Assembly (NCBI GenBank): GCA_030726915.1 | Contig: JANRCR010000041.1 | Location: 4,262-68,261, forward strand | Origin: Candidatus Nanopelagicales bacterium | GTDB lineage: Bacteria > Actinomycetota > Actinomycetes > S36-B12 | Direction: 5' to 3' | DNA length: 64,000 bases | Shown here: piece by piece, positions 1 through 64,000 of the stretch | Numbering within the stretch: the first letter of the stretch is position 1 | How the letters are laid out: every line of letters starts with the position of its first letter | Notes under the pieces: generated by a model | Told to the model about the DNA's origin: nothing | Seen by the model: only the letters and a program-made list of their open reading frames with translations | Databases searched by the model: none | Translations under genes and position numbers: made by a program

Positions 1-154
1 ACGTCTTCCCGCAACCCCGGGGGCCGGACAGGAGATAAGCGTGATGGACGCGATCACTCGACAGTGCTCGTGCGAGCGGCTCGGTGACGTGCTCCTGGCC
101 TACGACATCCGCCAGGCGACCGGGTCGATATGTGCGATAGAGCGCTGTGGACAC
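1..154 (-). CDS. dnaX: DNA polymerase III subunit gamma/tau, N-terminal ~51 codons only (gene runs off the window start)
   Basis: Minus-strand translation from GTG at 154 gives (M)STALYRTYRPGRLADVVGQEHVTEPLARALSSDRVHHAYLLSGPRGCGKT. This is a typical DnaX N-terminus with Walker A GPRGCGKT. Absent from the ORF track because it is truncated. Confidence 0.85.
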   Translation of the reverse strand, partial: MSTALYRTYRPGRLADVVGQEHVTEPLARALSSDRVHHAYLLSGPRGCGKT

Positions 155-184
155 CCGGTCACCATAGACCGAACGCCGGACGAG

Positions 185-275
185 GTGACCCCCCGCGCAC
201 CCGCCAGAGCCTGCCTGCCCTTGCTGCCTTCCGGCCCTGGGGGATTCAGCAGGGTGACGCCACGCGAGGGGTCGC
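185..275 (-). ncRNA. ffs: Signal recognition particle RNA (small bacterial 4.5S type); ends approximate (+-10 nt)
   Basis: Minus strand reads ...CCCCCAGGGCC-GGAA-GGCAGCAAGGGCAGGCAGG..., matching the conserved SRP domain IV core (CAGG.CCGGAAGG.AGCA..AAGG.CAG). Closing helix is GACCCCTCGCG / CGCGGGGGGTC. Sits in the classic actinobacterial order tRNA-Ser, ffs, dnaX. Confidence 0.75.
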
Positions 276-357
276 GCAAAGTCTACGGCAGCACATGCCC
301 ACCCCGGTCATGACGGAGGCCCGGACGGCGCTATCGCTGTCCGGGCCTCACCTCACG

Positions 358-442
358 CGGAGGATAGGGGATTTGAACCCCTGAGGGATTGCTCCCAACA
401 CGCTTTCCAAGCGTGCGCCCTAGGCCACTAGGCGAATCCTCC
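358..442 (-). tRNA. tRNA-Ser (anticodon GGA)
   Basis: Manual cloverleaf on the minus strand. Acceptor GGAGGAT/ATCCTCC, anticodon stem CACGC/GCGTG with loop TTGGAAA, long variable arm, T-loop GGTTCAAATCC. CCA not encoded. Confidence 0.9.
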
Positions 443-629
443 GCCGCCGAGGGTACCCAAGCCGCCGATCAGCGGTGACGGCGCGTTGACGGGAGTCGAC
501 ATCCGCCCGCGATAGAGCCCGCGTCGTGACCGACTTCCGCGCATGTCGGCACCTAGACTTGACTGACCAATAGCCACACGAAGCGAGTAATCATGTCGTC
601 TCGGTGCCGATCCCAGGAGGATGACCCCG

Positions 630-1292
630 ATGAGTGTCCCCAGCAACGGGCCGCGGCCCAGCAACCGTCATCGGCGGCAGCAGAGCCCCGTCGTGGCGAT
701 TGTTCTGGTGGTTATCGGCATGGTGATTCTCTTCGGAGCTGGATTTGGGCTGTCCCGCATCATTCAGGGCTCCCCAGACTCCGACGCCGGTGGTGGATCG
801 ACCCCGACCGCGTCACCGACCAACACCTCCCCCGAGCCTGCGCCCTGCGTCACCGTGACCGTCACACCGGGTGCAGGCCTGCCCAGCGCGGCTCAGGTGA
901 CCTCCAACGTCTACAACGCGACCGATCGCGCAGGACTCGCTGCCCTGACCGCGGAGGAGTTGCAGGTGCGTGGTTTCCTGATCGGGACCATCGATAACGA
1001 TCCACTTGCCAAGACGATCACGGGAGTGGCTGAAATCCGGCACGGCCCGTCCGGGGAACAGGGCGCGAGACTGATGGCCTTCTACATCCCGGGTGCCGAA
1101 CTCGTCGATGACGGTCGCACAGACGCAACCATCGACACGGTCATCGGCGCCGCCTTCACCGCGGTCGCCCCGCAGTCCGAGGTCGACGCCGCCCTGGCTG
1201 CACCGTCACCGTCACCCTCCGGTCCCGGGTGCTCGCCCTCGCCCACCGTGCCCTCGGCCGATCCTGCAGCGACGTCCCCGGCAGCCTCGTAG
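630..1292 (+). CDS. LytR_C-domain membrane-anchored protein
   Basis: ORF 621..1292. N-terminal basic stretch plus one TM (VVAIVLVVIGMVILFGAGF), then VYNATDRAGLAALTAEELQVRGF...AEIRHGPSG, typical of the LytR C-terminal domain. ATG at 630 has better spacing to GGAGG (616-620) than ATG at 621. Confidence 0.7.
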   Translation: MSVPSNGPRPSNRHRRQQSPVVAIVLVVIGMVILFGAGFGLSRIIQGSPDSDAGGGSTPTASPTNTSPEPAPCVTVTVTPGAGLPSAAQVTSNVYNATDRAGLAALTAEELQVRGFLIGTIDNDPLAKTITGVAEIRHGPSGEQGARLMAFYIPGAELVDDGRTDATIDTVIGAAFTAVAPQSEVDAALAAPSPSPSGPGCSPSPTVPSADPAATSPAAS

Positions 1293-1302
1293 CCGCAATC
1301 CG

Positions 1303-3171
1303 TCACAACTCGACAACGCGCCCTAGAGCGATCACCCTGTCGGCCGGCAGCCCGAAGTACAGCTGAATATCCGTGGCATTGCGCTGCATCACGGAGTACA
1401 TCTCGGTGCCCAGCCACACCAGGGGTGATGTTGCACCGACCTCAATGTGCACTGAGTGGAAGGCGTAGCGGCACGTCGCAGGATCGAACTGCGGGTACAG
1501 CCGCGCTACCGCGGCTGTCACTCCGGCTGGATCGGGTCGCTCCATGAATCCCGTCCGCACCTCCGCAAGAACGATCCGCTCATCCATGGCCCGGCACTCA
1601 ACTGCCAGGGCCGGATCCACTCGGGGTACATCCGCCGTGTGCATGCGAAGAATGAGAATGTATTCCTCGGCAACCCCCATCAGATGCACCTGCTGCACGA
1701 GTGCGTAGGGGACACCGCCCTCACCGGTCACATAGACCGTGGCACCCGGAGTCGTCATCACCCCAGGGGCGTGGATAACGCGGGAGATGTCGTCCATCGG
1801 CACAACAAGATCCTCAAGTGTCCGTGCCAGGCGGTTCGAGCCCCAGCGCCACAGTCCCAACACCGTAAAGATGATGGCCGCTGCCACGAGGGGGAACCAA
1901 CCCCCGTGACTGAACTTCGTGAGATTGGCGGCAAAGAAGGTGCCGTCAATGACGAGGAAAAAGAGGAAGACCGGAATGACGATCCACAGCGGAAGCCTCC
2001 ACAGTCTCCTGGCGACCACGGCAATCAGGCACGTCGTTATGACGAATGTCCCGGTGACAGCGATGCCGTAGGCGGACGCCAGATTGGATGAACTCTGGAA
2101 GCCAATGACGAGACCGACAACGGCGATCATGAGCATCCAGTTGACAAGGGGCACGTACACCTGGCCCGCTTCGGATGCAGATGTGTGGAGGACTCTCATC
2201 GGCGGCAGGTACCCCAGCCTGATGGCCTGCTGTGTCATGGAGAAGGCGCCCGAGATCACGGCCTGCGAAGCGATGAGCGTGGCGGCCGTTGCCAAGATCA
2301 CCATCGGGATTTGGAGAGCCGCCGGCACAAGGAGGTAGAAGGGATTGTCGATGGCCTCCGGTTGGCGCATGACGAGGGCGCCCTGGCCGAGGTAGTTGAG
2401 ATACAGCGCCGGAGCGGCGATGGCAAACCAGGAGAGCCGAATCGGCCGCCTGCCGAACTGCCCCATGTCGGCGTAGAGCGCCTCTGCTCCCGTCACACAC
2501 AAGACCACGGAGCCGAGGGCGAGGAAGGCCGTCAGCGGATCGCTCACGATGTAGCCGATCGCGTACGTCGGCAGGACCGACGCAATCACGCCGGGAGTCT
2601 GCAGGACACTCATCAGGCCGAGTACTCCGATGATGACGAACCAGACGACCATGATCGGTCCAAAGACCGTGCCGACCCGGTGAGTGCCGAAGCGCTGGAT
2701 GACAAAAAGGCCGATGAGCAGGACCAGGGCGATGGGGACGACGTACGCAGCCAGACCCGGGGCGGCAATCTCGAGTCCCTCGACGGCGGAGAGCACCGAA
2801 ACAGCAGGCGTGATGATCCCGTCGCCATAGAAAAGGGACGCACCCAGCACACCGAACACCATGATGATCGCCGCCGACCGTCTGTGTCGCACCACGGAAT
2901 CAGCGAGGGAGGCCAGCACCATGATGCCGCCCTCCCCCTCGTTGCCGGCGCGCATGACGATGAGGACGTACTTCACAGACACGATGAGGGTCAGCGTCCA
3001 AAAGACGAGCGACAAGGCACCCAGCACTCGCTCATCCGTGACCGCGATGTCGTGGGCTCCCGCGAAAATCTCGGAGAAGGCATAGAGGGGACTCGTGCCG
3101 ATGTCACCGAAGACCACACCCAGGGCACCGAGGGTGAGGAGGCTACTTCCCTTGCGGGTTCCACGTGACAC
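1303..3171 (-). CDS. kup: KUP/HAK/KT potassium uptake transporter
   Basis: 622 aa, GTG start. N-terminal signature LGALGVVFGDIGTSPLYAF and about 12 TM segments plus a cytoplasmic C-domain. Confidence 0.92.
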   Translation of the reverse strand: MSRGTRKGSSLLTLGALGVVFGDIGTSPLYAFSEIFAGAHDIAVTDERVLGALSLVFWTLTLIVSVKYVLIVMRAGNEGEGGIMVLASLADSVVRHRRSAAIIMVFGVLGASLFYGDGIITPAVSVLSAVEGLEIAAPGLAAYVVPIALVLLIGLFVIQRFGTHRVGTVFGPIMVVWFVIIGVLGLMSVLQTPGVIASVLPTYAIGYIVSDPLTAFLALGSVVLCVTGAEALYADMGQFGRRPIRLSWFAIAAPALYLNYLGQGALVMRQPEAIDNPFYLLVPAALQIPMVILATAATLIASQAVISGAFSMTQQAIRLGYLPPMRVLHTSASEAGQVYVPLVNWMLMIAVVGLVIGFQSSSNLASAYGIAVTGTFVITTCLIAVVARRLWRLPLWIVIPVFLFFLVIDGTFFAANLTKFSHGGWFPLVAAAIIFTVLGLWRWGSNRLARTLEDLVVPMDDISRVIHAPGVMTTPGATVYVTGEGGVPYALVQQVHLMGVAEEYILILRMHTADVPRVDPALAVECRAMDERIVLAEVRTGFMERPDPAGVTAAVARLYPQFDPATCRYAFHSVHIEVGATSPLVWLGTEMYSVMQRNATDIQLYFGLPADRVIALGRVVEL

Positions 3172-3200
3172 GGGCGGACGCTAGCAGCCGTAGCCCCCGG

Positions 3201-4019
3201 TCAGGGTAAAGAATTAAGGAGCGGTGTGAGAGCGCCACTGCCCTGGAAGGGATTGCTGAGCTCCACCACCAGGTAGAAGAGAATGCCGTACACGGCTGCC
3301 ATGATGCCGATAAGCACGATGTTCATGCCAAGGCGTGCCGGCTGAAAAATCGCCGTCATGGCCAGGCTCACGATGCCGAGCATGAGCGCCGTGAAGACGA
3401 GATTCGCGGAGTGCTGCCTGGGGACATCACCGAGTCGGTCCGTGGCTGAGGTGAACATCTCGTCAACAGACGTGGCCAGAATGTCCCAGTTCGGGGTGTC
3501 CGCCGCACCCATATCCTGGGCCTCGCCCAACGAGGCGCCAACAATCGTCGAGGCCATTGTTTGCACCTCGAAAGCCCCACGGCTATCACCACGCTCCATC
3601 AGCGGCCACTGCTGATCCACCACGATGGTTCGGTACTCGTTCATGGCCTCCACCACGAGATCACGTCCCATGTCCGCGGGCAACTACTGGGCGCTCACCA
3701 GGGCTCGGTAGAAGTACTGGGCCTCCATCTGGGTGGCATTGTCGGCGCTGCGCGCATTGAGCATGAACTGGCCGACCGTGAAGGTGAAGAGGAAGACAAA
3801 CCCCAGGCTCGTGACCTGGATGATGCGTCCACTCAGGTAGTAGGCAGCCGGGGGCTTGGGCGTGGGATCGTCTTCGTTGTGCTTCGGCTCCTCCGAGAGC
3901 ACGAGGAGTTGCCGGTGACACGCCCACACCAGTACGACGCTGATGCCGACCGTCAGCACGACCGATAGCAAGGCCTGTACGAGCGGAGGCACCGTCATGG
4001 CGAACTCGGCGTAACTCAT
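3201..4019 (-). pseudogene. DUF4239 (bestrophin-like) membrane protein interrupted by a single in-frame TAG (3684-3686)
   Basis: ORFs 3684..4019 and 3201..3683 are in the same frame, separated only by TAG. Joined product is ~271 aa with N-terminal TMs, a soluble middle and two C-terminal TMs (IVLIGIMAAVYGILFYLVVELSNPF), matching the DUF4239 layout. Confidence 0.55.
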
Positions 4020-4136
4020 CGAGCCAGGATGCCAGAGGCCGATGCAAATTCAGCTCGAACCTTGTCGATCCTCCTCCCTGCCATTCCCTTCTCACTAGCC
4101 TTCCCGTCACGAGCCGGAGCGAGGAAGGGAGGTCAC

Positions 4137-5540
4137 ATGAGCGTGCCGATCCCCCGATCCGCCTGGGTCATCGCCCTGAGCGCCGCCACACTCGGCATCA
4201 TCTACGGGTACGACGGGTCCAACATTGCCGGTGCCCAACTCTATTTCGCGGACTACTTCGGCCTCGACGGCAACAGCGCCGCAGTGGAGACCATCGTGAC
4301 GGCCACCGTCTACGGTGAACTTGTCGGGGCACTCGCCGGTGGCTTCATCATCAATCGCTTCGGCCGCAAGCCCTCGATCGTGGCCGTCGCTCTCGGATAT
4401 GTCGTCTTCTGCCTCGCCAGCGCCTTCGCGGTGAGCCCCCTGATGCTCGGCTTGTCCCGCGCATTCCTCGGCTTCACGATCGGCGTCTCACTGATCGCGG
4501 TGCCGATTTTCGTTGCTGAATCGATGCCGGCACGGATCCGTGGAGCGACACTCGTGGCGTATCAGGTGGCCGCGGTCGTCGGCATCATTTTTGGCTATCT
4601 CTTCGCCCTTGCCCTCAGCGGTTTGGGCGCCAGTGTTAATTGGCGCCTCATGCTCGGACTCGCAGCACTCCCGGCGATCCTGCTTCTCCCCGCGCTCCTG
4701 CGCCTGCCCGAGACGGGACGATGGCTCATCCTCAAGGGCAGAGATGGCGAAGCGCGTCTCTCCCTGGCCCGGACCGACCCGGATGGCGACATCGACGCGG
4801 AAATCGCGACCATTCGAGAGAGCCTCGGCGGGGAGGGTGGGGGGCGCCTTCGAGAGATGCTGCAGAAGCCCTACCTGCGAGCGACGGTCTTTGTCGTCGG
4901 GCTGGGCTTCTTCATCCAAATCACGGGCATCAACGCCACCATCGCGTACGGTCCCAAAATCTTCCAGGCCATGGGCGTGACCACCAACTCCCAGTCACTC
5001 CTCATGGCCATGCTCGTGCAACTCATTGCCCTGATCGCCGTCCTCGCGTCCATGTCCGTCGTAGATCGATGGGGACGCCGGCCCATCCTGCTCACCGGCA
5101 TCTCGATCATGATCGTGTCTCAACTGGCGATGGTCGTCACGTTTGCGACCCAGGACGGGGACACCTTCACCACCGGCCAGGTCGTCCTCGGCTTCATCGG
5201 ACTTGCCGGTATCAACATCGGCTTCGTCTTCGGGTTCGGCGCTCTGGTCTGGGTCTATTCCAGCGAGAGCTTCCCCGCACGGCTGCGTGGCTACGGCTCC
5301 AGCGCCATGCTGGGTTCGGACCTGCTGGCCAACATCATCATCGTCCAATTCTTCCTCACGGTGCTCAACTCCATCGGCGGCGCATGGTCCTTCGGGATGT
5401 TCGCTATCCTCGCGGGATTGGCCTGGATCTTCGTCTGGCGACTGGCCCCGGAGACTCGGGGTCGTGAGCTCGAAGAGATCCAGGACTACTGGGTGAACGG
5501 TGGCAGGTGGTCCACGACCAACGGAAAGGGAGCGCAATGA
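4137..5540 (+). CDS. MFS sugar-porter family transporter
   Basis: ATG at 4137 is preceded by GAGGAAGGGAGG. Sugar-porter motifs GRKPS, PETGRWL and PETRGRELEEI; 12 TM. Confidence 0.88.
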   Translation: MSVPIPRSAWVIALSAATLGIIYGYDGSNIAGAQLYFADYFGLDGNSAAVETIVTATVYGELVGALAGGFIINRFGRKPSIVAVALGYVVFCLASAFAVSPLMLGLSRAFLGFTIGVSLIAVPIFVAESMPARIRGATLVAYQVAAVVGIIFGYLFALALSGLGASVNWRLMLGLAALPAILLLPALLRLPETGRWLILKGRDGEARLSLARTDPDGDIDAEIATIRESLGGEGGGRLREMLQKPYLRATVFVVGLGFFIQITGINATIAYGPKIFQAMGVTTNSQSLLMAMLVQLIALIAVLASMSVVDRWGRRPILLTGISIMIVSQLAMVVTFATQDGDTFTTGQVVLGFIGLAGINIGFVFGFGALVWVYSSESFPARLRGYGSSAMLGSDLLANIIIVQFFLTVLNSIGGAWSFGMFAILAGLAWIFVWRLAPETRGRELEEIQDYWVNGGRWSTTNGKGAQ

Positions 5541-6538
5541 TGCTTCGCGCCGGGGTTGATCTCGGGGGCACCAAGATCCAGACCGTCATCGTCGACGCTG
5601 ACGGCGAGGTTGTCGGCCAGTGCCGCCTGCCCACGCCGCAGGACAAGGGCCCCACCGGCGTCCTCGATGCCATTGTGGCCTCCGTGAGGGCCGCCCTCGA
5701 TGACGCCGCCGCCAGCACAGATCAACTGCTCGGTGTCGGCGTCGGATCTCCGGGCCAAATAGCTCACGACACGGGCACTGTGAGTCACGCGGGCAACCTC
5801 CCTGACTGGCTGGGGACCATCGCTGTCACCGCTCCGCTCCGCGCTGCCCTCGGCGTCCCCATCGAGTTGGCCAATGACGTGCAGGTCGGCGTCATGGCCG
5901 AGTCCCGACTCGGTGCAGGTCGCCCCTACTCCTCCATGCTGGGCATCTTCTGCGGCACCGGTGTCGGTGGCGGCATTGTCATCAACGACGAGTTGTGGCT
6001 GGGCCGGGGGGCAGCGGGCGAAGTCGGTCACATGGTGGTCAAGCCCGACGGTGCGCCATGCCCCTGCGGACGCCATGGCTGCCTTGAGGCGTACGCCGGC
6101 AGGGCTGCGATGGAGGCGGAAGCTCGCCACCGCATTGCCCGCGGCAAGCACAGCCACCTGCTGAAGATCATGGAGAAGAAGGGCCGCACCCGGATGTCGA
6201 GCGGTGTCTGGGCAAAGGCACTGGAGCGGGGAGACCACGTCGCCATTGACCTCATCGATCGCGCCGTGTGGGCCCTGGGCCTCGCCACCGCCAGCGCCGT
6301 CAATCTCCTCGATGTGGAGGCGGTCGTGATTGGTGGCGGCCTGGGCACTCGACTCGGCACACCCTTCGCGGATCGCATCCGGACCGCAATGCTGCCCCAC
6401 CTCATCCTTCCGGAGAAGGCACCGCAGGTGCTGAGTGCAGCCCTGGGTGACCTCGGGGGTGCCATGGGTGCCGCCTTGCGCGTGGAACACACCGTGCCCC
6501 CGCCGGGCGAGCTCGGTGCCGTGCTCATCGAGGACTGA
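5537..6538 (+). CDS. ROK-family sugar kinase (glucokinase / N-acetylglucosamine kinase-like)
   Basis: ATGA overlap with the transporter stop. DLGGTKI ATP-binding start, GEVGH, and zinc motif CPCGRHGCLEAY. Confidence 0.88.
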   Translation: MMLRAGVDLGGTKIQTVIVDADGEVVGQCRLPTPQDKGPTGVLDAIVASVRAALDDAAASTDQLLGVGVGSPGQIAHDTGTVSHAGNLPDWLGTIAVTAPLRAALGVPIELANDVQVGVMAESRLGAGRPYSSMLGIFCGTGVGGGIVINDELWLGRGAAGEVGHMVVKPDGAPCPCGRHGCLEAYAGRAAMEAEARHRIARGKHSHLLKIMEKKGRTRMSSGVWAKALERGDHVAIDLIDRAVWALGLATASAVNLLDVEAVVIGGGLGTRLGTPFADRIRTAMLPHLILPEKAPQVLSAALGDLGGAMGAALRVEHTVPPPGELGAVLIED

Positions 6539-6539
6539 C

Positions 6540-7574
6540 GTGACGGCCCCCGGTGCGGTGATGCTCACCGAGATCCTGGAGCAGCCGAGGGCACTGCACC
6601 GACTCCTTGAAGCGAGCGACGGGGAGATCACGACCGTTGCCGGGCGCATCCGCGCACGTGATCCTCGCTTCGTGCTCCTTGCCGCGCGCGGCACGTCCGA
6701 CCATGCCGCCCTCTACCTCAAGTACCTCATCGAAACACGTCTCGGACTGCCCGCGGGACTCGTATCGCCATCGACACTGACCGTCTATGGCGCATCACCC
6801 CACTACGACGACGTGGTGTGGATCTCCATGAGCCAGTCCGGGGGCTCACCTGATCTCGTTGAGTCCACCCAGCGGGCCAGCGCGGCAGGAGCCATGACCG
6901 TTGCCCTGACGAACTCGGCAACATCACCTCTCGCGTCCGCCGCGGATGCGCACGTGGACGTGCTCGCTGGCCCGGAGCTCGCTGTAGCGGCGACCAAGAG
7001 TTACACCAGCGAGTTACTCGCTTCGTGGCTGCTCGTTGAGGCCTGGGCGGGAGGTGACATGGGGCGCGCTTCCGTCATCCCTGAGTGGGCCCAGCAGGTT
7101 CTCGACTCCGCGGAGGGTCTGGCGATCGCTCCGCGCTACCGATTCGTCGAGCGACTCGTCACGACGGGCCGTGGCTTTGCCTATCCGACCGCACGGGAAG
7201 CAGCACTCAAATTGATGGAGACGTCGTACCTCTCCGCCCATGCCTTCTCAAGCGCCGACCTGATGCACGGACCACTCGCGATGATCGATGCCGATCGGCC
7301 CGTCATCGCCGTGGTGCCTCACGGCGCCGGTGGTGAAGCCATGCAACCCGTGCTCGATCAGCTCACCGAGCGGGGGGCTGATCTGCTCATCGAGGGCGAT
7401 GTCGACCGGGCACCCCACGCTGCCGCTGCGATCCCACTGCCGAGAATCGATGAGGACCTGGCACCGATCGTGCAGATTCTCCCACTTCAGCAACTCGCCT
7501 ACGCCATGTCGATCGCGCGCGGCAATGACCCTGACGCACCCCGCGGCCTGCGCAAGGTCACCGAGACCCGCTAG
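6540..7574 (+). CDS. SIS-domain sugar-phosphate isomerase/deaminase (GlmS C-terminal-like, NagB-II/AgaS type)
   Basis: Two SIS repeats (GTSDHAALYLKY..., ISQSGGSPD). GTG at 6540 follows GAGGA; the alternative start is ATG at 6561. Positioned between the ROK kinase and nagA. Confidence 0.8.
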   Translation: MTAPGAVMLTEILEQPRALHRLLEASDGEITTVAGRIRARDPRFVLLAARGTSDHAALYLKYLIETRLGLPAGLVSPSTLTVYGASPHYDDVVWISMSQSGGSPDLVESTQRASAAGAMTVALTNSATSPLASAADAHVDVLAGPELAVAATKSYTSELLASWLLVEAWAGGDMGRASVIPEWAQQVLDSAEGLAIAPRYRFVERLVTTGRGFAYPTAREAALKLMETSYLSAHAFSSADLMHGPLAMIDADRPVIAVVPHGAGGEAMQPVLDQLTERGADLLIEGDVDRAPHAAAAIPLPRIDEDLAPIVQILPLQQLAYAMSIARGNDPDAPRGLRKVTETR

Positions 7575-8695
7575 TCCCACTCACCAGCCCGCAGGACATG
7601 TGTCACGCGCTGCTCCTCATCGAGGCCCACGAGGTCGGCACGCTGGCCAGGCGCCAGGAGGCCCCGATCCGCCAAACCCATGGCCCGCGCGGGCGCGAGC
7701 GATGCAGCCGCGCTCGCCTCCACCAACGAGCGGTCCGCCAGGCGCACCGCCCTGCGCACAGCCGCATCCATCAGCAGGGTGCTGCCGGCCAGGCTGCCAC
7801 CATCACGCAGACGCGCGACACCGTCCGTGACAACGACTCTCATGTCACCAATCAGGTAGGACCCGTCACCCACGCCTGCGGCGGCCATCGCATCCGTCAC
7901 GAGTGCCGCACGCCCACCGGCCGCTGACATCGACAGCGCGATCACCTCGGGATCAAGGTGTACGCCGTCACCGATCAACTCCACGGTCACCCGCGGGTCA
8001 GACAGCAGCACACCCACCGGCCCCGCCTCGCGATGCAGAAGGGGTGGCATGGCGTTGAACAGGTGCGTGGCCACGGTGGCACCCGCATCGATGGCCGCCC
8101 GGGCGGTATCCCCGTCGGCTCCCGTGTGTCCGATGGCCGCGATGGCACCGGCCTCGACGATGACTCCGATCGCCTCAATCGCACCGGGCAACTCCGGCGC
8201 GATCGTCACCATGGCGATCCTGCCCTCGCCCACCGCCAGGATGCGTGCGACCTCATGGGATGCGGGGGAGCGCAGCGTCTCCGGGTTGTGGGCTCCGCAA
8301 TAGCGGTGTGAAATCCACGGTCCCTCCAGGTGGATCCCTCGCAGGAGGCCATCGTCAACGAAGGGGATGAGCGCTCGGATCTGCCGCTCGAGGTCGTCGT
8401 ACGACGCGGACACGAGACTGGCGTGGGAGGTCGTCGTGCCGTGCGCCCGATGGATGGCCACCACGCGTGCAATCTGCTCAGGGTCCGCAGATGTGTACGA
8501 CGCTCCCCCTCCACCGTGACAGTGCAGGTCCACAAAACCGGGGAGGAGCAGGGGCACTGTCACGTCGGGGTCGGGGGTCGGACCTTCCCCCAGCACACCG
8601 ACCTCAGCAATAACCCCATCAGAGATGCGCAGCCACGCGTTGCGTCGCTCACCCTCGCCATCGGCGAGTCGGTTGGCAGCGACCACCAGGGACAT
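7571..8695 (-). CDS. nagA: N-acetylglucosamine-6-phosphate deacetylase
   Basis: 374 aa. Motifs [24 protein letters not shown] and HLFNAM. Confidence 0.92.
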
Positions 8696-8776
8696 GCCCC
8701 GACCCTAGGACATGGGTGGACTCGGTATCGTCCCCGTGACACATCTGCCATCTGCCGCATGAGCCGAGAGGGAACA

Positions 8777-9799
8777 ATGCCCAGCCTGCTTGACTACCCG
8801 ACCTATCCGCTCCTTTTCGGCCCATCACCCGTGCACCCTCTGGAGCGACTGACGGCGGATCTCGGCGGTGCCGCGATCTGGGCAAAGCGGGAGGACTGCA
8901 ACAGCGGTATTGCGTACGGCGGTAACAAAACTCGCAAGCTCGAATACCTTGTCGCCGACGCACTCAATCAAGGGTGCGACACACTCGTGTCCATCGGTGG
9001 CGTGCAGTCCAATCACACGCGTCAGGTCGCTGCCGTCGCAGCTCGAGCCGGTCTGCGATGTGTCCTCGTGCAGGAGAGTTGGGTCGACTGGCCCGACTCC
9101 GTGTACGACAAGGTCGGCAATATCCTCATCAGCCGCCTCGCGGGTGCCGACGTACGCCTGGTGAAGGCCGAGTTCGGGATCGGCTTCAAGGAGAGTTGGG
9201 AGCAGGCACTCGCCGAGATTGTGGCGAGAGGTGGCCGCCCCTACGCCATCCCCGCCGGAGCGTCGGACCATCCCCTCGGCGGGATGGGGTTTGCGCGCTG
9301 GGCTTATGAGGTGGCCGAGCAGGAGGCCGAACTCGGCGTGTTCTTCGACACCATCATCGTCAACTCCGTGACCGGCTCGACACAGGCGGGCATGATCGCC
9401 GGCTTCGCCGTCCTCGAGCAGGAGGGTGCACGCCCGCGGCGGATCCTGGGCGTCGACGGATCAGCGAAGCCGGTCCAGACACGTGAGCAAATCACCCGCA
9501 TCGCCGCTGACACGGCCCGCAAGATCGGCTTGCGTCGAGAGATCACCATCGACGACGTCGAGCTCGACGAGCGCTTCCACGCCGGCATCTACGGCATCCC
9601 CGACGAGACCACCATCGCAGCGATGAAGCGTGCGGCACGCACCGAAGGGATGGTCACCGACCCGGTCTACGAGGGCAAGTCCATGGCCGCGCTCATCCAC
9701 GTCGTGGAGACCCGCGAGGTCGATCCCACCTCTACGGTGCTCTTCGCCCACCTAGGTGGCCAGCCAGCCCTCAACGGATACAGCGCACTCTTCTCGTGA
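8777..9799 (+). CDS. acdS: 1-aminocyclopropane-1-carboxylate (ACC) deaminase
   Basis: True start is ATG at 8777 (RBS GAGAGGGA). [25 protein letters not shown]..., PLP-lysine motif [10 protein letters not shown]. The two residues usually used to separate AcdS from D-cysteine desulfhydrase are present in context (DPVYEGKS and FAHLGG). Confidence 0.85.
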
Positions 9800-9823
9800 G
9801 CGCCGTCACCTAGGCTGGGTTCC

Positions 9824-10297
9824 ATGTCCATGGCCGCTGGGTGGTACGACGATCCCTTCACCGATCACCTCCAGCGCTATTGGACCGGTGATTCCTGGAC
9901 CCGGGAGACGCGCCAGCGGACCGACGTAGCCCCACCGATGCCCCTGTCCGGGCCACCCGGATCATCCGCGGTGTCCGGCCCCATCGCGCCGCCGGTGCCC
10001 GGTGCAGCCACCAGTGGGCAGCCTGTGGTGCGGGACTGGCTCATCCCGTCGGTCCTGTCGATCATCTTCTGCGCCTGGCCCCTGAGCATCCCCGCGCTGG
10101 TCTTCGCCATCAAGTCCAACAGCGCCAAGAAGCAGGGCGACATGGCGGCGGCGGCCCGGCTGTCCGACCGAGCACGACTCTTCGTCCTGCTTTCGGTCGC
10201 CCTGGGGCTCGTCGTATGGATCTATCTGGCCTTCGTCATCATGACAACGGAGATCCCTGTCGATCCGGGCACTCCGGTCACACCCTTTGGCGCCTGA
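9824..10297 (+). CDS. DUF2510 + CD225/dispanin-family small membrane protein
   Basis: N-terminal GWYDDPF...RYWTGDSWT (DUF2510-like). C-terminal two-TM CD225-like region (CAWPLSIPALVFAIKSNSAKKQGD). Confidence 0.75.
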   Translation: MSMAAGWYDDPFTDHLQRYWTGDSWTRETRQRTDVAPPMPLSGPPGSSAVSGPIAPPVPGAATSGQPVVRDWLIPSVLSIIFCAWPLSIPALVFAIKSNSAKKQGDMAAAARLSDRARLFVLLSVALGLVVWIYLAFVIMTTEIPVDPGTPVTPFGA

Positions 10298-11821
10298 CTA
10301 GCCGCAAAGCGACTTGATCAGCGGCACAGGATCGTTGTAGCCGCCGGACCAGCCGTTGGGCCGCACCTCGAGGTGCAGATGGACCGCTCCGGGGGAACCG
10401 GTGTCACCCATGTATCCGATCAGTTGACCGGCCTTGATCGATGCGCCGTAGCCCACAAGAATCTTGTCGAAGTGGCCGTAGAAATACATTCCGCGCGAGC
10501 CGGTGATATCGAGGATGAGTGACCCGTTGCTCTGGTAGCCCGAGCGCGTGACCGTGCCGGAGTCGATCGCGTAGATCGGCTCGCCGCGGCTGCCCATGAG
10601 GTCCAGGCCGGCATGCGTGCGACCACCGGGGCGCGGAGCCCCAAGCCCGTCGCCGTAGTAGAAGTCCTTCACGGGGCAGAACAGACCGTCGCGGCCCTGG
10701 CTCGTCGAACCGCCAGAGTTACCGCCGCCCGAGTTACCGCCGCCCGAGTTGCCCCCACCGGAGTTACCGCCACCGCCGGAGTTGCCCGTCGACACTCCGG
10801 GGCCAAAAACCGTGCCGTAGGTGGCGTGCGCCTGCGCCGCCCGGCCCGCGATCTCCCGACCAAGCGCACCCCAGGTGTACGTCGCGATGACGCCGGTCGT
10901 GGGGATGCCATTGTCGGATTGGAATTGCCGCACAGCCTTGGCTGTCAGCGGACCGAAGTAGCCGGTGGCGGGCTTGACGCCGAGACTGCGCTGCACGACG
11001 GCAACGGACTCACCGCTATCGGTTTCTTCGAGCACAGGTACGTCGCCCGCGCGGGCAGACCGACTGGCTGTCTTGGGCGCTGGGGTTTCCTGGATCTCGG
11101 CGGGCTCACCGTCGACAAAGCCGTCGGGGGTGTCTGATACCGCCAATGCCGACTCCACGGTGTCTGCTCCGAGAGCGGACCAGGTGAAGGTGGCGATCTG
11201 GCCGGTTGTCGGCAGCCCCAACTCCTGCTGGTATTCCGTGACAGCGGCCTTGGTTTTGGGTCCGAAGTAGCCGGTCGGCTCGACCTCGAGGGCTCGCTGG
11301 GCGACCTCGATAACAGACCCGTAGTCACCCTCTGAGATCACGGGGAGGCTCGCTGCGGGAAGTTCCGCACCAGCGGTGGACGCCGTCGCTGCCGATGAGG
11401 ACTGGTCGCGCGCTGCCTGCTTCGTCTGTGGTGCTGTGGGGGCGTCGGACTCAGCCTCTAACTCGGACCCGGCCCCTTGGGAATCACGTGCCGGGACCGC
11501 CGTGGCAGGCGGCTCATCCGAGACGGCGGGAGCCCCTCCCGTGCCCGTGGCGAGGGCCTGGCGGAGTTGATCTTCGACCTCGACGTCGGCGGCGGACGGT
11601 GATGGCGTCGGCGACGGCAGCGCCGCCACGGGTGCGACATCGGCCGCCGGACGCACGAGGGTTATGGCGCCGGCCGTGGCGATCAGCGCGAGGACCGTCA
11701 CGGTCACCGAGAGCCGCTGGACGCGGCTGCGGCTGCGCTGAGCCCGCTCCTGACGCTCCCGACGGGCAGCGCGGCGGTTCTCCAGGTCTACTCGGTCAGG
11801 CACATCACTCCACATAAGCAT
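10298..11821 (-). CDS. Secreted M23 metallopeptidase with two peptidoglycan-binding (PG_binding_1) repeats
   Basis: 507 aa. One TM/signal anchor, two repeats (QRALEV.PTGYFGPKTKAAV.EYQ...GLPTTG), a Gly/Asn/Ser linker and an M23 catalytic core (HAGLDL ... GDTGSPGAVHLHLEV). Confidence 0.88.
   Translation of the reverse strand: MLMWSDVPDRVDLENRRAARRERQERAQRSRSRVQRLSVTVTVLALIATAGAITLVRPAADVAPVAALPSPTPSPSAADVEVEDQLRQALATGTGGAPAVSDEPPATAVPARDSQGAGSELEAESDAPTAPQTKQAARDQSSSAATASTAGAELPAASLPVISEGDYGSVIEVAQRALEVEPTGYFGPKTKAAVTEYQQELGLPTTGQIATFTWSALGADTVESALAVSDTPDGFVDGEPAEIQETPAPKTASRSARAGDVPVLEETDSGESVAVVQRSLGVKPATGYFGPLTAKAVRQFQSDNGIPTTGVIATYTWGALGREIAGRAAQAHATYGTVFGPGVSTGNSGGGGNSGGGNSGGGNSGGGNSGGSTSQGRDGLFCPVKDFYYGDGLGAPRPGGRTHAGLDLMGSRGEPIYAIDSGTVTRSGYQSNGSLILDITGSRGMYFYGHFDKILVGYGASIKAGQLIGYMGDTGSPGAVHLHLEVRPNGWSGGYNDPVPLIKSLCG
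10709..10787 (-). repeat. 15-nt tandem repeat (about 5 units) encoding (GGGNS)n linker inside the M23 gene
   Basis: Plus strand shows near-identical units ...ccgccgcccgagtta / ccgccgcccgagttg / cccccaccggagtta... The protein reads GNSGGGGNSGGGNSGGGNSGGGNSGGS. Confidence 0.8.
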
Positions 11822-12084
11822 GGGAACATAACAGGAAGGTCACGGAAACGTCACATCCGTCCCATGCGTATCGCGCCTCCTTGACATCGGCGTGTCAGGA
11901 GTTTTCCCCTAAGGGCTGTCCGGTTGCCGGGCGTGGCGCGGTGATGCAGGTCACACACCCAGGTGCTGGCCGAGATCCTCAACATCGAGCCCATTACCCA
12001 TCTCCCGGGCTGGTAGCGCCGGGTCTCGGACGCCGTCTGAAACTCACCCCACGGGATGAGAATGCACCTACTGGAGGACCTCTG

Positions 12085-12216
12085 ATGCTGGGACGATCCC
12101 TGCGCACCATCGCCATTGCCTTCGCGGCCACCGCCCTTGTCACGGTGGATGTTGAGACACCGGGCAACGTGGGTGAGTCAATCGGGGACCTCGGTGGCTG
12201 TTACATCCTGGCGTAG
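12085..12216 (+). CDS. Hypothetical 43-aa peptide with signal-like N-terminus (speculative)
   Basis: ATG at 12085 lies 7 nt after GGAGGA. MLGRSLRTIAIAFAATALVTVDVETPGNVGESIGDLGGCYILA. Third-position G+C is moderately high. No family recognised, and it competes with a leader-RNA interpretation of the same region. Confidence 0.3.
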   Translation: MLGRSLRTIAIAFAATALVTVDVETPGNVGESIGDLGGCYILA

Positions 12217-12294
12217 GCCATGTGCTGTGTGCCCCTATAAGACACCGTGGATGGGCCCCGTCCAGCGGGGTAGGCCGTCACACATCGTGAACAT

Positions 12295-12330
12295 GCAGAT
12301 GGGGACACCCTGAGGGGTGTCCCCATCTGC
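12295..12330 (-). terminator. 16-bp perfect stem-loop immediately 3' of tRNA-Ser(CGA)
   Basis: gcagatggggacaccc-tgag-gggtgtccccatctgc. It abuts the encoded CCA end of the tRNA. Confidence 0.7.
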
Positions 12331-12331
12331 A

Positions 12332-12421
12332 TGGCGGTGGCGGTGGGATTTGAACCCACGGTGAAGTTACCCCCACACACGCTTTCGAGGCGTGCTCCTT
12401 TGGCCGCTCGGACACGCCACC
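12332..12421 (-). tRNA. tRNA-Ser (anticodon CGA), CCA encoded
   Basis: Acceptor GGTGGCG/CGCCACC, anticodon stem CACGC/GCGTG with loop CTCGAAA, long variable arm, T-loop GGTTCAAATCC, then G-CCA. Confidence 0.9.
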
Positions 12422-12463
12422 GCCGACGAGGGTACACACCCCGGTCAGCAGCGCCGCCACCAC

Positions 12464-12512
12464 GTTCTTCGGGAATTCCAGTCAGGTTTCCTGACTGGAA
12501 TTCCCGAAGAAC
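12464..12512 (-). terminator. 23-bp perfect inverted repeat (3-nt loop) downstream of tadA
   Basis: gttcttcgggaattccagtcagg-ttt-cctgactggaattcccgaagaac. Located between the tadA stop (12536) and the tRNA-Ser 5' end (12421). Confidence 0.75.
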
Positions 12513-12535
12513 GGCAGGAGCAGCGGGGGCAGGCC

Positions 12536-13003
12536 TCAGCGATGCTGGGCGAAGAACTCCCGCACGAGGTCACCGCACTCCTCGGCAAGCACGCCACCGA
12601 CCACCTCGGGGCGATGATTGAGCCTTCGATCACGGAGCAGATCCCAGGCTGAGCCGGCAGCGCCGTAGTCGTCACTCCAGGCACCGAAGACCACCCGATC
12701 GACCCTGGCCCACTGAGCCGCACCCGCACACATGGGGCAGGGCTCCAACGTGACGATGAGGGAGCAGCCCGTCAGTCGAATATCTCCGCGGGCCAGCGCC
12801 GCGGCACGCAGAACGACGATCTCCGCATGAGCGGTGGGGTCGGTCAGCGCCTCGCATCTATTGGCTGACTCGGCGAGGATCTCCCCGTCAGGCCCGAGGA
12901 CGACCGCGCCAACGGGCACATCCTCACCACCCTCCAGCAGCGACTGCCGCGCGAGTTCGAGGGCACGGCGCATCGCCGCGAGATCCGCGACGTCAACGTG
13001 CAT
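12536..13003 (-). CDS. tadA: tRNA adenosine(34) deaminase
   Basis: 155 aa. CDA zinc motifs HAEIVVLR and LEPCPMCAGA. Typical tadA/tRNA-Ser neighbourhood. Confidence 0.92.
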   Translation of the reverse strand: MHVDVADLAAMRRALELARQSLLEGGEDVPVGAVVLGPDGEILAESANRCEALTDPTAHAEIVVLRAAALARGDIRLTGCSLIVTLEPCPMCAGAAQWARVDRVVFGAWSDDYGAAGSAWDLLRDRRLNHRPEVVGGVLAEECGDLVREFFAQHR

Positions 13004-13007
13004 GGGA

Positions 13008-13493
13008 TCAGGGACGCTCGAGGGCAGCCGTCAACTGAGCGTCAAAGCCCAGTCTCGAGGCGATAGCCATGACCTGCTCGTCCGGATAGAGCTCGGGGTC
13101 ATCAAGGAGCAACTCCAACTCATTCACCGGCATGCCCAGATCGGCCGCGAAGGAGATGTCACCCACGGGCTCAACCTCGTCAAGATCCTCGTCATCATCC
13201 GGGAGGTCCAACTCCAAGACATCGACGGCCTGTGCGGCGAGGGGGTACTCCAGGGCAGCGCCGATATCCGACAACAGCAGACGCGCCGCCCCATCGGGCA
13301 TCATGCGTACGCCGAGGAAGAATTCCTCATCGACGACGAGGAAGCCCAAGGCACCGCCCTCGGCGACAAGTTGACGAAGGGCACCGAGAAAGGAGTCGAG
13401 GGAGTCGGTGGACCGAGGCGGTAGCGCGGCCACAGACCAGCGGCCTTCCTCGCGCCAGGCCGCGACGGCGTACTCAACGTCGTCCGTGTCCAT
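13008..13493 (-). CDS. tRNA adenosine deaminase-associated protein (actinobacterial conserved acidic protein)
   Basis: Start chosen at [24 protein letters not shown] (ATG 13493). Very acidic C-terminal half. Sits immediately upstream of tadA, as in other actinobacteria. Confidence 0.65.
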
Positions 13494-13590
13494 GGCCGGC
13501 CGCCCTCCTGCGCCCCGAGCGGACGCTATCTGCATGGTTGCACGCGCAACCCCCTCCGCGGGAGACCTTGCCCCCGATACGCTGCCGCGC

Positions 13591-14229
13591 GTGCGAACAA
13601 TTGTCGTCCAGCACCCACTCGTCGACCATAAGTTGACCACCCTGCGCGATGAGACCACTGACTCCGCGACCTTCCGACTCCTCGTGGAGGAACTCGTCAC
13701 CCTGCTCGCCTATGAGGCAACACAGCAGTTGCGGACGACATCGGTGACGATCACCACGCCGGTCGCACAGACCACGGGGGTGCACCTGTCGTGGCCACGT
13801 CCACTCATCGTGCCCATCTTGCGGGCGGGACTCGGCATGCTTGAGGGAATGATGCGTCTGCTGCCCACTGCCGAGGTCGGCTTCCTCGGCATGGTGCGCG
13901 ACGACGACTCCCTCATTGCCTCGACGTACGCCGACCGAATCCCCCACGATCTGGATAGTCGGCAGGTCTTTGTCCTGGACCCGATGCTGGCCACCGGAGG
14001 CACGCTCGTCACCGCCATCGATCTGCTGCTCGCCCGCGGGGCCAGCGATGTCACCGCGATCGTCCTACTGGCGGCACCCGAGGGTCTGCAGCACGTGGAG
14101 GAGGCGTACACCGACAAGCCGGTCGACGTCACCATCGTCACAGCCGGGCTCGACCTGCGGCTCAACGAGGTGGGCTACATCGTGCCGGGACTTGGCGATG
14201 CTGGCGATCGTCTGTACGGCGTCGTCTAA
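13591..14229 (+). CDS. upp: Uracil phosphoribosyltransferase
   Basis: GTG at 13591 gives a 212-aa product. [24 protein letters not shown] motif [11 protein letters not shown], and [15 protein letters not shown]. Confidence 0.92.
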
Positions 14230-14259
14230 ACCAGCGTCCGGCAACGACGCAGCTGCCAA

Positions 14260-15639
14260 CTACATAGTCTTCAGCGACGACACGACCTTGGTGAGGGAGT
14301 CCTTCGCGTCACCGAAGAGCATCGTTGTCTTGGGGTCGTAGAGCAACTCGTTTTCGATCCCGGCGAAGCCAGGGCGCATGGACCGCTTGAGGAACACCAC
14401 CTGTTGGGCCTGGTCCACGTCGAGGATTGGCATGCCGTAGATCGGCGCAGACTTATCGGTGCGGGCAGCCGGATTGACAACATCATTGGCACCGACCACG
14501 AGGACCACGTCCGTGGAGGAGAATTCGGGATTAATCTCCTCCATCTCCTTGAGTTGCTCATAGGGCACGGATGCCTCGGCCAGAAGCACATTCATATGTC
14601 CCGGCATGCGACCCGCCACCGGATGGATCGCGTAGTCGACCTCGATGCCGCGGGCGGTGAGGAGGTCGGCCAATTCGCGCAGGGTTGACTGGGCCTGAGC
14701 GACCGCGAGTCCGTATCCCGGAACGAGGATGACCTTGTTGGCATAGCCGAGCATGATGGCAATGTCGCCGGGTCCGCCCGACCGCACCGGTCGCTCCTCA
14801 CCTGTGGCTGAACCGCCCTGCGTGGTCCCCGAGAAGGCACCGAAGAGTGTCGACGTGAGCGGGCGTCCCATGGCCTTGGCCATGAGGGAGGTGAGGAGGG
14901 TGCCGGACGCACCGACGAGTGTGCCCGCGATGAGCAGCAGGACGTTGTCGAGCACGTAGCCGGACGCTGCCACGGCGAGGCCGGTGCAGGCATTGAGAAG
15001 CGAGATGACGATGGGGACGTCCGCGCCACCCACGGGCAGGACAAAGAGAACACCAAAGGCCAGTGCCAGCACCGACAGCAGCAGCACAACCCACATCTGC
15101 GGGTCGACGAAGAGCCACACTGCGCTGGCGATCGTCCCGAGCGCCACGAGGATGGTGATCCACTTCCCCGCGGGAAGGACCACCGGACGCGTGGTCATGA
15201 TTTCCTGCAACTTCAGGTAGGTGACGATTGATCCGCTGAAGGCAACGGAGCCGATGATGATCGTCACCACGGTGAAGAGCGAGAAGAGCGCACTTCCTTC
15301 ACCACCGAGGTGTAGGTATTCCACGACGGCGACAAGTCCAGCGGCTCCACCACCCACGCCATTGAAGAGCGCGACGAGCTGCGGCATCGCCGTCATTTTG
15401 ACGCGGCGAGCCGAGAACCAACCCACGAGTGACCCCGCCAGGATCGCGCCGATGATGAGGGCAAAATTGTTGAGCTCGATGCCGGTGAAGAAGAGCACCA
15501 CGGTGGCGATGAGGGCACCGAGAGCCCCGAGTCCGGTGCCGAGGCGGGCTGTCTTGGGCGATGAGAGTCCCTTCAGGGACAGGATGAAGAGAACGGCGAC
15601 CGCGAGGTTGACCAGTTGCGCCCAGGTGGGGGTGTTCAC
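14260..15639 (-). CDS. pntB: NAD(P) transhydrogenase subunit beta
   Basis: 459 aa. N-terminal multi-TM region plus dIII domain (GYGLAVAQAQ, HPVAGRMPGHMNVLLAEA). Confidence 0.93.
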   Translation of the reverse strand: MNTPTWAQLVNLAVAVLFILSLKGLSSPKTARLGTGLGALGALIATVVLFFTGIELNNFALIIGAILAGSLVGWFSARRVKMTAMPQLVALFNGVGGGAAGLVAVVEYLHLGGEGSALFSLFTVVTIIIGSVAFSGSIVTYLKLQEIMTTRPVVLPAGKWITILVALGTIASAVWLFVDPQMWVVLLLSVLALAFGVLFVLPVGGADVPIVISLLNACTGLAVAASGYVLDNVLLLIAGTLVGASGTLLTSLMAKAMGRPLTSTLFGAFSGTTQGGSATGEERPVRSGGPGDIAIMLGYANKVILVPGYGLAVAQAQSTLRELADLLTARGIEVDYAIHPVAGRMPGHMNVLLAEASVPYEQLKEMEEINPEFSSTDVVLVVGANDVVNPAARTDKSAPIYGMPILDVDQAQQVVFLKRSMRPGFAGIENELLYDPKTTMLFGDAKDSLTKVVSSLKTM

Positions 15640-15944
15640 CGGCTTCCCCCCTCGACGTCATCAGCAGATTTGCGTGGTTTGAACATCTCCAGCATGCGAT
15701 CAGTGACGACAAAGCCGCCCACCAGATTGACCGCCCCGAGGAAGACAGCCAGGGTGGCCAGGACGATCTCCAGTGCCCCATCCGCGCTGCCCAGGACGAT
15801 GATGCCGCCGATAAGGACGATGCCGTGGATCGCATTGGCACCGGACATGAGGGGCGTGTGCAAAATCGTGGAGACCTTTGCGACGACCTCATAGCCGACA
15901 AAAATGCTCAGGACGAAGATGGTGAGCAGTGCTACACCGTCCAT
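15636..15944 (-). CDS. pntAB: NAD(P) transhydrogenase subunit alpha part 2 (membrane)
   Basis: 102 aa. HTPLMSGANAIHGIVLIGG motif. 4-nt overlap with pntB. Confidence 0.9.
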   Translation of the reverse strand: MDGVALLTIFVLSIFVGYEVVAKVSTILHTPLMSGANAIHGIVLIGGIIVLGSADGALEIVLATLAVFLGAVNLVGGFVVTDRMLEMFKPRKSADDVEGGSR

Positions 15945-15946
15945 GA

Positions 15947-17086
15947 TCAGGAACCTCCCTGGAGCGCGGCCTGGGCCACGTCATTGCAGACATCACCATT
16001 GAGGACGACGGCGCTCCCCGCGATGATCTCGTCACTGGCATCGACAACGACGTTGCCATCCTGGGCGACGAGAGTGAGCAGTGAGTAGACATTCATGGAG
16101 TACAACTGGGATGCGTGCACCGGCATCTCACTCGGCACGTCTTTGGCACCCCACACCAAGACTTCTCCGACGAGGATCTCCTCACCCGGACGCGAGCCTT
16201 CGACGTTGCCACCCGTCTCACTGGCCAGGTCAACGACGACCGATCCGGGGCGCATCCCCTCGACCATCTGGCGTGTCACGAGCAGGGGAGCCTGCCGGCC
16301 CGGAAGCGCCGCTGTTGTGATGAGCACATCGGACTCAGCAATGTGCGGCGAGAGGAGTTCGCGTTGACGCTGCGCGCGATCCTCCGTCATTTCGCGTGCA
16401 TATCCACCCGCACCCTCAAGGGCATCCAGGTCAAGGGTGATGAAGGTCGCTCCCATCGAGCGGACTTCATCAGCACTGGCCGCGCGTACGTCGTAGGCCG
16501 AAACACGCGCACCAAGTCGTTTAGCCGTCGCGATGGCCTGCAGACCGGCGACTCCGGCGCCCAGGACCAGGACCCGCGCCGGCTGGATCGTGCCCGCAGC
16601 GGTCATAAAGAGAGGGAAAAACTTCGGCAGACGGTCGGCCGCGACGAGCGATGCGCGGTAGCCGGTGACGAGGGCCTGGGACGTAAGCGCATCCATGGAC
16701 TGCGCACGCGAGATGCGCGGCACCAGATCGAAGGACAATCCGGTCGCACCCGCATCTTGCAGGCCCCGCACGGTGTCGATGTCGGTCCCGGGCGACAGGA
16801 AGGAAACCGCCACCGCGCCCGGCTTCAACCGCTTGGCTCGGCCGTACTCCAACGGTCGGACCGAGGCGATGACGTCACTGGCGGCCAGAGCATCGTCGAG
16901 GCCCGAGGTGGGGACGACCAGAGCCCCGGCGGCGGAATAGTCGCCATCCGACGCGAAGGCGAGATCACCGGCCCCCGACTCAACGAGGACCTCAAAACCC
17001 AGTTGTTTGAACTTGCCCACGACGGAGGGCACAACAGCCACCCGCCGCTCACCCGGGCGTGTCTCCCGGGGCACCAGCAGCCTCAT
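15947..17086 (-). CDS. pntAA: NAD(P) transhydrogenase subunit alpha part 1 (dI domain)
   Basis: 379 aa. AlaDH/PNT fold with Rossmann motif VLVLGAGVAGLQAIATAKRLGA. Confidence 0.92.
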   Translation of the reverse strand: MRLLVPRETRPGERRVAVVPSVVGKFKQLGFEVLVESGAGDLAFASDGDYSAAGALVVPTSGLDDALAASDVIASVRPLEYGRAKRLKPGAVAVSFLSPGTDIDTVRGLQDAGATGLSFDLVPRISRAQSMDALTSQALVTGYRASLVAADRLPKFFPLFMTAAGTIQPARVLVLGAGVAGLQAIATAKRLGARVSAYDVRAASADEVRSMGATFITLDLDALEGAGGYAREMTEDRAQRQRELLSPHIAESDVLITTAALPGRQAPLLVTRQMVEGMRPGSVVVDLASETGGNVEGSRPGEEILVGEVLVWGAKDVPSEMPVHASQLYSMNVYSLLTLVAQDGNVVVDASDEIIAGSAVVLNGDVCNDVAQAALQGGS

Positions 17087-17157
17087 CTCATACCTCCGCG
17101 GAGCAGCCTAGGGCTATCTCGGATATTCGCGCTGCAGGCTAGGGCTAGCGTGGGCAT

Positions 17158-18159
17158 ATGCGCGGACCTATTGCCTTCATTCGCGGGACACGGCATCCCG
17201 AGGGGTTCCATGGCCATGGTGTTCGGCGGGGCTACTTCGAGGGCTGGTACGTCAAACTCGTCGATGCCCGGCAGGAGGCGCGCCGGGCGCTCATCCCCGG
17301 TGTTTTCCGCGGTCGTGATGGGGCCGATGTCACCGATGAGGCTTTCGTCCAGGTGCTTGATGGGGCGACCGGGCGATCCTGGTACCACCGCTACGATGCC
17401 TCGGAATTCGACGCCCGAGCCGATTGCTTTGACGTCACCGTGGGCCCCAATCGATTTACGGCCGAGGGCATCTCCATTGACCTTCCCGGATTGAGCGGGC
17501 GCGTGAACTTCACGACGGAGTTTGATCCCTGGCCCAACACCTGGCGGCGTCCAGGGATCATGGGGCCCTACTCCTGGGTGCCCCTCATGGAGTGCTATCA
17601 CGGCATCGTGTCCTTCGGCCACGGACTCGACGGTGCCCTCGATGCCGCGGGCGAGATCTCGGACTTCACCGGAGGTCGCGGCTACATCGAAAAGGACTGG
17701 GGGCGTGCCTTTCCCGCCGGCTACGTGTGGATGCACTCCAACCACCTTGCCGGTGCGCCCGAGGCCTCGCTCGTCGCATCCGTCGCCATCATTCCGTGGT
17801 TGCGTTCATCCTTCCGCGGGTTCATCGTCGGCCTGCGACTCGGGCGTCGCCTCCACACCTGGGCGACGTACAACGGATCCCGTGAGCGCTCACTCGAGAT
17901 CGACGAGACGCATGTGCGATGGAGCCTGGAGGGCCCCTCAGGTGTCCTTGAGTTGGCGGCCGAGCGCGTGCGAGGTGGGCTCCTGCACGCTCCTATCCGG
18001 ACGCGCATGCACGAGCGGGTCGAGGAGACTTTGGACGCCACCGTGCACGTGCGCCTGATCGACCCATCCGGTCAGGTGGTGCTGGACACGCAGGGCACGT
18101 CAGCCGGGCTGGAGGTGCACGGGGACCTCGACCGGCTACTCGCTGTTGGGACGCGCTAG
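17158..18159 (+). CDS. Tocopherol cyclase (VTE1/slr1737)-like family protein
   Basis: HPEGFHGHGVRRGYFEGWYVKL and YIEKDWGRAFPAGYVWMHSN resemble the FEGWYF... and EKNWG..FP..W.W motifs of tocopherol cyclases as I remember them. Confidence 0.65.
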   Translation: MRGPIAFIRGTRHPEGFHGHGVRRGYFEGWYVKLVDARQEARRALIPGVFRGRDGADVTDEAFVQVLDGATGRSWYHRYDASEFDARADCFDVTVGPNRFTAEGISIDLPGLSGRVNFTTEFDPWPNTWRRPGIMGPYSWVPLMECYHGIVSFGHGLDGALDAAGEISDFTGGRGYIEKDWGRAFPAGYVWMHSNHLAGAPEASLVASVAIIPWLRSSFRGFIVGLRLGRRLHTWATYNGSRERSLEIDETHVRWSLEGPSGVLELAAERVRGGLLHAPIRTRMHERVEETLDATVHVRLIDPSGQVVLDTQGTSAGLEVHGDLDRLLAVGTR

Positions 18160-18199
18160 ACCCAGCGGGCTGATCATGCGGGCCGCGGTCCTGCTGACG

Positions 18200-20233
18200 T
18201 CAGAAGCGGTCATCGCCATCCCGTCGGGACAGGATCTGGGCGACCACGCGCATCATCATGGTCGCGGATAGGAAGAGGCCGGCGAATCCAATGAGCCTGA
18301 GCGGATTGGCCACCGTGTCATTGCCGGAGAGTCCTGCCGCGATGATGACGATGCCGGATCCGATCAACCCGATGACTCCGATCACGGTGAAAAGAATGCG
18401 ATTGAGCCAATGCTCGACGCGCTGCCCGTCGGCACCGGAGAAGCGTTCGATCCGCAGGGTCAGGCGCCCCGCGCGAGCCTGGAGGGCGATGTCCTCGGTG
18501 ATGTGGGGCATCGAGCGCAACACGGGCAGGGCACGCACCAATTCACGCGTGATCTGATCGCGCGGATGGAGCTCGGCCTCTTCGACGAGGCGTCCCATGC
18601 GCGCCTGGGCGGCCGGCCCCATGCGGAATTCCGGATCCAGGGATCGCAGCGTGCCGTCGAAGGTCAGCACGGCGCGCGCGAGGATCGTCAGCGCGGGTGG
18701 CGCGGCCACACCGTGACGGTTGAGCACCCGGATAATCTCCGAGATCGCGGCCGGATCAAACCCACCGCCCTGCACGTCGGTGAGCACGACCCCGATATCG
18801 AATTCCAACGAGGTGATGTCGATGTTCTCGCCGGCGGGGCCGGCGATGCGGCGTACGGCGCGGGCGAGGATGGCCGGGTCCTTGAGGTTGAAGCCCAGAG
18901 CCAACTGCTGCAACCCCTCCAGGGTCACCGGATCGATTGAGCCCACGGCACCAAAATCGATAAACCACAGGGTGCCCTCGGGATCAATCAGCACGTTCCC
19001 CGGATGCGGGTCAGCGTGATACACACCGTCGGTCAGGATCTGGCCGAGGAAGGAATCCAGGAGCCGCCCGGCTAACTCACGACGCGGCACACCGGTGGCA
19101 TCCACGGCGGCCTGATCGGAGATCGGTGAGCCCACGACCTCGTCCATCACCAGGACGCGCCGTGATGTGCGATCAGCGAAGATCTCCGGGAAAGCGACCC
19201 CGTCATCAGCTGTTCGCGTTGCCCTCATGACCGCGTTGTTGGTGGCCTCGTGGGTGAAATCGAGCTCCTCGGTGATGCCCGCCACCAGCTCGCGGGCAAG
19301 GCCCACGACGCCGACCCGGCGGGCTGAGGCTGACTGGCGCTCCAAACTCCGGGCACCCCCCACGAGGACTCGGCCGTCGACGGCGACGCTCTCCTCGATG
19401 CCGGGCCGTTGGACTTTGACGATGACGCGACGGCCATCGCGCAATACCGCCCGATGCGTGACTCCTATTGATGCCGCCGCGAGGGGCTCAGGTTCGACAC
19501 TGAGGAAGAGTTCGTCGAGGGGAGCACCGAGTTCCGCCTCGATGACGGCACGCACCGTCGCGAAAGGAAGCCCTGGCACCGACGAGCGCAACTGCGCGAG
19601 TTCCTCGGTCACGACCCGCGGCAGGAGATCGTCACGTGTCGAGGCAATCTGGCCAAACTTCACCAGCATTCCGCCGGACTCCTCCAGCGTCTCCCGCAGG
19701 GCGCGAGCCGTCTCCGTAGACACCAACTCAGCCCGCGATGCCAGTCGACGCCCGATGAGACCGTTGCGTCGTGCGATGCGAGCGATCTGAGCCAGTCGCC
19801 GCGACACGGCGATCCGCTCACGAATCGCGCGGATGGGGCGGGGGATCCCCGTGCGGGCGCGACGCGGTCGCAGCATGGCATCGATGACGAGGCTGGCAAT
19901 GAGAGACACGATGAGGGAGTAGCCCAACCAGGCCAGCGCCAGCATCAGGGTTGTATCGGGATCGTTCTCCACATCGATGTCAACGTCTCCCCCGACCTGC
20001 ACGGCGAGGAGCATCAGACCACCGATGAAGCCGATGACACCCGCGATGAGCGATCGCAATCGACCTCGATGAACGTCGAGAATGCGCGCGGAGAGCCAGC
20101 CCATAAAGAGTGAGGCGATAAAGACCACGCCGAGGACAAAGATGAGGTCCCATACGGATTCCCCACTCTCGGTCACGCCCACATGGTGCCATGTCGGGCC
20201 ATCGGGTGCGGGAGTGTCTGTGATGAGCCTCAC
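18200..20233 (-). CDS. ABC1/UbiB-family atypical kinase with N- and C-terminal TM segments
   Basis: 677 aa. ABC1 motifs PLAAASIGVTHRAVLRDGRRVIVKVQRPG and YHADPHPGNVLI. Confidence 0.88.
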   Translation of the reverse strand: MRLITDTPAPDGPTWHHVGVTESGESVWDLIFVLGVVFIASLFMGWLSARILDVHRGRLRSLIAGVIGFIGGLMLLAVQVGGDVDIDVENDPDTTLMLALAWLGYSLIVSLIASLVIDAMLRPRRARTGIPRPIRAIRERIAVSRRLAQIARIARRNGLIGRRLASRAELVSTETARALRETLEESGGMLVKFGQIASTRDDLLPRVVTEELAQLRSSVPGLPFATVRAVIEAELGAPLDELFLSVEPEPLAAASIGVTHRAVLRDGRRVIVKVQRPGIEESVAVDGRVLVGGARSLERQSASARRVGVVGLARELVAGITEELDFTHEATNNAVMRATRTADDGVAFPEIFADRTSRRVLVMDEVVGSPISDQAAVDATGVPRRELAGRLLDSFLGQILTDGVYHADPHPGNVLIDPEGTLWFIDFGAVGSIDPVTLEGLQQLALGFNLKDPAILARAVRRIAGPAGENIDITSLEFDIGVVLTDVQGGGFDPAAISEIIRVLNRHGVAAPPALTILARAVLTFDGTLRSLDPEFRMGPAAQARMGRLVEEAELHPRDQITRELVRALPVLRSMPHITEDIALQARAGRLTLRIERFSGADGQRVEHWLNRILFTVIGVIGLIGSGIVIIAAGLSGNDTVANPLRLIGFAGLFLSATMMMRVVAQILSRRDGDDRF

Positions 20234-20344
20234 CCGTCTGAGATGCAGTCGTCACCTCGATGCCGTCGCGGGTGATGCTGGGTGTCACCGATCAGTCATG
20301 TTGACGCCCTAGACCAGGGTCGTGACCAAACAACTGGAGGAATC

Positions 20345-20530
20345 GTGATCAGCACCACCCCCGCTGACACCACAACCCGCCGCGCCATCCCGCTGACGGG
20401 GACCTGGTTCCACCATGTGGGCCGTGCCCCCTATGAGTTGTTGGGGCTGGTGGATCACACCTCAGGCCCCCGGACGCCCCTCACGACGGCGCCCCGGCCG
20501 ACGCTGCCGCGCTGGGACATAGCCGCCTAA
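20345..20530 (+). CDS. Hypothetical 61-aa protein (speculative)
   Basis: GTG at 20345 lies 5 nt after GGAGGA. No recognisable domain. Confidence 0.25.
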   Translation: MISTTPADTTTRRAIPLTGTWFHHVGRAPYELLGLVDHTSGPRTPLTTAPRPTLPRWDIAA

Positions 20531-20632
20531 TCGGGTCGACTCCCCAGAGCCTCGCCCGGGTGCCTGACGGGTCTGGATGTCGGGCTCGTCGAAGCGGGCC
20601 CGGAGTGGACTGCCACGCGGCAGGATGTCGCC

Positions 20633-21637
20633 ATGGCCAAACCTCCCCTCCAGGCCCGCGCCTGGCGCCCACCGCGGGACGTGGGTCTGCGCGGACCCTT
20701 TGCACCCAACACCGCGCTCAAGCATCTTGAGATCATCCCCGTGCCGGGCAGCGGCCCCGAGGACGTTGCTGTCGATGCTGACGGCAACCTCTTCACCGGG
20801 ACGAGCGAGGGCCATCTGCTGCGCATCTCCCCCGACGGTGGGCGCATCGATCGCTTGGCCCAGACCGGCGGACGTCCACTGGGCATTGAAGTCCATCCTG
20901 AGGGGTGGCTCGTCGTGTGTGATGCTCACCGCGGACTGCTGCGCGTGGATCCGAACACGGGAGCAATCTCTGAGCTCGTCACGAGCATTGACGGCATCCC
21001 TATGCGATTCACCAACAACTGTGCGGTGGCTGCCGATGGAACTATCTACTTCTCCGACTCATCGCGCTTCTTTGGCATTGAGCACTTCAAGGGAGACATC
21101 CTCGCCCACACCAGCAGCGGGCGCGTGATCCGGCGAGACCCGGATGGGACGGTCGAGGTGGTGCTCGACGGACTGGACTTCGCCAATGGCGTCGCCCTCG
21201 CGCAGGATGAGTCCTTCCTCCTCGTCGCGGAGACGGGTGGCTACCGCGTGACCCGACTGGACCTCACGGGCCCGCGCCCCGGGCGCCGATCAGTGATCAT
21301 CGACAACCTCCCGGGTCTGCCGGACAACATGTCGTCGGGCACCCGGGGAGTCTTTTGGATTGCGCTTCCATCCGCGCGCAATAAGCTCCTCGACCTGCTG
21401 CTGCCCAGGCCGGGATTCCTGCGCTCTGCCATCTGGTCGATGCCCGATCGCCTCCAGCCCGACGCCACCAGGATCACCTGGGTCATCGGCATCAACGGCG
21501 ACGGGGACGTGATCAGCAATCTGCAGGGACCCGGGGACGGCTACCACTACGTGACCGGCGTCCGCGAGCACGCGGGTCGGCTCTACCTGGGCAGTCTGGT
21601 CGAGCCGGGTATCGCCGTGGCCGATGTGCCCCAATGA
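20633..21637 (+). CDS. Strictosidine synthase-like / SMP-30-gluconolactonase-type beta-propeller protein
   Basis: 334 aa. GPEDVAVDADGNLFTG, RFTNNCAVAADGTIYFSDSS and FANGVALAQDESFLLVAET resemble the strictosidine synthase family. Confidence 0.75.
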   Translation: MAKPPLQARAWRPPRDVGLRGPFAPNTALKHLEIIPVPGSGPEDVAVDADGNLFTGTSEGHLLRISPDGGRIDRLAQTGGRPLGIEVHPEGWLVVCDAHRGLLRVDPNTGAISELVTSIDGIPMRFTNNCAVAADGTIYFSDSSRFFGIEHFKGDILAHTSSGRVIRRDPDGTVEVVLDGLDFANGVALAQDESFLLVAETGGYRVTRLDLTGPRPGRRSVIIDNLPGLPDNMSSGTRGVFWIALPSARNKLLDLLLPRPGFLRSAIWSMPDRLQPDATRITWVIGINGDGDVISNLQGPGDGYHYVTGVREHAGRLYLGSLVEPGIAVADVPQ

Positions 21638-21657
21638 CCCATGTCGACGGCGCGAAG

Positions 21658-23304
21658 CTAAACGCGCTTCTTCAGTGAATCGGTGAGCCGCAGGAGCGCC
21701 GGGCTGCGATCACCCTTCGGGACCACGGCCCGAATAATGCACAACTCGTCTGCGGCCATCGCTTCGGTGAGTGCGTTGTCCAACTCGTCCTCGGTGGTCG
21801 CAAGCCAACCGCGACCCGTCCCGAAGACATCCGGCAAGCGCTCGGCTCGCAGCGGCGGAATGTCGTTGAAGGCCCCATCCATCATCGGTCGCTGAGTGCC
21901 GTAGCCATCGTTGTCGAGCACCAGGATGACCGGCGTGACGCCGTGGAACGGCGCAGCGGCCGCCTCCAGCCCCGTCATCGCAAAGGCTCCATCTCCAACG
22001 AGGACGACCGGACGCAGGTGCGGCTCGGCAATCCCCGCACCCAGGGCAGCGGGAACGGCGTACCCCATCGTGGCGTAATAGGCGCTGGCGAGGCACCAGT
22101 TGGGAGCCGACAGGTCGACAGAGGCAAAGAGGCACTCACCCGGGTCGACGAGCAGACCGTGTCTGTCGTCCAGGTGCGCATCGACCGCAGCGATCACCCT
22201 GGCGACACTCAGGGGCTCATCACTAACGGGCGTGAACGTCGGATGCTCACGTCGCACGTGACTGTCACCATCCAGGCCCTCCACTCCCGCGGCTTCCGCA
22301 AGCGCGGGGAGGAAGGACCACAGGGGTACGTCCTTGTAGGTCCGCAGGCCGATGGTCACCTCGGTGTCCTGAGCATCAATGCGGCGATGCGGATCCAGAT
22401 GCGCTGTGAAGGCACCCATCGTGAGATCCGTGTTGAGCACTCCCAGGCTGATCAGCATGCTGGCGTTCTCGACCTGATCCACGACATCGGGTGGTGACAC
22501 CGCACCCATGTAGACACCGAGAGACTGCGGATGGCGCTCCGGGAAGAGTCCCTTGGCCAGGGAACTCGTGGTGACCGACACGTTGAGTCGCTCAACGGCT
22601 GATCTCAGGGCAGGGGCCATCCCGCGGCGCCACACCATGGCGCCTGCGTGCACCACCGGGGTGGGGCTCCCCCGCAGGCATTCCAGGGCATCCGCGACCG
22701 CCGCCTGAAGGCGCTCATCGTCGACCGGCGGGAGGTGGGCTCGCAGGGCACCGCGCGGGGGCGCGATGGTCACCTCGACCATGTCCCGGGGAATCTCTAT
22801 GTAGCCGGGCCTCTGCTCGGACAGCATCGTTGCGATCACACGATCGATCTCATCCGCGGCAATGGCCGGGTTGGTCAGCACCGCCTGCGCACAGGTCAAT
22901 TCCCCGAAGACCACGAGCTGGGAGTCAAAACTGCGGATCTTGTGATGGAGGAGCACGTCTCCAGCACGCTCGCGCATGCCCGGTGCTCCGGAGATGACAA
23001 GCAGGGGCACCTGCTCAGCCCATGCCCCCGCGACGGCATTGGCAATCTTGAGCCCCCCTACGCCGTACGTGACGGCAACAACACCGAGTCCCTTGAGCCG
23101 GGCGTAGGCATCGGCGGCGAAGGCCGAACCCTGCTCATCCGCCGTGACGAGCAGGGGGAAGCCGACCCCCTCGAGATCAGCAAACAGACGCAGGGCGTAG
23201 TCACCGACGATCCCGAATCCACAGTCGACACCGCGGTGCCTCAGGCGGTCCGCCAGATGCTGTGGGATTGTCAGGTCACGCTCGACCTCGGTGCTGCTCA
23301 TCAC
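21658..23304 (-). CDS. ThDP-dependent alpha-keto-acid (indolepyruvate/phenylpyruvate) decarboxylase family
   Basis: 548 aa. N-terminal PYR domain (FGIVGDYALRLFADLE) and ThDP motif GDGAFAMTGLE...VLDNDGYG. Confidence 0.82.
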   Translation of the reverse strand: MMSSTEVERDLTIPQHLADRLRHRGVDCGFGIVGDYALRLFADLEGVGFPLLVTADEQGSAFAADAYARLKGLGVVAVTYGVGGLKIANAVAGAWAEQVPLLVISGAPGMRERAGDVLLHHKIRSFDSQLVVFGELTCAQAVLTNPAIAADEIDRVIATMLSEQRPGYIEIPRDMVEVTIAPPRGALRAHLPPVDDERLQAAVADALECLRGSPTPVVHAGAMVWRRGMAPALRSAVERLNVSVTTSSLAKGLFPERHPQSLGVYMGAVSPPDVVDQVENASMLISLGVLNTDLTMGAFTAHLDPHRRIDAQDTEVTIGLRTYKDVPLWSFLPALAEAAGVEGLDGDSHVRREHPTFTPVSDEPLSVARVIAAVDAHLDDRHGLLVDPGECLFASVDLSAPNWCLASAYYATMGYAVPAALGAGIAEPHLRPVVLVGDGAFAMTGLEAAAAPFHGVTPVILVLDNDGYGTQRPMMDGAFNDIPPLRAERLPDVFGTGRGWLATTEDELDNALTEAMAADELCIIRAVVPKGDRSPALLRLTDSLKKRV

Positions 23305-24053
23305 GCCTCCAGTTCCGGATGTACATCGTCCTCCACGACATTGACGCGAGCACCGGCAGCCCAGCCGACAAAGCGCAGACCGTAGCCCACGGAGGGTCCG
23401 ATGAGGACGGCAAAGAGCACGGTGGCGACTCCCACGGTGCCGCCCAGGAGCCAGCCCGCTGCCAGCACGACAACCTCGATGGACAGGCGAATCGGAGTGA
23501 CGGCAATCCCCGTCCGCTCGTGCAGGCCCGTCATGAGGCCATCACGTGGACCGGGACCGAGGTTGGTCGTGAGATACAGCCCGCTGCCAAGACCCACGAG
23601 GGCAATGCCGATGAGGGCCTGGGCGAGGCGCCAGCCGATTGAGGTCGGTGTCGGCAAGACATCGATCATGACCTGCAGCGCAGTGGCAATGACGATGGCG
23701 TTGGCGATGGTCCCGAGACCGGGCTTCTCCCGCAGGGGGATCCACAGCAGGAGCACGATCACGCTCGTGGCGAAGGTGCCTACACCGATCGAAATCCCGG
23801 TCCGCACGGACAGACCCTGGGCAAAAACGGTCCAGGGCGCATTGCCTAGGGTGGCGTTGACCAGCAAGGCCTCACCCGTGCCAAACAGCCATAGGCCAAT
23901 GACGAGGACGACCAGGGTGACGGGCCCGGTCCGCCACCGCGAACCCTCACTGCGCCATCGGGTGAGGGGGATGCTGCGGGAGGGGACAATGCGGCGCCAG
24001 ATAGCGCGCATGTGACTCTCGCCCCGTCCGTCACCCGAACCCATGGCAGTCAC
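23301..24053 (-). CDS. YczE/YitT-like integral membrane protein (start uncertain)
   Basis: Polytopic membrane ORF (GNAPWTVFAQGLSVRTGISIGVGT...). Its stop overlaps the decarboxylase start (ATGA at 23301-23304). Confidence 0.55.
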   Translation of the reverse strand: MTAMGSGDGRGESHMRAIWRRIVPSRSIPLTRWRSEGSRWRTGPVTLVVLVIGLWLFGTGEALLVNATLGNAPWTVFAQGLSVRTGISIGVGTFATSVIVLLLWIPLREKPGLGTIANAIVIATALQVMIDVLPTPTSIGWRLAQALIGIALVGLGSGLYLTTNLGPGPRDGLMTGLHERTGIAVTPIRLSIEVVVLAAGWLLGGTVGVATVLFAVLIGPSVGYGLRFVGWAAGARVNVVEDDVHPELEA

Positions 24054-24071
24054 GGGCGCTGACCCTATCCG

Positions 24072-25298
24072 CTACTCCACAATGGCTCGGCGCGGACCAA
24101 TCCCCCAGGCAAGGTAGTTCCATGCCCAGTCGGCGAGCACGCTGACGCGGTTGCGACCGCCGGCGAGGTAGACGACGTGCAGTCCAAGCCAGGCAAGCCA
24201 CGCGGGAGTGCCGTGCAGGCGAATCCCCTGGGGTGTCTCAGCAACGGCCCGGCGACGACCGATGGTCGCCATTTGTCCCTTATCGACGTAGCGGAAGGGG
24301 GCCATGAGTTTGCCAGATGCCAGGGCGATGATGTTGCGGGCCGCGTGACGGCCCATCTGCATGGCGACGGGCGCCACCATGGGCAGGGGCGCGGTGCCGC
24401 TATCGGTGTAGGCAGCCGTGTCACCCACCACCCACACGTCAGGGACATCCGGCAGGCGCAGGAAGTCATCCACGATCAGGCGGCGGGCCGGTCCGGTCGC
24501 ACCGAGGTCCGCCCACCGGTCCGGTGCGGCAACACCGGCGGCCCAGACCACGGTGCCCGCGGGAAGGATCTCGCCCGACTTCAAATGCACATCACGCTCA
24601 TACATCCGGTCGACAGCGGTTGCGAGCTTGACGGTGACACCAATCTGCTCCAACTCTTCCTTCGCATGGTCGCTGGACTGCTGGCTGAACGACGGCAGGA
24701 GACGAGGACCTGCCTCGACCAGTGTCACGCTGGCGTGGTCGGCGATATCGGGGTACTCGCGCACCATGCTGGCCTGCATCTCCGCGACGGCACCGCTGAC
24801 TTCAACTCCGGTGGGTCCACCTCCCACGACCACGACCCGCAGGGCCTCGCGCGGCAGCCGTCCCTCCTGGACGTCCTCGTAGGTATTGAGCAGGCGCCTC
24901 TTAATCTGCCGGGCTTCGGCGATCGATTTCATCTGCAGTGCGTTTTCCTCAACACCGGGAATCCCGAACGTCGTTCCCACGCTTCCGGTCGCCAGGATGA
25001 GTTGGTCATAGTCAATGTGCTGTCCGTCAAACAGCTGCACGGTGTGCCGCTGCGGATCCACCCGGACCACGTCACCCCTGATAAAGGTGACTCCGGGGAT
25101 CGCGGCACGCACGGGATAGGCGATGTCATCCTCGGGAAGCGCACCGGTCGCCACCTGATAGAGCAGGGGACTGAAGAGCTGATAGGGATGGCGGTCGACC
25201 ATCACCACCTCGATGCGTGGTGACTCTCGAAGGATCTTGGCCGCTTCGAGGCCCCCGAATCCAGCGCCGACGACAACGACCTTCAGGGGTTTGGGCAT
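24072..25298 (-). CDS. ndh: Type II NADH dehydrogenase (NDH-2)
   Basis: 408 aa. Two dinucleotide folds (VVVVGAGFGGLEAAK; VVVVGGGPTGVEVSGA) and a C-terminal membrane-anchoring helix. Confidence 0.88.
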   Translation of the reverse strand: MPKPLKVVVVGAGFGGLEAAKILRESPRIEVVMVDRHPYQLFSPLLYQVATGALPEDDIAYPVRAAIPGVTFIRGDVVRVDPQRHTVQLFDGQHIDYDQLILATGSVGTTFGIPGVEENALQMKSIAEARQIKRRLLNTYEDVQEGRLPREALRVVVVGGGPTGVEVSGAVAEMQASMVREYPDIADHASVTLVEAGPRLLPSFSQQSSDHAKEELEQIGVTVKLATAVDRMYERDVHLKSGEILPAGTVVWAAGVAAPDRWADLGATGPARRLIVDDFLRLPDVPDVWVVGDTAAYTDSGTAPLPMVAPVAMQMGRHAARNIIALASGKLMAPFRYVDKGQMATIGRRRAVAETPQGIRLHGTPAWLAWLGLHVVYLAGGRNRVSVLADWAWNYLAWGIGPRRAIVE

Positions 25299-25330
25299 GT
25301 CCGGATCGTGTCAGCCCTGGGCCCAAACGG

Positions 25331-25747
25331 CTAGTCGAGACAAATCTGTGAGGCCGTGCGGGACGCCGGCGCCCCGTCTGTGAGCGCGGCGTACAACTGC
25401 CCGCACTCCGCCGCCACGGTGTCGCTTTGACCGGCCACATCGCTCAGGATTGATACCGCCTCATCGACTCCAGCGGCGTCACGGACGGCCAGGAGCTGGG
25501 TCAGCACCTGGTCGTAGGGCGAGAGTGTGGACGCGGCCGTGGGTGGAGCCGAGAGACGTACCCGATCCGCATCTGTGAGTTCGGGCACATTCACGCCGTG
25601 CCGATGGGCCTGGGCAGCGACAACCTCAGCAACGCTGGGCAGGTCATCCACCGAGGAAAGATCATCGGATTGCCAGGCACCCCACACGAGGACGCCGACG
25701 AGCGCCAGGCACCCGGCGGCGACAGCGAGGACGACGGCCCGGGTCAT
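25331..25747 (-). CDS. Hypothetical membrane-anchored/secreted protein
   Basis: 138 aa. N-terminal TM (VVLAVAAGCLALVGVLVWGAW). 4-nt overlap with the upstream aldo/keto reductase. Confidence 0.55.
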   Translation of the reverse strand: MTRAVVLAVAAGCLALVGVLVWGAWQSDDLSSVDDLPSVAEVVAAQAHRHGVNVPELTDADRVRLSAPPTAASTLSPYDQVLTQLLAVRDAAGVDEAVSILSDVAGQSDTVAAECGQLYAALTDGAPASRTASQICLD

Positions 25748-26697
25748 CGCAGCCTGGACCGTGGCTCGGCTTCGGGATACATCGAGAGGTCATCACTCGG
25801 GCTGGCATCCAGGTAGGCCACATCAGCCTCGGTCAGCGCCAGGGCCTCCGCACGCACGAGTGATGCGACCGTGGCCGCCCGGGTGATGCCGGGGATCGGA
25901 ATCACGACGGGGGCGCGCGCGAGCAACCACGCCAGTGCGGTCTCCTGCGGGCTGGCACCGATGCGATCCGCGACAGCGGCAAAATCCTGACGCAACGATC
26001 CGAGGTCGTGCGCCTGGTCGGATCCCCCCAGCGGGGACCACGGGAGGAATGCGATGCCCAACTCCGCGCATCGATCAATAACGTCGGCGTCTTCACGGAA
26101 TCGCGGCGACCACTCATTTTGCACACTGACGATGCCACCATCATCCGGGCCACCCAGGATCTCCACCGCAAGATCCACTTCGGCGCGGGTGGCGTTGGAC
26201 AGCCCGATCGTCGCCGCGATGCCCGCGTCTCGAATCGACCCCAGGGTGATCATCTGGTCGGCGTACGACAGTGAGGGATCGTGACGATGGTGCTGATAGA
26301 GGTCGATGCGTCCCAGTCGCGCGAGGCTTGCCTCCGCCGCGCGGCGCAGGCCATCCGGGGAGGAGTCACGACCCCATCCCTCACCATCCTGGCGAGTGAT
26401 GCCGCCCTTCGTCGCGAGGACGACATCGGCCACATCTCCTGAGTAGGTGCGCACAGCCTCAGCCACCAGGGTCTCGTTGTGACCCATGGTGTCCCAGGAG
26501 GGTGCATAGATGTCCGCGGTGTCGAGCAGGGTGAATCCCGCGTCCAGGGCTGCGTGAATGGCGTGCAGGGCTCGCTCCCGCTCATCCACCATCCCGGGGA
26601 AGGACATCGGCATGCAGCCGATACCGATGGCACTGACCCGCCACGGGCCCAGTCGACGTCGCTCCACACCGAGAGGGTACGTCGAATCGTCAATCAA
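25744..26697 (-). CDS. Aldo/keto reductase
   Basis: 317 aa. AKR motifs (LLDTADIYA, HRHDP, GLSN). Confidence 0.88.
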   Translation of the reverse strand: MIDDSTYPLGVERRRLGPWRVSAIGIGCMPMSFPGMVDERERALHAIHAALDAGFTLLDTADIYAPSWDTMGHNETLVAEAVRTYSGDVADVVLATKGGITRQDGEGWGRDSSPDGLRRAAEASLARLGRIDLYQHHRHDPSLSYADQMITLGSIRDAGIAATIGLSNATRAEVDLAVEILGGPDDGGIVSVQNEWSPRFREDADVIDRCAELGIAFLPWSPLGGSDQAHDLGSLRQDFAAVADRIGASPQETALAWLLARAPVVIPIPGITRAATVASLVRAEALALTEADVAYLDASPSDDLSMYPEAEPRSRLR

Positions 26698-26725
26698 TGG
26701 GTCCGCACACTCGTTGGCCTAGGCT

Positions 26726-28252
26726 TTGCCCATGGTTTCCCCGACCCAGCAGGCGCAACCGCAGACAGATCGCCGATGGTGGTCCCTCGTCGGGCTCTGC
26801 CTTGTCACCGCCCTCGTCTGGGTGACCGCCAGCGACATCTCCATCGCGCTGCCGACCATCGCTCGAGACCTGGGCGGCTCCATGGACACCCTTCAGTGGG
26901 CCGTCAACGGATTCTTCCTCGCGGGGGCCCTGATCATCGTCGGTGGCCGCGTCGGCGACATCTTCGGTCGACGTCTGCTCTTCGGCATCGGCACCTGCCT
27001 CGTGCTCCTGGGTTCCATCGTGGCTGGCCTCGCACCCTCACCGTTGGTGCTGATCATCGGCCGCATCCTCGAGGGGATCGGAGCAGCAGCGATCCTGCCC
27101 ACCGCTCTGGCGATCATTGCCGTGACCTTCACGGGCAAGCAGCGGGACACGGCGATTGCCGCGTGGATCGCCGTGTGCTGGGGTGCGCAGGCGTTTGGTC
27201 CCCTCGTCGGCGGCGTCATCGTGGAGGGACTCGACTGGCGGTGGATCTTCTGGATTAATCTGCCCATCGGCCTGGTGGCGCTGGCGATCACATGGTGGGC
27301 CACGCCGGAGACCAGCGAGCCGGGTGCGGTCCGATCGATCGACGTCCCCGGTGTGGTCACCCTCGTCGGTAGCCTCTTGCTCCTGTCCTGGGCCCTTGTG
27401 CAGTTCGACACACTGCCGACGGCTGCCTTCCTTGGCATGCTGCTGGCATCCGTCGCCCTGCTAATTCTTTTTGTGCTGATTGAGCGCAAGGTGGCCAACC
27501 CGGTCATTGTGCTGTCGATCTTCCGCAAGCCTCGCTATGACGGAGCCGTGCTCGCCAATTTCATCGCCAACTTCGTCTTCGGTGGCGTGATCTTCTTCAT
27601 GGCCCTGTACCTACAGGTGGTGGAGGGCTACGGCCCCCTCGAGGCGGGGCTACTGCTGCTGCCGGCCACGATCCCGATTCTGCTCATCAACCCGATCGGC
27701 AATTGGCTGGGCCGTCGCGTGGGTCCCGCGTGGCCGACGGCGGTCGGGATGGCCTGTCTCGCGGTTGCCGCCGTCTTACTCCTCAACCTGTCCGGTGACT
27801 ACACCGCTCTCATCGCGCCGTTCATCCTCATCGGGGTGGGCATCGGCTTGCAGATCACGCCGTGCGCGGCGACGGCTGTCGAGGATCCGGGCAGTGCGGG
27901 TGAGGGAGTTGTCTCCGGCGTCTTCAAGGCTTCGTCCATGATCGGTGGATCCCTCGGTGTTGCCGTCGGCACCGCCGTCTTCCAAAGCAGCGCGCGGGAT
28001 CGTCTGGCAGAGATCCTGCCGATGCCGTCCGCCGAATCCGTCGACAGGGTGCTGAGCGTCCTCACGGGAGGTGTCCGGCTGGAGGATGTCGCCTCGCTGA
28101 TTCCCGGTGACGCCCAGGCGCTGATAACGGACGTCTTTGACTCGGCGGTCGGTCTGGCCATGTGGCCGACCATCGTCGTGTCGCTCATCGGTGTCGCAGT
28201 GGCTATCGTTCTGCTGCGGGGAGGACCTCCCGCCAGTGGCCCCGTCCACTGA
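26726..28252 (+). CDS. MFS transporter, DHA2 (EmrB/QacA, 14-TMS) family
   Basis: 508 aa with about 14 TM. GGRVGDIFGRR motif. Confidence 0.85.
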   Translation: MPMVSPTQQAQPQTDRRWWSLVGLCLVTALVWVTASDISIALPTIARDLGGSMDTLQWAVNGFFLAGALIIVGGRVGDIFGRRLLFGIGTCLVLLGSIVAGLAPSPLVLIIGRILEGIGAAAILPTALAIIAVTFTGKQRDTAIAAWIAVCWGAQAFGPLVGGVIVEGLDWRWIFWINLPIGLVALAITWWATPETSEPGAVRSIDVPGVVTLVGSLLLLSWALVQFDTLPTAAFLGMLLASVALLILFVLIERKVANPVIVLSIFRKPRYDGAVLANFIANFVFGGVIFFMALYLQVVEGYGPLEAGLLLLPATIPILLINPIGNWLGRRVGPAWPTAVGMACLAVAAVLLLNLSGDYTALIAPFILIGVGIGLQITPCAATAVEDPGSAGEGVVSGVFKASSMIGGSLGVAVGTAVFQSSARDRLAEILPMPSAESVDRVLSVLTGGVRLEDVASLIPGDAQALITDVFDSAVGLAMWPTIVVSLIGVAVAIVLLRGGPPASGPVH

Positions 28253-28270
28253 CACCCGAAGGCACGCACT

Positions 28271-28762
28271 ATGACGATCAGCATCGGCGACCGCATTCCC
28301 GACGCCACCCTCCGCATCGTGACCGAGGCCGGACCCGAGCCGATCTCGAGTGGGGAGCTGCTCGCCTCGGGGCGCGTCGTTGTCTTCGCCGTCCCGGGTG
28401 CCTTCACACCCACGTGCTCGCAGGTGCACTTGCCGTCGTACGTCGACACCGCGCGAGATCTATCCGCCGCCGGTGTGGATCGCATTGTCTGCATCGCCGT
28501 CAATGATCCGTTTGTCCTCGCCGCATGGGGGGCAGCGCACGGCGTCGGGCCGGAGATCACGATGGTGTCCGACGGCAATGGCGAATTCACCGAGGCGATC
28601 GGCATGAGCATTGACGCCTCCCGGGCCGGGATGGGACTGCGCTCCAAGCGCTACGCCATGGTCATCGAGGATGGCGTGGTGACGACATTCCTTCCCGAGG
28701 AGGATGGCTTCTCGGCTCTGGTGAGCACCGGTCAATGCGTCCTTGATGCAATGGCGGAGTGA
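28271..28762 (+). CDS. Peroxiredoxin (Prx5-like)
   Basis: 163 aa with the PGAFTPTCS active-site motif. Confidence 0.88.
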   Translation: MTISIGDRIPDATLRIVTEAGPEPISSGELLASGRVVVFAVPGAFTPTCSQVHLPSYVDTARDLSAAGVDRIVCIAVNDPFVLAAWGAAHGVGPEITMVSDGNGEFTEAIGMSIDASRAGMGLRSKRYAMVIEDGVVTTFLPEEDGFSALVSTGQCVLDAMAE

Positions 28763-31008
28763 TCGATCCGGGACAGGCTCCGGGGGTAGTCCCCCGTGTA
28801 GGTGATGGTCAATGATCGGGTCGCCCTCGTCAGCGCGACGTACAGATCCGTCCCTCGACGAGCCGCCTCCGCATCGATGAGATCGGGCTCCACGACGAAG
28901 ACCGCATCAAACTCGAGGCCTTTTGCCTGCTGCACCGTGAGCACCGACACCGTGGCATCCAGGCGGTCATCGCCGTGACCCACAATCCCGTCGGGTAGCG
29001 CTTCACGGACCCGCACGTCAACCTCATCGACCAGCGATGCGGCTGTAATGATGGCGGCGCGACCGACATCCTCTCTCCCCACGACCTGTGCGACGAGCGC
29101 CGCGACGTCACCCGGAGCATCGGTCTTGAGGATGACAGCGGCTTCACCATCACGAATCGACTCCACCGGTGCCGGCTCCCGGCCGCATGCGATGAGGACA
29201 TCGCGGGCAAGATCCATGAAGGGCCTCGGGGTGCGGTAGTTGACGGTGAGCCGCTCCACTCGCCACCGCTCCTCGGTGCGATGGCGTGAGCGCGTGATGT
29301 CACGCAGTGCCTGACCCCAATCCTCAGCTCCCGCTGTCGCAGCCGTCTGATCGAGATCCCCCACCACGGTCATCGACAGCGAGGGACACCGTCGCGCCAA
29401 CAGCCGCCACATCATGGGCGAGAGTTCCTGTGCTTCATCGACGACGACGTGGCCGTATACCCATTCGCGATCATCCGACGCCCGCTCCGCGACCGACATC
29501 ACCTCATCCGGACCCGAATATCGGTCCAGCATCTGCTCCGCTGACACTCCGCGGGTGCCCGTCATCTCCAGTACCGATTCGGCATAGTCATTTTCCGCAC
29601 GACGGTCGGCATCACTGCGAGCCTGTGCCTGCCGCTGAGCCTCGTCATCGATGCCCAGCAATTCAGCAGCCTCGTCCAGGAGCGGCACATCCGCGGGAGT
29701 CCAGGCCGCGCCCCGGGGGCGCTCGAGGAGTGCGCGGTCATCGGGTGGCATCCCCGCAGCGCATTCGGCGAGGCGCGCGGGCTCGGCGTACAGATCCGAG
29801 ACGAGGCGCTCGGGTGTGATCGGCATCCAGGCAAGATTCACTTCACGACGCACGTCGGGTGAATCCCGAAGGTCACCGATGAGGTAATCCCTATTGCTCC
29901 CGAGATCGACCTGCCGCTCATCAGCAAGAACAGCCGCGAGCGCATCCAGGAGGGTGAGCACGAAGGTACGTCGAGCCACGTTGTGGGGGCGCCGTGATGA
30001 CCGTGCACGATCACGTGCGGATGCCACCATCGCGGGAGTCATGACGACCGTGGTGCCACCCACTTCGAGGCGCCGGTCGCTATCCGGCACCCGCTGCCGC
30101 GATCGCACAGCCCGCGCAATGACATCGACCATGCGTGGGGAGCCCTTCACCGCGGCGACCATCTCTGGTTCCCAGGCGCGGGCGTCGATCCCGGGATAGA
30201 GCTGCCCCGGCGTGGAGAGCACGGCGGCGGTCTCGCCCAAAGCCGGCAGCACCTGAGCGATGTAGTGCAGGAAGATGCGATTCGGCCCCACGATGAGGAC
30301 GCCACTGCGGGCGAGTTTGTCGCGGTAGGTGTAGAGCAGGTAGGCGGCACGATGCAGGGCAACAACCGTCTTGCCGCAGCCGGGTGCACCCTCCACCACG
30401 AGGATTCCGGGGAGTGGCGAACGTACGATCACATCCTGCTCTGCCTGCATGGTCGCCACGATGTCGTGCATACGTCCGGTGCGACGGGCAGCCAACGCGG
30501 CCATGAGCACGCCACCACCCTGGACATCCTCTGCCTGGACGCCCCCCGCTCCATTGGCCAGCGCCGATAGGTCGAGGACGTCATCCTCCAGCGACGTCAC
30601 CTCGCGTCCCGCCGTCACGATGTGACGGCGGCGCACGACATCACGCGGATCCACCGAGGTCGCCTGATAAAACGGCTCGGCCGCCGGAGCACGCCAATCG
30701 GTCAGAAGCGGCCGCTGGTCATCATCAGCCATCCCCAGACGGCCGATGTAGCGAATTTGTCCATCGGTCAGATCGAGCCGACCAAAACACAATCTGGTCT
30801 CTGCGGCTTCCAGGGCCTGCAGCCGCTCGGCGTAGAGCCGCACGAAGGCATCCTGCTCCGTGATGGCAGCCGGTGTGCCCGCGGTTTGGTCCCGCTGCGT
30901 GCGCCGTAGGTCCACCCGGGTGCGATCGCGAATCTGGTCGAGGCGGTCATAGAGGGAGGCCACCATGGCGCGCTCGGTGTCGAGCTCACGTTCCCTGCTG
31001 ATCCCCAT
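28732..31008 (-). CDS. helD: HelD-type UvrD-like helicase (RNA polymerase-associated ATPase)
   Basis: Start is ATG at 31008 (MGISRERELD...). Walker A GAPGCGKT, VVDEAQELSPMMW, QQAKGLEFDAVFVV and YVALTRATRSL. N-terminal coiled region is typical of HelD. Confidence 0.8.
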   Translation of the reverse strand: MGISRERELDTERAMVASLYDRLDQIRDRTRVDLRRTQRDQTAGTPAAITEQDAFVRLYAERLQALEAAETRLCFGRLDLTDGQIRYIGRLGMADDDQRPLLTDWRAPAAEPFYQATSVDPRDVVRRRHIVTAGREVTSLEDDVLDLSALANGAGGVQAEDVQGGGVLMAALAARRTGRMHDIVATMQAEQDVIVRSPLPGILVVEGAPGCGKTVVALHRAAYLLYTYRDKLARSGVLIVGPNRIFLHYIAQVLPALGETAAVLSTPGQLYPGIDARAWEPEMVAAVKGSPRMVDVIARAVRSRQRVPDSDRRLEVGGTTVVMTPAMVASARDRARSSRRPHNVARRTFVLTLLDALAAVLADERQVDLGSNRDYLIGDLRDSPDVRREVNLAWMPITPERLVSDLYAEPARLAECAAGMPPDDRALLERPRGAAWTPADVPLLDEAAELLGIDDEAQRQAQARSDADRRAENDYAESVLEMTGTRGVSAEQMLDRYSGPDEVMSVAERASDDREWVYGHVVVDEAQELSPMMWRLLARRCPSLSMTVVGDLDQTAATAGAEDWGQALRDITRSRHRTEERWRVERLTVNYRTPRPFMDLARDVLIACGREPAPVESIRDGEAAVILKTDAPGDVAALVAQVVGREDVGRAAIITAASLVDEVDVRVREALPDGIVGHGDDRLDATVSVLTVQQAKGLEFDAVFVVEPDLIDAEAARRGTDLYVALTRATRSLTITYTGDYPRSLSRIDHSAIASRTH

Positions 31009-31090
31009 GTCGCACCTCTCAAAGGAGGATTGATCATGCCGCACGATCGGTTCCCTGGCCTGCTGAGGGTGGGAGTAGGACGGACTGCGG

Positions 31091-32152
31091 TCAGGCGAGG
31101 GCGAAACTCCGCTTGGTCCAGTCGGCCCAGTCGATGTTCCACATCGCACCCGGACCTTCGTACCAGTCCAGCTCAACGCCGGTGTCCGTGGTGATCACGG
31201 GATCACCCTCTAAAGCATTGTTGAAGAACCACTCACCGTCTTCCATGGACAGGTTGGTGCAACCGTGCGAGGTGGAGGCGATGCCGAGGTTGTAGGTGTT
31301 CCAGGGCGCCGCATGAATGTATTCACCACTCGGTGTCAGGCGCAGAGCAAAGGGCACGTTGACGTCGTAGGGCTCTCGTGGTCCAGGATTGACCATGCGC
31401 TTCATGGCGTAGCGCTCCATGACCGTCTTCACTCCGGAGGCGGTCTCCCAGGTCGGCTTGCCCAGGGACACCGGGACCTTGCGAATCGTCAACCCATCCC
31501 GCTTGACCTTGCCGACCAACTTGTTGGCCGACATCGTCACCGTCATAGAGCGACCGATGCGGAATTTCACCGCGGGGTCATAGGTCGCGAGCTTGTTCTT
31601 CTTCCACTCGAAGTCAACCTTGACATCGGTGTACGCCGGCCAAAATTCCTTGGGCCTGTACGCCATGGTCGTGTCATTGGGCCAACTCCACGCCGCAATG
31701 CCCGAGGGCTTGCTCGTGATGACCGTCGCGGCCTGCTCCAGCAGGACCTTCTGCTTGTCGGGCACGGCGTAGGCAAACTCAATGCGGATCACGGCTCCCA
31801 CACCGTAGAGACCCTTGACCCGCTCCGGATAGACCGTCGAGATCGCGGCGGGATCACCACTCCACTTCAGCGGGTTGATATCCGGGGAGTAGACACGGTG
31901 CGGTTCGGCGCCTCGATTGTCAACGATGGGCTGCACGACGGCGGCGGCTGGGATCTCATCCAGGTCAACCTCGGGTGACGGTGTGGCAATCGAGGCGATG
32001 GCGGTCGAGCCGACCCATGACGAGTTGAGACCAAACGCGACACCACCGACAAGTGCGACGGCAGCAAGTCCCGTGATACCCGCGATGACACCGGCTAGGC
32101 GCAGCACCACGCCGGTCGTGCCCGCGTCGGATCGAGCATGCTTGCCTGCCAT
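31091..32152 (-). CDS. L,D-transpeptidase (YkuD domain)
   Basis: Start is MAGKHARS (ATG 32152). One TM, then a YkuD catalytic motif HAAPWN...SHGCTNLS. Confidence 0.88.
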   Translation of the reverse strand: MAGKHARSDAGTTGVVLRLAGVIAGITGLAAVALVGGVAFGLNSSWVGSTAIASIATPSPEVDLDEIPAAAVVQPIVDNRGAEPHRVYSPDINPLKWSGDPAAISTVYPERVKGLYGVGAVIRIEFAYAVPDKQKVLLEQAATVITSKPSGIAAWSWPNDTTMAYRPKEFWPAYTDVKVDFEWKKNKLATYDPAVKFRIGRSMTVTMSANKLVGKVKRDGLTIRKVPVSLGKPTWETASGVKTVMERYAMKRMVNPGPREPYDVNVPFALRLTPSGEYIHAAPWNTYNLGIASTSHGCTNLSMEDGEWFFNNALEGDPVITTDTGVELDWYEGPGAMWNIDWADWTKRSFALA

Positions 32153-32267
32153 GCACCCATGGTGCCAAAGACAGGGGTGGATGGGGCGCATGGGAGTGGT
32201 GTGGCGCCATGACTGTTACCGGGCCGTGACCTCGGCGATGCTCATCTCGCCTGTCAGACTCCTCTGC

Positions 32268-32711
32268 ATGGAGGATGAGATCGACCGCAGGCTCCTGTCG
32301 CTCCTGGGTGCAGACGGGCGGATGTCCTACGCCGACCTTGCCCGGGACACCGGCCTATCCACCTCAGCCATCCACCAGCGTGTGCGCCGACTCGAGAGTC
32401 GCGGCGTGATTGTGGGGTATCGCGCCGTCATCGATGCCCGGGCGGTCGGCCTCCCGCTCACGGCGCTTATCGACCTCACTCCGCTGGACCCCTCGGCACC
32501 GGATGACATCCCTGATCGCGTGCGGGAATTCACCGAGATCGAAGCCTGCTGGTCGGTCGCTGGTGCCGCGTCCTACGTCATCAAGGTCCGTGTGGGAGAG
32601 CCGACTGATCTTGAGGATCTCCTGGCCCGAATCCGAGCAACGGCGGAGGTGTCGACGCGCACCACCATCGTGCTGTCGACTCCCTTTGAGGGTCGCCCAC
32701 CAGCCGTGTGA
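32268..32711 (+). CDS. Lrp/AsnC-family transcriptional regulator
   Basis: Start is MEDEIDRRLLSLLGADGRMSYADLARDTGLSTSAIHQRVRRLESRGVI (HTH), followed by a RAM domain. Confidence 0.88.
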   Translation: MEDEIDRRLLSLLGADGRMSYADLARDTGLSTSAIHQRVRRLESRGVIVGYRAVIDARAVGLPLTALIDLTPLDPSAPDDIPDRVREFTEIEACWSVAGAASYVIKVRVGEPTDLEDLLARIRATAEVSTRTTIVLSTPFEGRPPAV

Positions 32712-32712
32712 C

Positions 32713-33750
32713 TCAGGCGCTCATCTCGCGAGCGATGGCTGCAGCGAAGGCGTCCACATCCTCGGGAGTCGTATCCCAGGAACACATCCAGCGCACCTCG
32801 CCCGTGTGGTCATCCCAGGTGTAGAAGCGATAGTCCCGCTGAAGCCGCTCGGTCACTGCCGGCGGGAGGATGGCAAACACCGCATTGGCGTCGACTCGCC
32901 GCTGCACCTCGACACCGGGGATGGCACGCACCGCCGACTCGAGACGACGCGCCATGTCATTGGCGTGCGACGCATTGCGCAGCCATAGGTCATCGGTAAG
33001 CAAAGCGACCAACTGCGCACTGACGAAGCGCATCTTGCTTGCCAACTGCATGGACGACTTACGCAGGAAAGGCACGGCATCCGTCAGGCTCGGGTCGAGA
33101 ACGATCACCGCCTCCGCGCCCATGGCACCGTTTTTGGTCCCGCCGAATGACACCGCATCGATCCCCACATCGGTGGTGATCTCCCGCAGGGCGACCCCCA
33201 GGCTTGCTGCCGCGTTGGCGATGCGCGCACCATCCAGATGCAGTTTCAGCCCACGACTGTGGACGTGGTCACTCAACCGCCCCAGGTGGTCCACGGAGTA
33301 CGCCGTGCCGAGTTCGGAGGACTGGGTGATCGTGACGACCGCCTGCTGAGCGCGGTGGACGTCCCCTTCGCGCACCGCATGCACGTCGACGAGGTCGGGC
33401 GTGAGCAGGCCATCCTCGGTGGGGACGGTCCACAACTTCAGACCCGCGACCTTCTCAGGGGCACCGCCCTCGTCGATGTTGACGTGGGCACTCTCAGCGC
33501 AGATGACGGCCTCCCAGGGCCGACACATCGCCTGGAGAGCAATGACATTGGCGCCCGTGCCATTGAATACGGGGAAGACCTCAGCCTGAGGACCGAAGTG
33601 ATCGTGGACGAGTTCCCGCAGATGCGCGGTCACATCGTCATCACCGTAGGCGACCGCGTGATCGACATTCACCCGCGAGATCGACTCCAACACCTCGGGG
33701 TGGATCCCCGCGTAGTTGTCGCTTGCGAAGCCCCGCCACGACTCACTCAC
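32713..33750 (-). CDS. ltaE: Low-specificity L-threonine aldolase family (PLP)
   Basis: 345 aa. FASDNYAG start and PLP-lysine context FGGTKNG. Confidence 0.82.
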   Translation of the reverse strand: MSESWRGFASDNYAGIHPEVLESISRVNVDHAVAYGDDDVTAHLRELVHDHFGPQAEVFPVFNGTGANVIALQAMCRPWEAVICAESAHVNIDEGGAPEKVAGLKLWTVPTEDGLLTPDLVDVHAVREGDVHRAQQAVVTITQSSELGTAYSVDHLGRLSDHVHSRGLKLHLDGARIANAAASLGVALREITTDVGIDAVSFGGTKNGAMGAEAVIVLDPSLTDAVPFLRKSSMQLASKMRFVSAQLVALLTDDLWLRNASHANDMARRLESAVRAIPGVEVQRRVDANAVFAILPPAVTERLQRDYRFYTWDDHTGEVRWMCSWDTTPEDVDAFAAAIAREMSA

Positions 33751-34427
33751 CGATTCACCCCCGCCGGATAGACGTGATCACCGTTGGCACCGTCACCCGC
33801 GAGGACGCCCCCGATTGTGCGGGCGAGGTCGCTCGTGTCGGTGTAGCCGGGGAATGCCTGGTCCGGTTGCGCCTCGCGCATGTCCTGATCGACGAGCGCC
33901 TTGACCGACACGATGACCGCACGGGCCTGGGATTCGCGGAACGAATGCGCCAATCCTCCGACCCAGGTCTCCGCGGCGGACTTGGCTGTCGCATAAGCGA
34001 CGTTGCCAGCTGTCGGCTTCGCGGCAGCCGTGCTCGACACGATCAGATATGAGCCCCCCGATGCCATCAGGGCATCGCGGAACGCCACCGTCGTCGTGCG
34101 CACTGTGCCAAATACTCCGGGGGCGATCGCCTTCCAGGCATCGAGGGCACCGACGTCGACGGTCGTGGACCCCTTCCAACCACCGACGAGGTGGACGACG
34201 GCATCGATGCGGCCATGTCGTGCGAGTACATCCCCGCAGAAGCGTTCGACATCCGCGATGTCAATCAGATCCACCACCGCGGATTCCCCACCGACGGGCT
34301 CGGCTGCACGGGCAGCCAACGCCGCGTCGCGATCAACAACGATGACGAGGTGATCCTTGCCGAGCTCCCGCGCGACGGCGCGGCCAGCCATCCCGGCACC
34401 GAGCACGATGGCAACAGACCTGCTCAT
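33747..34427 (-). CDS. SDR-family oxidoreductase
   Basis: 226 aa. N-terminal dinucleotide fold (IVLGAGMAGRAVA) and YATAK catalytic motif. 4-nt overlaps with both neighbouring genes. Confidence 0.8.
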   Translation of the reverse strand: MSRSVAIVLGAGMAGRAVARELGKDHLVIVVDRDAALAARAAEPVGGESAVVDLIDIADVERFCGDVLARHGRIDAVVHLVGGWKGSTTVDVGALDAWKAIAPGVFGTVRTTTVAFRDALMASGGSYLIVSSTAAAKPTAGNVAYATAKSAAETWVGGLAHSFRESQARAVIVSVKALVDQDMREAQPDQAFPGYTDTSDLARTIGGVLAGDGANGDHVYPAGVNR

Positions 34428-36502
34428 GCCGCCACCCCCGTGATCCCGCGTGCCGAATCAATCGCGGGGGCAAGTGCCGTGCGCAGTGACTCGTAGAAGA
34501 CGTTCAGGGGGAATTCATCCGGCAGCACGGCGTCGATGGCCTGCTTCGTCTCGTCCGGGAGCGCATCGGCCCCCCGCGCCCATACCGACCTCGGATGAGG
34601 CGGCACGAGTGCGCTGACAAAGTCATAGGAGGCCAGCCAATGTCCCAGTCGCGACCGGTCAATGCCCTCGCGATAGAGGGTTTCGACCGACTCGCAGAGC
34701 GCATCGATGCTGTCCTGCACTCGAACCCAATCGATGGTGAGGGTGTTATCCGTCCATCGGATGACACCCGCCTTGTGCAACCAGGCGAAGATGATCTGTC
34801 CGGCCAGGCCGTCGTAGTTGCGCACCCGCTCGCCCGTCGTCGGGAAGCGGAAGAGCCGATCGAAGAGGATCGCGATGCGCACGTAGGGGGCCAGAACGAC
34901 GCCGGACTCCTCAAGCGCCCGCGTCTCCCGGAAGGTCGACAGGTCACACCGCAATTCCTCGAGGCCATACATCCAGAAGGGCATCCGCTGCTTGATCATG
35001 AAGGGATCGAAGGGAAGGTCCCCATGGCTGTGGGTCCGATCGTGCACCAGGTCCCAGAGGACGAAGGTCTCCTTCGCCAGGTCCTGATCGGCCAGCAGTA
35101 GTTCCGCTTCGGGAGGCAGCGCCAGCCTCAGTCGATCGGCAGCAGCGCTCGACACCCGTCGGCATCGTGCGGCCTCTCGGTCGCAGAAGATCCCGCCCCA
35201 GGTGAAGGCCATGGTTTCTCGCGTGGCCACCGTCTCGGGGAAGAGGACGGCCGAGTGGGTGTCATAGCCGGAAGTGAAGCCGACAAATTCGATCGGGACA
35301 AAAGCCGCGTTGTCGTACGTCGAGGCCTCGAGTTCAGCGATCCATTCGGGCCAGACGGTGCGTACGACGACAGCCTCGACATTGCGGTTGGGATTGCCGT
35401 TTTGCGTGTACATCGGGAAGACCGCGAGATGTTCGACACCATCGCGCCGCGCCTGCTCGGGGTGGAACTCCCGGAGCGAATCGAGAAAGTCCGGGACCCC
35501 GAAGCCACCCTCGCGCCAGGCGGCAAAGTCGGCGACGCATGCCCGAAGGTAAGCCTGCTGATGCGGCACGAGGGGCGCCAGCTCCTCCACATTGGCCATG
35601 ATCTGATCGACGCAGGCACCGGCCGTCACTGTACTGCCGACGATGGAGCCGTCCGTGTCCTGGAGCGGTCGCAACATCTCGACAGCACCCACCAGATCCG
35701 TCCAGGCTGGATGGCGCACCAGGGGGCTCGATGCACCGCCGTCGGAGGACGTCGCACGGCGCGCGACCGCCCAGGTCACGAGGTGGCGCCACAACCGCCG
35801 GTGGTCTAGGTCACCGATGGAATCATCCCCGACGAAATCCGAGTCGGCCACGACCAGCACCCGGCCCAGACCCACGTCAACACCCGCTATGACGGGTGCG
35901 GAGGGGGGCATCGCCGTCTCGAACGTGCGCCCAAAGACATACGCAGTGTCGGGGACGGCGAGCGCCCCCGCGCGATACACGCATGCGGCATCCACACCGG
36001 CGAAAACATCGGAGCCCCGGGCCTGACGTGCGTCCATCATCGCCCAGGTGGAGACGTCATTGAAGCGGTGCACAGGATCTTGCACCGTGCAGTTGATGAC
36101 GTCGATGCCATACCGCCCAGCAATCGCGGCGAGGTTATTGCCGTACTTCGGCTGCTCCGTCTCGAGGAGAAGCACCAAACCGCCGCCTGCGGTCACGAAG
36201 TCATCGATGGCCGCGATCTCCGCCGAGGTGTAGACGGGGCTCCCGACACCCGTGGTGGACTCCCACTCATCCGTCGAGCAGTGCGGGAGCACGAGCACGT
36301 CCACTCCATCAAGAGTTGCAGCGTCGAGTGCGCCATCGGTCCAGGCTTCGACGAGGAAGCCGGCCGTGCGCAACTCCTGGGCTGCCTCGGCATAGGACGC
36401 ATCAGCAGGATTGGCCGGCGCCATCCGGAGCGCGACCTCGGGACGGGTCGTCCAGGCCTGTCGATGGCTCTCATCGATGAGCACGCGGGCAACGGGGCGC
36501 AT
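34424..36502 (-). CDS. Uncharacterised 692-aa protein (N-terminal amidotransferase-like alpha/beta region plus C-terminal His-rich domain; possibly the DUF6421 family)
   Basis: Start is ATG at 36502, preceded by AGGAGA. N-terminal VDVLVLPHCSTDEW...GGGLVLLLETEQ. C-terminal LWDLVHDRTHSHGDLPFDPF...MYGLEELRCD. No confident family assignment. Confidence 0.6.
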   Translation of the reverse strand: MRPVARVLIDESHRQAWTTRPEVALRMAPANPADASYAEAAQELRTAGFLVEAWTDGALDAATLDGVDVLVLPHCSTDEWESTTGVGSPVYTSAEIAAIDDFVTAGGGLVLLLETEQPKYGNNLAAIAGRYGIDVINCTVQDPVHRFNDVSTWAMMDARQARGSDVFAGVDAACVYRAGALAVPDTAYVFGRTFETAMPPSAPVIAGVDVGLGRVLVVADSDFVGDDSIGDLDHRRLWRHLVTWAVARRATSSDGGASSPLVRHPAWTDLVGAVEMLRPLQDTDGSIVGSTVTAGACVDQIMANVEELAPLVPHQQAYLRACVADFAAWREGGFGVPDFLDSLREFHPEQARRDGVEHLAVFPMYTQNGNPNRNVEAVVVRTVWPEWIAELEASTYDNAAFVPIEFVGFTSGYDTHSAVLFPETVATRETMAFTWGGIFCDREAARCRRVSSAAADRLRLALPPEAELLLADQDLAKETFVLWDLVHDRTHSHGDLPFDPFMIKQRMPFWMYGLEELRCDLSTFRETRALEESGVVLAPYVRIAILFDRLFRFPTTGERVRNYDGLAGQIIFAWLHKAGVIRWTDNTLTIDWVRVQDSIDALCESVETLYREGIDRSRLGHWLASYDFVSALVPPHPRSVWARGADALPDETKQAIDAVLPDEFPLNVFYESLRTALAPAIDSARGITGVAA

Positions 36503-36651
36503 GACTTCTCCTGGGGACAGGTGGCGACACAAGCGGGAGATATATCGTACCCGATTCGGGAGGATCTCCGGCAAAACATCAGCCTGACAGGACAATCGCC
36601 TGTCATCGGTCTACGCGTGCCCGTGCCCGCCTCACGCGCTACCGTCGCTTC

Positions 36652-37896
36652 ATGCGGCGCAACTGGTCGGACACCGTAGATCTTCAAGGCGATGTGGCTG
36701 AGCCGACGAGCGCGGCAGCCGTCAGCGACCTCGTCCGAGCGCATCCGCAGGCTCTGGCGCTCGGCAGTGCCCACTCATTCAGCACCGTGGCTGTGACGCC
36801 GGGTGTGCACGTTGAGACGGCGCATCTGCCCCGTGAGGTGCTCATCGCTGGCTCCACCGCCACCGTGGGAGCCGGCATGACGTACGCCGACGTCGGCGCC
36901 ATCCTGCGGGACAACGGGGTGGCTCTGGCCGCCATGGCATCACTGCCCCACATCACTGTCGGCGGTGCCATCGCCACCGGGACGCACGGCTCCGGGGACC
37001 ACATCGGCACGCTCTCCAGCGCTGTCACGGGACTCCAGATTGTCACTGCCGACGGAGACATTCGCTGGATCCGTCGAGAGACGGATGCGGACTTCGCGGG
37101 CTGGGTGGTCAGCCTCGGTGCGCTCGGGGTCGTCACCCGCGTTGAGCTCGCAATCGAGCCGACCTACGACGTGGCCCAGACCGTCTTCACCGGTCTTGAT
37201 CTCGACGTGGTCGAAGCACAGTTCGACGCGATATTCACCGCTGCCACGTCGGTGAGCGTGTTCACGCGATGGCGCCCCGAGCCCGACGGTCAACTTTGGC
37301 TCAAACGGCGCACGGATCGCGAGGGAGTGTGGCCGGGCGGTGACGCTTTTGGAGCCATCGAACGCACGGAGCCCATCCATCCGCTCGAAACACTCGACCC
37401 GGTGCACTGCAATGAGCAGCTGGGGCGCCCGGGACCGTGGTGTGACCGACTACCCCACTTCCGTGCAGAGTTCACACCGAGTTCAGGGGAAGAGATCCAG
37501 GCCGAATACCTCCTGCCGCGGGCACATGCTGCCCAGGCAATTCGCGAGGTGCGATCACTACATGAGCAGATCACGCCTCTGCTGCACGTCACCGAGATCC
37601 GTTCGATGCGCGCTGATGATCTGTGGCTCAGCCCGGCTTACGGGGTGGACACCGTGGGCATTCACTTCACCTGGCACAGGGACGACCGCATCTTTGGCGT
37701 CCTGCCGGCCATCGAGGAGCGCCTCATTCCGCTGGGCGCACGACCCCACTGGGGCAAGGCGTCTACCGTTCCTCCCGCAACCATCCGGGAGTCCTATCCC
37801 CGCTTCGATGATTTCGCACAGCTTCTCCACGAGGTTGATCCCGAGGGGACGTTTCGTAGCCCGTTTGTAACCCGACTTCTCGGCGTGCCGGGGTGA
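36652..37896 (+). CDS. FAD-linked oxidase, alditol / D-arabinono-1,4-lactone oxidase family
   Basis: 414 aa. N-terminal FAD_binding_4 region (RRNWSDTV..., GGAIATGTHGSG) and C-terminal ALO motif RPHWGK. Confidence 0.82.
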   Translation: MRRNWSDTVDLQGDVAEPTSAAAVSDLVRAHPQALALGSAHSFSTVAVTPGVHVETAHLPREVLIAGSTATVGAGMTYADVGAILRDNGVALAAMASLPHITVGGAIATGTHGSGDHIGTLSSAVTGLQIVTADGDIRWIRRETDADFAGWVVSLGALGVVTRVELAIEPTYDVAQTVFTGLDLDVVEAQFDAIFTAATSVSVFTRWRPEPDGQLWLKRRTDREGVWPGGDAFGAIERTEPIHPLETLDPVHCNEQLGRPGPWCDRLPHFRAEFTPSSGEEIQAEYLLPRAHAAQAIREVRSLHEQITPLLHVTEIRSMRADDLWLSPAYGVDTVGIHFTWHRDDRIFGVLPAIEERLIPLGARPHWGKASTVPPATIRESYPRFDDFAQLLHEVDPEGTFRSPFVTRLLGVPG

Positions 37897-37928
37897 AACA
37901 TGCGGGCAGGCCTGCCTAAATTGGATTC

Positions 37929-38342
37929 ATGACTACACGAACACGACTCCTTGCCATGTCCGCCATCGCTGCGGCCACCCTCGCTCTCGCCGCTTGCGGC
38001 GGTAGCTCATCGTCTGACTCCTCGTCCTCTGCCCCCGCCTCAGAAAGCCCCATCGGTGGTGGCTCAGCCGAGTGCACCGAGGCAGTCATGGAAGCCAACG
38101 CGGAGGGCTCTGCCGCCGCCGCGGGCCTTGAGCTGATCGACACGAAGAGCTTCGAATGCGCCGACGGGTGGGCGATCGTCTTTGCCATCACCAAGTCCGG
38201 TGACATCGAGCAGACCACCGCCTTCGTCTACCAGGCCGAGGGCCCCGTCTGGGCGCAAAACCAGATCGATGCCATCTGTGCTGACGGCGGCGGCGAGGGT
38301 GTGCCGGCCAACATCAAGGATCAGGCCTGCGCACTGCGCTAA
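37929..38342 (+). CDS. Lipoprotein, function unknown
   Basis: Signal peptide with lipobox LALAAC followed by a Ser-rich linker. 137 aa. Confidence 0.7.
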   Translation: MTTRTRLLAMSAIAAATLALAACGGSSSSDSSSSAPASESPIGGGSAECTEAVMEANAEGSAAAAGLELIDTKSFECADGWAIVFAITKSGDIEQTTAFVYQAEGPVWAQNQIDAICADGGGEGVPANIKDQACALR

Positions 38343-38360
38343 GCCCCACATCCCACCACT

Positions 38361-38400
38361 GACATGAATGGCCGCGGCACATGCCGCGGCCATTCATGTC
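38361..38400. terminator. Bidirectional terminator hairpin between convergent genes
   Basis: gacatgaatggccgcggca-ca-tgccgcggccattcatgtc is a near-perfect 40-nt palindrome. Confidence 0.75.
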
Positions 38401-38411
38401 AGGTATGACGC

Positions 38412-39815
38412 CTAGGCTTGACGTGTGTATGCGCCCGGTGTGTGCGGCCACGGCATAGCCATCTCGAGTTCGAGCGCAAGGGACAGCAAACGCCGCTCCT
38501 CACCCCGGGGTGCACCAATCTGTACGCCGATCGGCAGACCTTCGGCCGTGCGCGCGAGGGGCAGGGAGATGGCGGGGGCGCCCGTGACGTTCTGCCACGC
38601 GGTGAAGGAAGCGAAGCGCAACAGTCTGATGATGTGCTCCCGGGCCGGCACATCAGGACCCAGCTCACCAATGAGCGGTGCGGGCGTTGACAGCACCGGG
38701 GAGATCACCACGTCATAGTCGGCGTACACCTCCTCCGGCTCCTGTGATCTCCGGACGAGTCGGCGCAGGCTCCCGGGCGTCCCCATCGCCTGCTGGCGGA
38801 AGAGGTCACTCAGCCCCCGGGTGAGCACCTCCGTCCGGGACGCGTCGAAGTCGGTGCGCAGGAGACGGCCTCCGGCCTTTTCGAAGGCAAAGGACAGCAG
38901 CGCCCAGTAGCGCAGGAAGTCGCGTCCGAAGCGCTCGTCCACGGGGGCGGGGATCTGCGTCACCTCGTGCCCGAGGCCCTGCAGACTCTCCGCCGTCGCC
39001 AGCACCGCGGCGCCCACGCGCGGATCGATCGGCAATCCGGCGATGGCCTGGGTGAAGACCCCGATGCGCAGCCGCCGTTTCTCAGGCCGCACCACCATCC
39101 CGATGGGAGCCAGGTCGGGATTGCGGTACATGATCTCGGCTTCCGCCAGGTAGTACGCCGTATCGCGCACGGTGCGCGTGACGACACCCTGTGCCACCAG
39201 ATTCACCGGCAGCCGATCAAGTTCTGGGACGTCGATAATCCGACCGCGGGTGGGCTTCAAGCCGACGAGTCCGCATGCGGCGGCGGGGATGCGGATGGAC
39301 CCACCACCGTCGTTGGCATGGGCGATGGGGATCACTCCAGCCGCCACGAGCGCCGCTGAACCTCCGCTCGATCCACCAACCGACCGGGACAGGTCCCAGG
39401 GATTGCGCGTGGCACCGAAGCGGCTTGACTCGGTGGTTGCGGTGAGACCGAATTCGGGCAGCGTCGTCTTGACCAGCGGCTCGAATCCCAGGGCGAGGTA
39501 CTGGCCCACCCAGGGGGCCGTTGACGTGGCTGGACGATCGGCCGGGGCCCACGAACCGTGCAGTGTGGGATAGCCGGCGATGTCCTCGTTGTCTTTGAGC
39601 GCGGTGGGGATGCCCGCGAAGGGCCCTGTCACCGCTGGGCTCACATCGAGATCACGGACGACGGCATTGAGGTCAGCATTCACCGCCGCCAGGCGTGCTC
39701 GAGCAGCCTCACGCAATTCGCGCGCCGACACCTGGCGGCGGCGCAATCGATGCTGCAACTCCATCACATCATCGGTGCCCAATGCATCGTCCACTGTCGA
39801 ATCCTGAATGGTCAC
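38412..39815 (-). CDS. Amidase (amidase-signature family)
   Basis: GGSSGGSAALVAAG signature and ALKDN. Start is uncertain (GTG 39815; the ORF extends to 39917). Confidence 0.85.
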   Translation of the reverse strand: MTIQDSTVDDALGTDDVMELQHRLRRRQVSARELREAARARLAAVNADLNAVVRDLDVSPAVTGPFAGIPTALKDNEDIAGYPTLHGSWAPADRPATSTAPWVGQYLALGFEPLVKTTLPEFGLTATTESSRFGATRNPWDLSRSVGGSSGGSAALVAAGVIPIAHANDGGGSIRIPAAACGLVGLKPTRGRIIDVPELDRLPVNLVAQGVVTRTVRDTAYYLAEAEIMYRNPDLAPIGMVVRPEKRRLRIGVFTQAIAGLPIDPRVGAAVLATAESLQGLGHEVTQIPAPVDERFGRDFLRYWALLSFAFEKAGGRLLRTDFDASRTEVLTRGLSDLFRQQAMGTPGSLRRLVRRSQEPEEVYADYDVVISPVLSTPAPLIGELGPDVPAREHIIRLLRFASFTAWQNVTGAPAISLPLARTAEGLPIGVQIGAPRGEERRLLSLALELEMAMPWPHTPGAYTRQA

Positions 39816-39960
39816 GCAGCGACTGTACCGGCGGAATCGGGTCAGCACCCACGAACACTGCCGAAGTGGCGATTGCAACGTATTCCGCGACATTCCCATC
39901 TCCCGAGCGCATTTCAATACTTCGAATTGCCCGAGGTGGGACGGAGCACGAGCTCCACCG

Positions 39961-40962
39961 CTAGGTGACGGTCACGTCCAACCAGGATGTCGTGTCGGGT
40001 GGTCCCAGGGCGTAACGCAGGGATATCTCATCACCCAACTCGACGGCAATCGCACCGAAGGTGAACCACGGAAGACCGGTGCGCGATACGCACAGCGGCG
40101 CTGCCGAGAGGCACGCTGTGAGTTGAGCGAGCGAAGTGACATCCAGGGAGGCGTCGAGCACGTCCTGTCGGAGGAAGCTGGATGTCTCCGGAGACCCCAT
40201 CGCGGAATCAATATCGTCGGTGGCCAGCGGATGGTTTGCATGCCCGAATCTCGACCCTGGCGCCGCGGCAGGCACCGCACCCGCAGCCGAACACTCCAGG
40301 CTCGCGCTGCTCATGGAGCCCGACGCGTCACGTCCCACTATGGCGAAGTGCTGTCCCGACGCATGCGGAACCGACATCAGGAAGTGCACTGCGGCGCTCG
40401 CATCGGCCTGGGCGAGTGCCCCTCGCAGGACGAAGGCCACCGGCAGACCGGAGCGGCTGTGCCCCAGCATGGTGAGGGCATTGACGCAGATGGCAAAACC
40501 CGCGGTGGAGGCACCGCACAGGCCGATCATGCCGGCGGAGGTCAGCACCACGCTGGCATTGCCGTCGGCTGCCTCATTGCGCACCACCGCCTGGCTGCCA
40601 TCGAGCACCCGGTCGAGATCCATGGTCTGGCCGACCAGCGGTGGTGCTGCGATCGTGCTGCACGACTCGCGCAGGACCACCTCGGACCACCACCAGTGCT
40701 CGTCCATCAGGTTGTGTACGAGCACGTGCCTGTGTTTCACGCCCGCACCTTCAGCGATGCCGAGCAATTCCGCGTGGAGGTCGGGGGTGTGACGCGCTAT
40801 GGCTGACTCAAAATCATTGGCATCGATGAAGCGATCGACTTCGTGTGCTCCACCAAGATCCTCCACCACACGAGCGAGCACATCGCGGATCTCCACGCGC
40901 AACTGCTCACCGTGGGATCGACCACGCTCTCGACCCGATCCCATCACCGTCACCACCGTCAC
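39961..40962 (-). CDS. Peptidase C45 / acyl-CoA:6-APA acyltransferase-like Ntn hydrolase
   Basis: 333 aa. GSGRERGRSHGEQL... N-terminus and candidate nucleophile context RESCSTIAAP. Confidence 0.6.
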   Translation of the reverse strand: MTVVTVMGSGRERGRSHGEQLRVEIRDVLARVVEDLGGAHEVDRFIDANDFESAIARHTPDLHAELLGIAEGAGVKHRHVLVHNLMDEHWWWSEVVLRESCSTIAAPPLVGQTMDLDRVLDGSQAVVRNEAADGNASVVLTSAGMIGLCGASTAGFAICVNALTMLGHSRSGLPVAFVLRGALAQADASAAVHFLMSVPHASGQHFAIVGRDASGSMSSASLECSAAGAVPAAAPGSRFGHANHPLATDDIDSAMGSPETSSFLRQDVLDASLDVTSLAQLTACLSAAPLCVSRTGLPWFTFGAIAVELGDEISLRYALGPPDTTSWLDVTVT

Positions 40963-40969
40963 GGGCCCA

Positions 40970-40998
40970 CCGTAGTCAGATGCTCAATCCGTTGAGCT
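40970..40998 (-). repeat. 29-nt tRNA-Arg fragment (D-arm to anticodon), direct repeat of 41730..41758
   Basis: ccgtagtcagatgctcAatccgttgagct versus ccgtagtcagatgctcTatccgttgagct, 28/29 identical. Identity stops exactly in the anticodon loop on one side. Confidence 0.85.
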
Positions 40999-41023
40999 GT
41001 GCACCACCCACCACCGTGCTCTG

Positions 41024-41560
41024 TCACGAACTATCCGTGTGCGATTTCACCCACTGCGCCGATTTCCCAAAAAATAGTGAGATAAAACCGACCACCAAAA
41101 GCGCATCGAAACCCGTGGAGAGCAGGGAAACCAAAGACGTTTCCAATAGTGTTCCATCATTGTAAACATCCACGATCGTGCCATCGTCATAAAAAAGCGC
41201 AGCAGCAACTTCTCCGACCAGTACTACAAGGAAGAAAATGGTTCCAGTGATCCGTACTGCCGGCAAATACTCGCCGCGGTAAAGCAAAAAACCAAACATA
41301 AAAATAACCACCATCATGATGGTGTAAACGTATTGAGAATTGGCGAGATATTGGTAGACGGCATTGAGATTTGTTCCTTGGTCATCAACCAGGTGCGACT
41401 GAACGATCCGGGTTCCTTGGTCAGCCCAATCCGCAGCACTCTGCGGATTGGCTCTGACCAAGAGATCAGTGACTACCACATTCAACACATGGGCAGCCTG
41501 AATGAAGCACAGGGTTGCAAGGGCAACAATCTGCCAAGGTTTAGTTGTCATGGATTCCAC
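41024..41560 (-). CDS. Hypothetical 4-TM membrane protein in a low-GC islet
   Basis: 178-aa ORF in a visibly AT-richer stretch (roughly half G+C by eye, against about two-thirds elsewhere). A long open frame in AT-rich DNA argues for real coding. No family recognised. Confidence 0.55.
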   Translation of the reverse strand: MESMTTKPWQIVALATLCFIQAAHVLNVVVTDLLVRANPQSAADWADQGTRIVQSHLVDDQGTNLNAVYQYLANSQYVYTIMMVVIFMFGFLLYRGEYLPAVRITGTIFFLVVLVGEVAAALFYDDGTIVDVYNDGTLLETSLVSLLSTGFDALLVVGFISLFFGKSAQWVKSHTDSS

Positions 41561-41693
41561 TTTCAGAGCTCACCGAAGGAAACGTAAATGGTGAGCGGAG
41601 GCTACCAAATTGAGGCACTACTCTCCGCGACTCTGCTGCGAGAAAGCCGTGTTTTCCACTGCGGCAGCACATGCACCCGTACCCCTGGGAAAA

Positions 41694-41766
41694 GCGCGCC
41701 CGAAGGGATTCGAACCCCTAACCTTCTGATCCGTAGTCAGATGCTCTATCCGTTGAGCTACGGGCG
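41694..41766 (-). tRNA. tRNA-Arg (anticodon ACG)
   Basis: Acceptor GCGCCCG/CGGGCGC, D-arm GCTC-AACGGATA-GAGC, anticodon stem TCTGA/TCAGA with loop CTACGGA, T-loop GGTTCGAATCC. Confidence 0.9.
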
Positions 41767-41893
41767 CTCGGCTGAGGAAGTGTAGCCAAGTGAGTCTCCC
41801 GGCCTTGACGGGGCGGTCGTGGCGGGCCTCTCACAGTGGGCCGATCTGCCCATCCGGCGTGCGACGAGGCCTGGATCCCTGCACACTATTTCC

Positions 41894-42325
41894 ATGACGG
41901 ACGAGCAGACCACCGACAGCTTCGGACTCACCCGACGCCAGGCCCTCGCGGCCGCAGCAGCCCTGTGTGGACTCGGCGCCGTCGTGGGTGCCTCGAGTGC
42001 CCAGGCTGCGCCCCGCGCCGGGGCGCTGCGGGTGCGGTTGTCCGCCTATCCGGCCCTGTCGAAGGTCGGTGGCGTGGCTGTGGTCGGCAACCTCGGCAGC
42101 ATCCCCGTGGCGGTGGTGCGCACAGGACGCACGAGATGTCGAGCATTCAACCGGCGCTGCCCCCACGCTGGTGCGACCGTGATTCCGCAGGGGTCCGGCT
42201 TTCTCTGCCCCGCGCACGGATCCGTCTTCACCAAGACCGGTGCACGTGTGTCGGGTCCCACACCCACGGGACTCATCCCGCTCAAAACTAAGCTGAGCAG
42301 GGGCCTTCTCACGATCACGGTCTAA
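41894..42325 (+). CDS. Tat-exported Rieske [2Fe-2S] protein
   Basis: Start is MTDEQ (ATG 41894). Tat motif TRRQALAAAAAL and Rieske ligands CPHAG...CPAHGS. Confidence 0.82.
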   Translation: MTDEQTTDSFGLTRRQALAAAAALCGLGAVVGASSAQAAPRAGALRVRLSAYPALSKVGGVAVVGNLGSIPVAVVRTGRTRCRAFNRRCPHAGATVIPQGSGFLCPAHGSVFTKTGARVSGPTPTGLIPLKTKLSRGLLTITV

Positions 42326-42366
42326 CCGACCGCGCATCAGGTCGGCGCACCGGGCAGACTGGTCAG

Positions 42367-44160
42367 GTGCCCCGCCTTTCACGGACGAATCGTCGTGTGA
42401 TCGTGGGAGGTCTATCCATCGGGCTTGTCATCGGGCTGACCGGGCCCCTGGGCTCGGTGCTGTCAGTGGGCCCCCATCACAGCGCCGCCGCCGCAGTGCG
42501 GCCTAATGTGCTCCTGATCCTCACCGATGACCAGCGCGCCGGCACCCAGGTCGCGATGCCGACGGTCATGGACGAGCTCGTCGGGGCGGGTACGTCGTAC
42601 CCGAATGCCTTTGTCCCCACGTCCTGGTGCTGTCCCAGTCGCGTCAGCCTGCTGACCGGCAAGTTTGCCCACAACACCGGCGTCTGGGAAAACGCCTCAT
42701 CATCCGCGTGGGGCGCATGGTCCGCCTTTGCCAAGGGCGGTGAGGAGACCGATACCCTCGCCACCCGTCTGGATGCTGCGGGCTACCGCACCGGACTCTT
42801 CGGCAAGTACGTCAACGACGTGACGGACGTGGGCGAGGAGCTCCTGCCACCGGGCTGGGATGAGTGGAATGCCTTCCTGAGCGGCAACTACTCGCGCTAC
42901 CGCCTCTCGACAGACACCAGGCCCATCGTGGCGGAGCGCCGATACCTCACGGACGAACTCACCGACCGCACCGTTGACTTCATCGAGTCCACCCCTGAGG
43001 ACGAGCCGTTCTTCGCCCTCTATTCACCCTTCGCGCCGCACTATCCCTACGACCCTGGTCCCTACGCCGGAGCCACCCATCGCGCAGGCCTCCTCGATGA
43101 CCTGCGGGAAGCAACCAACTTCCCGTCCCCCTCGACTAATCAGGAGGACATGAGTTCCTATCCGCGGTGGATGGGCAAGCTCCAGGTCACGGATGAGTGG
43201 AACGTGGACAGGCGGCCGAACCCGGTCGGAAGTCTCACGGTCACCGACGTCGTCGAGCGACAGGCCGACACCCTCATGGGTGTCGACGCGGGGATCTCCC
43301 GCATGCTCACCTCACTGCGACAGACCGGCCGTCTGGACAACACCCTCATCGTCTTTGTCTCCGACAACGGCTACGCCTGGGGTGAGCACCGCCTCCAGGG
43401 CAAGAACACCCCCTACGACGTCTCGGTGCGCGTGCCGCTCATCATGCGCTACGACGGAGTCCTGGATGCTGGCGTCATTGATGATCGCGTCGTGGCCGCG
43501 AATGTCGACGTACACGCGAGCATCCTGCAGATGACCGGTGTGGAGCCGGCGCGCATCGATGGGATCAGCGTGCGTGACCCCCGTCCGCGCGACGGTGTCG
43601 TCATGGAGGCCATGCGATGGTCTGGTTGGCGCGGTCGTCCCGCCTACTGCGGCTATCGCACCGCTGACCGTCTCTTCGTCCGCTACAGCAACGGCGAGGA
43701 GGAGCTGTACGACTACACCGTTGATCCCTTTGAGCTGAACAACATCGCGAGCGATCCTGCCTACGCGACACAGCGCGCAGCACTTCACCGCGCCACACGT
43801 CAGGCCTGCGCGCCCACACCACCCGGCTTCGCCTGGGATTCCCGCGAGACTCGACTCAGACCACCCACGGAGGTCACCGCTACATGGAGCGGTGACCGCA
43901 AGGTCATCATCACGTGGCGGGCACCCTCCAGTGTCGGCAGAGTGCTGCCGACCTACCTGGTCTACGAGGGTCGCCGCCCGGTGGGGCGCCCTGTGTGCGC
44001 ACTCGAGTCGATCCGACTCACCCGCGGTCTCGCCTGCAGGGTCCAACTCAGGGAAGACCCGACGGCTGAGGGGGCGCGCACGCCGTGGTTCGTCGTGGTG
44101 GCCGTCAACGGTGACCAGCGTGCCGCTGCCCCGGCCGTGACGCCGGATCTTGGGGGCTGA
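42367..44160 (+). CDS. Cys-type sulfatase with C-terminal FN3-like domain
   Basis: 597 aa. Signal/TM, LILTDDQR, and formylglycine motif SWCCPSRVSLLTGK. C-terminal ~100 aa are beta-rich (TWSGDRKVIITWRAP). Confidence 0.85.
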   Translation: MPRLSRTNRRVIVGGLSIGLVIGLTGPLGSVLSVGPHHSAAAAVRPNVLLILTDDQRAGTQVAMPTVMDELVGAGTSYPNAFVPTSWCCPSRVSLLTGKFAHNTGVWENASSSAWGAWSAFAKGGEETDTLATRLDAAGYRTGLFGKYVNDVTDVGEELLPPGWDEWNAFLSGNYSRYRLSTDTRPIVAERRYLTDELTDRTVDFIESTPEDEPFFALYSPFAPHYPYDPGPYAGATHRAGLLDDLREATNFPSPSTNQEDMSSYPRWMGKLQVTDEWNVDRRPNPVGSLTVTDVVERQADTLMGVDAGISRMLTSLRQTGRLDNTLIVFVSDNGYAWGEHRLQGKNTPYDVSVRVPLIMRYDGVLDAGVIDDRVVAANVDVHASILQMTGVEPARIDGISVRDPRPRDGVVMEAMRWSGWRGRPAYCGYRTADRLFVRYSNGEEELYDYTVDPFELNNIASDPAYATQRAALHRATRQACAPTPPGFAWDSRETRLRPPTEVTATWSGDRKVIITWRAPSSVGRVLPTYLVYEGRRPVGRPVCALESIRLTRGLACRVQLREDPTAEGARTPWFVVVAVNGDQRAAAPAVTPDLGG

Positions 44161-44165
44161 TGGGC

Positions 44166-44195
44166 CTGTGGACCGCCCCGGAGGGCGGCCCACAG
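44166..44195. terminator. Hairpin between the sulfatase stop and the tRNA-Ser(GCT) 3' end
   Basis: ctgtggaccgccc-cgga-gggcggcccacag. 13-bp stem with one mismatch. Confidence 0.6.
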
Positions 44196-44201
44196 TGGGA
44201 G

Positions 44202-44292
44202 CGGAGGCGGAGGGATTTGAACCCTCGATGGGGTTTTTGCCCCAAACCCGCTTAGCAGGCGGGCGCCATAGACCGGACTAGGCGACGCCTCC
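44202..44292 (-). tRNA. tRNA-Ser (anticodon GCT)
   Basis: Acceptor GGAGGCG/CGCCTCC, anticodon stem CCCGC/GCGGG with loop CTGCTAA, long variable arm, T-loop GGTTCAAATCC. Confidence 0.9.
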
Positions 44293-44356
44293 CTGCCCGT
44301 CGAACTGGCCGGGTCAGATTAGCGGGTCGCACCCGGACACGGCACACTGCTGTCGT

Positions 44357-45130
44357 GTGAGCGCAGAAGACCCCATGATCTCGACGCTGGTGATCGATTG
44401 CGGAGGGGGCGGGATCAAGGCAACCGTCCTCGACGACTCCGGGACCATGCGAGCCCAACCGATCCGGGTGGCTACGCCGTATCCCCTCACAACCAAACTC
44501 TTTATCAAGACCTTGGTGGATCTGGCCAAGAAGTTGCCACCCTCCACGCATGCGACCGTCGGGCTGCCCGGCATGGTGAGGCACGGTGTCGTAGTGGCGA
44601 CCCCGCACTACGTGACCGTCCGCGGACCCCGCACCCGCATCGATCCTGACCTGGTGGCCCAGTGGCATGGCTTTGATGCGCGTACGGCGCTGCGCGAGGC
44701 GCTGGGGGTGCCCGTCATCGTCCTCAATGACGCCGAGGTGCACGGAGCCGGGGTGATCGCGGGCCAGGGACTTGAGTTAGTCCTCACTCTCGGCACGGGT
44801 CTGGGGTGCGCACTCTTCGACGGTGGACGGCTCGCACCGCACCTCGAGGTTTCCCAAGCTCCGGTGCGCTGGGGACTGTCCTACGACACCTACATCGGTG
44901 AGCATGAGCGGCGCCGACTGGGCGACAGCCTCTGGTCGCGGCGGATCGTGCGCTGCGTTGATGGCCTGCGACCGATGTTCATGTGGGACCGCCTCTATCT
45001 CGGGGGCGGCAACTCACGCCACATCACACCGAGCCAAGTGGTCAAACTCGGGGACGACACGGTCATCGTGCCCAATGCGGCCGCCCTGGTCGGCGGTGCA
45101 CGGGCGTGGCAACTCCACGTCGAGTACTAG
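44357..45130 (+). CDS. ROK-family protein, short polyphosphate-glucokinase-like type
   Basis: 257 aa. LVIDCGGGGIKATV ATP-binding start and VLNDAEVHGAG. No Cys zinc motif. Confidence 0.7.
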   Translation: MSAEDPMISTLVIDCGGGGIKATVLDDSGTMRAQPIRVATPYPLTTKLFIKTLVDLAKKLPPSTHATVGLPGMVRHGVVVATPHYVTVRGPRTRIDPDLVAQWHGFDARTALREALGVPVIVLNDAEVHGAGVIAGQGLELVLTLGTGLGCALFDGGRLAPHLEVSQAPVRWGLSYDTYIGEHERRRLGDSLWSRRIVRCVDGLRPMFMWDRLYLGGGNSRHITPSQVVKLGDDTVIVPNAAALVGGARAWQLHVEY

Positions 45131-45975
45131 GCGCGGCGCAACACCGGGCGGGTCAGGCAGGTCGGCCCGCCCTCACCCTTGGAGATCTCGCTCGCGTCGT
45201 AGACGTGGACGTCGCATCCCCGCGCCGTCAGCGCTGCCACGGTGGCGTCATTGCCGGACGCGATCACGGCCACTCCCGGGGAGACCGCCAGGATGTTGCA
45301 GCCGAGAGTGAGCCAGTCCTCTTCCGGGATGGGCAGCAATTCGACGCCTCGCCGACGCAACTCCTCCAGCATCGCCACGGGTGCAAGTCGCTCATAGACC
45401 GCGGCGAGATCGTCTCGCACCGGCGAGACGACGGACATCAGGTGCAGGCACCACTCGGGTCCCTGATCGTGCGGTACGTCGTACACCTCGACCCGGACCC
45501 CTCGGGGTTGCAGGAGCTCCTGCAGCTGCGTGACCGCAGCGGCATTGGTGCGGTAGGAGCGACCCACGGCGAGCGTGACGTCATCAAGCCAGAACATGTC
45601 CCCACCATCGGCGGTTGCAATGCCACTCAGGGCGCCGATCGTGGGTACGCCGGCGGCGGCCAGGTCAGCCGCAAGCCGCTCCCCCTCTCCGACCCGCACC
45701 TCCTTGGCGGCGCGCAGCGTGATCACACCGTCCGAGACGGTGAAGGCCGGGTCGTAGGTGAAGCAGGAGTCCGGAAGGCCTTCCAGGGGTGGGAGTTCGA
45801 GGACCTCACAGCCCAGGCGGCGCAGTAGCGCGACAAAGGCGGCGTGCTGCACGAGCAGCAGGTCGATATCGAGGGGCTGCGCCCAGTGGGCGCGGGCAAA
45901 ATCAGATTCCGGTGCAGGCGCTCGCACCGCGACGCGACGCAGCGGGGCCACCATTGACGTGACGCCGTAGTCCAC
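45127..45975 (-). CDS. Dimethylarginine dimethylaminohydrolase / amidinotransferase-fold enzyme
   Basis: 282 aa. GGDMFWLDDVTLAVGRSYRTN and C-terminal catalytic Cys context GEGGPTCLTRPV. Confidence 0.78.
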   Translation of the reverse strand: MDYGVTSMVAPLRRVAVRAPAPESDFARAHWAQPLDIDLLLVQHAAFVALLRRLGCEVLELPPLEGLPDSCFTYDPAFTVSDGVITLRAAKEVRVGEGERLAADLAAAGVPTIGALSGIATADGGDMFWLDDVTLAVGRSYRTNAAAVTQLQELLQPRGVRVEVYDVPHDQGPEWCLHLMSVVSPVRDDLAAVYERLAPVAMLEELRRRGVELLPIPEEDWLTLGCNILAVSPGVAVIASGNDATVAALTARGCDVHVYDASEISKGEGGPTCLTRPVLRRA

Positions 45976-46000
45976 ATGTCCTCCCTTGACGGCGAGCAGG

Positions 46001-46471
46001 CTACCGCGTCATCCGCTCGAGGATGGAGGTAAGGCGAAGTTGGTTGTAGCGCAGCACGAGGAAGAAGACGAGGTTGCCGACGAAGATGATGAGGAACCAC
46101 AGGAGGATCAACTGCCAGGGATTGAAGGGCACGAGCACAAGGAAGGTGAATGCCGCGATCACATGCACCCATTCACCACGTCGCACCTCGACGAGATAGG
46201 CACGCAGGCTGTCGACATCCATGCCGAAGAGGCTTGATTTGCTCGCGCCACCCAACCATGAGCCGCCCTCGGGAAGCCACCTGGCACACCACGGGATCCC
46301 CGACCGCCGATAGATCGCCACGCGATCCCAGCGCGTGAGCGTGAGGGGTCCCCAATCACGGGCAAACCACCGATCGGGGCAGCGGGGAGCGATGAGTCCA
46401 ATCAGCGCAGCAAGACCCACGAGGATCACCAGGTCGATGATCACGAGGCGGAGCATTGCGCCACCATCCAC
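46001..46471 (-). CDS. Membrane protein resembling the glycosyl-4,4'-diaponeurosporenoate acyltransferase family
   Basis: 156 aa. ...WFARDW...YRRSGIPWCARWLPEGGSW...VEVRRGEWVH...FNPW...LRYNQLRL follows the motif order of that family as remembered. Confidence 0.5.
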   Translation of the reverse strand: MDGGAMLRLVIIDLVILVGLAALIGLIAPRCPDRWFARDWGPLTLTRWDRVAIYRRSGIPWCARWLPEGGSWLGGASKSSLFGMDVDSLRAYLVEVRRGEWVHVIAAFTFLVLVPFNPWQLILLWFLIIFVGNLVFFLVLRYNQLRLTSILERMTR

Positions 46472-46600
46472 GTCGCCTCCCTGGTGACCAGGTAGGCAGA
46501 CTAGGGGAGCGGAGGGCTCAACACATGAGTGAGGCCGCGCTGTACGGCCATCTGGGCCCGCCCTCGCCGAGGCAGGGGCGCTCCAGGACTTCCCTTGGAC

Positions 46601-46789
46601 CTAGCCGCAGCCACAACCGCACCCGCCACCTCTGCGGACATACGGGTCGTCCTGGGCTACACCGGCGGGCCTTGTCTGCCGCGAACCACATCGTGCGCAG
46701 GTCCAGGATGTCGGCATACGTGCGCCGGACATCACCAGTGCGGGGAATGTGTGTTCGCATTCCCCGCACTGGATCAGATATACCGGCAA
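46601..46789 (-). CDS. FmdB-family zinc-ribbon protein with C-terminal Gly/Cys tail
   Basis: TTG start lies 4 nt after the upstream stop. (M)PVYLIQCGECEHTF...WTCARCGS...RRGGGCGCGCG has the CxxC...CxxC ribbon typical of FmdB-like proteins. Confidence 0.65.
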   Translation of the reverse strand: MPVYLIQCGECEHTFPALVMSGARMPTSWTCARCGSRQTRPAGVAQDDPYVRRGGGCGCGCG

Positions 46790-46793
46790 ATGA

Positions 46794-47900
46794 CTAGCCG
46801 AGGCGCTTGCGAGCCATTTCGGTGCCTGCGGCCAGGGCGTGCAACTTATCAATAGCGATGTAGCGCTGAAGGAGAATGAGTCCACAGTCAGTGGTCACTC
46901 CGAGACGCTCCGGCGGGATGAACTCGGCCAGACGCATGATCCGATCACACACTTCTTCTGCGGTCTCGGTAATGGTCGACTTCACATCGATCACTCCGGC
47001 CCAGAAATTGACGTTGTCCGGAAGCGGGTTGCTCTTAATGATGTCCAAGCCCGACAGATCATCGCTTCGACGTCCGCAATTCTCGAGATTGAGTACGTCG
47101 ATGTTGGCCTCATACGACTTCGGGATGACCGACGCGGTCGCTGAGGGAGCTTCGCCCTTGCGCTGAGTGAGGTCAAAGATCTCGCCCGCATCAGCGGTCT
47201 CATCCGGGTAGTAGGCAGGGGTTCCACCCCAGTTGCCCCAGCACACATGGACGATGATCTGGGCGTTCTGGACCCCCTGGACGGCCCGATTGAATGCGTC
47301 AATCGCCCACTCCTCGTAGAAGTACGGCCAGGTGAACTCATCCAACTGAATGAAGTCGATGCCGAGGGCATCAACTTCAAGGATGTCCTCATTGATCGCT
47401 GCCGCCATCGCCATCGCCCGATCGCGGGGGTCCTCGTAGTAGAGGTCGTTGGTGCACTGGGCAAGCACCTGCACGCCGGTGTACTGGATCTTGGTGGGCT
47501 TATTGGTCGCGCGCTTGAGCGCCTTCGCCTGCTCCACCATGATGCTGCCCCGACGCTTGAGCTCCTGCGTTAAGGTGCCTGCGTGCAGCCGGCTGTAGAT
47601 CGGGAAGCCAAGGTAGCCACCCTTCAAGTCGTAGCCTAGGCGACGCATGTAGTAGTAGACGGCTGCGTCCGCGTAGTTGTCGCCGTGAAGCCGGCCGTCC
47701 GAGATGATGTCTAGCCCGGCGATCTCCTGATCCTTGGCGATAGCAGCGGTCGCGTCCTCGAATGCCTCGCGAACGAAAGCATCCGGGGGCTCCTGGTCCC
47801 CGTGCCAGTCGCGGGCTGGACCCGCGTCCCACCAGCGTGGGTTGGGGTAATTGCCGACCATCGAGGTCGGGATGAGGATTTCCTTGTCTCCGACGCGCAT
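46794..47900 (-). CDS. etnE: Epoxyalkane:coenzyme M transferase-like enzyme (MetE-C / cobalamin-independent methionine synthase fold, Zn)
   Basis: 368 aa. MetE-type zinc ligands in context IIVHVCWGN (His-x-Cys) and GVTTDCGL (Cys). It sits in an operon with hydroxyalkyl-CoM dehydrogenase-like SDRs, next to a CoM biosynthesis operon and a 2-KPCC-like gene. Family fold is confident; the EaCoMT function is inferred from context. Confidence 0.72.
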   Translation of the reverse strand: MRVGDKEILIPTSMVGNYPNPRWWDAGPARDWHGDQEPPDAFVREAFEDATAAIAKDQEIAGLDIISDGRLHGDNYADAAVYYYMRRLGYDLKGGYLGFPIYSRLHAGTLTQELKRRGSIMVEQAKALKRATNKPTKIQYTGVQVLAQCTNDLYYEDPRDRAMAMAAAINEDILEVDALGIDFIQLDEFTWPYFYEEWAIDAFNRAVQGVQNAQIIVHVCWGNWGGTPAYYPDETADAGEIFDLTQRKGEAPSATASVIPKSYEANIDVLNLENCGRRSDDLSGLDIIKSNPLPDNVNFWAGVIDVKSTITETAEEVCDRIMRLAEFIPPERLGVTTDCGLILLQRYIAIDKLHALAAGTEMARKRLG

Positions 47901-48110
47901 CTGGTGCCTTCCCTTGATTGGGCGACCGTGGGTCGCACTTATGGGCCCTTTCGATCCCCGTTCCTACTGCGATAAACGTCCGCACCTGCGGGTACTCGCA
48001 CGCTAGCCCCGGGGGAGATCACCGACTACGTATGGTGGGGACGAAGTGCGGCGCGTATCCCTGTCCTGGCCGGGCGAACTTTCAGCGATTCCAGGACCGC
48101 AGCCCTTCCG

Positions 48111-50204
48111 CTAGGACGTCCACGTCGCTCGAGCGTCAACAGCGACCACCCCGTGTCCTCCCACGATGACGGGATTGAGGTCGAGTTCAATGAGGTTCGG
48201 GTGTGCCATCAGAAGGTCACCGACCGCGCAGATAAGCGGCGCGACATCCCTCGCCTCAACAGGCGATTCGCCCCGGACCCCGGCGAGAAGCCCGGCCGCT
48301 CGAGAGCGCTCAACGAGGGCGACGGCTGCCGCTTCATCCAGGGGAGCTGGAGCAAAGCACACCTCCCCGATCGATTCAACGAAGACTCCGCCGAGCCCAA
48401 GAGCCACGACGGGCCCAAAAGTCGGCTCGCGGAGTCCTCCGATGACCAACTCGACACCCGTGACCTGCCGTTGGATCGCCACAAGCGCACCGTCCACAAG
48501 CGCGAGCAGATCAGTCGCGGCCTCCGCGACAGCATCGATCGAAGACAGGGACACGCGTACACCGCCGACATCGGTCTTGTGTGACAGGTCCTTATGATCC
48601 ACCTTGGCCACAACCGGGAAGCCAAGGGACAGGGCCGCCTCTTCCGCCTCTGGCACAGTCGCACAGAACCGCGTCTCCACAAAAGGAATACGGTGCTCGG
48701 CAAGGAGTGCCAGCAGCCCCTGTCCACCCTGCGCCGAGGTCGCCTCCCCTGCTTTGCCGCCTCCGGTCGACCTAGCCACACGGTCCGGCTCGGGACGAGG
48801 TGGGCCCGCGGCGCCGCGAGCACCGAGGACGCCCGCGTAGCGGACTGCATGCCCCACGGCTCGCGCTGTGCGCTCAGGCCACTCAAGACACGGGATGCCC
48901 GCTTCCTGCAGGAGTGCCGCCACGGGCCAGGCTGACCTCCGCGCCACCCAACAGCAGTAGACGGGCACACGCACACCATCTGCTCTCAGGCGGTGTACTG
49001 CGGCGATGATGGCCCGGGCAACGTCAGCGTTCTCCGCCGATCGATGCAGCAGCACAGGGATCACGACGTCGACCTCACCGGAGCGCGCCACTTCATCAAT
49101 CACGGCGGGATACATTTCTACGAATCGTGTCCAGGCCGGTGTCACATCGACAGGGTTAGCCGAACTGGCATAGGTGGGCAGGAGCGACTCAAGTCGTGCC
49201 CGTAAACCGGGAGAGAACGGGGGCACCACGATGTCCTCTACTGAGAGTAGGTCGGCCAGCTCAGTGCCGGTACCTCCAGAGTTGGTAATGATGGCTGCGC
49301 GTGCGCCGCGCGGCACAGGCTGCAAGGCGAGCGCCTTTGCTGCGTCGAGCATCTCCAGTCCCGACCGCGCGACTGTGATGCCAACGGCAGTCATCACGTC
49401 ATTCCATGCGCGACGCTCCGCGGCCAGCGCACCGGTGTGTGACGCCGCAGCGCGAGCACCGGCCTCCGAACGACCTACCGCCGCCACGATCAATGGCTTT
49501 GCAGGGGTGGTGCGCCGTGCCACGTCGAGCAGGAGTTCGCCGTCAGCAATCGACTCAGCAAAAAGACAGATCACCCGCGTGCGATCGTCGAGGCGGAGGT
49601 AGTCGATGACCTCGGAATCATCTACGTCGCACCGGTTTCCCGAGGAGTAGGCGACGGCGAAGCCAACCCCTTCGTCGTCCGACATGGCGTTGAGGGCCAT
49701 CGCGTAGGACCCAGATTGGGTGATGATGCTGATGCCGCCACCCCCACGCGCAGCCCCGGTGGAGAGAGAGGCATTGAGCGGGAGGTCGCAGTTCTGCACC
49801 CCCAAACAGTTGGGGCCGACAACAAGGAGGTCCGCCTCTCGCGCAGCGTCGGCAATCTGGGTCTGGAGCCTTTGCCCCTCAGGGCCGGTCTCGGCAAATC
49901 CACCGCTCACGATGACGCACGCTCGGACGCCTACGGCGACGGCGTCATCAATCACTCCGGGCACCTTCGCCGCCGGCACAGCGATCACCGCGAGATCGAT
50001 CGGACCGGGCACGTCCCGCAGTGTGGGGTAGGCCGTCACGCCGTTGATCTCGGTCGCCGACCGGCTCACAGGCACACTCTCGCCCGGGAACGACTCAAGG
50101 TTGCGCCAGAGCACCCAACCCGGCGATCCCTCCGTGTTGGAGGCGCCTACGACCGCCACTCGCTGGGGGTCGAGAATCGCCCACAGCGGACGGGACGCCC
50201 GCAT
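48111..50204 (-). CDS. ADP-forming acyl/acetyl-CoA synthetase (fused CoA-binding + ATP-grasp)
   Basis: 697 aa. RVAVVGASNTEGSPG CoA-binding start and a C-terminal ATP-grasp domain. Start overlaps the upstream stop (TGATG). Confidence 0.85.
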   Translation of the reverse strand: MRASRPLWAILDPQRVAVVGASNTEGSPGWVLWRNLESFPGESVPVSRSATEINGVTAYPTLRDVPGPIDLAVIAVPAAKVPGVIDDAVAVGVRACVIVSGGFAETGPEGQRLQTQIADAAREADLLVVGPNCLGVQNCDLPLNASLSTGAARGGGGISIITQSGSYAMALNAMSDDEGVGFAVAYSSGNRCDVDDSEVIDYLRLDDRTRVICLFAESIADGELLLDVARRTTPAKPLIVAAVGRSEAGARAAASHTGALAAERRAWNDVMTAVGITVARSGLEMLDAAKALALQPVPRGARAAIITNSGGTGTELADLLSVEDIVVPPFSPGLRARLESLLPTYASSANPVDVTPAWTRFVEMYPAVIDEVARSGEVDVVIPVLLHRSAENADVARAIIAAVHRLRADGVRVPVYCCWVARRSAWPVAALLQEAGIPCLEWPERTARAVGHAVRYAGVLGARGAAGPPRPEPDRVARSTGGGKAGEATSAQGGQGLLALLAEHRIPFVETRFCATVPEAEEAALSLGFPVVAKVDHKDLSHKTDVGGVRVSLSSIDAVAEAATDLLALVDGALVAIQRQVTGVELVIGGLREPTFGPVVALGLGGVFVESIGEVCFAPAPLDEAAAVALVERSRAAGLLAGVRGESPVEARDVAPLICAVGDLLMAHPNLIELDLNPVIVGGHGVVAVDARATWTS

Positions 50205-51019
50205 CAGTGGAGTGCCACCTCGAAGGTGCGCTGCAACTCGCCGGGGTCGAACTCCGATCGGCGCACACCCAGCGGGTCAATCGCGCGCACGGCAGCGAGT
50301 TCAGCAGGGCTGGGCGGCTCGACAGTTCCCAGGTCCGATGCCACCTCGAATTCGAAGCCGGTTGAGCTGCGTACGTCGTCCTCCGTCACATCAGGCCACA
50401 TCTCACGCAGGCGAGCAATGCCTGAGCCGTCATAATCGAAGATTCCCAATTCCGTGACCAGCCACTGCGGGCCGCCGCCCGAGTATCCGAGAGCCTTGCG
50501 ATCACCGGCCGGGGTGACGTGGCCAATATCGGTGATGAAGTCGCACGAAGACACCAGGGTCCGTCCTGAGCGGTGACGAGTAGTCCACAGGGTGAGTTGA
50601 CCGATCGTCGCTGAGATGTTGCAACCGCCGCCACCTCCGCCCAATTTGACCTTCGGTCGATCCAGCGGCCCGACAGCTGTGACATTGGTGTTGCCGTATC
50701 CATCGATCTGACCACCAGACAGGAACATACGATCCACATCCCCTCGGGACGCTGCATCAAAGAACTCTTCAAATCTCATGCTGTAGGCAGCGCCCTGCTT
50801 GAGACTGTTGTCGTTGCTTGTCGGGGGGATAAAGGGAGGATCCGGGTTGATCGCGTACATCGCACCCTCGATCAAGAGCATGTCGGGAGCGTGCGTTCGC
50901 CGCGCAACGTGCATCGCCACCTGCGCGCAGGGGCTGCCGAACCCATGGAAGACAACCTCCCGGTCACGGATCGTGCGAGCCAAGGCCACGACGAACCACT
51001 CATCAATGGTGTACGTCAT
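50204..51019 (-). CDS. Family I CoA-transferase, subunit B
   Basis: Start is MTYTIDEW (ATG 51019, ATGA overlap with subunit A). Resembles glutaconate/3-oxoacid CoA-transferase beta subunits. Confidence 0.8.
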   Translation of the reverse strand: MTYTIDEWFVVALARTIRDREVVFHGFGSPCAQVAMHVARRTHAPDMLLIEGAMYAINPDPPFIPPTSNDNSLKQGAAYSMRFEEFFDAASRGDVDRMFLSGGQIDGYGNTNVTAVGPLDRPKVKLGGGGGGCNISATIGQLTLWTTRHRSGRTLVSSCDFITDIGHVTPAGDRKALGYSGGGPQWLVTELGIFDYDGSGIARLREMWPDVTEDDVRSSTGFEFEVASDLGTVEPPSPAELAAVRAIDPLGVRRSEFDPGELQRTFEVALH

Positions 51020-51924
51020 GCGAAAAGCCCCTTCCACGCATCGACTGATTCACTCCAGGTAGTGAGGCGCTCAAGTTCTGCAGAGCCCTGCCGATCTCGA
51101 TAGCCCGCCTCGTCGGTGCTGCGCACCCACTCGTCCAGATAGGACTCAAGGGATTCCTGCGTCCCAGCAGCTCGGATGTAGGCACCCGTGGCCGAGCGGT
51201 CATAGGCATAGTGCGGGTAACTCGATGCCGGGTGAGCACCAAATGGCACTTCGGCAACGCCCCTCACCAAGTGGGCCGGGATGGTGATTCCGCGCTCGAC
51301 CAACTCCTCGGTCGCCACGATCTTGTCTACCGTAGCGACAACCGATCGCGCGGCACTCGCGAAGTGTTCATCGAGTACGTACGGCTGCTCCATGTAGAGG
51401 TTGCCCCGGGTGTCCCCGAGCGGCGCGTGCAGTAGCGCGACGTCCGGGCGCAGCGGTGGAACCACGACGAGCACCTCCCCCGTGAAGGGGCAGGTCATCT
51501 CGGCGTACTCGGGGTGGAGGCGCCGCATGTCCGTGCCCTTGATACCCCTAACTGGCAGGAAGGGGACCCCCATCTCCGCAGCACGCAACTGCGTCAGGAT
51601 GGTGACGCAGCAACTCTCCTTTACCTGGATCGTGCCACTCTCCGCGGCCCTTCTGTAGGCAGGCGCGAGCCCGAAGTCCTGCTCAAAGCCCACGTAACTC
51701 TCCTCGCAGACAGTTATTGCACCTGCCGCTACGAGCATGTCGACGTCCAGGCTGTGCGCCGAGCCGACCACGTGCAGGTTCCTGCGACCCTGACGAATCA
51801 TCTCGCGTATCAGAGCCATAGGCAGGCGCGCGGAGAGGCCACCACCTAGGGCGACGACGTCGCCATCAGCGACCATCCCAGCCGCCGTGGAGAGATCGAC
51901 TCGCTTATCGGGATCCAGAAACAT
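51016..51924 (-). CDS. Family I CoA-transferase, subunit A
   Basis: 302 aa. DGDVVALGG... N-terminus typical of CoA-transferase alpha subunits. Confidence 0.8.
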   Translation of the reverse strand: MFLDPDKRVDLSTAAGMVADGDVVALGGGLSARLPMALIREMIRQGRRNLHVVGSAHSLDVDMLVAAGAITVCEESYVGFEQDFGLAPAYRRAAESGTIQVKESCCVTILTQLRAAEMGVPFLPVRGIKGTDMRRLHPEYAEMTCPFTGEVLVVVPPLRPDVALLHAPLGDTRGNLYMEQPYVLDEHFASAARSVVATVDKIVATEELVERGITIPAHLVRGVAEVPFGAHPASSYPHYAYDRSATGAYIRAAGTQESLESYLDEWVRSTDEAGYRDRQGSAELERLTTWSESVDAWKGLFA

Positions 51925-51954
51925 GTTCCTCCTCGCTCAGGGCCGACATCGGCG

Positions 51955-52734
51955 CTAGATCGTCGTCATCCCGCCGTCAATGCTGAGCACCGATCCCGTG
52001 ACGAAGGCAGCCTCATCACTCGAGAGATAGAGCGCCGCCTTTGCTATGTCCACCACATCGCCAAGTCGACCAATCGGGTACTTCGCGATCGTTATCGCAA
52101 GACCCTTCTGCAGGTCGCCCCCACCGCGGGCGGTGAGCATCGGCTCCATGAGAGGCGTGTAGACGGTCCCCGGAGCGATCGCGTTTACCCGGATCCCACG
52201 GGGGGCAAGGTCAACAGACATCGACCGCGTAAGGCTCGCAACCGCACCCTTGGCAGCGCAATACGCCGCGAAGTTCGGGATACCCACGAGCGCCGCCACA
52301 GAGGCCTGATTGATGATGGATCCCTTGCTCGCCTGCATCATCGACGGAACGACTGCTCGCGAGCAGAGGTACGTGCCCTTCACGTTGATGTCAAAGCAGC
52401 GGTCCCAGTCGTCTTCCTCAGCCACGTCGACGGCGCCCGTGCTCCCAATCCCAGCATTGTTGTACAGCACAGAGATGTCGCCGAACTCCGCGATGACCGC
52501 CGTGACTGCAGCGCGAACCTGGGCATCAACAGTCACATCAGTCGTCAGTGCCATAGCTCGCTGACCGGCCGCACGAATGCCGTCACTCACCTCGGCCGCG
52601 GCATCACCGTTGACATCGAGCACCGCTACGGCTGCTCCCTCCCGCGCGAAAAGTTCCGCCGAAGCACGTCCGATTCCCGAACCCGCGCCCGTGATCACGG
52701 CCACCTTGCCCTCTAGCCTTCCCGGCATCATCAT
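51955..52734 (-). CDS. SDR dehydrogenase; candidate second hydroxyalkyl-CoM dehydrogenase
   Basis: 259 aa. TGAGSGIGRA, NNAG and YCAAK catalytic motif. Functional label comes from operon context only. Confidence 0.6.
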   Translation of the reverse strand: MMMPGRLEGKVAVITGAGSGIGRASAELFAREGAAVAVLDVNGDAAAEVSDGIRAAGQRAMALTTDVTVDAQVRAAVTAVIAEFGDISVLYNNAGIGSTGAVDVAEEDDWDRCFDINVKGTYLCSRAVVPSMMQASKGSIINQASVAALVGIPNFAAYCAAKGAVASLTRSMSVDLAPRGIRVNAIAPGTVYTPLMEPMLTARGGGDLQKGLAITIAKYPIGRLGDVVDIAKAALYLSSDEAAFVTGSVLSIDGGMTTI

Positions 52735-52789
52735 TCCTTTCGCTCGTTGTCAGAAACTTCATCTTCTTGAGTTTCGATCGGTCACACAA

Positions 52790-53533
52790 TCACCACGATG
52801 ACCACCCACCGTCGATCACGATCGCCGAGCCGTTGGCGTAGGCCATGCGCCCTGAGGCAAGCAGTGCGACGGTGTCCGCGACGTCCTCCGGTTGAGCCAC
52901 ACGTCCGATCGGGACCATCGCCTCGACCTTGGCGCGCAACTCGGGCTGGTCGAGGCGCCACTGCGTCATTGGGGTCTCGACCATGCCCGGGCAGATCGCA
53001 TTCGATCGGATTCCCAGGGGGCCATAGTCGACCGCCACCGAGCGGGCGAACATCAGAGCAGCGCCCTTTGAGGTCGTGTACGCGCAGCGCCCGGGAAAGG
53101 CAATAAGGCCCGCCACCGAGGCAATAGTGATGATCTGGCCACTGCCCGCGGCAATCATCGAGGGCAGCAGGGACCTCGTGCACAGGAAGGGGCCCCTTAC
53201 GTTGACAGCAATAACGCGGTCGAACTCGTCGATGGGCGTTTCTCCCGCGCTCGTCGCCTGCTGCGATCCCGTAATGCCGGCATTGTTCACAAGGACGTCG
53301 ACATGTCCCAACCTGTTGAGGATGCGGCCCATGACGTCCTGGACATCGTCGGGATCGGTGACGTCCAAGGCAAAGTGGTGCGGCGACAGAGATCGCACAG
53401 ACTCGACGTCCAGATCCGTTGCCACGACCTGCATCCCCTCGGAGATAAGTCGTCGAACGCTTGCGCTGCCGATACCACCGGCCGCGCCGGTTACGACGAC
53501 GACAGGTGACTGATCCTCACTGGTCACTGTCAA
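52790..53533 (-). CDS. xecD: SDR dehydrogenase resembling R-2-hydroxypropyl-CoM dehydrogenase
   Basis: 247 aa. TGAAGGIGSA, NNAGI, YTTSKGA, and the C-terminal stretch CPGMVETPMTQWRLDQPELRAKV. That stretch closely matches the substrate-binding region of Xanthobacter R-HPCDH as I remember it; needs alignment to confirm. Confidence 0.65.
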   Translation of the reverse strand: MTVTSEDQSPVVVVTGAAGGIGSASVRRLISEGMQVVATDLDVESVRSLSPHHFALDVTDPDDVQDVMGRILNRLGHVDVLVNNAGITGSQQATSAGETPIDEFDRVIAVNVRGPFLCTRSLLPSMIAAGSGQIITIASVAGLIAFPGRCAYTTSKGAALMFARSVAVDYGPLGIRSNAICPGMVETPMTQWRLDQPELRAKVEAMVPIGRVAQPEDVADTVALLASGRMAYANGSAIVIDGGWSSW

Positions 53534-54855
53534 CCCCTTCCCCGGGCCAACACAGCAGCCTGCGCCGCCTGGATGAGTGGGTCGTAGACCGGTGAGTACG
53601 GCGGAGCATAAGCAAGGTCTAGCTCCGCGATGTCGTCAACAGTCATACCTACCTGAAGGGCAGCCGCCACCACATTGATGCGTTGAGCTACCCCGTCCCT
53701 ACCTACCAGTTGGGCACCGATCACACGGCCGTCCGGCTTGTGAACCAGGCGCACGATGATCGGCTCGGCTCCCGGGTAGTACTTAGCGCGGGACTTTGCC
53801 GTCACCTGAGTCGCCTCCGCGCGCCATCCGCGCGCGCGCGCCTCCTCAAGCGTGACGCCCGTGTGCGCGACGGTGAGATCGAAGACCTTGACAACCGCGG
53901 TGCCGACGACGCCCGCAAAGGTGGCTTCGCCACCTCCGGCGACGGTGCCTGCGACCCGCCCGGTCTTATTGGCTGCGGGGCCGAGTGGCACGAAGGCGGG
54001 TTCCCCGAGGACTCGATGATGCACCGCGATGCAGTCACCAGCGGCATAGACGTCCTCGGCGGAGGTGCGCATCTGCTCGTCAACGATGAGGGCTCCGTTG
54101 GGGAGCGCTGCCAAGTCGGACACAAGACCCGTCGAGGGACTTACTCCGACCGCGAGCACGACCACGTCCGTCGGGATAGTGCCACCGTCGTACTCCACGT
54201 CAATGTGGGAGTCATGGGAATGCAACGCCCTGAGTTCGGCATCCAAAAGCAGCGTGCAGTGACGCTCGGTTTCGGTTTGGATGATAGCGGCCACATCGGG
54301 GTCGACAGTCGTCATCACGCGGGATAGCCGATCCATGACCGTGACGTCGAGACCACATGCATGCAGGGCCTCAGCCATTTCCAGTCCGACGTACCCGGCC
54401 CCCACGATGACCCCTCGGCGTGCGGTTCCGAGTCGTGCACGGAGCTCAATGGCATCCTCGAGTCGCCGAACAGTCATGACACGGGGATCGTCAACGCCGG
54501 GGATCGATGGCACGATTGGCTGTGCACCAGCCGCGTACACCAGGGCGTCGTAACCCCACTCGGCTCCATCGCTATCGACCACGAGGTGCGCTTCCAGGTC
54601 GACCGAAGTGATCACGCTGTCGAGCCGCAGGTCAATGCGTCTGCGCTCGCGAAACTCCGCCGCGGGATAGGCGATAAGGCTCTCGGGGTCAGAGATCACG
54701 CCACCGAGGTAGTAGGGGAGCCCACATACCCCGTAGGACGGAAAGGGGCCTTGCTCCCACACGGTCACCTCGGCGGTGCTATCCGCGCGGCGCGCCGCTG
54801 AAGCCGCCGACATCCCGGCGGCCCCGCCTCCGATCACCACGATTCGCCGGGGCAC
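53530..54855 (-). CDS. Single-cysteine FAD/NAD(P)H disulfide oxidoreductase (CoA-disulfide reductase / NADH oxidase family)
   Basis: 441 aa, GTG start after GGAGGTG. VVIGGGAAGMSAA FAD fold, single redox Cys context SYGVCGLPYY, second Rossmann VIVGAGYVGLEMAE. 4-nt overlap with the downstream SDR. Confidence 0.8.
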   Translation of the reverse strand: MPRRIVVIGGGAAGMSAASAARRADSTAEVTVWEQGPFPSYGVCGLPYYLGGVISDPESLIAYPAAEFRERRRIDLRLDSVITSVDLEAHLVVDSDGAEWGYDALVYAAGAQPIVPSIPGVDDPRVMTVRRLEDAIELRARLGTARRGVIVGAGYVGLEMAEALHACGLDVTVMDRLSRVMTTVDPDVAAIIQTETERHCTLLLDAELRALHSHDSHIDVEYDGGTIPTDVVVLAVGVSPSTGLVSDLAALPNGALIVDEQMRTSAEDVYAAGDCIAVHHRVLGEPAFVPLGPAANKTGRVAGTVAGGGEATFAGVVGTAVVKVFDLTVAHTGVTLEEARARGWRAEATQVTAKSRAKYYPGAEPIIVRLVHKPDGRVIGAQLVGRDGVAQRINVVAAALQVGMTVDDIAELDLAYAPPYSPVYDPLIQAAQAAVLARGRG

Positions 54856-55087
54856 GCCACCTCCAAAGCCTTGAACGACCGCCCATCAGGGCGATCGTCT
54901 TGACCCTCCCAGGGGGAAGGTGGGAACTCTATGACCGCTTGGGGCTAAGTTCCACGGTTTCTTCGGCCCTTCAGGACGGCACAATCGGTTGTCAGCTCGC
55001 CTAATATTCTCGACACACCGCATGTTGTCGCCTCATAAAGGGGACAACCGTGTACCCAAAGCCAAAGAAGGGGCGAACGACGTGCAG

Positions 55088-55879
55088 ATGTGGGAGCAGC
55101 CTCAGTTCCTTGACCTGCCGTCTCGTGACGCCAAGCCCCGTCGGCGCGGACTCACGCATGTCCTCGACAAGGGTCTCGATCTTGCGCGAACGGAGGCTTT
55201 TGTCGGCCAGTGCGCGCATCTCGTTGACATCGTGAAGATTGGCTGGGGCATCGGCTACGTCGACTCGACATTGCCGGCGCGCATTCGCGTCTATCGCGAG
55301 GCCGACGTCAGCGTCAGCCTCGGCGGAACGCTAGTGGAAGTCTGTGCGATGCAAGATCGCGTCCTGGAACTGCGTGACTGGGCACTGTCCCTGGGGGTCA
55401 CTGTGATGGAGGTATCCAACGGACTTCACCTCCTCGACCCGCAATCCAAGTCTGCGCTCATCCGCCTACTGAGCGAGGACTTCACCGTCGCGGCCGAGGT
55501 CGGAGACAAGGATCCGTCCCTTCCTGTAGTCGCTGACAAGTGGATTGAGGAAATGGAGCGTGATCTCGAGGCGGGCGCCACCTGGCTGGTCGCCGAAGGA
55601 CGCGAGTCAGGCACCGTCGGTATCTACTCAGCAGACGGTGGCGTGCGCGCCGATCTCGTGGAGAGCCTTGCGGACCGCATCACACTGGAACGAATCATTT
55701 TTGAGGCACCACTCAAGGCCCAGCAGACGTGGTTCATCGAACGTGGAGGCCCACAGGTCAACCTCGGCAACATCGCCCCTGAGGACGTGCTGCCGCTGGA
55801 GACTCTCCGCCTGGGGCTGCGGGCGGATACGGCAGTCTCCGTCGCCGCAATGATCACTCCCGAACGCGCCCTTCAGTGA
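55088..55879 (+). CDS. comA: (2R)-phospho-3-sulfolactate synthase (ComA / XcbA)
   Basis: KPRRRGLTHVLDKGL, DIVKIGWG, GGTLVE, EGRESG, IFEAPLKAQQTWFI and VNLGNI...LETLRLGLRADT are collinear with archaeal ComA. Start is ATG 55088 (alternative GTG 55082). Confidence 0.9.
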   Translation: MWEQPQFLDLPSRDAKPRRRGLTHVLDKGLDLARTEAFVGQCAHLVDIVKIGWGIGYVDSTLPARIRVYREADVSVSLGGTLVEVCAMQDRVLELRDWALSLGVTVMEVSNGLHLLDPQSKSALIRLLSEDFTVAAEVGDKDPSLPVVADKWIEEMERDLEAGATWLVAEGRESGTVGIYSADGGVRADLVESLADRITLERIIFEAPLKAQQTWFIERGGPQVNLGNIAPEDVLPLETLRLGLRADTAVSVAAMITPERALQ

Positions 55880-55891
55880 GAGGATGTGCGC

Positions 55892-56836
55892 ATGTCCCAC
55901 CGAGACGCGATCCAGCTACCTGAGCCCAACACGCTCACGCGTCCCTATCGCGGACTCTCGGTGCAGGAAGTGGATTTCGATCTGAGCAGTGAGCAGCGCA
56001 TTCTGGATTACATTCTCGGCCGGGAGGTCTACCGCCGGACCGAGTGGTTACTCCTGTCCAACCTCGATGCCCGAGCTCTCATCGAAGTGCGCAAGGAATC
56101 CTTTGACCCACTCTTCTCACCCGTAGTCACCGCGCGAGTACTTGCACTACCTGACAAGGTCGTATGGATCGAAGATCCTGACACCGACGTGGGCAATCCG
56201 ACACAACTCGCCATGACTGCCCTACGGCATGAGCGGGAAGGCGCAGATGCCTATGCCGTCCAAGGCAAGTTCGAGCACATCAATGTCATCTGGAGACCCC
56301 AGCCCGTGCGGGTTGTCGTTACTGAGGTCATCCCGCCAACGCCTGCCAAACTGCTCGAACTCGCCAAGACCGCGGTGGGATTCGACGAGGATCTCCCCCC
56401 TCTCGACCTCGTGCTTGACGCCGTCGATATACGCACGATGGCCGCAGACAACCCCTCGGATACATACCTGCTGCCCTGCCGCGGATCGGGAGTGGACCTG
56501 CCCGGCGAAGTCACATTCCTCGACACGCGCCCGGAGGAACGCCGGGACTGGACCCTGATTGGATGCGAGCGGTCAGTGCAGTTCCATCGTCACTTCTACG
56601 GCGACGAGCCAACCCAGGTCGACTTCTGCCCCAACCACCGGTCGGCCACTCTGGCGGAGGACACCCTTGTGCTCACCAAGTGCTGCCTACTCGAACGTGG
56701 TGTCGAGGTCCGTGGCAATACCGCCATCGTGCCGTGGGGGTCCAATCTTGACGAGGTGCGCCTCGCACTGCGGCTCATCACTGGCGTGGGGCCGTTACCC
56801 GAGCCGAAGCAGATCGGGTCTGCCCTGACCCCATGA
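55892..56836 (+). CDS. xcbB: XcbB-position protein, Cys-rich C-terminus, function unassigned here
   Basis: 314 aa, ATG 55892 after GAGAGGA. C-terminal cysteines LPCRGSG, LIGCERS, DFCPNH and TKCCLLE. It occupies the second slot of the comA-led operon. Confidence 0.5.
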   Translation: MSHRDAIQLPEPNTLTRPYRGLSVQEVDFDLSSEQRILDYILGREVYRRTEWLLLSNLDARALIEVRKESFDPLFSPVVTARVLALPDKVVWIEDPDTDVGNPTQLAMTALRHEREGADAYAVQGKFEHINVIWRPQPVRVVVTEVIPPTPAKLLELAKTAVGFDEDLPPLDLVLDAVDIRTMAADNPSDTYLLPCRGSGVDLPGEVTFLDTRPEERRDWTLIGCERSVQFHRHFYGDEPTQVDFCPNHRSATLAEDTLVLTKCCLLERGVEVRGNTAIVPWGSNLDEVRLALRLITGVGPLPEPKQIGSALTP

Positions 56837-58191
56837 GCGCCCACCTGAGCGACTCCGCGATCTACGGGCATCTGTGGGGTACTGACGAGACTCGCGCGAT
56901 GCTGTGCGACGAGGGGCGCCTGCGCTCGTGGCTCGACCTGCTCGCCTGCCTCGCTGAGGCACAGGCCGAGGTGGGCCTGGTACCCGCGGATGCAGCCCGG
57001 TCAATAACGGCCTCGGTGCACGACTGGATCCCCGACATCGCGGAGGTCGGACGTCTCACCCGAGAGACCGGACACTCAACACTTGGCTTGATCCGCTGCA
57101 TGCAGGAACGTTTGCCTGAGCACGCCCGAGAGTGGGTCTACTACGGAGCCACGGTGCAAGATCTGAGCGACACCTGGGCCGTCCTCGTCATGAGGCGCAT
57201 GACCAATATCGTCCTGCGGGACCTCCGCGTAGCCCGGAGCGCAGCGGCCGACCTCGCGCGGGTGCATCGAGCGACGATCATGTGCGGGCGCACGCACGGT
57301 CAGCCGGGTCTACCCATCACTTTCGGATTCAAGGCTGCGGTATGGGCGGATGAGATCGACCGCCATATCGGACGGATCGAGCACTCCCGAGAGGCCAGGG
57401 AGGTCATCCAACTCGGCGGTGGGCTTGGTTCCATGGAGTTCTGGGGTGAGGCTGCCGAGCCGATGGCAAGGGCCTTCGCCCGACGTCTAGACCTCGGCGT
57501 GCCCGTCATACCGTGGCTCACGTCCCGCGATCGCTTCGCCGAGTTCGTCACCCAGATGGCGATGATCGCCGCGACAATCGCCAAGATCGGCGACGAGGTC
57601 TTCGAACTCCAAAGAGCCGAGATCGGGGAGCTCCGCGAGCCGCTCTCCCCCGGCACAGTTGGAAGTATCACTATGCCGCACAAGCGCAATCCTGAGTGGT
57701 CCGAGCACGTGAGTTCGCTCGCGCGGCTCGTTCGAGTCAATGCCGATCTCGCCATCGAGGGGATGATCCACGGGCACGAGCGAGACGGCCGGGCTTGGAA
57801 GACAGAGTGGGTCGTTCTGCAGGAGACATGTCACTTCACCGCGACGAGCACAATGGCGGTGACGCGCATTCTTGACGGACTGGAGGTCAACGTTGCGCGC
57901 ATGCAGGCGAATCTCGACGCCCAACGTGGTTACGTACTCAGTGAGCCAGTCATGCGAGCGCTATCTGATCGAATGGGCAAGCACACAGCTCACCAGGTCG
58001 TCTACGAGGCCACGCTCTCGGGGGGTGAGCGCGGAGTAGACATGCGCACGGCCCTACGCGACGACCCGCGCCTTGCGGATATCCCCGATGCCGAACTCGA
58101 TGCCCTTCTCGATCCATCGCGAGCCCTGGGCTCCATATCCCGTTTCGTAGATGACGTCCTAGCTCGACTAGGAGACTCCACGGATGCCTAA
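56833..58191 (+). CDS. xcbC: Aspartase/fumarase-superfamily lyase (adenylosuccinate-lyase-like), XcbC-like
   Basis: 452 aa, ATGA overlap with the upstream gene. Superfamily signature loop GSITMPHKRNP. Confidence 0.7.
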   Translation: MSAHLSDSAIYGHLWGTDETRAMLCDEGRLRSWLDLLACLAEAQAEVGLVPADAARSITASVHDWIPDIAEVGRLTRETGHSTLGLIRCMQERLPEHAREWVYYGATVQDLSDTWAVLVMRRMTNIVLRDLRVARSAAADLARVHRATIMCGRTHGQPGLPITFGFKAAVWADEIDRHIGRIEHSREAREVIQLGGGLGSMEFWGEAAEPMARAFARRLDLGVPVIPWLTSRDRFAEFVTQMAMIAATIAKIGDEVFELQRAEIGELREPLSPGTVGSITMPHKRNPEWSEHVSSLARLVRVNADLAIEGMIHGHERDGRAWKTEWVVLQETCHFTATSTMAVTRILDGLEVNVARMQANLDAQRGYVLSEPVMRALSDRMGKHTAHQVVYEATLSGGERGVDMRTALRDDPRLADIPDAELDALLDPSRALGSISRFVDDVLARLGDSTDA

Positions 58192-59173
58192 GCCCCCGTG
58201 GGTCACACGCCTGGGGACAGTTCCACGGGAGCCCCTCGCCTCGCTCCCGAGCCCGCTACAACCAGCCCCGCGACTCTCTGACGCCCTTGGCATCGAAATA
58301 TGGGTCAAGCGCGATGACCTACTCGGTCTAGGTCTTGGCGGTAACAAGGCACGTCCGCTCGAGTTCCTCATGGGCGATGCGCTTGTCAAGAACAGCGACG
58401 TTATTGTCACGGGGTCGGGCCCGCAGTCAAACTGGTCCATGCTCGCTGCCCTGGCGGCACGCCGGTGCGGACTTGACTCAATCGTCTGCTTCTACGGTGA
58501 CCGTCCACGGGAGTCCCGCGGCAATCTCCTCCTCCACGGACTTATCGGCACTGACGTTCGCTGGACCAGTGAGTCGACGCGAGAGTCCGTCGACACGATG
58601 ATCGGCTCGGTGGCCGAGAGCCTCCGACAAGACGGCAAGCACCCCTACGTCATACCCCGTGGGGGGGCGACGCCCCGAGGCAGCCTGGGTTACCTCGTGG
58701 GAGCTGAGGAGATCTCGAGCCAGTGCAGGGACGCCGGTCTCCACAACGCGACCGTCTGGCTTGCTACCGGCTCTTGCGGCACCCAGGCCGGGCTCGTCAC
58801 AGGCGTGGCCGCCGGCCTTCTGTCCGCCGTCGTGGGCGTGACGGTCAGCAGACCCGTCGAGGAGTGCCGATCTCGCGTGCTTGAGATCGCGCAAGCTGCT
58901 GCAGTACTCGCGGGCACGACGCCAGCGACAGCAAACATCGTCACGGTGCTCGATGGCTACATCGGCGGGGGGTACGGCGTACCTACCGCCGAAGGTGCAG
59001 CCGCCGCCGCCCTGGTTCTGAGCACCGAGGGGATCTTCCTCGACCCACCATTCTGCGCGAAGGGAATGGCCAGCCTCGTCGATGCTGCCGCTCAGGGAAG
59101 CATCGCGGGCCCTGTGATCTTCCTCGTGTCCGGCGGTGCGCCCACTCTCTTCGTGGAGGATGGGGCGTTGTGA
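58184..59173 (+). CDS. xcbD: PLP fold-type II enzyme of the ACC-deaminase/D-cysteine-desulfhydrase family, XcbD-like
   Basis: 329 aa. PLP-lysine motif GGNKARPLEF. It lacks the AcdS-diagnostic YEGKS and AHLGG contexts, having FCAKG and LVSGG instead. Confidence 0.7.
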   Translation: MPKPPWVTRLGTVPREPLASLPSPLQPAPRLSDALGIEIWVKRDDLLGLGLGGNKARPLEFLMGDALVKNSDVIVTGSGPQSNWSMLAALAARRCGLDSIVCFYGDRPRESRGNLLLHGLIGTDVRWTSESTRESVDTMIGSVAESLRQDGKHPYVIPRGGATPRGSLGYLVGAEEISSQCRDAGLHNATVWLATGSCGTQAGLVTGVAAGLLSAVVGVTVSRPVEECRSRVLEIAQAAAVLAGTTPATANIVTVLDGYIGGGYGVPTAEGAAAAALVLSTEGIFLDPPFCAKGMASLVDAAAQGSIAGPVIFLVSGGAPTLFVEDGAL

Positions 59174-60684
59174 CCATTCAGCCTCCCACCGGGTACCTCG
59201 GCACCGACGGCCGGATCAGCTCAGGTCCAGCACCCGAGCTCGTCGCAGCCGGGTACGCACTGGAAATCTCTGACGCGCCGGCACTCCATGACGGGCTTCT
59301 CATTGCTGATCTCGCTCATGTCATCGGACTTCTCGACAGCGGCCTCATCGACACCGACATCGCGGGCCGACTTCTGCGCGCGCTGCTAGACATGGGGGAT
59401 ATCCCCGCGGAAGACTTCCCCTACGACGTGACCCTCGGGGATGCCTACAACAGCCGGGAGCGCGAACTCGAGCGCCGGATAGGCACTATGTCCGGCGTCA
59501 TCCACCTCGGACGCACCCGACGCGAAGCGGGGCGAATCGCGTTCCGGCTTGCATTGCGGGAGCGACTGGAAGCGTTGGCGCTTGCTGTCGCGCGGCTGAC
59601 ACGGACGCTGGGTGACCGCGCTGAGGATTGGTCCGACACGGTCTGGGCGGATGTCACCTACTTGCAGCTCGCTCAGCCATCCACCTTCGGTCACTACCTG
59701 GCCGCCTTTGCGGAGGAATCCGCCCGTCACCTGCCCCGGTTGCGTGCCGCCCACGGCTGGGCTGACGTGTCCCCTGCTGGATCCGGCGGCGTCGCGGGCA
59801 CGCGCATGGGCATGGATAGACAAGGCCTTGCGCAGATCCTCGGATTCACAACTGTCGGCCGCAACACCCGCGACACCATGTGGACCATCGATGGACTCCT
59901 CGACGCGATGGCGGCAGCAACTCAGACAGCCATTACGTGCAGCCGCCTGGCAGAGGATCTGCAGATCTTCGCGAGTGCTGGCTTCGGGATCGTCACCGTC
60001 GATGCGTCCCTATGCCGAGCATCAGTCCTCATGCCGCAGAAGCGCAACCCTTACGCTCTTTCCGTCATTCGAGCTGGGGCAAGCACGCTTATTGGTCGAC
60101 TCACCGGGACAGCCTCGACGGCACGCACACCATCCGCAGCCACCGACAACTGGCTGCATTCCTACGGCGAGGTACTTTCGTCTCTGGAATTGTCCACCCG
60201 GCTCGTCGACCTGACCGATGCCGTGGTGCGCACGCTGTCGATCGACTCCGAGCGGATGCTCGTGAGCGCTGCAGACCAGCAAGCCATCGCCACAGATCTC
60301 GCGGACGAACTCGTCCTCACCACCGGCATGGACTACCGCAGTGCTTACCGTGTCGTCGGGCGCGCTGTCGCGGCCGCGCTGGAATCCGGCTCCATCATCA
60401 GCCCGGAGTCACTGGACGCAGCATGCCGAGAGGTCACAGGAGACGCACTCCCCAACTCATCGGAAGCGATCAACTGGGCCTCTCTACGTGACCCCCGGCA
60501 ACTCGTGGCTACGCGTACGGAAACCGGCGGGTGCGGTCGCGACAGCCTTGCTGCCGAACTGGCCTCGCTGCGCGACATCGTCGACGAGCAGCAGGGGTGG
60601 TTTGAGGCACGGCGCGCCCACGAGCAAGAGTGCCTCGGTGCGCTGCGCACACGCGCAAACAATCTAGCTACCCCCTCGATCTAG
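59170..60684 (+). CDS. xcbE: Aspartase/fumarase-superfamily lyase (argininosuccinate-lyase-like), XcbE-like
   Basis: 504 aa, GTGA overlap with the upstream gene. Signature loop ASVLMPQKRNP. Confidence 0.7.
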   Translation: MTIQPPTGYLGTDGRISSGPAPELVAAGYALEISDAPALHDGLLIADLAHVIGLLDSGLIDTDIAGRLLRALLDMGDIPAEDFPYDVTLGDAYNSRERELERRIGTMSGVIHLGRTRREAGRIAFRLALRERLEALALAVARLTRTLGDRAEDWSDTVWADVTYLQLAQPSTFGHYLAAFAEESARHLPRLRAAHGWADVSPAGSGGVAGTRMGMDRQGLAQILGFTTVGRNTRDTMWTIDGLLDAMAAATQTAITCSRLAEDLQIFASAGFGIVTVDASLCRASVLMPQKRNPYALSVIRAGASTLIGRLTGTASTARTPSAATDNWLHSYGEVLSSLELSTRLVDLTDAVVRTLSIDSERMLVSAADQQAIATDLADELVLTTGMDYRSAYRVVGRAVAAALESGSIISPESLDAACREVTGDALPNSSEAINWASLRDPRQLVATRTETGGCGRDSLAAELASLRDIVDEQQGWFEARRAHEQECLGALRTRANNLATPSI

Positions 60685-62261
60685 AGGGACTCCAATTGCA
60701 TCGCTCCCGCGCGCAGGCGTGAGAGTTGAATGAAGTGCGAGGGATTGAGAAAGAGTTCGTTCATTTCAGCAAGTTGGTCAATCGTCACGCCCACCTTGTG
60801 GATGAGGAAATCGAGGTACTGGAAGCCGTCCTTCGCCCCATATCCCACATGGTGGGCCCCCACCAGGCGGCGACTCTTGGAGTCAAAAACGGCCTTCTGG
60901 AAGCCCGACAGTTCCGGATGGGTGAAGGCGAAGAGCATCGTGCCGTCGGAGCACGGCAGCGGGATGTCACCGTAAGGAACGCCCGGCGGGGGCATCTGGA
61001 TCACAATGACATCGCCGTACTCTTCGCGTGCCTCACGTTCGGATAATCCGACCCAGGTCACCTCGTACGTCGAGTGGAGGAAGTCGGGGTACTCGCTGAA
61101 GTCAAAGGAGTAGTCCTCACCCATGATGTTGCGGGCTGCGGTCATCCCGCACTTGCGTGCCTTAAACATCTCCATCGGGGCACCAATGAGATCTCCCACA
61201 GCGTAGACGCCCGGGACTGATGTGCGCATGTGGTCGTCGACGATCACGGCCCCTCGGTCATCCACCGAGACTCCCAGCGCTTTCACGAAGGGGTCGGAGT
61301 TAGGGCGTTCGCCCGTGCCCACGAAAACCATGTCGCAGGGGATATCCCGGACGGATCCATCAGCCATGCGCACGCGTACGCCTGTCGCTCGCTCATCACC
61401 AAGGATCTCCAGGGTCTCCGTGCCGTCGAAGATTTGTATGCCACGTCGACGCATTCCGTCCACAACGTACTCACGTAGATCATCATCGATGTGGTGGAGG
61501 CCCGAGCCCTGCATCAGTGGGCTTCTCGCGAGGATCGTTGTCTGGCAGCCCGCAGCCTGGAAGAAGGATCCGTACTCGATCGCCACCTTCGACCCACCGA
61601 TAATGACGCAGGAGCGCGGGTTGTAATCAAGGTCCTCGACCAGCGTTGCATAGTCGAAGACACCAGCCTTATCGATCCCCGGCACGTCAGGGAACACCGT
61701 GGCCGATCCGGTTGCCAGGACGAGGTTCTTGGCCGTAAAGATCTCCCCCTCGACTTCGACGGTATGCGCATCGATGACACTCGCGGTGGCATTGAGGATG
61801 TACTCCATTCCGAGCTGCTCCTTGCTTTGCCAATTCATGAAGGAGTGCGCGGAATTCCGGCCCGAGACGAAGAGTTGCACCATGTCAAGGACGGATGCCT
61901 TGGACTCGTCGAACTCCGGGTACCAGAAGCGTCCCGATAACGTGCGAGCGAGATCGAGTTCGCGTGCCGCCTCCGAGAAGAGGTGGTGAGGGACGCAGGC
62001 CTGGTGGGGACAAGACCCCCCGAGGAAGGGCCATTGGTCGATGGTCAACTGTCGACCGCCGCGGGCACGCATGAAGGCAGACCCGAAGCGACCTCCAGCC
62101 CCTCCGCCGACGAAGATGGCGTCGAACTCGCGGTCATCGCTTCGGTCGAGGTTGTAGATCGCACCCTGGCGCCTACCATCCTCGAACTCATCGATGAGCG
62201 TCCGCCACTCGGCGTTTGTAGGGTGCTCGTCGCGAACGTCCATATAGGTCTCCGAGTCCAT
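60681..62261 (-). CDS. xecC: NADPH:2-ketopropyl-CoM oxidoreductase/carboxylase (2-KPCC)-like disulfide oxidoreductase
   Basis: Start is ATG 62261 after AGGAGG (526 aa). FAD fold FVGGGAGGRFGS and redox disulfide GGSCPHQACVPHH. The usual C-terminal His-Glu dyad region (HPxxxE) is replaced by FLNPSHF, i.e. Phe...His at i/i+5, the substitution described for 2-KPCC. Confidence 0.78.
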   Translation of the reverse strand: MDSETYMDVRDEHPTNAEWRTLIDEFEDGRRQGAIYNLDRSDDREFDAIFVGGGAGGRFGSAFMRARGGRQLTIDQWPFLGGSCPHQACVPHHLFSEAARELDLARTLSGRFWYPEFDESKASVLDMVQLFVSGRNSAHSFMNWQSKEQLGMEYILNATASVIDAHTVEVEGEIFTAKNLVLATGSATVFPDVPGIDKAGVFDYATLVEDLDYNPRSCVIIGGSKVAIEYGSFFQAAGCQTTILARSPLMQGSGLHHIDDDLREYVVDGMRRRGIQIFDGTETLEILGDERATGVRVRMADGSVRDIPCDMVFVGTGERPNSDPFVKALGVSVDDRGAVIVDDHMRTSVPGVYAVGDLIGAPMEMFKARKCGMTAARNIMGEDYSFDFSEYPDFLHSTYEVTWVGLSEREAREEYGDVIVIQMPPPGVPYGDIPLPCSDGTMLFAFTHPELSGFQKAVFDSKSRRLVGAHHVGYGAKDGFQYLDFLIHKVGVTIDQLAEMNELFLNPSHFIQLSRLRAGAMQLESL

Positions 62262-62283
62262 GCCCACTCCTCCTGTACTGACA

Positions 62284-62311
62284 CTCTCCCGCGACGGATG
62301 ACGCGGGAGAG
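62284..62311. promoter_or_regulatory. Perfect 10-bp inverted repeat in the divergent 2-KPCC / aldehyde dehydrogenase intergenic region
   Basis: ctctcccgcg-acggatga-cgcgggagag lies 23 nt upstream of the 2-KPCC start codon. It could be an operator or a 5'-UTR hairpin. Confidence 0.4.
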
Positions 62312-62443
62312 GGGCCGCAACTGAGGCATGACTGTGCCGCATTGCCTGCGACCGGGGCCATGACCCAGCGGGACAGTGTTCTCCGATTCCTTTGTCCATC
62401 CGGGCCGATCCGAACTTCCCTGAATTCGTGCAGGCTTGGTCCC

Positions 62444-63871
62444 ATGACTAAGCCCGCCGCAGACTCCCGTAATCAATCCGAGGTCGCAGCCGACGTCGCC
62501 GAGATCGTCGCGCGTGCGCGACGGGCCCAGGAAGCGATCACCGACTGGGACCAGCAGCGCGTCGACGAGCTCGTGACAGCTGTCGGATGGTCGATCGTGC
62601 GCAAAGACCATGCCGAAACGCTGGCACAACTTGCGGTTGATGAGGGTGGGTTCGGCACTTATGCGGACAAGCTCACGAAGATCCAGCGGCGCGTCAACGG
62701 CCTGCTCGCTGACATGCACGGCATGCAGACGGTGGGCGTCATCGAGGAAGACCCTGCGCGAGGACTGGTCAAGATCGCCAAGCCTGTAGGTGTCCTCGCC
62801 GCTCTCATCCCGACCACCGGCCCCGATGCCACCCCTCCCATGAAGGCCCTCATGGCCCTCAAAGGACGCAACGCAATCGTGGTCGCCCCCCACCCGCGCA
62901 CATGCAAAACGTCAGAGCTCGCGGTGGAGTACATGCGTGAAGCCTGCGCCCAGGTGGGTGCGCCGCAGGACCTGATCATCAGCCTGACCAGTCCCAGCAT
63001 CGACAAGACTCGTGAACTCATGCGGCAGGCTGACGTCGTCGTGGCCACGGGTGGGGCTGCCATGGTCAGAGCCGCATACAGCAGTGGGACTCCAGCGTAC
63101 GGCGTTGGCGTAGGCAACGCCGTACACGTCGTCGACGAGACCGCGGACCTTGACGATGCTGCCGCGATGATCGCCGCAGCGAAGACCTTTGACCTGGCGA
63201 CGAGCTGTCTCGCTGACAACTCCGTGATCATCGCCGATGCAATCTACGCCGACCTTATGGAGAGGTTGGCGACCGCGGGCGGCTACCTTTGCAATGAAGA
63301 GGAGAAAGCCCGCCTCCAGGCCGCGATGTGGCCAGACGGGGGAGAGATTCCCGCACTTGACGTCATCGCGAAGTCCGCTGCGCACATCGCGTCACTCGCT
63401 GGCATACAGATCAGCCCGGGTACGACATTTCTGATGGTGGAGGAGGATGGCACCGGCCCCGACCATCCGTTCTCCGGCGAGAAGCTCTCCGTCGTCCTGG
63501 CCGTCTATCGTTATGGAGGAGACATCGCCGACGCGGTCGGCACCATTAACGACATCACTGCATACCAGGGCCTCGGCCACACCTGCGGTATCCACACACG
63601 TCTCAACGAGCATGTTGATGCCCTTGCCTTCGGCACGCGCACCGCCCGCGTCATGGTCAACCAAAGTCTCAATGAGGGTGCGGGTAGTGCGAGGAACGGC
63701 CTACCCTTCACGCTGAGCTTGTCCTGCGGGACCTGGGGCGGCAATATCACTACGGAGAACGTCAACGCCCGCCACTTCATCAATGTCACGTGGGTATCTC
63801 GGCCCATCGCACCCCGACCGGTCTCCGAGGAGGACCTCTTCTCTGGCCATTGGGCAAAGTACGGCGCTTAG
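62444..63871 (+). CDS. CoA-acylating aldehyde dehydrogenase (EutE/PduP/AdhE-N type)
   Basis: Start is MTKPAAD (ATG 62444). Catalytic Cys context AKTFDLATSCLADNSVII resembles the acylating-ALDH motif FDNG.ICASEQS. Confidence 0.78.
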   Translation: MTKPAADSRNQSEVAADVAEIVARARRAQEAITDWDQQRVDELVTAVGWSIVRKDHAETLAQLAVDEGGFGTYADKLTKIQRRVNGLLADMHGMQTVGVIEEDPARGLVKIAKPVGVLAALIPTTGPDATPPMKALMALKGRNAIVVAPHPRTCKTSELAVEYMREACAQVGAPQDLIISLTSPSIDKTRELMRQADVVVATGGAAMVRAAYSSGTPAYGVGVGNAVHVVDETADLDDAAAMIAAAKTFDLATSCLADNSVIIADAIYADLMERLATAGGYLCNEEEKARLQAAMWPDGGEIPALDVIAKSAAHIASLAGIQISPGTTFLMVEEDGTGPDHPFSGEKLSVVLAVYRYGGDIADAVGTINDITAYQGLGHTCGIHTRLNEHVDALAFGTRTARVMVNQSLNEGAGSARNGLPFTLSLSCGTWGGNITTENVNARHFINVTWVSRPIAPRPVSEEDLFSGHWAKYGA

Positions 63872-64000
63872 CCTGACACGCCCGGCGACAACCTAACAAG
63901 CGCGCAAAAATCGTCCCAATGGGGCGGCTATGTGGCGAAACTGTGTCCTGGTAGGCCTGGTCGATTGTGCCCAGGACCCTTACGCTGACGGCATCGGCCA

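Follow-up and report, generated by a model that had tools for sequence, protein, structure and literature searches.

The window, as we call the whole 64,000-nucleotide stretch of DNA analysed here, carries on its minus strand a string of genes predicted to act in coenzyme M (CoM)-dependent epoxide metabolism, from which an operon for CoM biosynthesis diverges (Table 1). An earlier reading made from the nucleotide sequence alone (the sequence-only reading) had listed CoA-transferase subunits A and B, a synthetase, a transferase, a 62-amino-acid open reading frame (ORF), and a membrane gene; all were recovered where it had placed them, on the minus strand, with Pfam support above threshold for all but the 62-amino-acid ORF.

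Table 1. Predicted genes and other features of the epoxide locus (positions in the window)
Feature	Position	Strand	Evidence
CrtO-like membrane protein, flanking chromosomal gene outside the island	46001..46471	-	PF18927
72-bp segment of the CrtO-like 5' coding region, with a second copy in the island's right end beyond the window	46381..46452	.	blastn, 98.6% identity to L084:13923-13994
Left junction region of the strain-variable island, junction 46581|46582	46572..46591	.	Empty-site contigs L093, L094, L095
XecB-like zinc-ribbon protein, 62 aa, TTG start	46601..46789	-	Homology to Py2 Xaut_4866
XecA-type epoxyalkane:coenzyme M transferase (2-hydroxypropyl-CoM lyase), 368 aa	46794..47900	-	PF01717
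ADP-forming acyl-CoA synthetase, 697 aa	48111..50204	-	Pfam CoA_binding_2, Succ_CoA_lig, ATP-grasp_5; 38% identity to NBB4 homologue
CoA-transferase subunit B	50204..51037	-	PF01144; 73% identity to NBB4 homologue
CoA-transferase subunit A	51016..51924	-	PF01144; 61% identity to NBB4 homologue
SDR, 259 aa, candidate etn-type hydroxyalkyl-CoM dehydrogenase (XecE-like)	51955..52734	-	65% identity to NBB4 SDR, 46% to XecE
SDR, 247 aa, R-hydroxypropyl-CoM dehydrogenase (XecD) type	52790..53533	-	49% identity to XecD
CoA-disulfide-reductase-like flavoprotein, 441 aa	53530..54855	-	TIGR03385, 405 bits (below cut-off); 50-52% identity to JS614/NBB4 etn-locus homologues
CoM biosynthesis operon comA(xcbB)-xcbA-xcbD-xcbE-xcbC	54989..60684	+	Pfam PF02679 (ComA) and NCBIfam models
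2-ketopropyl-CoM oxidoreductase/carboxylase (XecC)-type disulfide oxidoreductase	60681..62261	-	54% identity to XecC, 65% to NBB4 homologue
CoA-acylating aldehyde dehydrogenase (SauS-like), 475 aa	62444..63871	+	NF047625, 553 bits (just below the 600-bit cut-off); 71% identity to JS614 plasmid homologue

The transferase shares 76% identity over 99% of its length with the biochemically characterised XecA (Xaut_4865) of Xanthobacter autotrophicus Py2, but only 45-48% with EtnE of Mycolicibacterium chubuense NBB4 and Nocardioides JS614; its next matches outside the epoxyalkane:coenzyme M transferases (EaCoMTs) fall to about 30%. The match to PF01717 (64.8 bits against a cut-off of 21) indicates the catalytic fold of cobalamin-independent methionine synthase (MetE), and H218, C220, and C339, which we take to be the zinc ligands of a His-x-Cys ... 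Cys motif, are invariant in an alignment of the window protein with Py2 XecA and NBB4 EtnE. Clustering also groups the protein with XecA-type sequences. By sequence, then, it is a XecA-clade MetE-fold enzyme, predicted to depend on zinc, from the group in which the CoM thiol serves to open the epoxide ring. The sequence-only reading had framed the locus as etnEABCD minus its oxygenase, a framing that does not survive the clade assignment. EaCoMT genes form two clades with differing neighbours, so a missing adjacent monooxygenase should not be taken as gene loss; the annotation logic is corrected accordingly, in that XecA-type loci are not to be measured against etnEABCD.

The remaining catabolic genes mix two types. 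In an alignment the 2-KPCC-type protein keeps all of R56, C82, C87, H137, M140, M361, R365, F501, H506, and Q509, which presumably include the CxxxxC redox pair, the CoM-binding arginines, and the Phe-His dyad that stands in place of His-Glu. The 247-aa SDR keeps all of S142, R152, Y155, K159, and R196 (XecD numbering), that is, the catalytic Ser-Tyr-Lys and the two sulfonate-binding arginines of R-HPCDH. The 259-aa SDR is closer to the etn-type SDR than to XecE, and the S-HPCDH signature positions used for comparison did not map onto it. For CoM biosynthesis, XcbA (406 bits) and XcbD (651 bits) score above their NCBIfam cut-offs and ComA passes Pfam; XcbE (302 against 450 bits) and XcbC (386 against 575 bits) have these models as their best NCBIfam matches, below cut-off, and the xcb gene order is that of the JS614 and NBB4 loci. 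Just beyond the window lie regulators of the MEDS and PucR types, with 44-54% identity to EtnR2 and 46% to EtnR1; the NBB4 EtnR1/R2 pair responds to ethylene oxide, not ethylene (PMC11197473). A scan of 45.9-48.3 kb for sigma-70 promoters and intrinsic terminators gave no sites, and the RNA downstream of xecB folded no more stably than shuffled sequences (z = 0.1), both uninformative in so GC-rich a genome.

The epoxide carboxylase system of Py2 (xecA, Xaut_4866, xecC, xecD, xecE, and xcbA-E on plasmid pXAUT01) has in common with the window its XecA, a zinc-ribbon ORF after xecA, the same five CoM biosynthesis genes (xcbE and xcbC being putative in the window), a 2-KPCC with all signature residues, and an R-HPCDH with both sulfonate-binding arginines. 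The window differs in its dispersed gene order, which is not xecABCDE, and in its additional CoA-transferase, acyl-CoA synthetase, CoADR-like flavoprotein, and acylating aldehyde dehydrogenase, all typical of etn loci. The Py2 system lies on a proteobacterial plasmid and has the xamo monooxygenase 3 kb upstream; the window belongs to an actinobacterial chromosome and has no xamo nearby. The etn loci of NBB4 and JS614 share with it the string of CoADR-like, SDR, CoA-transferase A/B, and acyl-CoA synthetase genes before the transferase, as the sequence-only reading had recognized for the last three, together with a divergent comA-xcb operon, a KPCC-like gene, an aldehyde dehydrogenase, and EtnR1/R2-type regulators (identities given as 50-73%). 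Of these, only the etn loci have etnABCD after the transferase, a layout given in that reading and seen on NBB4 plasmid pMYCCH.02, and only the window has a zinc ribbon there. The locus is a mix of propylene-type XecA, XecB, R-HPCDH, and 2-KPCC with ethylene-type CoA-transferase, synthetase, and acylating aldehyde dehydrogenase.

A strain-variable island

A block of 21,024 bp that begins 20 nt after the xecB stop codon is missing from related-strain contigs of the same metagenome series. Three independent empty-site contigs (L093-L095) are collinear with the window up to position 46581 and resume at composite position 67606, and comparison with the contigs L084-L092 gives one identical junction, 46581|67606, for all three. 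The island spans 46582-64000 of the window and a further 3.6 kb beyond it, and holds the transferase, the ribbon, the 2-KPCC-like reductase, the dehydrogenases, the CoM biosynthesis genes, and the EtnR1/R2-like regulators. Near-identical genomes therefore differ by its presence or absence at a precise junction: what looks like a complete package for CoM biosynthesis and epoxide catabolism occurs in some strains and is absent from others of the same population. The names of the metagenome samples suggest a lake population.

The sequence-only reading had offered loss of the monooxygenase by deletion at 46.5-46.8 kb as one explanation and had proposed a synteny comparison for the scar. That position is instead the edge of the 21-kb presence/absence block, where related contigs show a clean island boundary and no scar. 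The membrane gene that it had called unrelated is indeed so, being a CrtO-like gene outside the island whose protein is identical in the island-free contigs L093-L095. No integrase or transposase was found among the island ORFs, and no flanking direct repeats or target-site duplication at the island ends, near which there is only a 9-bp offset match. The GC content of the island (62.8%, versus 65.1%) differs little, and whether the block was gained or lost is a matter of inference. Megablast of 44-64 kb against plasmids matched only the JS614 aldehyde dehydrogenase (74%), and a known plasmid was set aside as a candidate.

The zinc-ribbon gene beside xecA

The start of the 62-aa ORF lies 4 nt 3' of the xecA stop codon, and its product combines a CxxC...CxxC pattern with a GCGCGCG tail. 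It is homologous to Xaut_4866, the 66-aa ORF after xecA in Py2 (tblastn E = 1.9e-10), an unnamed ORF that we take to be xecB and that was reportedly sequenced in 1995. Alignment of the family shows C8, C11, P26, W29, C31, C34, and the C-terminal Cys to be invariant, and a C-terminal Cys pair to be conserved. Compared with L004, xecB has pN/pS of 0.20/0.73, and five of its seven differences within the population are synonymous; by these sequence measures it is under purifying selection. A search of the literature found nothing relevant on xecB or on etnE with a zinc ribbon, and the public gene tables for this population's assemblies have no gene called at the locus.

Among 81 XecA-type loci (80 genome loci and Py2), 61 have the ribbon, always on the xecA strand and within the same gene string: directly after xecA in 38, after xcbC in 21, and after xcbE in 2. 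About 17 evaluable loci are without it. In Actinomycetota it follows xecA by 3-13 nt, in Acidimicrobiia it ends the string xecA-xcbA-xcbD-xcbE-xcbC, and it stays with xecA where that gene stands apart from the other CoM genes (L005, L007, L009, L010, L050, and L077). A metagenome scan seeded with the ribbon alone, using an XecB alignment, found xecA adjoining all 21 of the evaluable strong matches. The EtnE-type loci examined have xcb genes, and no ribbon was found in them; nor is there a zinc-ribbon ORF in the etnE-etnA gap of NBB4 or in the region after the JS614 pseudo-etnE. The gene table of Methylohalobius crimeensis lists an SDR next after etnE, and in L082, a related locus, the zinc ribbon is missing. 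By sequence comparison, xecB is tightly linked to xecA and travels with it across phyla, as its most faithful neighbour, though gene callers skipped it in this population's assemblies.

On FmdB models the ORF scores below the cut-offs of PF09723 and TIGR02605 (23.3 against 31.3 and 29.5 against 34.4 bits), yet most of its homologues have a precomputed PF09723 match, so that XecB is best described as a divergent relative of the FmdB family. It shares with that family the N-terminal MPxY..CxxC...CxxC ribbon, a low-complexity Gly/Cys tail, and weak matches to the models, and is set apart as a distinct subfamily by P26, W29, (H)P, a C-terminal CCG/GCGCG, and its obligate linkage to xecA; generic family members met in the ribbon scan have no CoM genes nearby. 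What had been passed over as "only a 62-aa FmdB-like ORF" is present as described, but as the conserved partner of XecA and not as filler.

In the AlphaFold model of XecB a three-stranded ribbon is predicted with confidence, and the tail is disordered. A Foldseek search of this model against the PDB gave no match at E <= 0.001, only generic zinc modules (MCM N-terminal domain, Sir2, HypA), and a profile search against PDB sequences returned only non-significant matches to rubredoxins and zinc-finger knuckles. Most likely, we infer, XecB is a metal-binding accessory or subunit of XecA, which may deliver zinc or maintain the active site, rather than a regulator. It cannot be strictly essential, given the XecA-type loci without a ribbon and the activity that the Ensign laboratory is said to have obtained from native and recombinant Py2 EaCoMT as XecA alone.

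A small rubredoxin-like redox protein, binding iron and not zinc and passing electrons for example to the [2Fe-2S] reductase XcbA or to a disulfide reductase, seems to us unlikely. The second knuckle of XecB, PxxWvCxxCG, is similar to the motif of rubredoxins, to which most of the weak PDB profile matches (E 0.05-0.1, not significant) also belong, and the conserved C-terminal Cys pair and the closing position of the gene in the Acidimicrobiia string would suit such a role, as would the fact that the physiological electron donor of XcbA is unresolved (PMC9457059). Against this, the EtnE-type loci examined have xcbA-E without the ribbon, and the ribbon remains with xecA where the xcb genes are elsewhere. 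Still more doubtful is a regulator of xec gene expression, after the label "FmdB putative regulatory protein" that weak model matches and some database entries would attach to XecB: the predicted structure has no DNA-binding domain beyond the ribbon, MEDS and PucR regulators are already dedicated to the locus, and the tight spacing after xecA in Actinomycetota better suits a stoichiometric partner. To our knowledge the "regulatory" name of FmdB has no experimental backing. We also considered the GCGCGCG tail as that of a precursor peptide for a nearby YcaO enzyme, and rejected it: island-free strains carry the YcaO gene too, which is not part of the island, and in other lineages the protein ends in CCG without a YcaO in its vicinity.

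Source of the epoxide

Searches by tblastn with XamoABCDEF and EtnABCD found no SDIMO subunits in the 64 kb, and Pfam scans of nearly all long ORFs of the window, a few of which lacked a Pfam match, found no oxygenase suited to alkene oxidation. Nor did the 8.5 kb past the right end, an extension taken from contigs 99.9-100% identical to the window, yield a monooxygenase; the sequence-only reading was right that none follows the transferase. A di-iron monooxygenase lies within 10 kb in 2 of the 81 XecA-type loci, namely Py2 and one of the 80 genome loci; the flanks of these 80 loci came to 1.33 Mb in this count.

We think it likely that the 21-kb accessory island is a self-contained system for CoM-dependent consumption of short-chain epoxides, an oxygenase-free scavenging or detoxification cassette. 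XecA would open the epoxide ring with the CoM thiol; by homology, the two SDRs, the 2-KPCC-type reductase, the acylating aldehyde dehydrogenase, the CoA-transferase, the acyl-CoA synthetase, and the CoADR-like flavoprotein would turn the hydroxyalkyl-CoM adduct into acetyl-CoA or acetoacetate and free the CoM, itself presumably made by the divergent comA-xcbADEC operon. The EtnR2/EtnR1-like regulators would probably activate the island when the epoxide itself, for which epoxyethane and epoxypropane are candidates, is present. A monooxygenase would never have been part of the island, the epoxide being supplied by the environment or by an oxygenase that is unlinked or not dedicated, and strains would gain or lose the module as a unit.

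Loci of this kind are already known, since methanotrophs carry similar clusters without an oxygenase. XecA-like CoM clusters without an alkene monooxygenase are induced in methanotrophs by ethylene exposure (PMC11507031). That of M. crimeensis, like the window, unites an XecA-like transferase, 77% identical to that of Py2, with CoM biosynthesis and downstream genes, and has been read as a laterally transferred cluster for epoxide detoxification (Toppings et al. 2024, PMC11507031). There the host's own methane monooxygenase supplies the epoxide, whereas the host of the window is an actinobacterium in which no oxygenase was found in the sequence searched. Among the explanations that the sequence-only reading had left side by side (a monooxygenase elsewhere, its loss, or an epoxide pathway not fed by a linked oxygenase), the last fits best with the epoxide-sensing regulator type and the methanotroph precedent; deletion is contradicted.

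The strain could be a true alkene assimilator, with a dedicated alkene monooxygenase (an SDIMO or a copper membrane enzyme) elsewhere in the genome feeding the island, but we regard this as rather unlikely. Such an arrangement has parallels: the Py2 oxygenase has an operon of its own, some 3 kb upstream of xecA, a divergent SDIMO adjoins xecA in a related MAG (L066, the sole case among the 80 genome loci), and marine bacteria that assimilate ethylene and propylene and carry EaCoMT together with pmo-like genes have been described (PMC4036023, PMC6440738). Here, however, no oxygenase was found over 46.6 kb to one side or 26 kb to the other, 79 of the 81 related loci have none nearby, and the island comes and goes as a whole that does not include one, its absence from other strains of the population suiting an accessory trait. 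That the locus decayed from an etnEABCD type by deletion of the four monooxygenase genes, which would have left a scar near 46.5-46.8 kb and a small ORF arisen by chance, is scarcely credible: the order of CoA-transferase A, B, synthetase, and transferase is that of the NBB4 and JS614 etn loci, but the transferase belongs to the XecA and not the EtnE clade, the small ORF is conserved across phyla, under purifying selection, and without counterpart between etnE and etnA of NBB4, the xecA-xecB arrangement is the rule among relatives, and the supposed scar is a clean island boundary.

A probable epoxide-consuming island in this host points to ethylene oxide or propylene oxide exposure as an ecological pressure outside alkene degraders and methanotrophs, and it widens the known spread of CoM in bacteria. 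More tentatively, and with more doubt than conviction, we propose that XecB is an overlooked, XecA-clade-specific, Cys-rich metal-binding subunit or metallochaperone, and that oxygenase-free CoM islands centred on XecAB are a widespread mobile trait for epoxide scavenging. If so, such islands would be spread over freshwater and soil Actinomycetota, sponge-associated Acidimicrobiia, and others, and CoM use would be far commoner than the "small number of bacteria" usually cited.

The unassigned ORFs of the 80 genome loci were clustered in search of a recurrent oxygenase other than an SDIMO; no family is evidently an alkene epoxidase, and the window contains none of them. The commonest, with members in 19 loci, is that of a 339-aa luciferase-like oxidoreductase, followed by MEDS and PucR regulators; a similar luciferase-like gene in the JS614 locus is annotated as F420-dependent.

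The transferase and its pathway genes

The locus is an oxygenase-free CoM epoxide cluster of the Xanthobacter XecAB type. Such clusters are already known, and what is added here is modest: a conserved, uncharacterized putative partner, XecB, and the strain-variable island in which it lies. ORF and Pfam reading of the window confirmed the gene content and order described around the transferase from sequence alone (the table covers the wider locus), and the etn layout used there for comparison is seen on plasmid pMYCCH.02 of M. chubuense NBB4, in the order CoA-transferase, CoA-transferase, synthetase, etnE, etnABCD. An amidinotransferase-like protein gene follows the CrtO-like gene.

Features of the CoM/epoxide locus, in window coordinates
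Feature	Position	Strand	Remarks
CrtO-like membrane protein	46001-46471	minus	after zinc-ribbon ORF
Zinc-ribbon ORF (xecB), 62 aa	46601-46789	minus	TTG start 4 nt past xecA stop codon
MetE-fold protein (xecA), 368 aa	46794-47900	minus	
ADP-forming acyl-CoA synthetase	48111-50204	minus	
CoA-transferase subunit B	50204-51037	minus	
CoA-transferase subunit A	51016-51924	minus	
SDR	51955-52734	minus	
SDR	52790-53533	minus	
CoA-disulfide-reductase-like flavoprotein	53530-54855	minus	
comA-xcbA-xcbD-xcbE-xcbC operon (bacterial CoM biosynthesis)	54989-60684	plus	divergent
Disulfide oxidoreductase, 2-KPCC type	60681-62261		54% identical to XecC
Aldehyde dehydrogenase, SauS-like	62444-63871		71% identical to JS614 plasmid gene

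The 368-aa protein shares 76% identity over 99% of its length with Xaut_4865 (XecA, the 2-hydroxypropyl-CoM lyase of Xanthobacter autotrophicus Py2), only 45-48% with EtnE of NBB4 and Nocardioides JS614, and ~30% with ordinary methionine synthases; H218, C220, and C339, the zinc-ligand positions, are invariant in the alignment. On these grounds of homology it is classed as an XecA-clade EaCoMT inside an otherwise etn-like gene string. Many XecA-type loci have an extra MetE-fold paralogue, 25-31% identical to XecA (retrieved loci L006:7702, L011:7840, L014:7819, L055:7850, and others), placed between xcbE and comA or further off and absent from the window.

The 2-KPCC-type oxidoreductase retains R56, C82, C87, H137, M140, M361, R365, F501, H506, and Q509, signature residues of 2-KPCC, and in the 247-aa SDR the catalytic triad of R-HPCDH is kept along with its two sulfonate-binding arginines. 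By homology, XecA would add CoM to an epoxide, which may be C2 or C3, and the SDRs would oxidize the resulting hydroxyalkyl-CoM; the 2-KPCC-type enzyme, the acylating aldehyde dehydrogenase, the CoA-transferase, and the synthetase would set CoM free and yield acetyl-CoA or acetoacetate. Regulators encoded just past the window share 44-54% identity with EtnR2 and 46% with EtnR1, and may sense the epoxide; the EtnR1/EtnR2 pair of NBB4 responds to ethylene oxide, not ethylene (PMC11197473). The bacterial CoM biosynthesis pathway is described in PMC9457059. Elsewhere, 37 kb outside the island, window 8330-9799 (plus strand) encodes a PLP-dependent enzyme that shares 38% identity with Py2 XcbE and is probably a housekeeping paralogue of the D-cysteine desulfhydrase or ACC-deaminase family.

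Absence of a linked oxygenase

As the sequence-only reading had stated, no alkene monooxygenase follows the transferase, and neither tblastn nor Pfam detected one in the window. The six Xamo subunits of Py2 and EtnABCD of NBB4, queries that each recognize the other system when run on control loci, had no match by tblastn in the whole 64 kb. Pfam, applied to almost every long ORF (a few had no Pfam match), returned no alkene monooxygenase of the di-iron, copper, P450, AlkB, or flavin type. The left 46 kb resembles ordinary chromosome (Kup, PntAB, L,D-transpeptidase, UvrD-like helicase). On the right, contigs 99.9-100% identical to window 52444-64000 add 8.5 kb, in which lie genes for a MEDS protein and a regulator of the PucR type, a YcaO gene, and small ORFs, and again no SDIMO.

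When a single genome from each GTDB species was scanned, 80 loci had an XecA at least 75% identical to that of the window. Their hosts are Pseudonocardia, Actinomycetospora, Kineosporia, Longivirga, many Acidimicrobiia (including sponge-associated Spongiisociaceae), Methylococcaceae, and Alpha- and Betaproteobacteria. Among these (51 of the 80 with at least 8 kb of flank on each side; 1.33 Mb of flank in total) a single locus, L066, has an SDIMO, divergent from xecA; in Py2, xamo lies 3 kb upstream of xecA. An SDIMO 3' of the transferase gene occurs in none of the 80 loci, nor in Py2. The oxygenase-free state is normal for XecA-type loci. In the organism of the window, an oxygenase may possibly be encoded elsewhere in the genome, distal to the locus. 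A published parallel exists in Methylohalobius crimeensis as well as in about 10% of methanotrophs, whose XecA-like cluster likewise lacks an alkene monooxygenase; it is induced by ethylene and has been interpreted as serving epoxyethane detoxification (PMC11507031).

The commonest unassigned neighbor of XecA-type loci, in 19 of them, is a luciferase-like oxidoreductase (representative L058:160-1179, 339 aa), absent from the window; a similar gene on the JS614 plasmid (L002:4944-5879) is annotated as F420-dependent. A second etnE copy in JS614 (L002:19830-21112; pNOCA01, 176-177 kb) is interrupted by a frameshift, and the gene after it encodes a DUF1097 protein, not a monooxygenase; as in the window, it comes after a CoADR-like, SDR, CoA-transferase, and synthetase string. 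Outside the island, a stand-alone 143-aa Rieske [2Fe-2S] protein, so assigned by a precomputed Pfam hit (window 41894-42325, plus strand), is encoded directly upstream of a sulfatase gene (42367-44160, plus strand); by tblastn it is unrelated to XamoC.

A zinc-ribbon gene linked to xecA

The ribbon ORF of the window reads (M)PVYLIQCGECEHTF...WTCARCGS...GGGCGCGCG and has sub-threshold matches to PF09723 and TIGR02605. In Py2, xecA is followed by the 66-aa hypothetical gene Xaut_4866, which reads MPVYTIKCPDCGHVF...VWVCSQCKS...GGGCLCCGR, matches the window ORF at E=1.9e-10 (tblastn), and corresponds to xecB of the original 1995 sequence. C8, C11, P26, W29, C31, C34, and an (H)P motif are constant across the family, whose C-terminal end carries CCG or GCGCG. 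Purifying selection acts on the gene, with pN/pS of 0.20/0.73 against the retrieved locus L004 and five of seven within-population differences synonymous. Relatives among 5.8 billion protein clusters are named only "hypothetical" or "zinc ribbon," and the ORF is uncalled in any public assembly of the population (gene tables, contigs L088-L092), likely because it is short and opens with TTG; most homologues elsewhere have ATG at the same position. In a Chromatiales MAG (L064:1373-1588) a frameshift disrupts the N-terminal half of the ribbon ORF, which may be a pseudogene or reflect an assembly error; a close relative, L062, is intact.

The ribbon gene is present in 61 of the 81 XecA-type loci (the 80 plus Py2), every time on the xecA strand: immediately 3' of xecA in 38 (with gaps of 3-13 nt within the window's clade), after xcbC in 21, where it closes xecA-xcbA-xcbD-xcbE-xcbC, and after xcbE in two. 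Three of the 20 ribbon-less loci are truncated contigs, and most others belong to one Pseudonocardia/Actinomycetospora subclade. It is absent from both EtnE-type loci searched (NBB4, JS614). The reverse test, a metagenome scan seeded with ribbon sequences alone, was decisive: of 23 strong matches, 21 adjoin xecA, four of them ordered ribbon-xecA, and the other two lie at contig edges. The 52 weaker matches are generic ribbons of the FmdB type, and CoM genes are absent from their surroundings.

Because the linkage is exclusive to xecA, not the xcb genes, and the spacing is tight, we infer that XecB may be a metal-binding partner of XecA. The alternatives are a rubredoxin-like electron carrier and a regulator. 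Neither sequence nor fold searches separated these readings: rubredoxin knuckle matches stood at E 0.05-0.1. The AlphaFold model (mean pLDDT 80.7) has the ribbon at residues 1-45 and a disordered tail, and Foldseek returned nothing at E <= 0.001.

The strain-variable island

A look-up of the CrtO-like protein provided the synteny comparison with close relatives, and contigs of the same metagenome series fell into two classes. CoM genes adjoin the CrtO-like gene in L088-L092; in L093, L094, and L095, from three different samples, that gene lies directly beside an 89-aa ORF and a YcaO gene. These three share an identical junction (blastn against the window and contig L084, which extends it rightward as a composite), joining window 46581 to composite 67606. 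The variable block of 21,024 bp starts 20 nt past the xecB stop and holds xecB through the PucR regulator, together with two small ORFs and a CrtO-like remnant of 43 aa. At 46.5-46.8 kb, where a deletion scar had been considered, lies the clean edge of this island. The sequence-only reading was correct in its observation and right only in part in its interpretation. No target-site duplication, long terminal repeat, or integrase was found at the junction; GC content is 62.8% in the island versus 65.1% in the flank, and the island would have been either gained or lost.

A 72-bp 5' coding stretch of the CrtO-like gene (46381-46452) is duplicated at 98.6% identity within the island's right end (L084:13923-13994, composite 66366-66437, past the window), with abrupt boundaries, forming the remnant ORF; it may be a recombination footprint or gene conversion. 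At L084:14382-19895, 3-8 kb past the right end of the window, and likewise at L093:207-5560, the YcaO gene (660 aa) stands among at least six paralogous small ORFs (79-100 aa, 85-97% DNA identity), which look like a RiPP-type precursor array. One of these ORFs has the island's right junction just upstream of it. At a second strain-variable site (window ~39842-39962), between an AAT-like gene and an amidase, L088 and L091-L095 have ~3.7 kb, absent from the window and L089/L090, with two PLD-like (PLDc_2) genes and a deaminase-like gene.

Follow-up and report, generated by a model that had tools for sequence, protein, structure and literature searches.

A block of about 20 kb, present in some strains of one species and absent from others, carries a complete-looking gene set for coenzyme M (CoM) biosynthesis and CoM-dependent conversion of small, toxic epoxides. 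The block is gained and lost via recombination between direct repeats of 72 bp, both originating in the 5′ end of a crtO-like gene. On balance, we favor its interpretation as a self-contained, strain-variable island for CoM synthesis and for the consumption or detoxification of epoxides not made by the island, with movement mediated by the repeats. Judging by the names of its relatives, the host is probably an uncultured freshwater actinobacterium.

Gene Content and Organization

The analyzed window is the whole 64-kb stretch of DNA. According to Pfam and NCBIfam profiles and pairwise BLASTP, all 14 genes at 46794–63871 are intact and belong to the classes first named for them. The island comprises 16 genes between the repeats, every one metabolic or regulatory in profile searches. 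A sequence-only reading had proposed a complete-looking CoM synthesis and epoxide gene set with a MetE-fold protein, two SDRs, a 2-KPCC-like flavoprotein and five comA-led CoM genes; each was found close to where that reading had placed it, and Pfam, NCBIfam and BLASTP upheld the set. It extends by five further genes, encoding an acyl-CoA synthetase, CoA-transferase subunits B and A, a CoADR/Nox-family flavoprotein and a SauS-like dehydrogenase. The arrangement had been described as two facing units plus one divergent gene; the units running from the CoADR-like gene to the transferase gene and from ComA to XcbC are actually divergent, and the sole convergent pair is formed by the 2-KPCC gene, directed toward XcbC.

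The CoM-synthesis operon lies on the plus strand and begins with a ComA/XcbB phosphosulfolactate synthase at 55022 (alternative start 55088)–55879 (PF02679, 254 bits), which shares 54% identity with the proteins of Nocardioides sp. JS614 and Mycolicibacterium chubuense NBB4 and 34% with XcbB of Xanthobacter autotrophicus Py2. The next gene (55892–56836) encodes an XcbA-family protein (DUF7714; NF052538, 406 bits against a cut-off of 150) with 63% identity to the JS614 protein; Py2 XcbA is a [2Fe-2S] reductase converting sulfoethanethioaldehyde to CoM (PMC9457059). It is followed by XcbD, a 3-sulfopropionyl-cysteine synthase of the adenylosuccinate-lyase fold (56833–58191; NF052536, 651 bits against a cut-off of 600), and by an XcbE-like PLP enzyme (58184–59173; NF052537, 302 bits, under the cut-off of 450) that is 45% identical to Py2 XcbE and 53% identical to the JS614 protein. 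The last gene (59170–60684) encodes an XcbC-like enzyme of the argininosuccinate-lyase fold (NF052535, 386 bits, under the cut-off of 575), with 39% identity to Py2 XcbC and 54% to the NBB4 and JS614 proteins, and is predicted to catalyze phosphate elimination from phosphosulfolactate. All five XcbA–E enzymes are encoded together, in an order and with identities matching the JS614 and NBB4 operons. ComA passes the PF02679 cut-off, and the XcbC and XcbE profiles are the best hits of their proteins; XcbC, XcbE and ComA miss the strict NCBIfam cut-offs, and their JS614 and NBB4 counterparts are equally far from Py2.

On the minus strand, 60681–62261 encodes a homologue of 2-ketopropyl-CoM oxidoreductase/carboxylase (2-KPCC) with 54% identity to Py2 XecC and 67% to the JS614 protein. 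It scores 607 bits to the solved 2-KPCC (PDB 1mo9) and 128 bits to the next family, a result that separates it from generic disulfide reductases. Residues Cys84/Cys89, His139, Met142 and Phe504…His509 are invariant with XecC in the alignment, where the motifs CPHQAC (Cys84/Cys89) and FLNPSH (Phe504/His509) align to Py2 Cys82/Cys87 and Phe501/His506. We take the former to be the redox-active CxxxxC pair and the Phe…His to replace the His-Glu dyad. These features point to a true 2-KPCC. The adjacent plus-strand gene (62444–63871) encodes a CoA-acylating, SauS-like aldehyde dehydrogenase (NF047625, 553 bits, just under the cut-off of 600) with 71% identity to the JS614 plasmid orthologue; the identical protein is recorded in 62 assembly blocks.

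The catabolic operon occupies the minus strand and ends with the gene for an XecA-type epoxyalkane:coenzyme M transferase (EaCoMT) of the MetE catalytic fold (46794–47900). The protein shares 75% identity with Py2 XecA and 45–48% with EtnE (45% with NBB4 EtnE), and the columns of the zinc ligands His218-x-Cys220 and Cys339 are invariant with both. Identity to ordinary MetE-like paralogues is about 30% (at most 31%, to other plasmid-borne MetE-like genes), which sets it apart from them. It is predicted to add CoM to epoxyethane or epoxypropane. A minus-strand hairpin with a 15-bp stem (46735–46772), 22 nt past the EaCoMT stop codon, is the likely operon end; the region folds at −45.7 kcal/mol over 94 nt.

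Upstream of EaCoMT lie an NDP-forming (ADP-forming) acyl-CoA synthetase with CoA_binding, Succ_CoA_lig and ATP-grasp_5 domains (48111–50204; 46% identity to the JS614 etn-plasmid orthologue) and both CoA-transferase subunits (PF01144). Subunit B (50204–51019) shares 73% identity with its counterparts in JS614 and NBB4; subunit A (51016–51924) is 67% identical to that of JS614 and matches the 3-oxoacid CoA-transferase A profile weakly. Two SDRs group with the hydroxyalkyl-CoM dehydrogenases. SDR1 (51955–52734) belongs to the XecE (S-HPCDH) lineage, with 46% identity to XecE and 61–65% to SDRs of JS614 and NBB4. SDR2 (52790–53533) belongs to the XecD (R-HPCDH) lineage, with 49% identity to XecD and 59% to the JS614 SDR adjoining that strain's 2-KPCC gene. 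In the numbering that we assume for these enzymes, SDR2 conserves the XecD Arg152 and Arg196 columns, and SDR1 keeps the Lys column and has Thr in the putative Arg211 column. The assignment to S- and R-type stereospecificity is putative.

The first gene of the operon (53530–54855, minus strand) encodes a flavoprotein of the CoA-disulfide reductase (CoADR)/NADH oxidase (Nox) family with a single active-site Cys. It scores 405 bits against TIGR03385, under the cut-off; its nearest solved relatives are Nox and CoADR, with which the …GVCGLPY… motif aligns, and it shares 50–52% identity with the gene that opens the Petn operon of JS614 and of NBB4. We infer a role in the reduction of CoM or CoA disulfides or persulfides. 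The divergent intergenic region between the two operons (54856–55021) measures 166 bp, matching 167 bp in NBB4 and 165 bp in JS614 in size and architecture. By position rather than by motif, it is the putative counterpart of the NBB4 Petn control region, which has been mapped experimentally (PMC11197473).

Some relatives' copies contain split genes, namely the CoADR-like gene in contigs L003/L054 and XcbA in L048/L057. Given split genes in two related contigs, some island copies may be decaying.

Genomic Context, Regulators and Epoxide Source

A single 67.8-kb contig carries the cluster together with ffs, tRNAs, upp and pntAB, and the flanks of the cluster are found again across many assemblies. 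This is a chromosome-type contig rather than a large catabolic plasmid. Among the housekeeping neighbors named earlier, ffs (181–276), upp, pntB and pntA were confirmed in the window, but dnaX was not found; the gene at 1303–3171 encodes a Kup potassium transporter.

Gene-content searches agreed with the initial impression that neither an epoxide source nor a mobility gene is in view: no integrase, transposase or alkene-epoxidizing oxygenase was found in the 64-kb window. Homologues of XamoA, XamoE and EtnA–D were absent from the window and from 10 kb downstream. The supposed lack of a regulator was an effect of the window edge. Homologues of EtnR2 (MEDS) and EtnR1 (PucR type) follow the aldehyde dehydrogenase gene on the same contig, directly past the window end, with 43–55% (EtnR2) and 46% (EtnR1) identity to the NBB4 and JS614 proteins. 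In NBB4, ethylene oxide but not ethylene elicits a response from EtnR1/EtnR2 (PMC11197473).

The host could nevertheless be a true ethene or propene oxidizer, with a soluble di-iron or a copper membrane monooxygenase encoded at another genomic location and the island serving as the downstream half of the pathway. In characterized alkene-growing strains the gene set is always paired with a monooxygenase, the partner in Haliea is pMMO-like (PMC4036023), and the MAG is fragmented, with one contig in view. However, etnE of the JS614-type and NBB4 loci has etnABCD immediately behind it, whereas here EaCoMT is followed by the strong hairpin and then by unrelated genes. Furthermore, a tblastn search of the loci of 30 related species, each with 10-kb flanks, found no SDIMO-type monooxygenase, and the island as a moving unit does not include one. 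We therefore regard an alkene-oxidizing host as possible but rather unlikely. Consumption or detoxification of epoxides from outside the island is the most likely function of the module, because no monooxygenase was found in the island or its surroundings and the sensor type is epoxide-responsive, not alkene-responsive. A functional monooxygenase-free cluster, induced under ethylene exposure, has been described in Methylohalobius (PMC11507031).

Island Boundaries and Presence/Absence

The cluster had been regarded as part of a stable housekeeping segment without a compositional break; both descriptions required revision. The GC-content of the island is 63.2% versus 65.1% in the flank, lower than in every flank window of equal size. 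Its tetranucleotide distance is 0.142, compared to at most 0.063 for the flank, and GC3 is 0.733 versus 0.776 (p = 4 × 10−4). The island is also strain-variable: it is flanked by the 72-bp repeats, is missing from empty-site alleles and shows a junction of circular or tandem type.

The left repeat copy, repA (46381–46452), spans codons 7–30 at the 5′ end of the crtO-like gene (46001–46471, minus strand). The right copy, repB, lies past the window end at extended coordinates 66366–66437, 19,985 bp from repA; the contig extension (L007 13923–13994) matches window positions 46381–46452 at 71 of 72 bases. The recombining unit between the repeats runs from 46381 to extended 66365 (19,985 bp), and the DNA missing from the E-type empty site runs from 46582 to about extended 67605 (window part 46582–64000). 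Recombination at the repeats thus involves about 20 kb, and the E-type empty site lacks about 21 kb.

Two island-free alleles were identified. In the E allele, contigs L049–L051 fuse window position 46581 to L002 15163, on a more divergent background (97.5% identity). In the S allele, contigs L062 and L064 fuse window position 46452 to L002 13923, exactly at the repeat, with a flank identical at 99.9% over 10,452 bp; this structure is the exact product of recombination between the repeats. One contig of 20,061 bp, circular or tandem, has termini that overlap exactly over 76 bp, which gives a period of 19,985 bp, and a second such contig of 20,112 bp (19,985 + 127) comes from a separate assembly of a different study. 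The S-allele contig and the circular contig share one assembly, ERZ1283808. The junction data consist of assembled contigs, not reads, in which a free circle and a tandem duplication look alike.

The contig-level nature of this evidence, the divergent background of the E allele and the lack of a recombinase gene would also suit a fixed island, with circular contigs as assembly artefacts at the 72-bp repeat and island-free alleles as old polymorphisms. We consider this unlikely. With final k-mers of 127 and 141, both longer than the repeat, the junction requires real spanning sequence; the same 19,985-bp period occurs in two assemblies from different studies; and in the S allele the join falls precisely on the repeat, where the background shows 99.9% identity over 10.4 kb. 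A small chance is left that the circular-junction contig is a rare assembler artefact. For an island gained and lost at its repeats, we infer that movement is driven by Campbell-type homologous recombination of the host, because no integrase or recombinase of its own is present among the 16 island genes. As a captured fragment of a gene, the repeat likewise argues for homologous rather than site-specific recombination.

Comparison with Known Systems

The ethene/vinyl chloride (etn) loci on plasmids of JS614 (pNOCA01) and NBB4 (pMYCCH.02) hold the best characterized relatives of 13 of the 14 island genes, at 46–73% identity. They share the backbone of ComA-XcbA-XcbD-XcbE-XcbC divergent from oxidoreductase-SDR-CoAT-CoAT-ACS-EaCoMT, with about 166 bp between, as well as a 2-KPCC-like gene, an SDR, a SauS-like dehydrogenase and EtnR2/EtnR1. 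In contrast to these loci, the island has no etnABCD monooxygenase behind the transferase, and the transferase itself is of the XecA type, which makes the island a mosaic of one XecA-clade gene among etn-type ones. The island is chromosomal, compact (20 kb) and free of IS elements, while the plasmid etn loci extend over about 40 kb and are interrupted by transposases.

Py2 (XecA, XecC, XecD, XecE; XcbA–E on pXAUT01) uses the same enzymes from epoxide through hydroxyalkyl-CoM and ketoalkyl-CoM to carboxylation and makes CoM by the same five-enzyme route, with catalytic residues conserved in the island (PMC9457059). It differs in gene order, in the adjacent xamo monooxygenase and in a core operon without CoA-transferase, ACS and CoADR-like genes, and the CoM-synthesis proteins of the island are only 34–45% identical to those of Py2.

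Similar in situation is the Methylohalobius crimeensis cluster, which is chromosomal, laterally acquired and, like the island, without an alkene monooxygenase. Such clusters occur in about 10% of methanotroph genomes and have been interpreted as epoxide detoxification. They share with the island an XecA-type EtnE (77% identity to Py2, against 75% here), an SDR, CoA-transferases, ACS, CoM synthesis, a sulfoacetaldehyde-dehydrogenase-like gene and a MEDS regulator. However, the epoxide there has its obvious origin in the host's own pMMO, and the cluster is embedded in a 100-kb island that contains IS and ICE genes (PMC11507031). Here, the host is an actinobacterium not known for methane or alkene oxidation, and the 20-kb island lacks mobility genes, its gain and loss being visible at the 72-bp repeat. 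Integrative islands and mobilizable elements likewise show direct repeats restoring the 5′ end of the target, a precise empty site and circular-junction sequence (at contig level in our case), but the integrase, excisionase, relaxase and oriT-type function of such elements are absent among the 16 island genes.

The view that CoM use is rare in bacteria proved overstated: the transferase clade comprises at least 367 clusters at 90% identity in public data and is common in metagenomes, and close relatives of the gene cluster occur in 30 species genomes. Chromosomal monooxygenase-free clusters were published for methanotrophs in 2024 (PMC11507031), and clusters in Actinobacteria not known as hydrocarbon oxidizers were noted in PMC11197473. 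Monooxygenase-free CoM epoxide clusters are thus already known, and the new part is the way in which this island comes and goes.

Proposed Pathway and Role

By homology, ComA/XcbB, XcbC, XcbD, XcbE and XcbA would convert phosphoenolpyruvate, sulfite and cysteine to CoM. The XecA-type zinc transferase would use CoM to open a short-chain epoxide, the two SDRs would then oxidize the hydroxyalkyl-CoM, and 2-KPCC would cleave the thioether reductively. The route from C3 epoxides may lead to acetoacetate, activated by the A/B CoA-transferase. For epoxyethane, the aldehyde 2-oxoethyl-CoM could be converted by the SauS-like dehydrogenase to a CoA thioester, which the 2-KPCC homologue may split into acetyl-CoA and CoM. 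The CoADR-like flavoprotein would keep the thiol cofactors reduced, and induction by the epoxide itself may proceed through EtnR2 and EtnR1.

A substrate other than C2–C3 alkene oxides (halohydrins, haloacetaldehyde, larger natural epoxides or acetone-type ketones), giving CoM a wider role in these Actinomycetota, might be suggested by the mosaic composition, by the SauS-like dehydrogenase and ADP-forming synthetase, which have no proven role in the Py2 pathway, and by the spread of the transferase clade where alkene contamination is not known, but is highly improbable, as the transferase, the R-type dehydrogenase and 2-KPCC fit epoxypropane enzymes in their active-site and sulfonate-binding residues, and the homologous pair of regulators shows a response to ethylene oxide (PMC11197473).

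For a module consuming or detoxifying short-chain epoxides from outside the island, the suppliers could be neighboring methane, ammonia or alkene oxidizers, or an unlinked oxygenase of the host. A more speculative and as yet doubtful extension is that abundant freshwater Actinomycetota carry the island as a recombinase-free 20-kb cassette, which moves into and out of the chromosome by homologous recombination at a 72-bp piece captured from the target gene and lets cells lacking an alkene or methane monooxygenase use or resist epoxides leaked by their neighbors. If this is true, CoM would be a common cofactor among lake and soil heterotrophs, and epoxide cross-feeding would form a link within the carbon cycle.

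Organization of the Gene Cluster

Gene classes were assigned from six-frame ORFs scanned against Pfam and NCBIfam. Every class listed in the earlier sequence-only reading was recovered by these scans, together with five further genes. The minus-strand operon, running from 54855 down to 46794, encodes a CoADR/Nox-family flavoprotein, two SDRs, CoA-transferase A and B, an ADP-forming acyl-CoA synthetase and a MetE-fold protein. The plus-strand operon (55022 to 60684) encodes ComA, an XcbA-family protein (DUF7714), XcbD, an XcbE-like PLP enzyme and an XcbC-like lyase. These two long operons, initially described as facing, lie back to back and diverge across 166 bp (54856-55021). Converging on XcbC from the minus strand is a gene of the disulfide-reductase fold (62261-60681), from which a SauS-like acylating aldehyde dehydrogenase gene (62444-63871, plus strand) diverges. 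For the aldehyde dehydrogenase, the start of the longest ORF (62342) matched no record; gene callers use 62444. Consensus promoter and terminator scans of 46000-64000 performed no better than on shuffled sequence.

The rest of the window contains ffs, four tRNAs, upp and pntAB. Of the housekeeping genes named previously, ffs, upp and pntAB were thus recovered; no dnaX turned up among the scanned ORFs of the window, and the gene at 1303-3171, which adjoins ffs and tRNA-Ser (181-442), encodes a Kup potassium transporter. As first noted, the window holds no integrase or transposase and no candidate alkene oxygenase.

Homology to Characterized Enzymes

The MetE-fold protein (46794-47900, minus strand) is 75% identical to XecA of Xanthobacter Py2 and 45-48% identical to EtnE of Mycolicibacterium NBB4 and Nocardioides JS614. 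All other plasmid-borne MetE-like genes reach at most 31% identity, which sets this epoxyalkane:CoM transferase apart from ordinary MetE paralogues; its zinc ligands (His-x-Cys and a distal Cys) are invariant in the alignment. Several related clusters (L010 ~7702, L015 ~7840 and L018 ~7819) have a further MetE-like paralogue between XcbE and ComA, which shares 29-30% identity with the transferase.

The flavoprotein at 60681-62261 (minus strand) scored 607 bits against the solved 2-KPCC versus 128 bits against the next reductase. It retains the Cys pair and also the Phe...His pair that takes the place of the His-Glu dyad in 2-KPCC, so assignment to generic disulfide reductases does not hold. 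SDR1 groups with the S-specific dehydrogenase XecE and SDR2 with the R-specific dehydrogenase XecD, two Arg columns of which, presumably sulfonate-binding, are retained in SDR2. The CoADR-like enzyme has a single Cys. The five CoM-synthesis genes match one-to-one the Py2 pathway, which has been demonstrated biochemically (PMC9457059). XcbA and XcbD exceed NCBIfam cut-offs, and XcbC, XcbE and ComA, although best hits, score lower than the strict cut-offs. The initial functional reading, CoM synthesis plus epoxide conversion, is by homology largely right.

Comparison with Plasmid-Borne etn Loci

Of the 14 proteins encoded at 46794-63871, 13 are closest (46-73%) to products of the ethene/vinyl chloride plasmid genes of JS614 and NBB4. 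The arrangement is shared as well: in both plasmids the CoM-synthesis genes diverge across ~166 bp from an oxidoreductase-SDR-CoAT-CoAT-ACS-EaCoMT operon, with a 2-KPCC-like gene, an SDR and an aldehyde dehydrogenase close by. Only the transferase, in contrast to the rest, belongs to the proteobacterial XecA type, which makes the cluster a mosaic. Directly 3′ of etnE in NBB4 lies etnABCD; here, a hairpin (15-bp stem) comes after the transferase gene, and beyond it lie crtO-like, DDAH-like and ROK genes. A megablast search of plasmid sequences with the entire region gave a single 74% stretch, corresponding to the JS614 aldehyde dehydrogenase, which rules out a copy of a known plasmid locus.

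The divergent control region (54856-55021) is of nearly constant length, at 166 bp versus 167 bp in NBB4 and 165 bp in JS614. Comparison by eye with the mapped NBB4 Petn and with JS614 revealed only a CCTAATA(T/A)T-like element in common, too weak to claim.

In the nearest other species (contig L013, 5911-9690; also L011, L014 and L032), the transferase gene is set apart from those for 2-KPCC, aldehyde dehydrogenase, EtnR2 and EtnR1, and the intervening genes encode a metallo-beta-lactamase plus rhodanese protein and a molybdopterin oxidoreductase. A molybdopterin oxidoreductase gene also adjoins the CoM genes on the NBB4 plasmid, and JS614 carries a PAPS reductase gene. Such enzymes might provide CoM synthesis with sulfite or sulfur.

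Regulators and Sequence Beyond the Window

The window corresponds to positions 1093-65092 of contig JANQWR010000050.1 in MAG GCA_030729765.1. On this contig and on others, the aldehyde dehydrogenase gene is followed by genes for a MEDS protein, 43-55% identical to EtnR2, and a PucR-type regulator, 46% identical to EtnR1. The earlier impression that the cluster lacks a regulator arose because the window edge falls just before these genes. In NBB4, EtnR1 and EtnR2 together switch on the promoter of the corresponding divergent region, and the inducer is ethylene oxide, not ethylene (PMC11197473).

No monooxygenase was found downstream of the regulators, in the 10 kb past the window; small paralogous ORFs and a YcaO gene are located there. 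In this stretch (contig L002, 14382-19895; 1.9-7.5 kb past the window end), at least six paralogous ORFs (79-100 aa) cluster around the YcaO gene (660 aa), with 88-92% nucleotide identity among the repeats. The arrangement resembles a RiPP locus containing several precursor genes, and the number of small ORFs varies between the O, S and E alleles described below.

Allelic States and Circular or Tandem Form of the Island

The cluster had been placed in a housekeeping segment with no obvious compositional break. Neither description held: GC, GC3 and tetranucleotide composition are measurably unlike those of the 46-kb flank, and the cluster is a mobile island with 72-bp repeats, empty-site alleles and circular or tandem contigs. 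One repeat copy (46381-46452) lies within the 5′ end of crtO-like coding sequence; the second (71/72 identity) lies 19,985 bp away, immediately after the EtnR1 gene. None of the 16 genes between the repeats encodes a recombinase. The tRNA-Ser(gct) at 44201-44292 was rejected as an attachment site: the island boundary lies elsewhere, with ROK, DDAH-like and crtO-like genes in between and no integrase.

Besides this occupied (O) allele, two kinds of empty site were observed. In the S allele (contigs L062 and L064, which share 99.9% identity with the window across 10,452 bp), the chromosome passes from the YcaO side through a single repeat copy into crtO. The crtO-like variant on these contigs differs at residues 3-7 only and matches the N-terminus of the truncated right-repeat remnant. 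Judged by its sequence, the S allele is precisely what recombination of one repeat with the other should yield. The E allele (L049-L051, from the same sampling series), found by look-up of the exact crtO-like protein, lacks the cluster, has a 97.5% identical flank and joins 46581 to a point 1.2 kb past the second repeat. At its boundaries (46581/46582 and, in extended coordinates, 67605/67606), no repeats or microhomology were detected beyond a few G residues.

The reciprocal form was also recovered. Contig k141_513703 (20,061 bp; assembly ERZ1283808) joins the regulator end via the repeat to the transferase end, and its termini overlap by exactly 76 bp, so that it can be closed to give a circle or tandem unit of 19,985 bp. 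That assembly also contains the S-allele contig L064. A further contig, assembled in a different study, measures 20,112 bp, equal to 19,985 + 127 in a k = 127 assembly, and begins at the predicted point. Because the 72-bp repeat is shorter than the assemblers' final k, these junctions should, at the contig level, require real spanning sequence.

The simplest model would be Campbell-type insertion and excision, or unequal crossing-over, through host homologous recombination, and the recombining segment may be a crtO 5′-end fragment captured by the element from an E-allele-like lineage.

Other variation was noted around and within the island. In a related strain (L060, 1-200; flank 96.6% identical), a tRNA 3′ end takes the place of the YcaO locus ahead of the crtO-like gene, which makes the site upstream of crtO a general rearrangement hot spot. 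At ~39900-39965, many same-species contigs carry three extra genes, absent from the window, between the AAT-like and amidase genes: one deaminase-like (443 aa) and two with PLD domains (386 and 401 aa). This is a second presence/absence polymorphism, possibly a defence-type cassette. The CoADR-like gene is split (356 + 91 aa) in MAG GCA_052742055.1 (L003/L054, ~7254-8577), and XcbA is cut to 114 aa in one ERZ19403724 contig (L048/L057, ~11200-11825), reflecting either assembly errors or island decay in some strains.

Distribution

Close relatives of the transferase (74-95%) were found in 30 species-level genomes. Most of these are lake and soil MAGs of Actinomycetota and Acidimicrobiia, and several of the relatives sit on contigs of megabase size. 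Isolates among them are Longivirga aurantiaca, two Kineosporia strains and Actinomycetospora sp. NBRC 106375. According to tblastn of these 30 species, most loci hold most of the gene set in varied orders, and none has an SDIMO subunit within 10 kb. In a wider protein collection, at least 367 transferase clusters (90% identity) were retrieved at E ≤ 1e-120, with named sources including Methylococcaceae, Candidatus Methylumidiphilus, Anaerolineae and Thiomonas. Methionine synthase II is the annotation given to most of them. Databases undercount the pathway. XcbA homologues occurred on only 6 of 72,556 plasmids.

In work from 2024, clusters without a monooxygenase were described in ~10% of methanotroph genomes, where they are induced by ethylene exposure and read as epoxyethane detoxification (PMC11507031). 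In Actinobacteria with no known hydrocarbon oxidation, EtnR homologues also lie beside alkene/CoM genes (PMC11197473). Our literature search found no paper tying the pathway or EaCoMT to Kineosporia, Longivirga, Actinomycetospora or Acidimicrobiia.

Proposed Function and Significance

CoM synthesis, CoM addition to the epoxide, oxidation of the adduct and reductive thioether cleavage are all shown, at the level of homology, to be encoded. C3 epoxides would yield acetoacetate for activation by the CoA-transferase. Epoxyethane would be converted to 2-oxoethyl-CoM, then by the SauS-like enzyme to a CoA thioester, from which the 2-KPCC homologue would release acetyl-CoA. The CoADR-like enzyme may keep thiols maintained, and the inducer would be the epoxide itself. 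A monooxygenase encoded elsewhere in the genome is the main rival explanation, which we regard as less likely. The combination of a self-sufficient module, an epoxide-type sensor and no oxygenase favours scavenging or detoxification; on balance, the island is probably a self-sufficient module for scavenging or detoxifying epoxides that originate in other cells or from an unlinked oxygenase.

The gene set itself is a further member of an already known kind. What is novel is the population-level evidence that a 20-kb cassette without a recombinase is gained and lost at a 72-bp repeat. With occupied, two empty-site and circular or tandem forms in one population, the locus offers a tractable natural case of how a catabolic module spreads without mobility genes of its own.

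Bacterial CoM is regarded as an oddity of a few plasmid-bearing alkene degraders. The rarity assumed in the sequence-only reading was overstated, given the 30 species genomes and at least 367 clusters: this locus and its relatives place the full pathway, always with no linked monooxygenase, on chromosomes of lake and soil Actinomycetota and Acidimicrobiia, both cultured and uncultured. Carriers available in culture (Longivirga aurantiaca, Kineosporia spp. and Actinomycetospora spp.) allow a direct test of the hypothesis. Should the module function as proposed, short-chain epoxides in free form would be a real substrate or stress in lake and soil habitats.

Follow-up and report, generated by a model that had tools for sequence, protein, structure and literature searches.

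The catabolic operon of an actinobacterial CoM and epoxide gene cluster is headed by a gene whose product is, judged by its sequence, a CoADR-family flavoprotein disulfide reductase (group 3) with one redox Cys. Among the relatives that we sampled, the clade to which this flavoprotein belongs is confined to the neighbourhood of CoM/epoxide genes. The reading that fits best, and that we hold tentatively, is that of a CoM (mixed-)disulfide reductase specialised for the CoM pool of the epoxide pathway. The gene is real and is transcribed in situ: it is covered by lake metatranscriptome contigs, one of which crosses the junction between the flavoprotein gene and the SDR gene that follows it. Aerobes that use CoM against or for epoxides (ethene, propene, vinyl chloride) must hold the CoM thiol reduced, and we know of no bacterial enzyme that does so. 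The clade is a defined and easily expressed candidate, conserved both in the plasmid-borne clusters that bioremediation strains carry and in lake actinobacteria, which are widespread and transcribe it.

A single-Cys flavoprotein of the CoADR family

The initial annotation described a single-Cys FAD/NAD(P)H oxidoreductase with the motif SYGVCGLPYY, and this description stands. The ORF is present as described (Table 1), it starts at a GTG codon with a Shine-Dalgarno GGAGG 4 nt upstream, and its product contains S40-Y-G-V-C44-G-L-P-Y-Y49. The protein has four Cys in total (Cys44, 167, 200 and 275), among which Cys44 is the sole one that is invariant across the relatives, and its sequence contains no CXXXXC pair. 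The Pfam matches (Pyr_redox_2, E 3.5e-54; Pyr_redox, 2.9e-20; C-terminal Pyr_redox_dim, 7.9e-19) and the length of about 440 residues correspond to the architecture of the group-3 enzymes (CoADR/Nox/Npx/Npsr), and the motif is their single-Cys signature, S-x-x-x-C-(G/A)-(L/I/M)-P-Y near residue 42-48 without CXXXXC. The flavoprotein aligns over its full length with the solved CoADR-type enzymes 6ruz (E 6.5e-99), 6pfz and 4fx9, and the fold is settled by this identity to solved structures. At the NAD(P)H site, Asp175, the acidic counterpart of the AfNpsr NADH determinant Glu183, suggests NADH as the cofactor, and the enzyme is probably homodimeric and NADH-dependent.

Several narrower classes were considered. 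The NCBIfam CoADR equivalogs (TIGR03385/NF007123) are not reached, as TIGR03385 requires 578.8 bits and the flavoprotein scores 404.8, and the further CoADR equivalog scores are also sub-threshold (366.6 against 458; 236.3 against 394). The NADH oxidase/NADH peroxidase class was rejected, the NOXase_Strep score being 222.6 bits for a cut-off of 600 and the Nox and Npx structures ranking far beneath the CoADRs in the PDB matches. The Npsr/CoAPR class was set aside as well: there is no rhodanese domain, and the dimerisation domain is the last one before the protein ends at residue 441. A 2-KPCC-like reductase/carboxylase role does not agree with a protein that lacks CXXXXC, and the true 2-KPCC orthologue is a separate gene. 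Finally, a 'reductive decarboxylase' for malonyl-CoA has been guessed as the role of the etn-cluster CoADR gene (PMC8727900); nothing in CoADR family chemistry favours decarboxylation.

The first gene of a catabolic operon

The features of the cluster are collected in Table 1; the window is the whole 64-kb stretch of DNA that was analysed. The flavoprotein gene was said to head the minus-strand operon, and it is indeed its first gene, with a 133-nt gap to the divergent comA. It was also placed outside the four-enzyme Xanthobacter pathway, and all four of these enzymes have their own genes in the cluster, including a 2-KPCC orthologue that scores 607 bits and has the CXXXXC pair and the Phe-His dyad. 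The 'R-HPCDH-like' label of the adjacent SDR is borne out by its best PDB match, 2cfc (234 bits). The 4-nt overlap claimed between these two genes holds only in part: their tight juxtaposition is certain, but coupling by overlap is not, as the overlap depends on the choice of the SDR start. The TTGA overlap of the flavoprotein stop and SDR 1 requires TTG 53533 as the SDR start, whereas gene callers start SDR 1 at GTG 53527 in six public contigs, which gives a 2-nt gap. A purine-rich GAAGGGG lies 6 nt ahead of GTG 53527 and 0 nt ahead of TTG 53533. The overlap is not conserved either: NBB4 has a gap of 3 nt between the two genes, and JS614 one of 138 nt.

Table 1. Features of the cluster and of the flavoprotein (nucleotide positions are those of the window)
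Feature	Position	Strand	Basis or remark
Epoxyalkane:CoM transferase, XecA type	46794..47900	-	76% to Xanthobacter Py2 XecA
ADP-forming acyl-CoA synthetase (acetate--CoA ligase family)	48111..50204	-	Pfam, NCBIfam
CoA-transferase subunit B-like	50204..51037	-	Pfam
CoA-transferase subunit A-like	51016..51924	-	Pfam, NCBIfam
SDR 2, S-hydroxypropyl-CoM dehydrogenase-like	51955..52734	-	Pfam
SDR 1, R-hydroxypropyl-CoM dehydrogenase-like	52790..53527	-	Pfam, best PDB 2cfc
CoADR-family single-Cys flavoprotein, 441 aa	53530..54855	-	Pfam, NCBIfam, PDB matches, alignment
Divergent promoter region, flavoprotein gene/comA	54856..54988		contains blocks that orthologous regions of actinobacteria share
Phosphosulfolactate synthase (ComA/XcbB), first gene of divergent CoM biosynthesis operon	54989..55879	+	Pfam, NCBIfam
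XcbA	55886..56836	+	Pfam, NCBIfam
xcbD, xcbE, xcbC (CoM biosynthesis)	56833..60684	+	NCBIfam
2-KPCC orthologue	60681..62261	-	motifs CPHQAC and FLNPSHF; longest ORF reaches 62399
SauS-like acylating aldehyde dehydrogenase	62444..63871	+	longest ORF from 62342
FAD site	G9-G14 of flavoprotein		
Redox Cys	Cys44 of flavoprotein		
NAD(P)H site	G152-G157 of flavoprotein		
Dimerisation domain	residues 320-422 of flavoprotein		
Lys358	above Cys44 of flavoprotein		

The flavoprotein operon encodes three CoA-dependent enzymes. The neighbours of the cluster in the window are ordinary genes of the cell, for K+ and sugar transporters, an NAD(P) transhydrogenase and peptidoglycan enzymes, and no monooxygenase gene was found across the 64 kb. 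A megablast of the 14-kb cluster against the PLSDB plasmids gave no match; the window corresponds to no known plasmid. The divergent promoter region carries a palindrome, TCAGGGCGATCGTCTTGA, at 54886-54903, and a consensus promoter scan of the whole region found no sigma-70-like site. Its NBB4 counterpart is Petn, a promoter inducible by ethylene oxide/epoxide, and the NBB4 orthologue lies directly behind it (PMC11197473). The homologue of Methylohalobius crimeensis is one of just two cluster proteins that do not rise on ethylene (PMC11507031), which counts against the CoM-disulfide reductase reading.

A clade that follows the CoM genes

The distribution of the gene was examined in genome and metagenome scans, whose samples are biased to actinobacterial XcbA types; the known etn strains entered the comparison via a plasmid protein search only. 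Among the matches listed, all the relatives at 48% identity or more belong to CoM clusters and group as a single clade (100/100 bootstrap), and CoM genes accompany all 6 genome loci whose identity reaches 52%, versus 2-3 of the 74 under 48%. The plasmid matches above 45% identity are three, two on NBB4 plasmids and one on pNOCA01 of JS614, and their synteny is the same. The actinobacterial CoM-linked copies, at least 33 sequences, make up one clade with an NJ bootstrap of 100/100 and no outsider within it. Our flavoprotein falls with the proteins of NBB4 and JS614 in a group that leaves out the non-CoM relatives, and its gene lies beside xcb/CoAT genes. When the XcbA-anchored metagenome loci listed carry CoAT_A and leave room upstream, the flavoprotein gene is found just upstream in 24 of the 26; a CoAT operon without it occurs at two loci (L133 and L149). 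The co-occurrence check proposed in the initial annotation therefore turned out in favour of a link to CoM: among the matches listed, orthologues stand in CoM clusters only, and the pattern that would have refuted the link, orthologues frequent where CoM genes are lacking and missing from other CoM clusters, was not seen.

Other lineages of the CoADR family are also found in CoM clusters, in methanotrophs, in Xanthobacter Py2 (Xaut_5065) and in a myxobacterium. These proteobacterial and myxobacterial CoM-linked lineages group with the actinobacterial clade in 0/100 bootstraps, so that either recruitment happened more than once or the lineages diverged very long ago. The linkage of the flavoprotein gene to the CoA-transferase/ACS module is, however, as close as its linkage to CoM. 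In addition, the canonical xecABCDE-xcbABCDE cluster of Xanthobacter lacks its own copy of the flavoprotein gene, and no such gene lies within 10 kb at the xcb-only loci (L163, L166 and a Methylocystis plasmid). These three observations, like the two CoAT operons that lack the gene, count against the CoM-disulfide reading.

Residues around the redox Cys

All the signature residues of the clade are present in the flavoprotein (A20, Y63, P64, A277, T298, K358 and H372). Position 358 is Lys in 33/33 actinobacterial copies and Arg in three proteobacterial copies and in the myxobacterial one; Lys or Arg is found there in only 9/71 other relatives (13%), though these exceptions count against the CoM-disulfide reading. 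This position aligns with His367 of the Pyrococcus horikoshii CoADR, which is 'directly above the catalytic cysteine', and Tyr63, Pro64 and Arg72 are the equivalents of its Tyr66, Pro67 and Arg75, which narrow the channel and disfavour CoA disulfide (PMC6026696). Lys/Arg358 and these channel residues would fit a small anionic sulfur substrate. The motifs Y359-Y360-P-G and A-Y416-A-P-P are retained. Position 20 is an invariant Ala in the clade, versus R/K/Q in 60/71 relatives, and position 298 is Thr, versus Q or H. The helix alpha-1 pair Arg22-Arg23, which is typical of the CoA-binding members, is nevertheless retained in the clade and thus leaves room for a CoA-containing substrate. The presumed CoA contacts, namely helix alpha-1 basic residues and residues of the partner subunit for the 3'-phospho-ADP part of CoA, and a Tyr pair close to the Cys, are taken in part from the S. 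aureus structure.

Proposed function and alternatives

In the catalytic cycle, modelled on that of the family, NADH would reduce FAD, and the reduced FAD would open the mixed disulfide on Cys44, which would be Cys44-S-S-CoM, or Cys44-S-S-CoA if bound CoA is a co-catalyst. The Cys44 thiolate would attack CoM-S-S-CoM, or a mixed disulfide of CoM with CoA, mycothiol or a protein, to give CoM-SH. Lys358 of the partner subunit, lying over Cys44, would hold the sulfonate together with Arg72, and Tyr63 and Pro64 would constrict the channel against the bulky CoA disulfide. We infer the substrate, the preference for NADH and what Lys358 and the channel residues do, and sequence is a poor guide to substrate specificity in the CoADR family (PMC6026696). 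The CoM (mixed-)disulfide reductase that the initial annotation put forward is thus kept as a tentative assignment: co-occurrence and the residues suited to an anionic substrate speak for it, but the equally tight CoAT/ACS linkage and the gene-free canonical Xanthobacter cluster do not. Two points of pathway logic also favour it: C-S cleavage has its own enzyme, the 2-KPCC orthologue, and the isoprene glutathione clusters hold a thiol reductase dedicated to their pathway.

It is unlikely, in our estimate, that the flavoprotein is instead a catabolic thioether reductase that cleaves the CoA thioester of S-carboxymethyl-CoM (CoM-S-CH2-CO-SCoA). This compound would be formed by the SauS-like dehydrogenase or by the CoA-transferase and bound via the CoA cleft; Cys44 would attack the thioether sulfur (as Cys82 of 2-KPCC), the acetyl-CoA enolate would leave, and FADH2 would then reduce Cys44-S-S-CoM to free CoM. 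CoM metabolism would in that case have a second flavoprotein C-S lyase, evolved independently of the first and with acetyl-CoA and CoM as products, a status that we likewise judge improbable. Thioether cleavage can evolve in the FAD/NAD(P)H disulfide-oxidoreductase superfamily, for which 2-KPCC is the precedent. The gene heads a catabolic and not a biosynthetic operon, directly upstream of SDR/CoAT/ACS in the 24 listed loci counted above; it adjoins a SauS-like dehydrogenase in Streptosporangiaceae MAGs, in a myxobacterium and in M. crimeensis, and Py2 has the gene in its cluster with CoAT and ACS but not in its CoA-independent propylene cluster. Furthermore, the CoADR family binds CoA, Arg22-Arg23 is retained, a cationic residue 358 would suit the sulfonate equally, and the downstream ethene pathway is still called uncharacterised (PMC11197473). 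Against this stand the 2-KPCC orthologue, a conserved member of the same clusters that could perform the C-S cleavage, the invariant Ala at position 20, and the M. crimeensis homologue, which is not induced alongside the catabolic enzymes; with all four Xanthobacter enzymes at hand, the CoA-transferase is also simpler as an activator of the 3-oxoacid product. To our knowledge, no member of the CoADR/Nox group cleaves thioethers. If true, this role would supply the long-missing last step of the aerobic ethene/vinyl chloride/epoxyethane pathway and complete a practically important pathway.

A role in CoM biosynthesis was also weighed, since XcbA is a [2Fe-2S] thioaldehyde reductase that turns sulfoethanethioaldehyde into CoM and whose physiological reductant is unknown (PMC9457059). 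The flavoprotein would relay NAD(P)H electrons to XcbA, either through reduction of an XcbA cysteine or mixed disulfide or by restoring the thiol that XcbA uses up, and we hold this to be very improbable. A cysteine thiol does work for XcbA in vitro and a mixed-disulfide route has been proposed (PMC9457059), the invariant Cys of XcbA are five, including a Cys-Cys pair, and in Actinobacteria the flavoprotein gene and comA-xcbA are divergent neighbours; in methanotrophs and the second Py2 cluster, the flavoprotein gene follows immediately after the xcb genes. However, the functionally validated xcbABCDE operon of Py2 has no such gene, and neither do the xcb-only loci within 10 kb. We also know of no single-Cys CoADR-type enzyme that reduces proteins or Fe-S clusters. 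An ordinary family function without CoM specificity, as a CoA-disulfide or CoA-persulfide/polysulfide reductase or a NADH oxidase that would protect the CoA pool or clear oxidants during CoA-dependent epoxide/aldehyde metabolism, seems doubtful to us. The top NCBIfam and PDB matches are indeed CoADRs, relatives carry the JGI name 'CoA-dependent NAD(P)H sulfur oxidoreductase', the narrow channel is like that of the Pyrococcus enzyme, which favours per- and polysulfides, three enzymes of the operon depend on CoA, and one non-CoM plasmid homologue is located in a mercury/stress locus. Yet the TIGR03385 and Nox scores given above are far too low for these equivalogs, the rhodanese domain of Npsr and CoAPR is lacking, and such a function leaves unexplained both why the clade is confined to CoM clusters and why copies with a cationic residue above the Cys were recruited repeatedly.

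Comparison with known systems

The gene itself is not new: orthologues of NBB4, JS614 and Methylohalobius are on record without an assigned function, those of the etn clusters under the labels 'CoADR' or 'oxidoreductase' (PMC8727900, PMC11197473, PMC11507031). The M. chubuense NBB4 proteins MYCCH_RS26695 and MYCCH_RS29030 and the Nocardioides JS614 protein NOCA_RS00550 belong to the same clade (48-57% identity), and their genes share the synteny described here, in which comA diverges from flavoprotein-SDR-CoAT-ACS(-etnE) and the flavoprotein gene comes first in the catabolic operon. These copies are plasmid-borne and adjoin the etnABCD monooxygenase, whereas ours lies among cellular genes in an aquatic actinobacterial MAG, in a cluster whose transferase is of the XecA type, and the 64 kb hold no monooxygenase gene.

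The closest solved structure is the NADH-dependent CoADR of Thermus thermophilus (6ruz/6rvb; 45% identity over 433 residues), which bears CoA on its Cys (PMC9312308). Both proteins have the SYGxCGLPY, YYPG and AYAPP motifs and the acidic residue at the NADH site; the Thermus enzyme has no CoM context, and its Lys20, Arg-Thr 63-64, Glu277, His298 and His358 are Ala, Tyr-Pro, Ala, Thr and Lys in the CoM clade. The P. horikoshii CoADR/polysulfide reductase (4fx9; 40% identity) shares the channel-narrowing residues and the 'PAxNK' loop, but it prefers NADPH, has His367 in place of Lys358 and belongs to archaeal sulfur metabolism. 2-KPCC is of the same superfamily and pathway and forms a Cys-S-S-CoM intermediate; it is, however, a class-I enzyme that has a CXXXXC redox pair and in which Phe-His replaces the His-Glu dyad, whereas the flavoprotein has one Cys and is of a different subfamily.

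The reaction that we propose has been described in archaea, as a NAD(P)H:CoM-disulfide (2,2'-dithiodiethanesulfonate) reductase activity of Methanobacterium thermoautotrophicum (Smith and Rouviere 1990, as cited in PMC7278568), known to us as a purified protein. The initial annotation was aware of no characterised bacterial enzyme of this type, and no bacterial counterpart turned up in the searchable literature. A parallel is offered by the isoprene clusters, which carry garB in Gram-negatives and, in Rhodococcus AD45, the gene of a 'CoA-disulfide reductase' (SZ00_06098) that is induced and flanked by gshA and gshB (PMC9804861, PMC4676930). Variovorax GarB and Rhodococcus SZ00_06098 are flavoprotein disulfide reductases of thiol-dependent epoxide clusters, encoded beside cofactor biosynthesis genes, strongly induced and suggested to be cofactor recyclers, but these clusters use glutathione and not CoM, and GarB is a class-I glutathione reductase that is non-essential. 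If the CoM-disulfide reductase reading is true, a new low-molecular-weight thiol would join those served by dedicated flavoprotein reductases, in parallel to the putative 'CoA-disulfide reductase' of the Gram-positive isoprene degraders.

The flavoprotein and its family

The presence of the 441-aa flavoprotein in an epoxide operon that depends on coenzyme M (CoM) is a sound observation. The initial annotation had placed there an ORF with a single-cysteine motif, and ORF finding, Pfam and alignment confirm this exactly. The frame opens at the furthest upstream start codon available, a GTG preceded at 4 nt by GGAGG, and it is a real gene, no chance ORF, since its product aligns end to end with solved enzymes of the CoA-disulfide reductase (CoADR) type. 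Pfam recovers the trio of pyridine-nucleotide disulfide oxidoreductases (Pyr_redox_2, E 3.5e-54; Pyr_redox; Pyr_redox_dim). The redox motif is S40-Y-G-V-C44-G-L-P-Y-Y49, and among cysteines 44, 167, 200 and 275 only Cys44 is invariant in 15 relatives of 57-100% identity; the sequence has no CXXXXC pair.

The closest solved relative is the Thermus thermophilus enzyme 6ruz/6rvb (335 bits, 45% identity), deposited as 'NADH oxidase'; a survey of proteins that carry CoA modifications describes it as an NADH-dependent CoA-disulfide reductase whose cysteine bears CoA (PMC9312308). Identity is 43% to Archaeoglobus Npsr and 40% to Pyrococcus CoADR. The best NCBIfam models are CoADR equivalogs, and every score is clearly under its cut-off (TIGR03385, 404.8 bits for 578.8; the Nox model, 222.6 for 600). 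An Npsr or CoAPR identity is ruled out because the rhodanese domain is absent. Judged by sequence, these scores and the missing domain place the protein in the CoADR branch of the group-3 flavoprotein disulfide reductases, as an equivalog of no characterised enzyme. Elsewhere in the wider family, the Rhodococcus qingshengii plasmid pCP2 has a non-CoM homologue of 41% identity (locus L172, 6911-8296) that is flanked by genes for glucose-6-phosphate dehydrogenase and a heavy-metal regulator and adjoins merA and merB, a stress/thiol-redox setting.

Gene neighbourhood

Features of the CoM/epoxide cluster and of the window around it
Feature	Position	Strand	Remarks
Flavoprotein gene (operon gene 1)	53530..54855	minus	441 codons
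SDR 1 (operon gene 2)		minus	top PDB match R-hydroxypropyl-CoM dehydrogenase 2cfc, 234 bits
SDR 2 (operon gene 3)		minus	top PDB match S-hydroxypropyl-CoM dehydrogenase 4gh5, 204 bits
CoA-transferase, two subunits (next two operon genes)		minus	Pfam CoA_trans
ADP-forming acyl-CoA synthetase (next operon gene)		minus	acetate--CoA ligase family
MetE-like epoxyalkane:CoM transferase (last listed operon gene)	46794-47900	minus	76% identity to XecA of Xanthobacter Py2
Divergent region	54856-54988		18-nt palindrome at 54886-54903
comA, xcbA, xcbD, xcbE, xcbC	xcbA at 55886-56836	divergent	bacterial CoM biosynthesis genes, 133 nt from flavoprotein gene
2-KPCC orthologue	60681-62399 (longest ORF)		after xcbC; 607 bits to 1mo9; CPHQAC redox pair and FLNPSHF segment both kept
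SauS-like acylating aldehyde dehydrogenase	called from 62444, not 62342		after 2-KPCC orthologue; 553 bits, cut-off 600
Second Pyr_redox_2 flavoprotein	24072-25298		408 aa, without dimerisation domain; beside thiamine-pyrophosphate enzyme gene; unrelated to CoM cluster

As had been proposed, the first SDR resembles R-hydroxypropyl-CoM dehydrogenase, and the flavoprotein stands outside the four-enzyme Xanthobacter pathway, all four members of which are encoded separately. The further claim of a 4-nt overlap coupling flavoprotein and SDR holds in part: the genes sit tightly side by side and share a transcript, but the TTGA overlap requires a start at TTG 53533 and coupling by overlap is not established. 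Gene callers start SDR 1 at GTG 53527, after a 2-nt gap, in six public contigs, and this GTG has a purine-rich GAAGGGG 6 nt upstream, which the TTG follows at 0 nt. Between the two genes there are 3 nt in M. chubuense NBB4 and 138 nt in Nocardioides JS614, both ethene/vinyl chloride degraders.

XcbA and XcbD exceed their NCBIfam cut-offs. For the 2-KPCC orthologue the longest ORF has 572 aa, with 2-KPCC similarity from residue 54; gene callers give 526 aa, and the true start is probably near 62261. The flanks of the cluster (46794-63871) hold ordinary cellular genes (K+ and sugar transporters, NAD(P) transhydrogenase, peptidoglycan enzymes), with MEDS and CdaR-like regulators just beyond the window end. 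No soluble di-iron/alkene monooxygenase was found anywhere in the 64-kb window, and the cluster has the appearance of an 'orphan' epoxide pathway such as that of Methylohalobius crimeensis.

Co-occurrence with CoM genes and phylogeny

The co-occurrence proposed earlier as a check is what we observe in both directions. In a scan with each species represented by a single genome, in which at least 80 loci were each searched with the 14 proteins of the window's cluster, CoM genes accompany the flavoprotein in 6/6 loci at 52% identity or more among the matches listed, all of them in MAGs of Streptosporangiaceae, Pseudonocardiales and Kineosporiaceae. At 48% or less, CoM genes occur in two methanotroph loci (36-37%) and partly in one myxobacterial locus, of 74 listed. 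Among 72,556 plasmids the three top matches are on the two NBB4 plasmids (54%, 51%) and JS614 pNOCA01 (48%), with the same synteny in all. The reverse scan, in metagenomes, used XcbA as anchor (at least 80 loci): the flavoprotein gene is immediately upstream in 24 of the 26 listed loci that have CoA-transferase A and upstream room. The exceptions are L133 and L149, the latter with a MEDS-like gene instead. No close homologue lies within 10 kb in the xcb-only loci (L163, L166, a Methylocystis plasmid), and the canonical xecA-xecC-SDR-SDR-xcbABCDE cluster of Py2 has no gene of this type. A second Py2 cluster 15 kb away (SDRs, CoA-transferase, xcbA, comA, xcbC, xcbD, acyl-CoA synthetase) ends in the CoADR-like Xaut_5065.

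Neighbour joining on 112 sequences gathers the 33 flavoproteins of actinobacterial CoM clusters into one clade (bootstrap 100/100), into which no protein of non-CoM context falls. A separate group (62/100) holds the methanotroph and Py2 sequences and joins the actinobacterial clade in 0/100 replicates, and the myxobacterial protein is placed apart from both, with the caution that neighbour joining is crude on deep branches. Taken at face value, this would mean that CoADR-family enzymes were recruited into CoM clusters more than once.

The window matches an aquatic metagenome-assembled genome, and its flavoprotein recurs on contigs of many water metagenomes, from lakes and elsewhere. The XecA-type transferase is 80-96% identical to copies in some metagenome loci and only 46-47% identical to EtnE from JS614 and from many soil loci; transferases of either type accompany the same flavoprotein clade. 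Several actinobacterial CoM clusters have, near the flavoprotein gene, an additional MetE-like gene that is only distantly related to the window's transferase (26-30% identity; L009 6544-7581, L020 8821-9849, L011 343-1407, L008 4435-5472).

Clade-specific residues

Signature residues, shared by 90% or more of the actinobacterial CoM clade and rare elsewhere, are Ala20 (R/K/Q in other relatives), Tyr63-Pro64 (Arg-Thr), Ala277 (Glu), Thr298 (Gln), Thr304-Val305 (Glu-Asn), Lys358 (mostly G/A/H), His372 (mostly G/A/F/V) and Tyr424 (Trp). Position 358 is Lys in 33/33 actinobacterial copies, Arg in three proteobacterial and one myxobacterial copy, and Lys/Arg in 9/71 other relatives. It aligns with His367 of Pyrococcus CoADR, on the channel surface 'directly above the catalytic cysteine' (PMC6026696). 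A cationic side chain there in every CoM-linked lineage fits binding of the CoM sulfonate; this does not separate the hypotheses, because any CoM-containing substrate would suit equally. Tyr63, Pro64 and Arg72 align with Pyrococcus Tyr66, Pro67 and Arg75, whose side chains constrict the CoA cleft; the authors tie them to that enzyme's poor use of the bulky CoA disulfide (PMC6026696). Arg22-Arg23 of helix alpha-1 and the YYPG and AYAPP motifs are kept in the clade. The second Rossmann strand ends in an acidic residue (Asp175 here, Glu in the clade consensus), equivalent to Glu183 of the Archaeoglobus enzyme, held responsible for NADH specificity there.

Expression and promoter region

In NBB4, the mapped, ethylene-oxide-inducible and EtnR1/EtnR2-dependent promoter Petn occupies the divergent region directly upstream of MYCCH_RS29030 (PMC11197473), an orthologue of the flavoprotein whose position a plasmid search confirmed. 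In the window, a consensus scan of this region found no sigma-70-like hexamers; its palindrome and the blocks common to the actinobacterial orthologous regions (cATGaCC, AAGT, TTCGGCC, GGAC) are candidate sites for EtnR1/EtnR2-type regulators. Four lake metatranscriptomes yield contigs of 95-99% identity to the window that cover most of the cluster, the flavoprotein gene included, and one crosses the flavoprotein/SDR junction; such data may include carried-over DNA, and expression is poorly gauged from contig depth. These contigs do not cover 59823-62226 (3' xcbC and the entire 2-KPCC gene), which could reflect no transcription, divergence above 5% or absence in that population. The M. crimeensis homologue is 1 of only 2 cluster proteins without a rise on ethylene (PMC11507031).

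Possible functions and known systems

The gene family is already on record and this is no new sighting: a vinyl chloride cluster map draws it as 'CoADR', with 'reductive decarboxylase' as a guess (PMC8727900), and in NBB4 (MYCCH_RS26695, MYCCH_RS29030) it appears as an oxidoreductase with no role assigned, the downstream pathway there being described as 'thus-far uncharacterised' (PMC11197473). What we add is the CoM-exclusive actinobacterial clade and the recruitment of relatives by other lineages, the cationic residue above the cysteine common to all CoM-linked copies with narrow-channel residues in the actinobacterial clade, and evidence of in-situ transcription in lakes.

Our best reading, put forward tentatively, is a dedicated reductase of CoM homo- or mixed disulfides, as the initial annotation had suggested; that idea is reasonable and survives the co-occurrence check, but it is unproven. 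By a CoADR-like mechanism, the mixed disulfide would be carried on Cys44 and the sulfonate held by Lys358 and Arg72. We favour it because it is the family's own chemistry, explains the CoM-confined clade and the repeated recruitment, matches the isoprene precedent, and leaves C-S cleavage to the 2-KPCC orthologue present. The main rival, reductive cleavage of the thioether of a CoM-acyl-CoA by the flavoprotein, would suit a gene that heads a CoA-transferase operon, adjoins the SauS-like dehydrogenase in three lineages and is missing from the CoA-independent Xanthobacter cluster; we consider it unlikely. An ordinary function as CoADR, persulfide reductase or NADH oxidase leaves the distribution unexplained, and we find it doubtful. 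Very unlikely, in our opinion, is a role as electron supplier to XcbA, reported to be a [2Fe-2S] thioaldehyde reductase that has no known physiological electron donor and can use thiols in vitro (PMC9457059); XcbA homologues share five invariant cysteines, including adjacent Cys266-Cys267.

In agreement with the earlier statement that no characterised bacterial enzyme of this type was known to its author, no paper that proposes a bacterial CoM-disulfide reductase, or tests one, came up in our literature search; the only such activity on record, as cited in PMC7278568, is that of an enzyme purified from Methanobacterium thermoautotrophicum. The glutathione-dependent isoprene pathway is a close parallel to a CoM cluster with this flavoprotein. 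In Gram-negative isoprene clusters garB is strongly induced yet dispensable, and Rhodococcus AD45 carries, between gshA and gshB, an isoprene-induced 'CoA-disulfide reductase' that, according to the authors, may really reduce glutathione disulfide (PMC4676930, PMC9804861).
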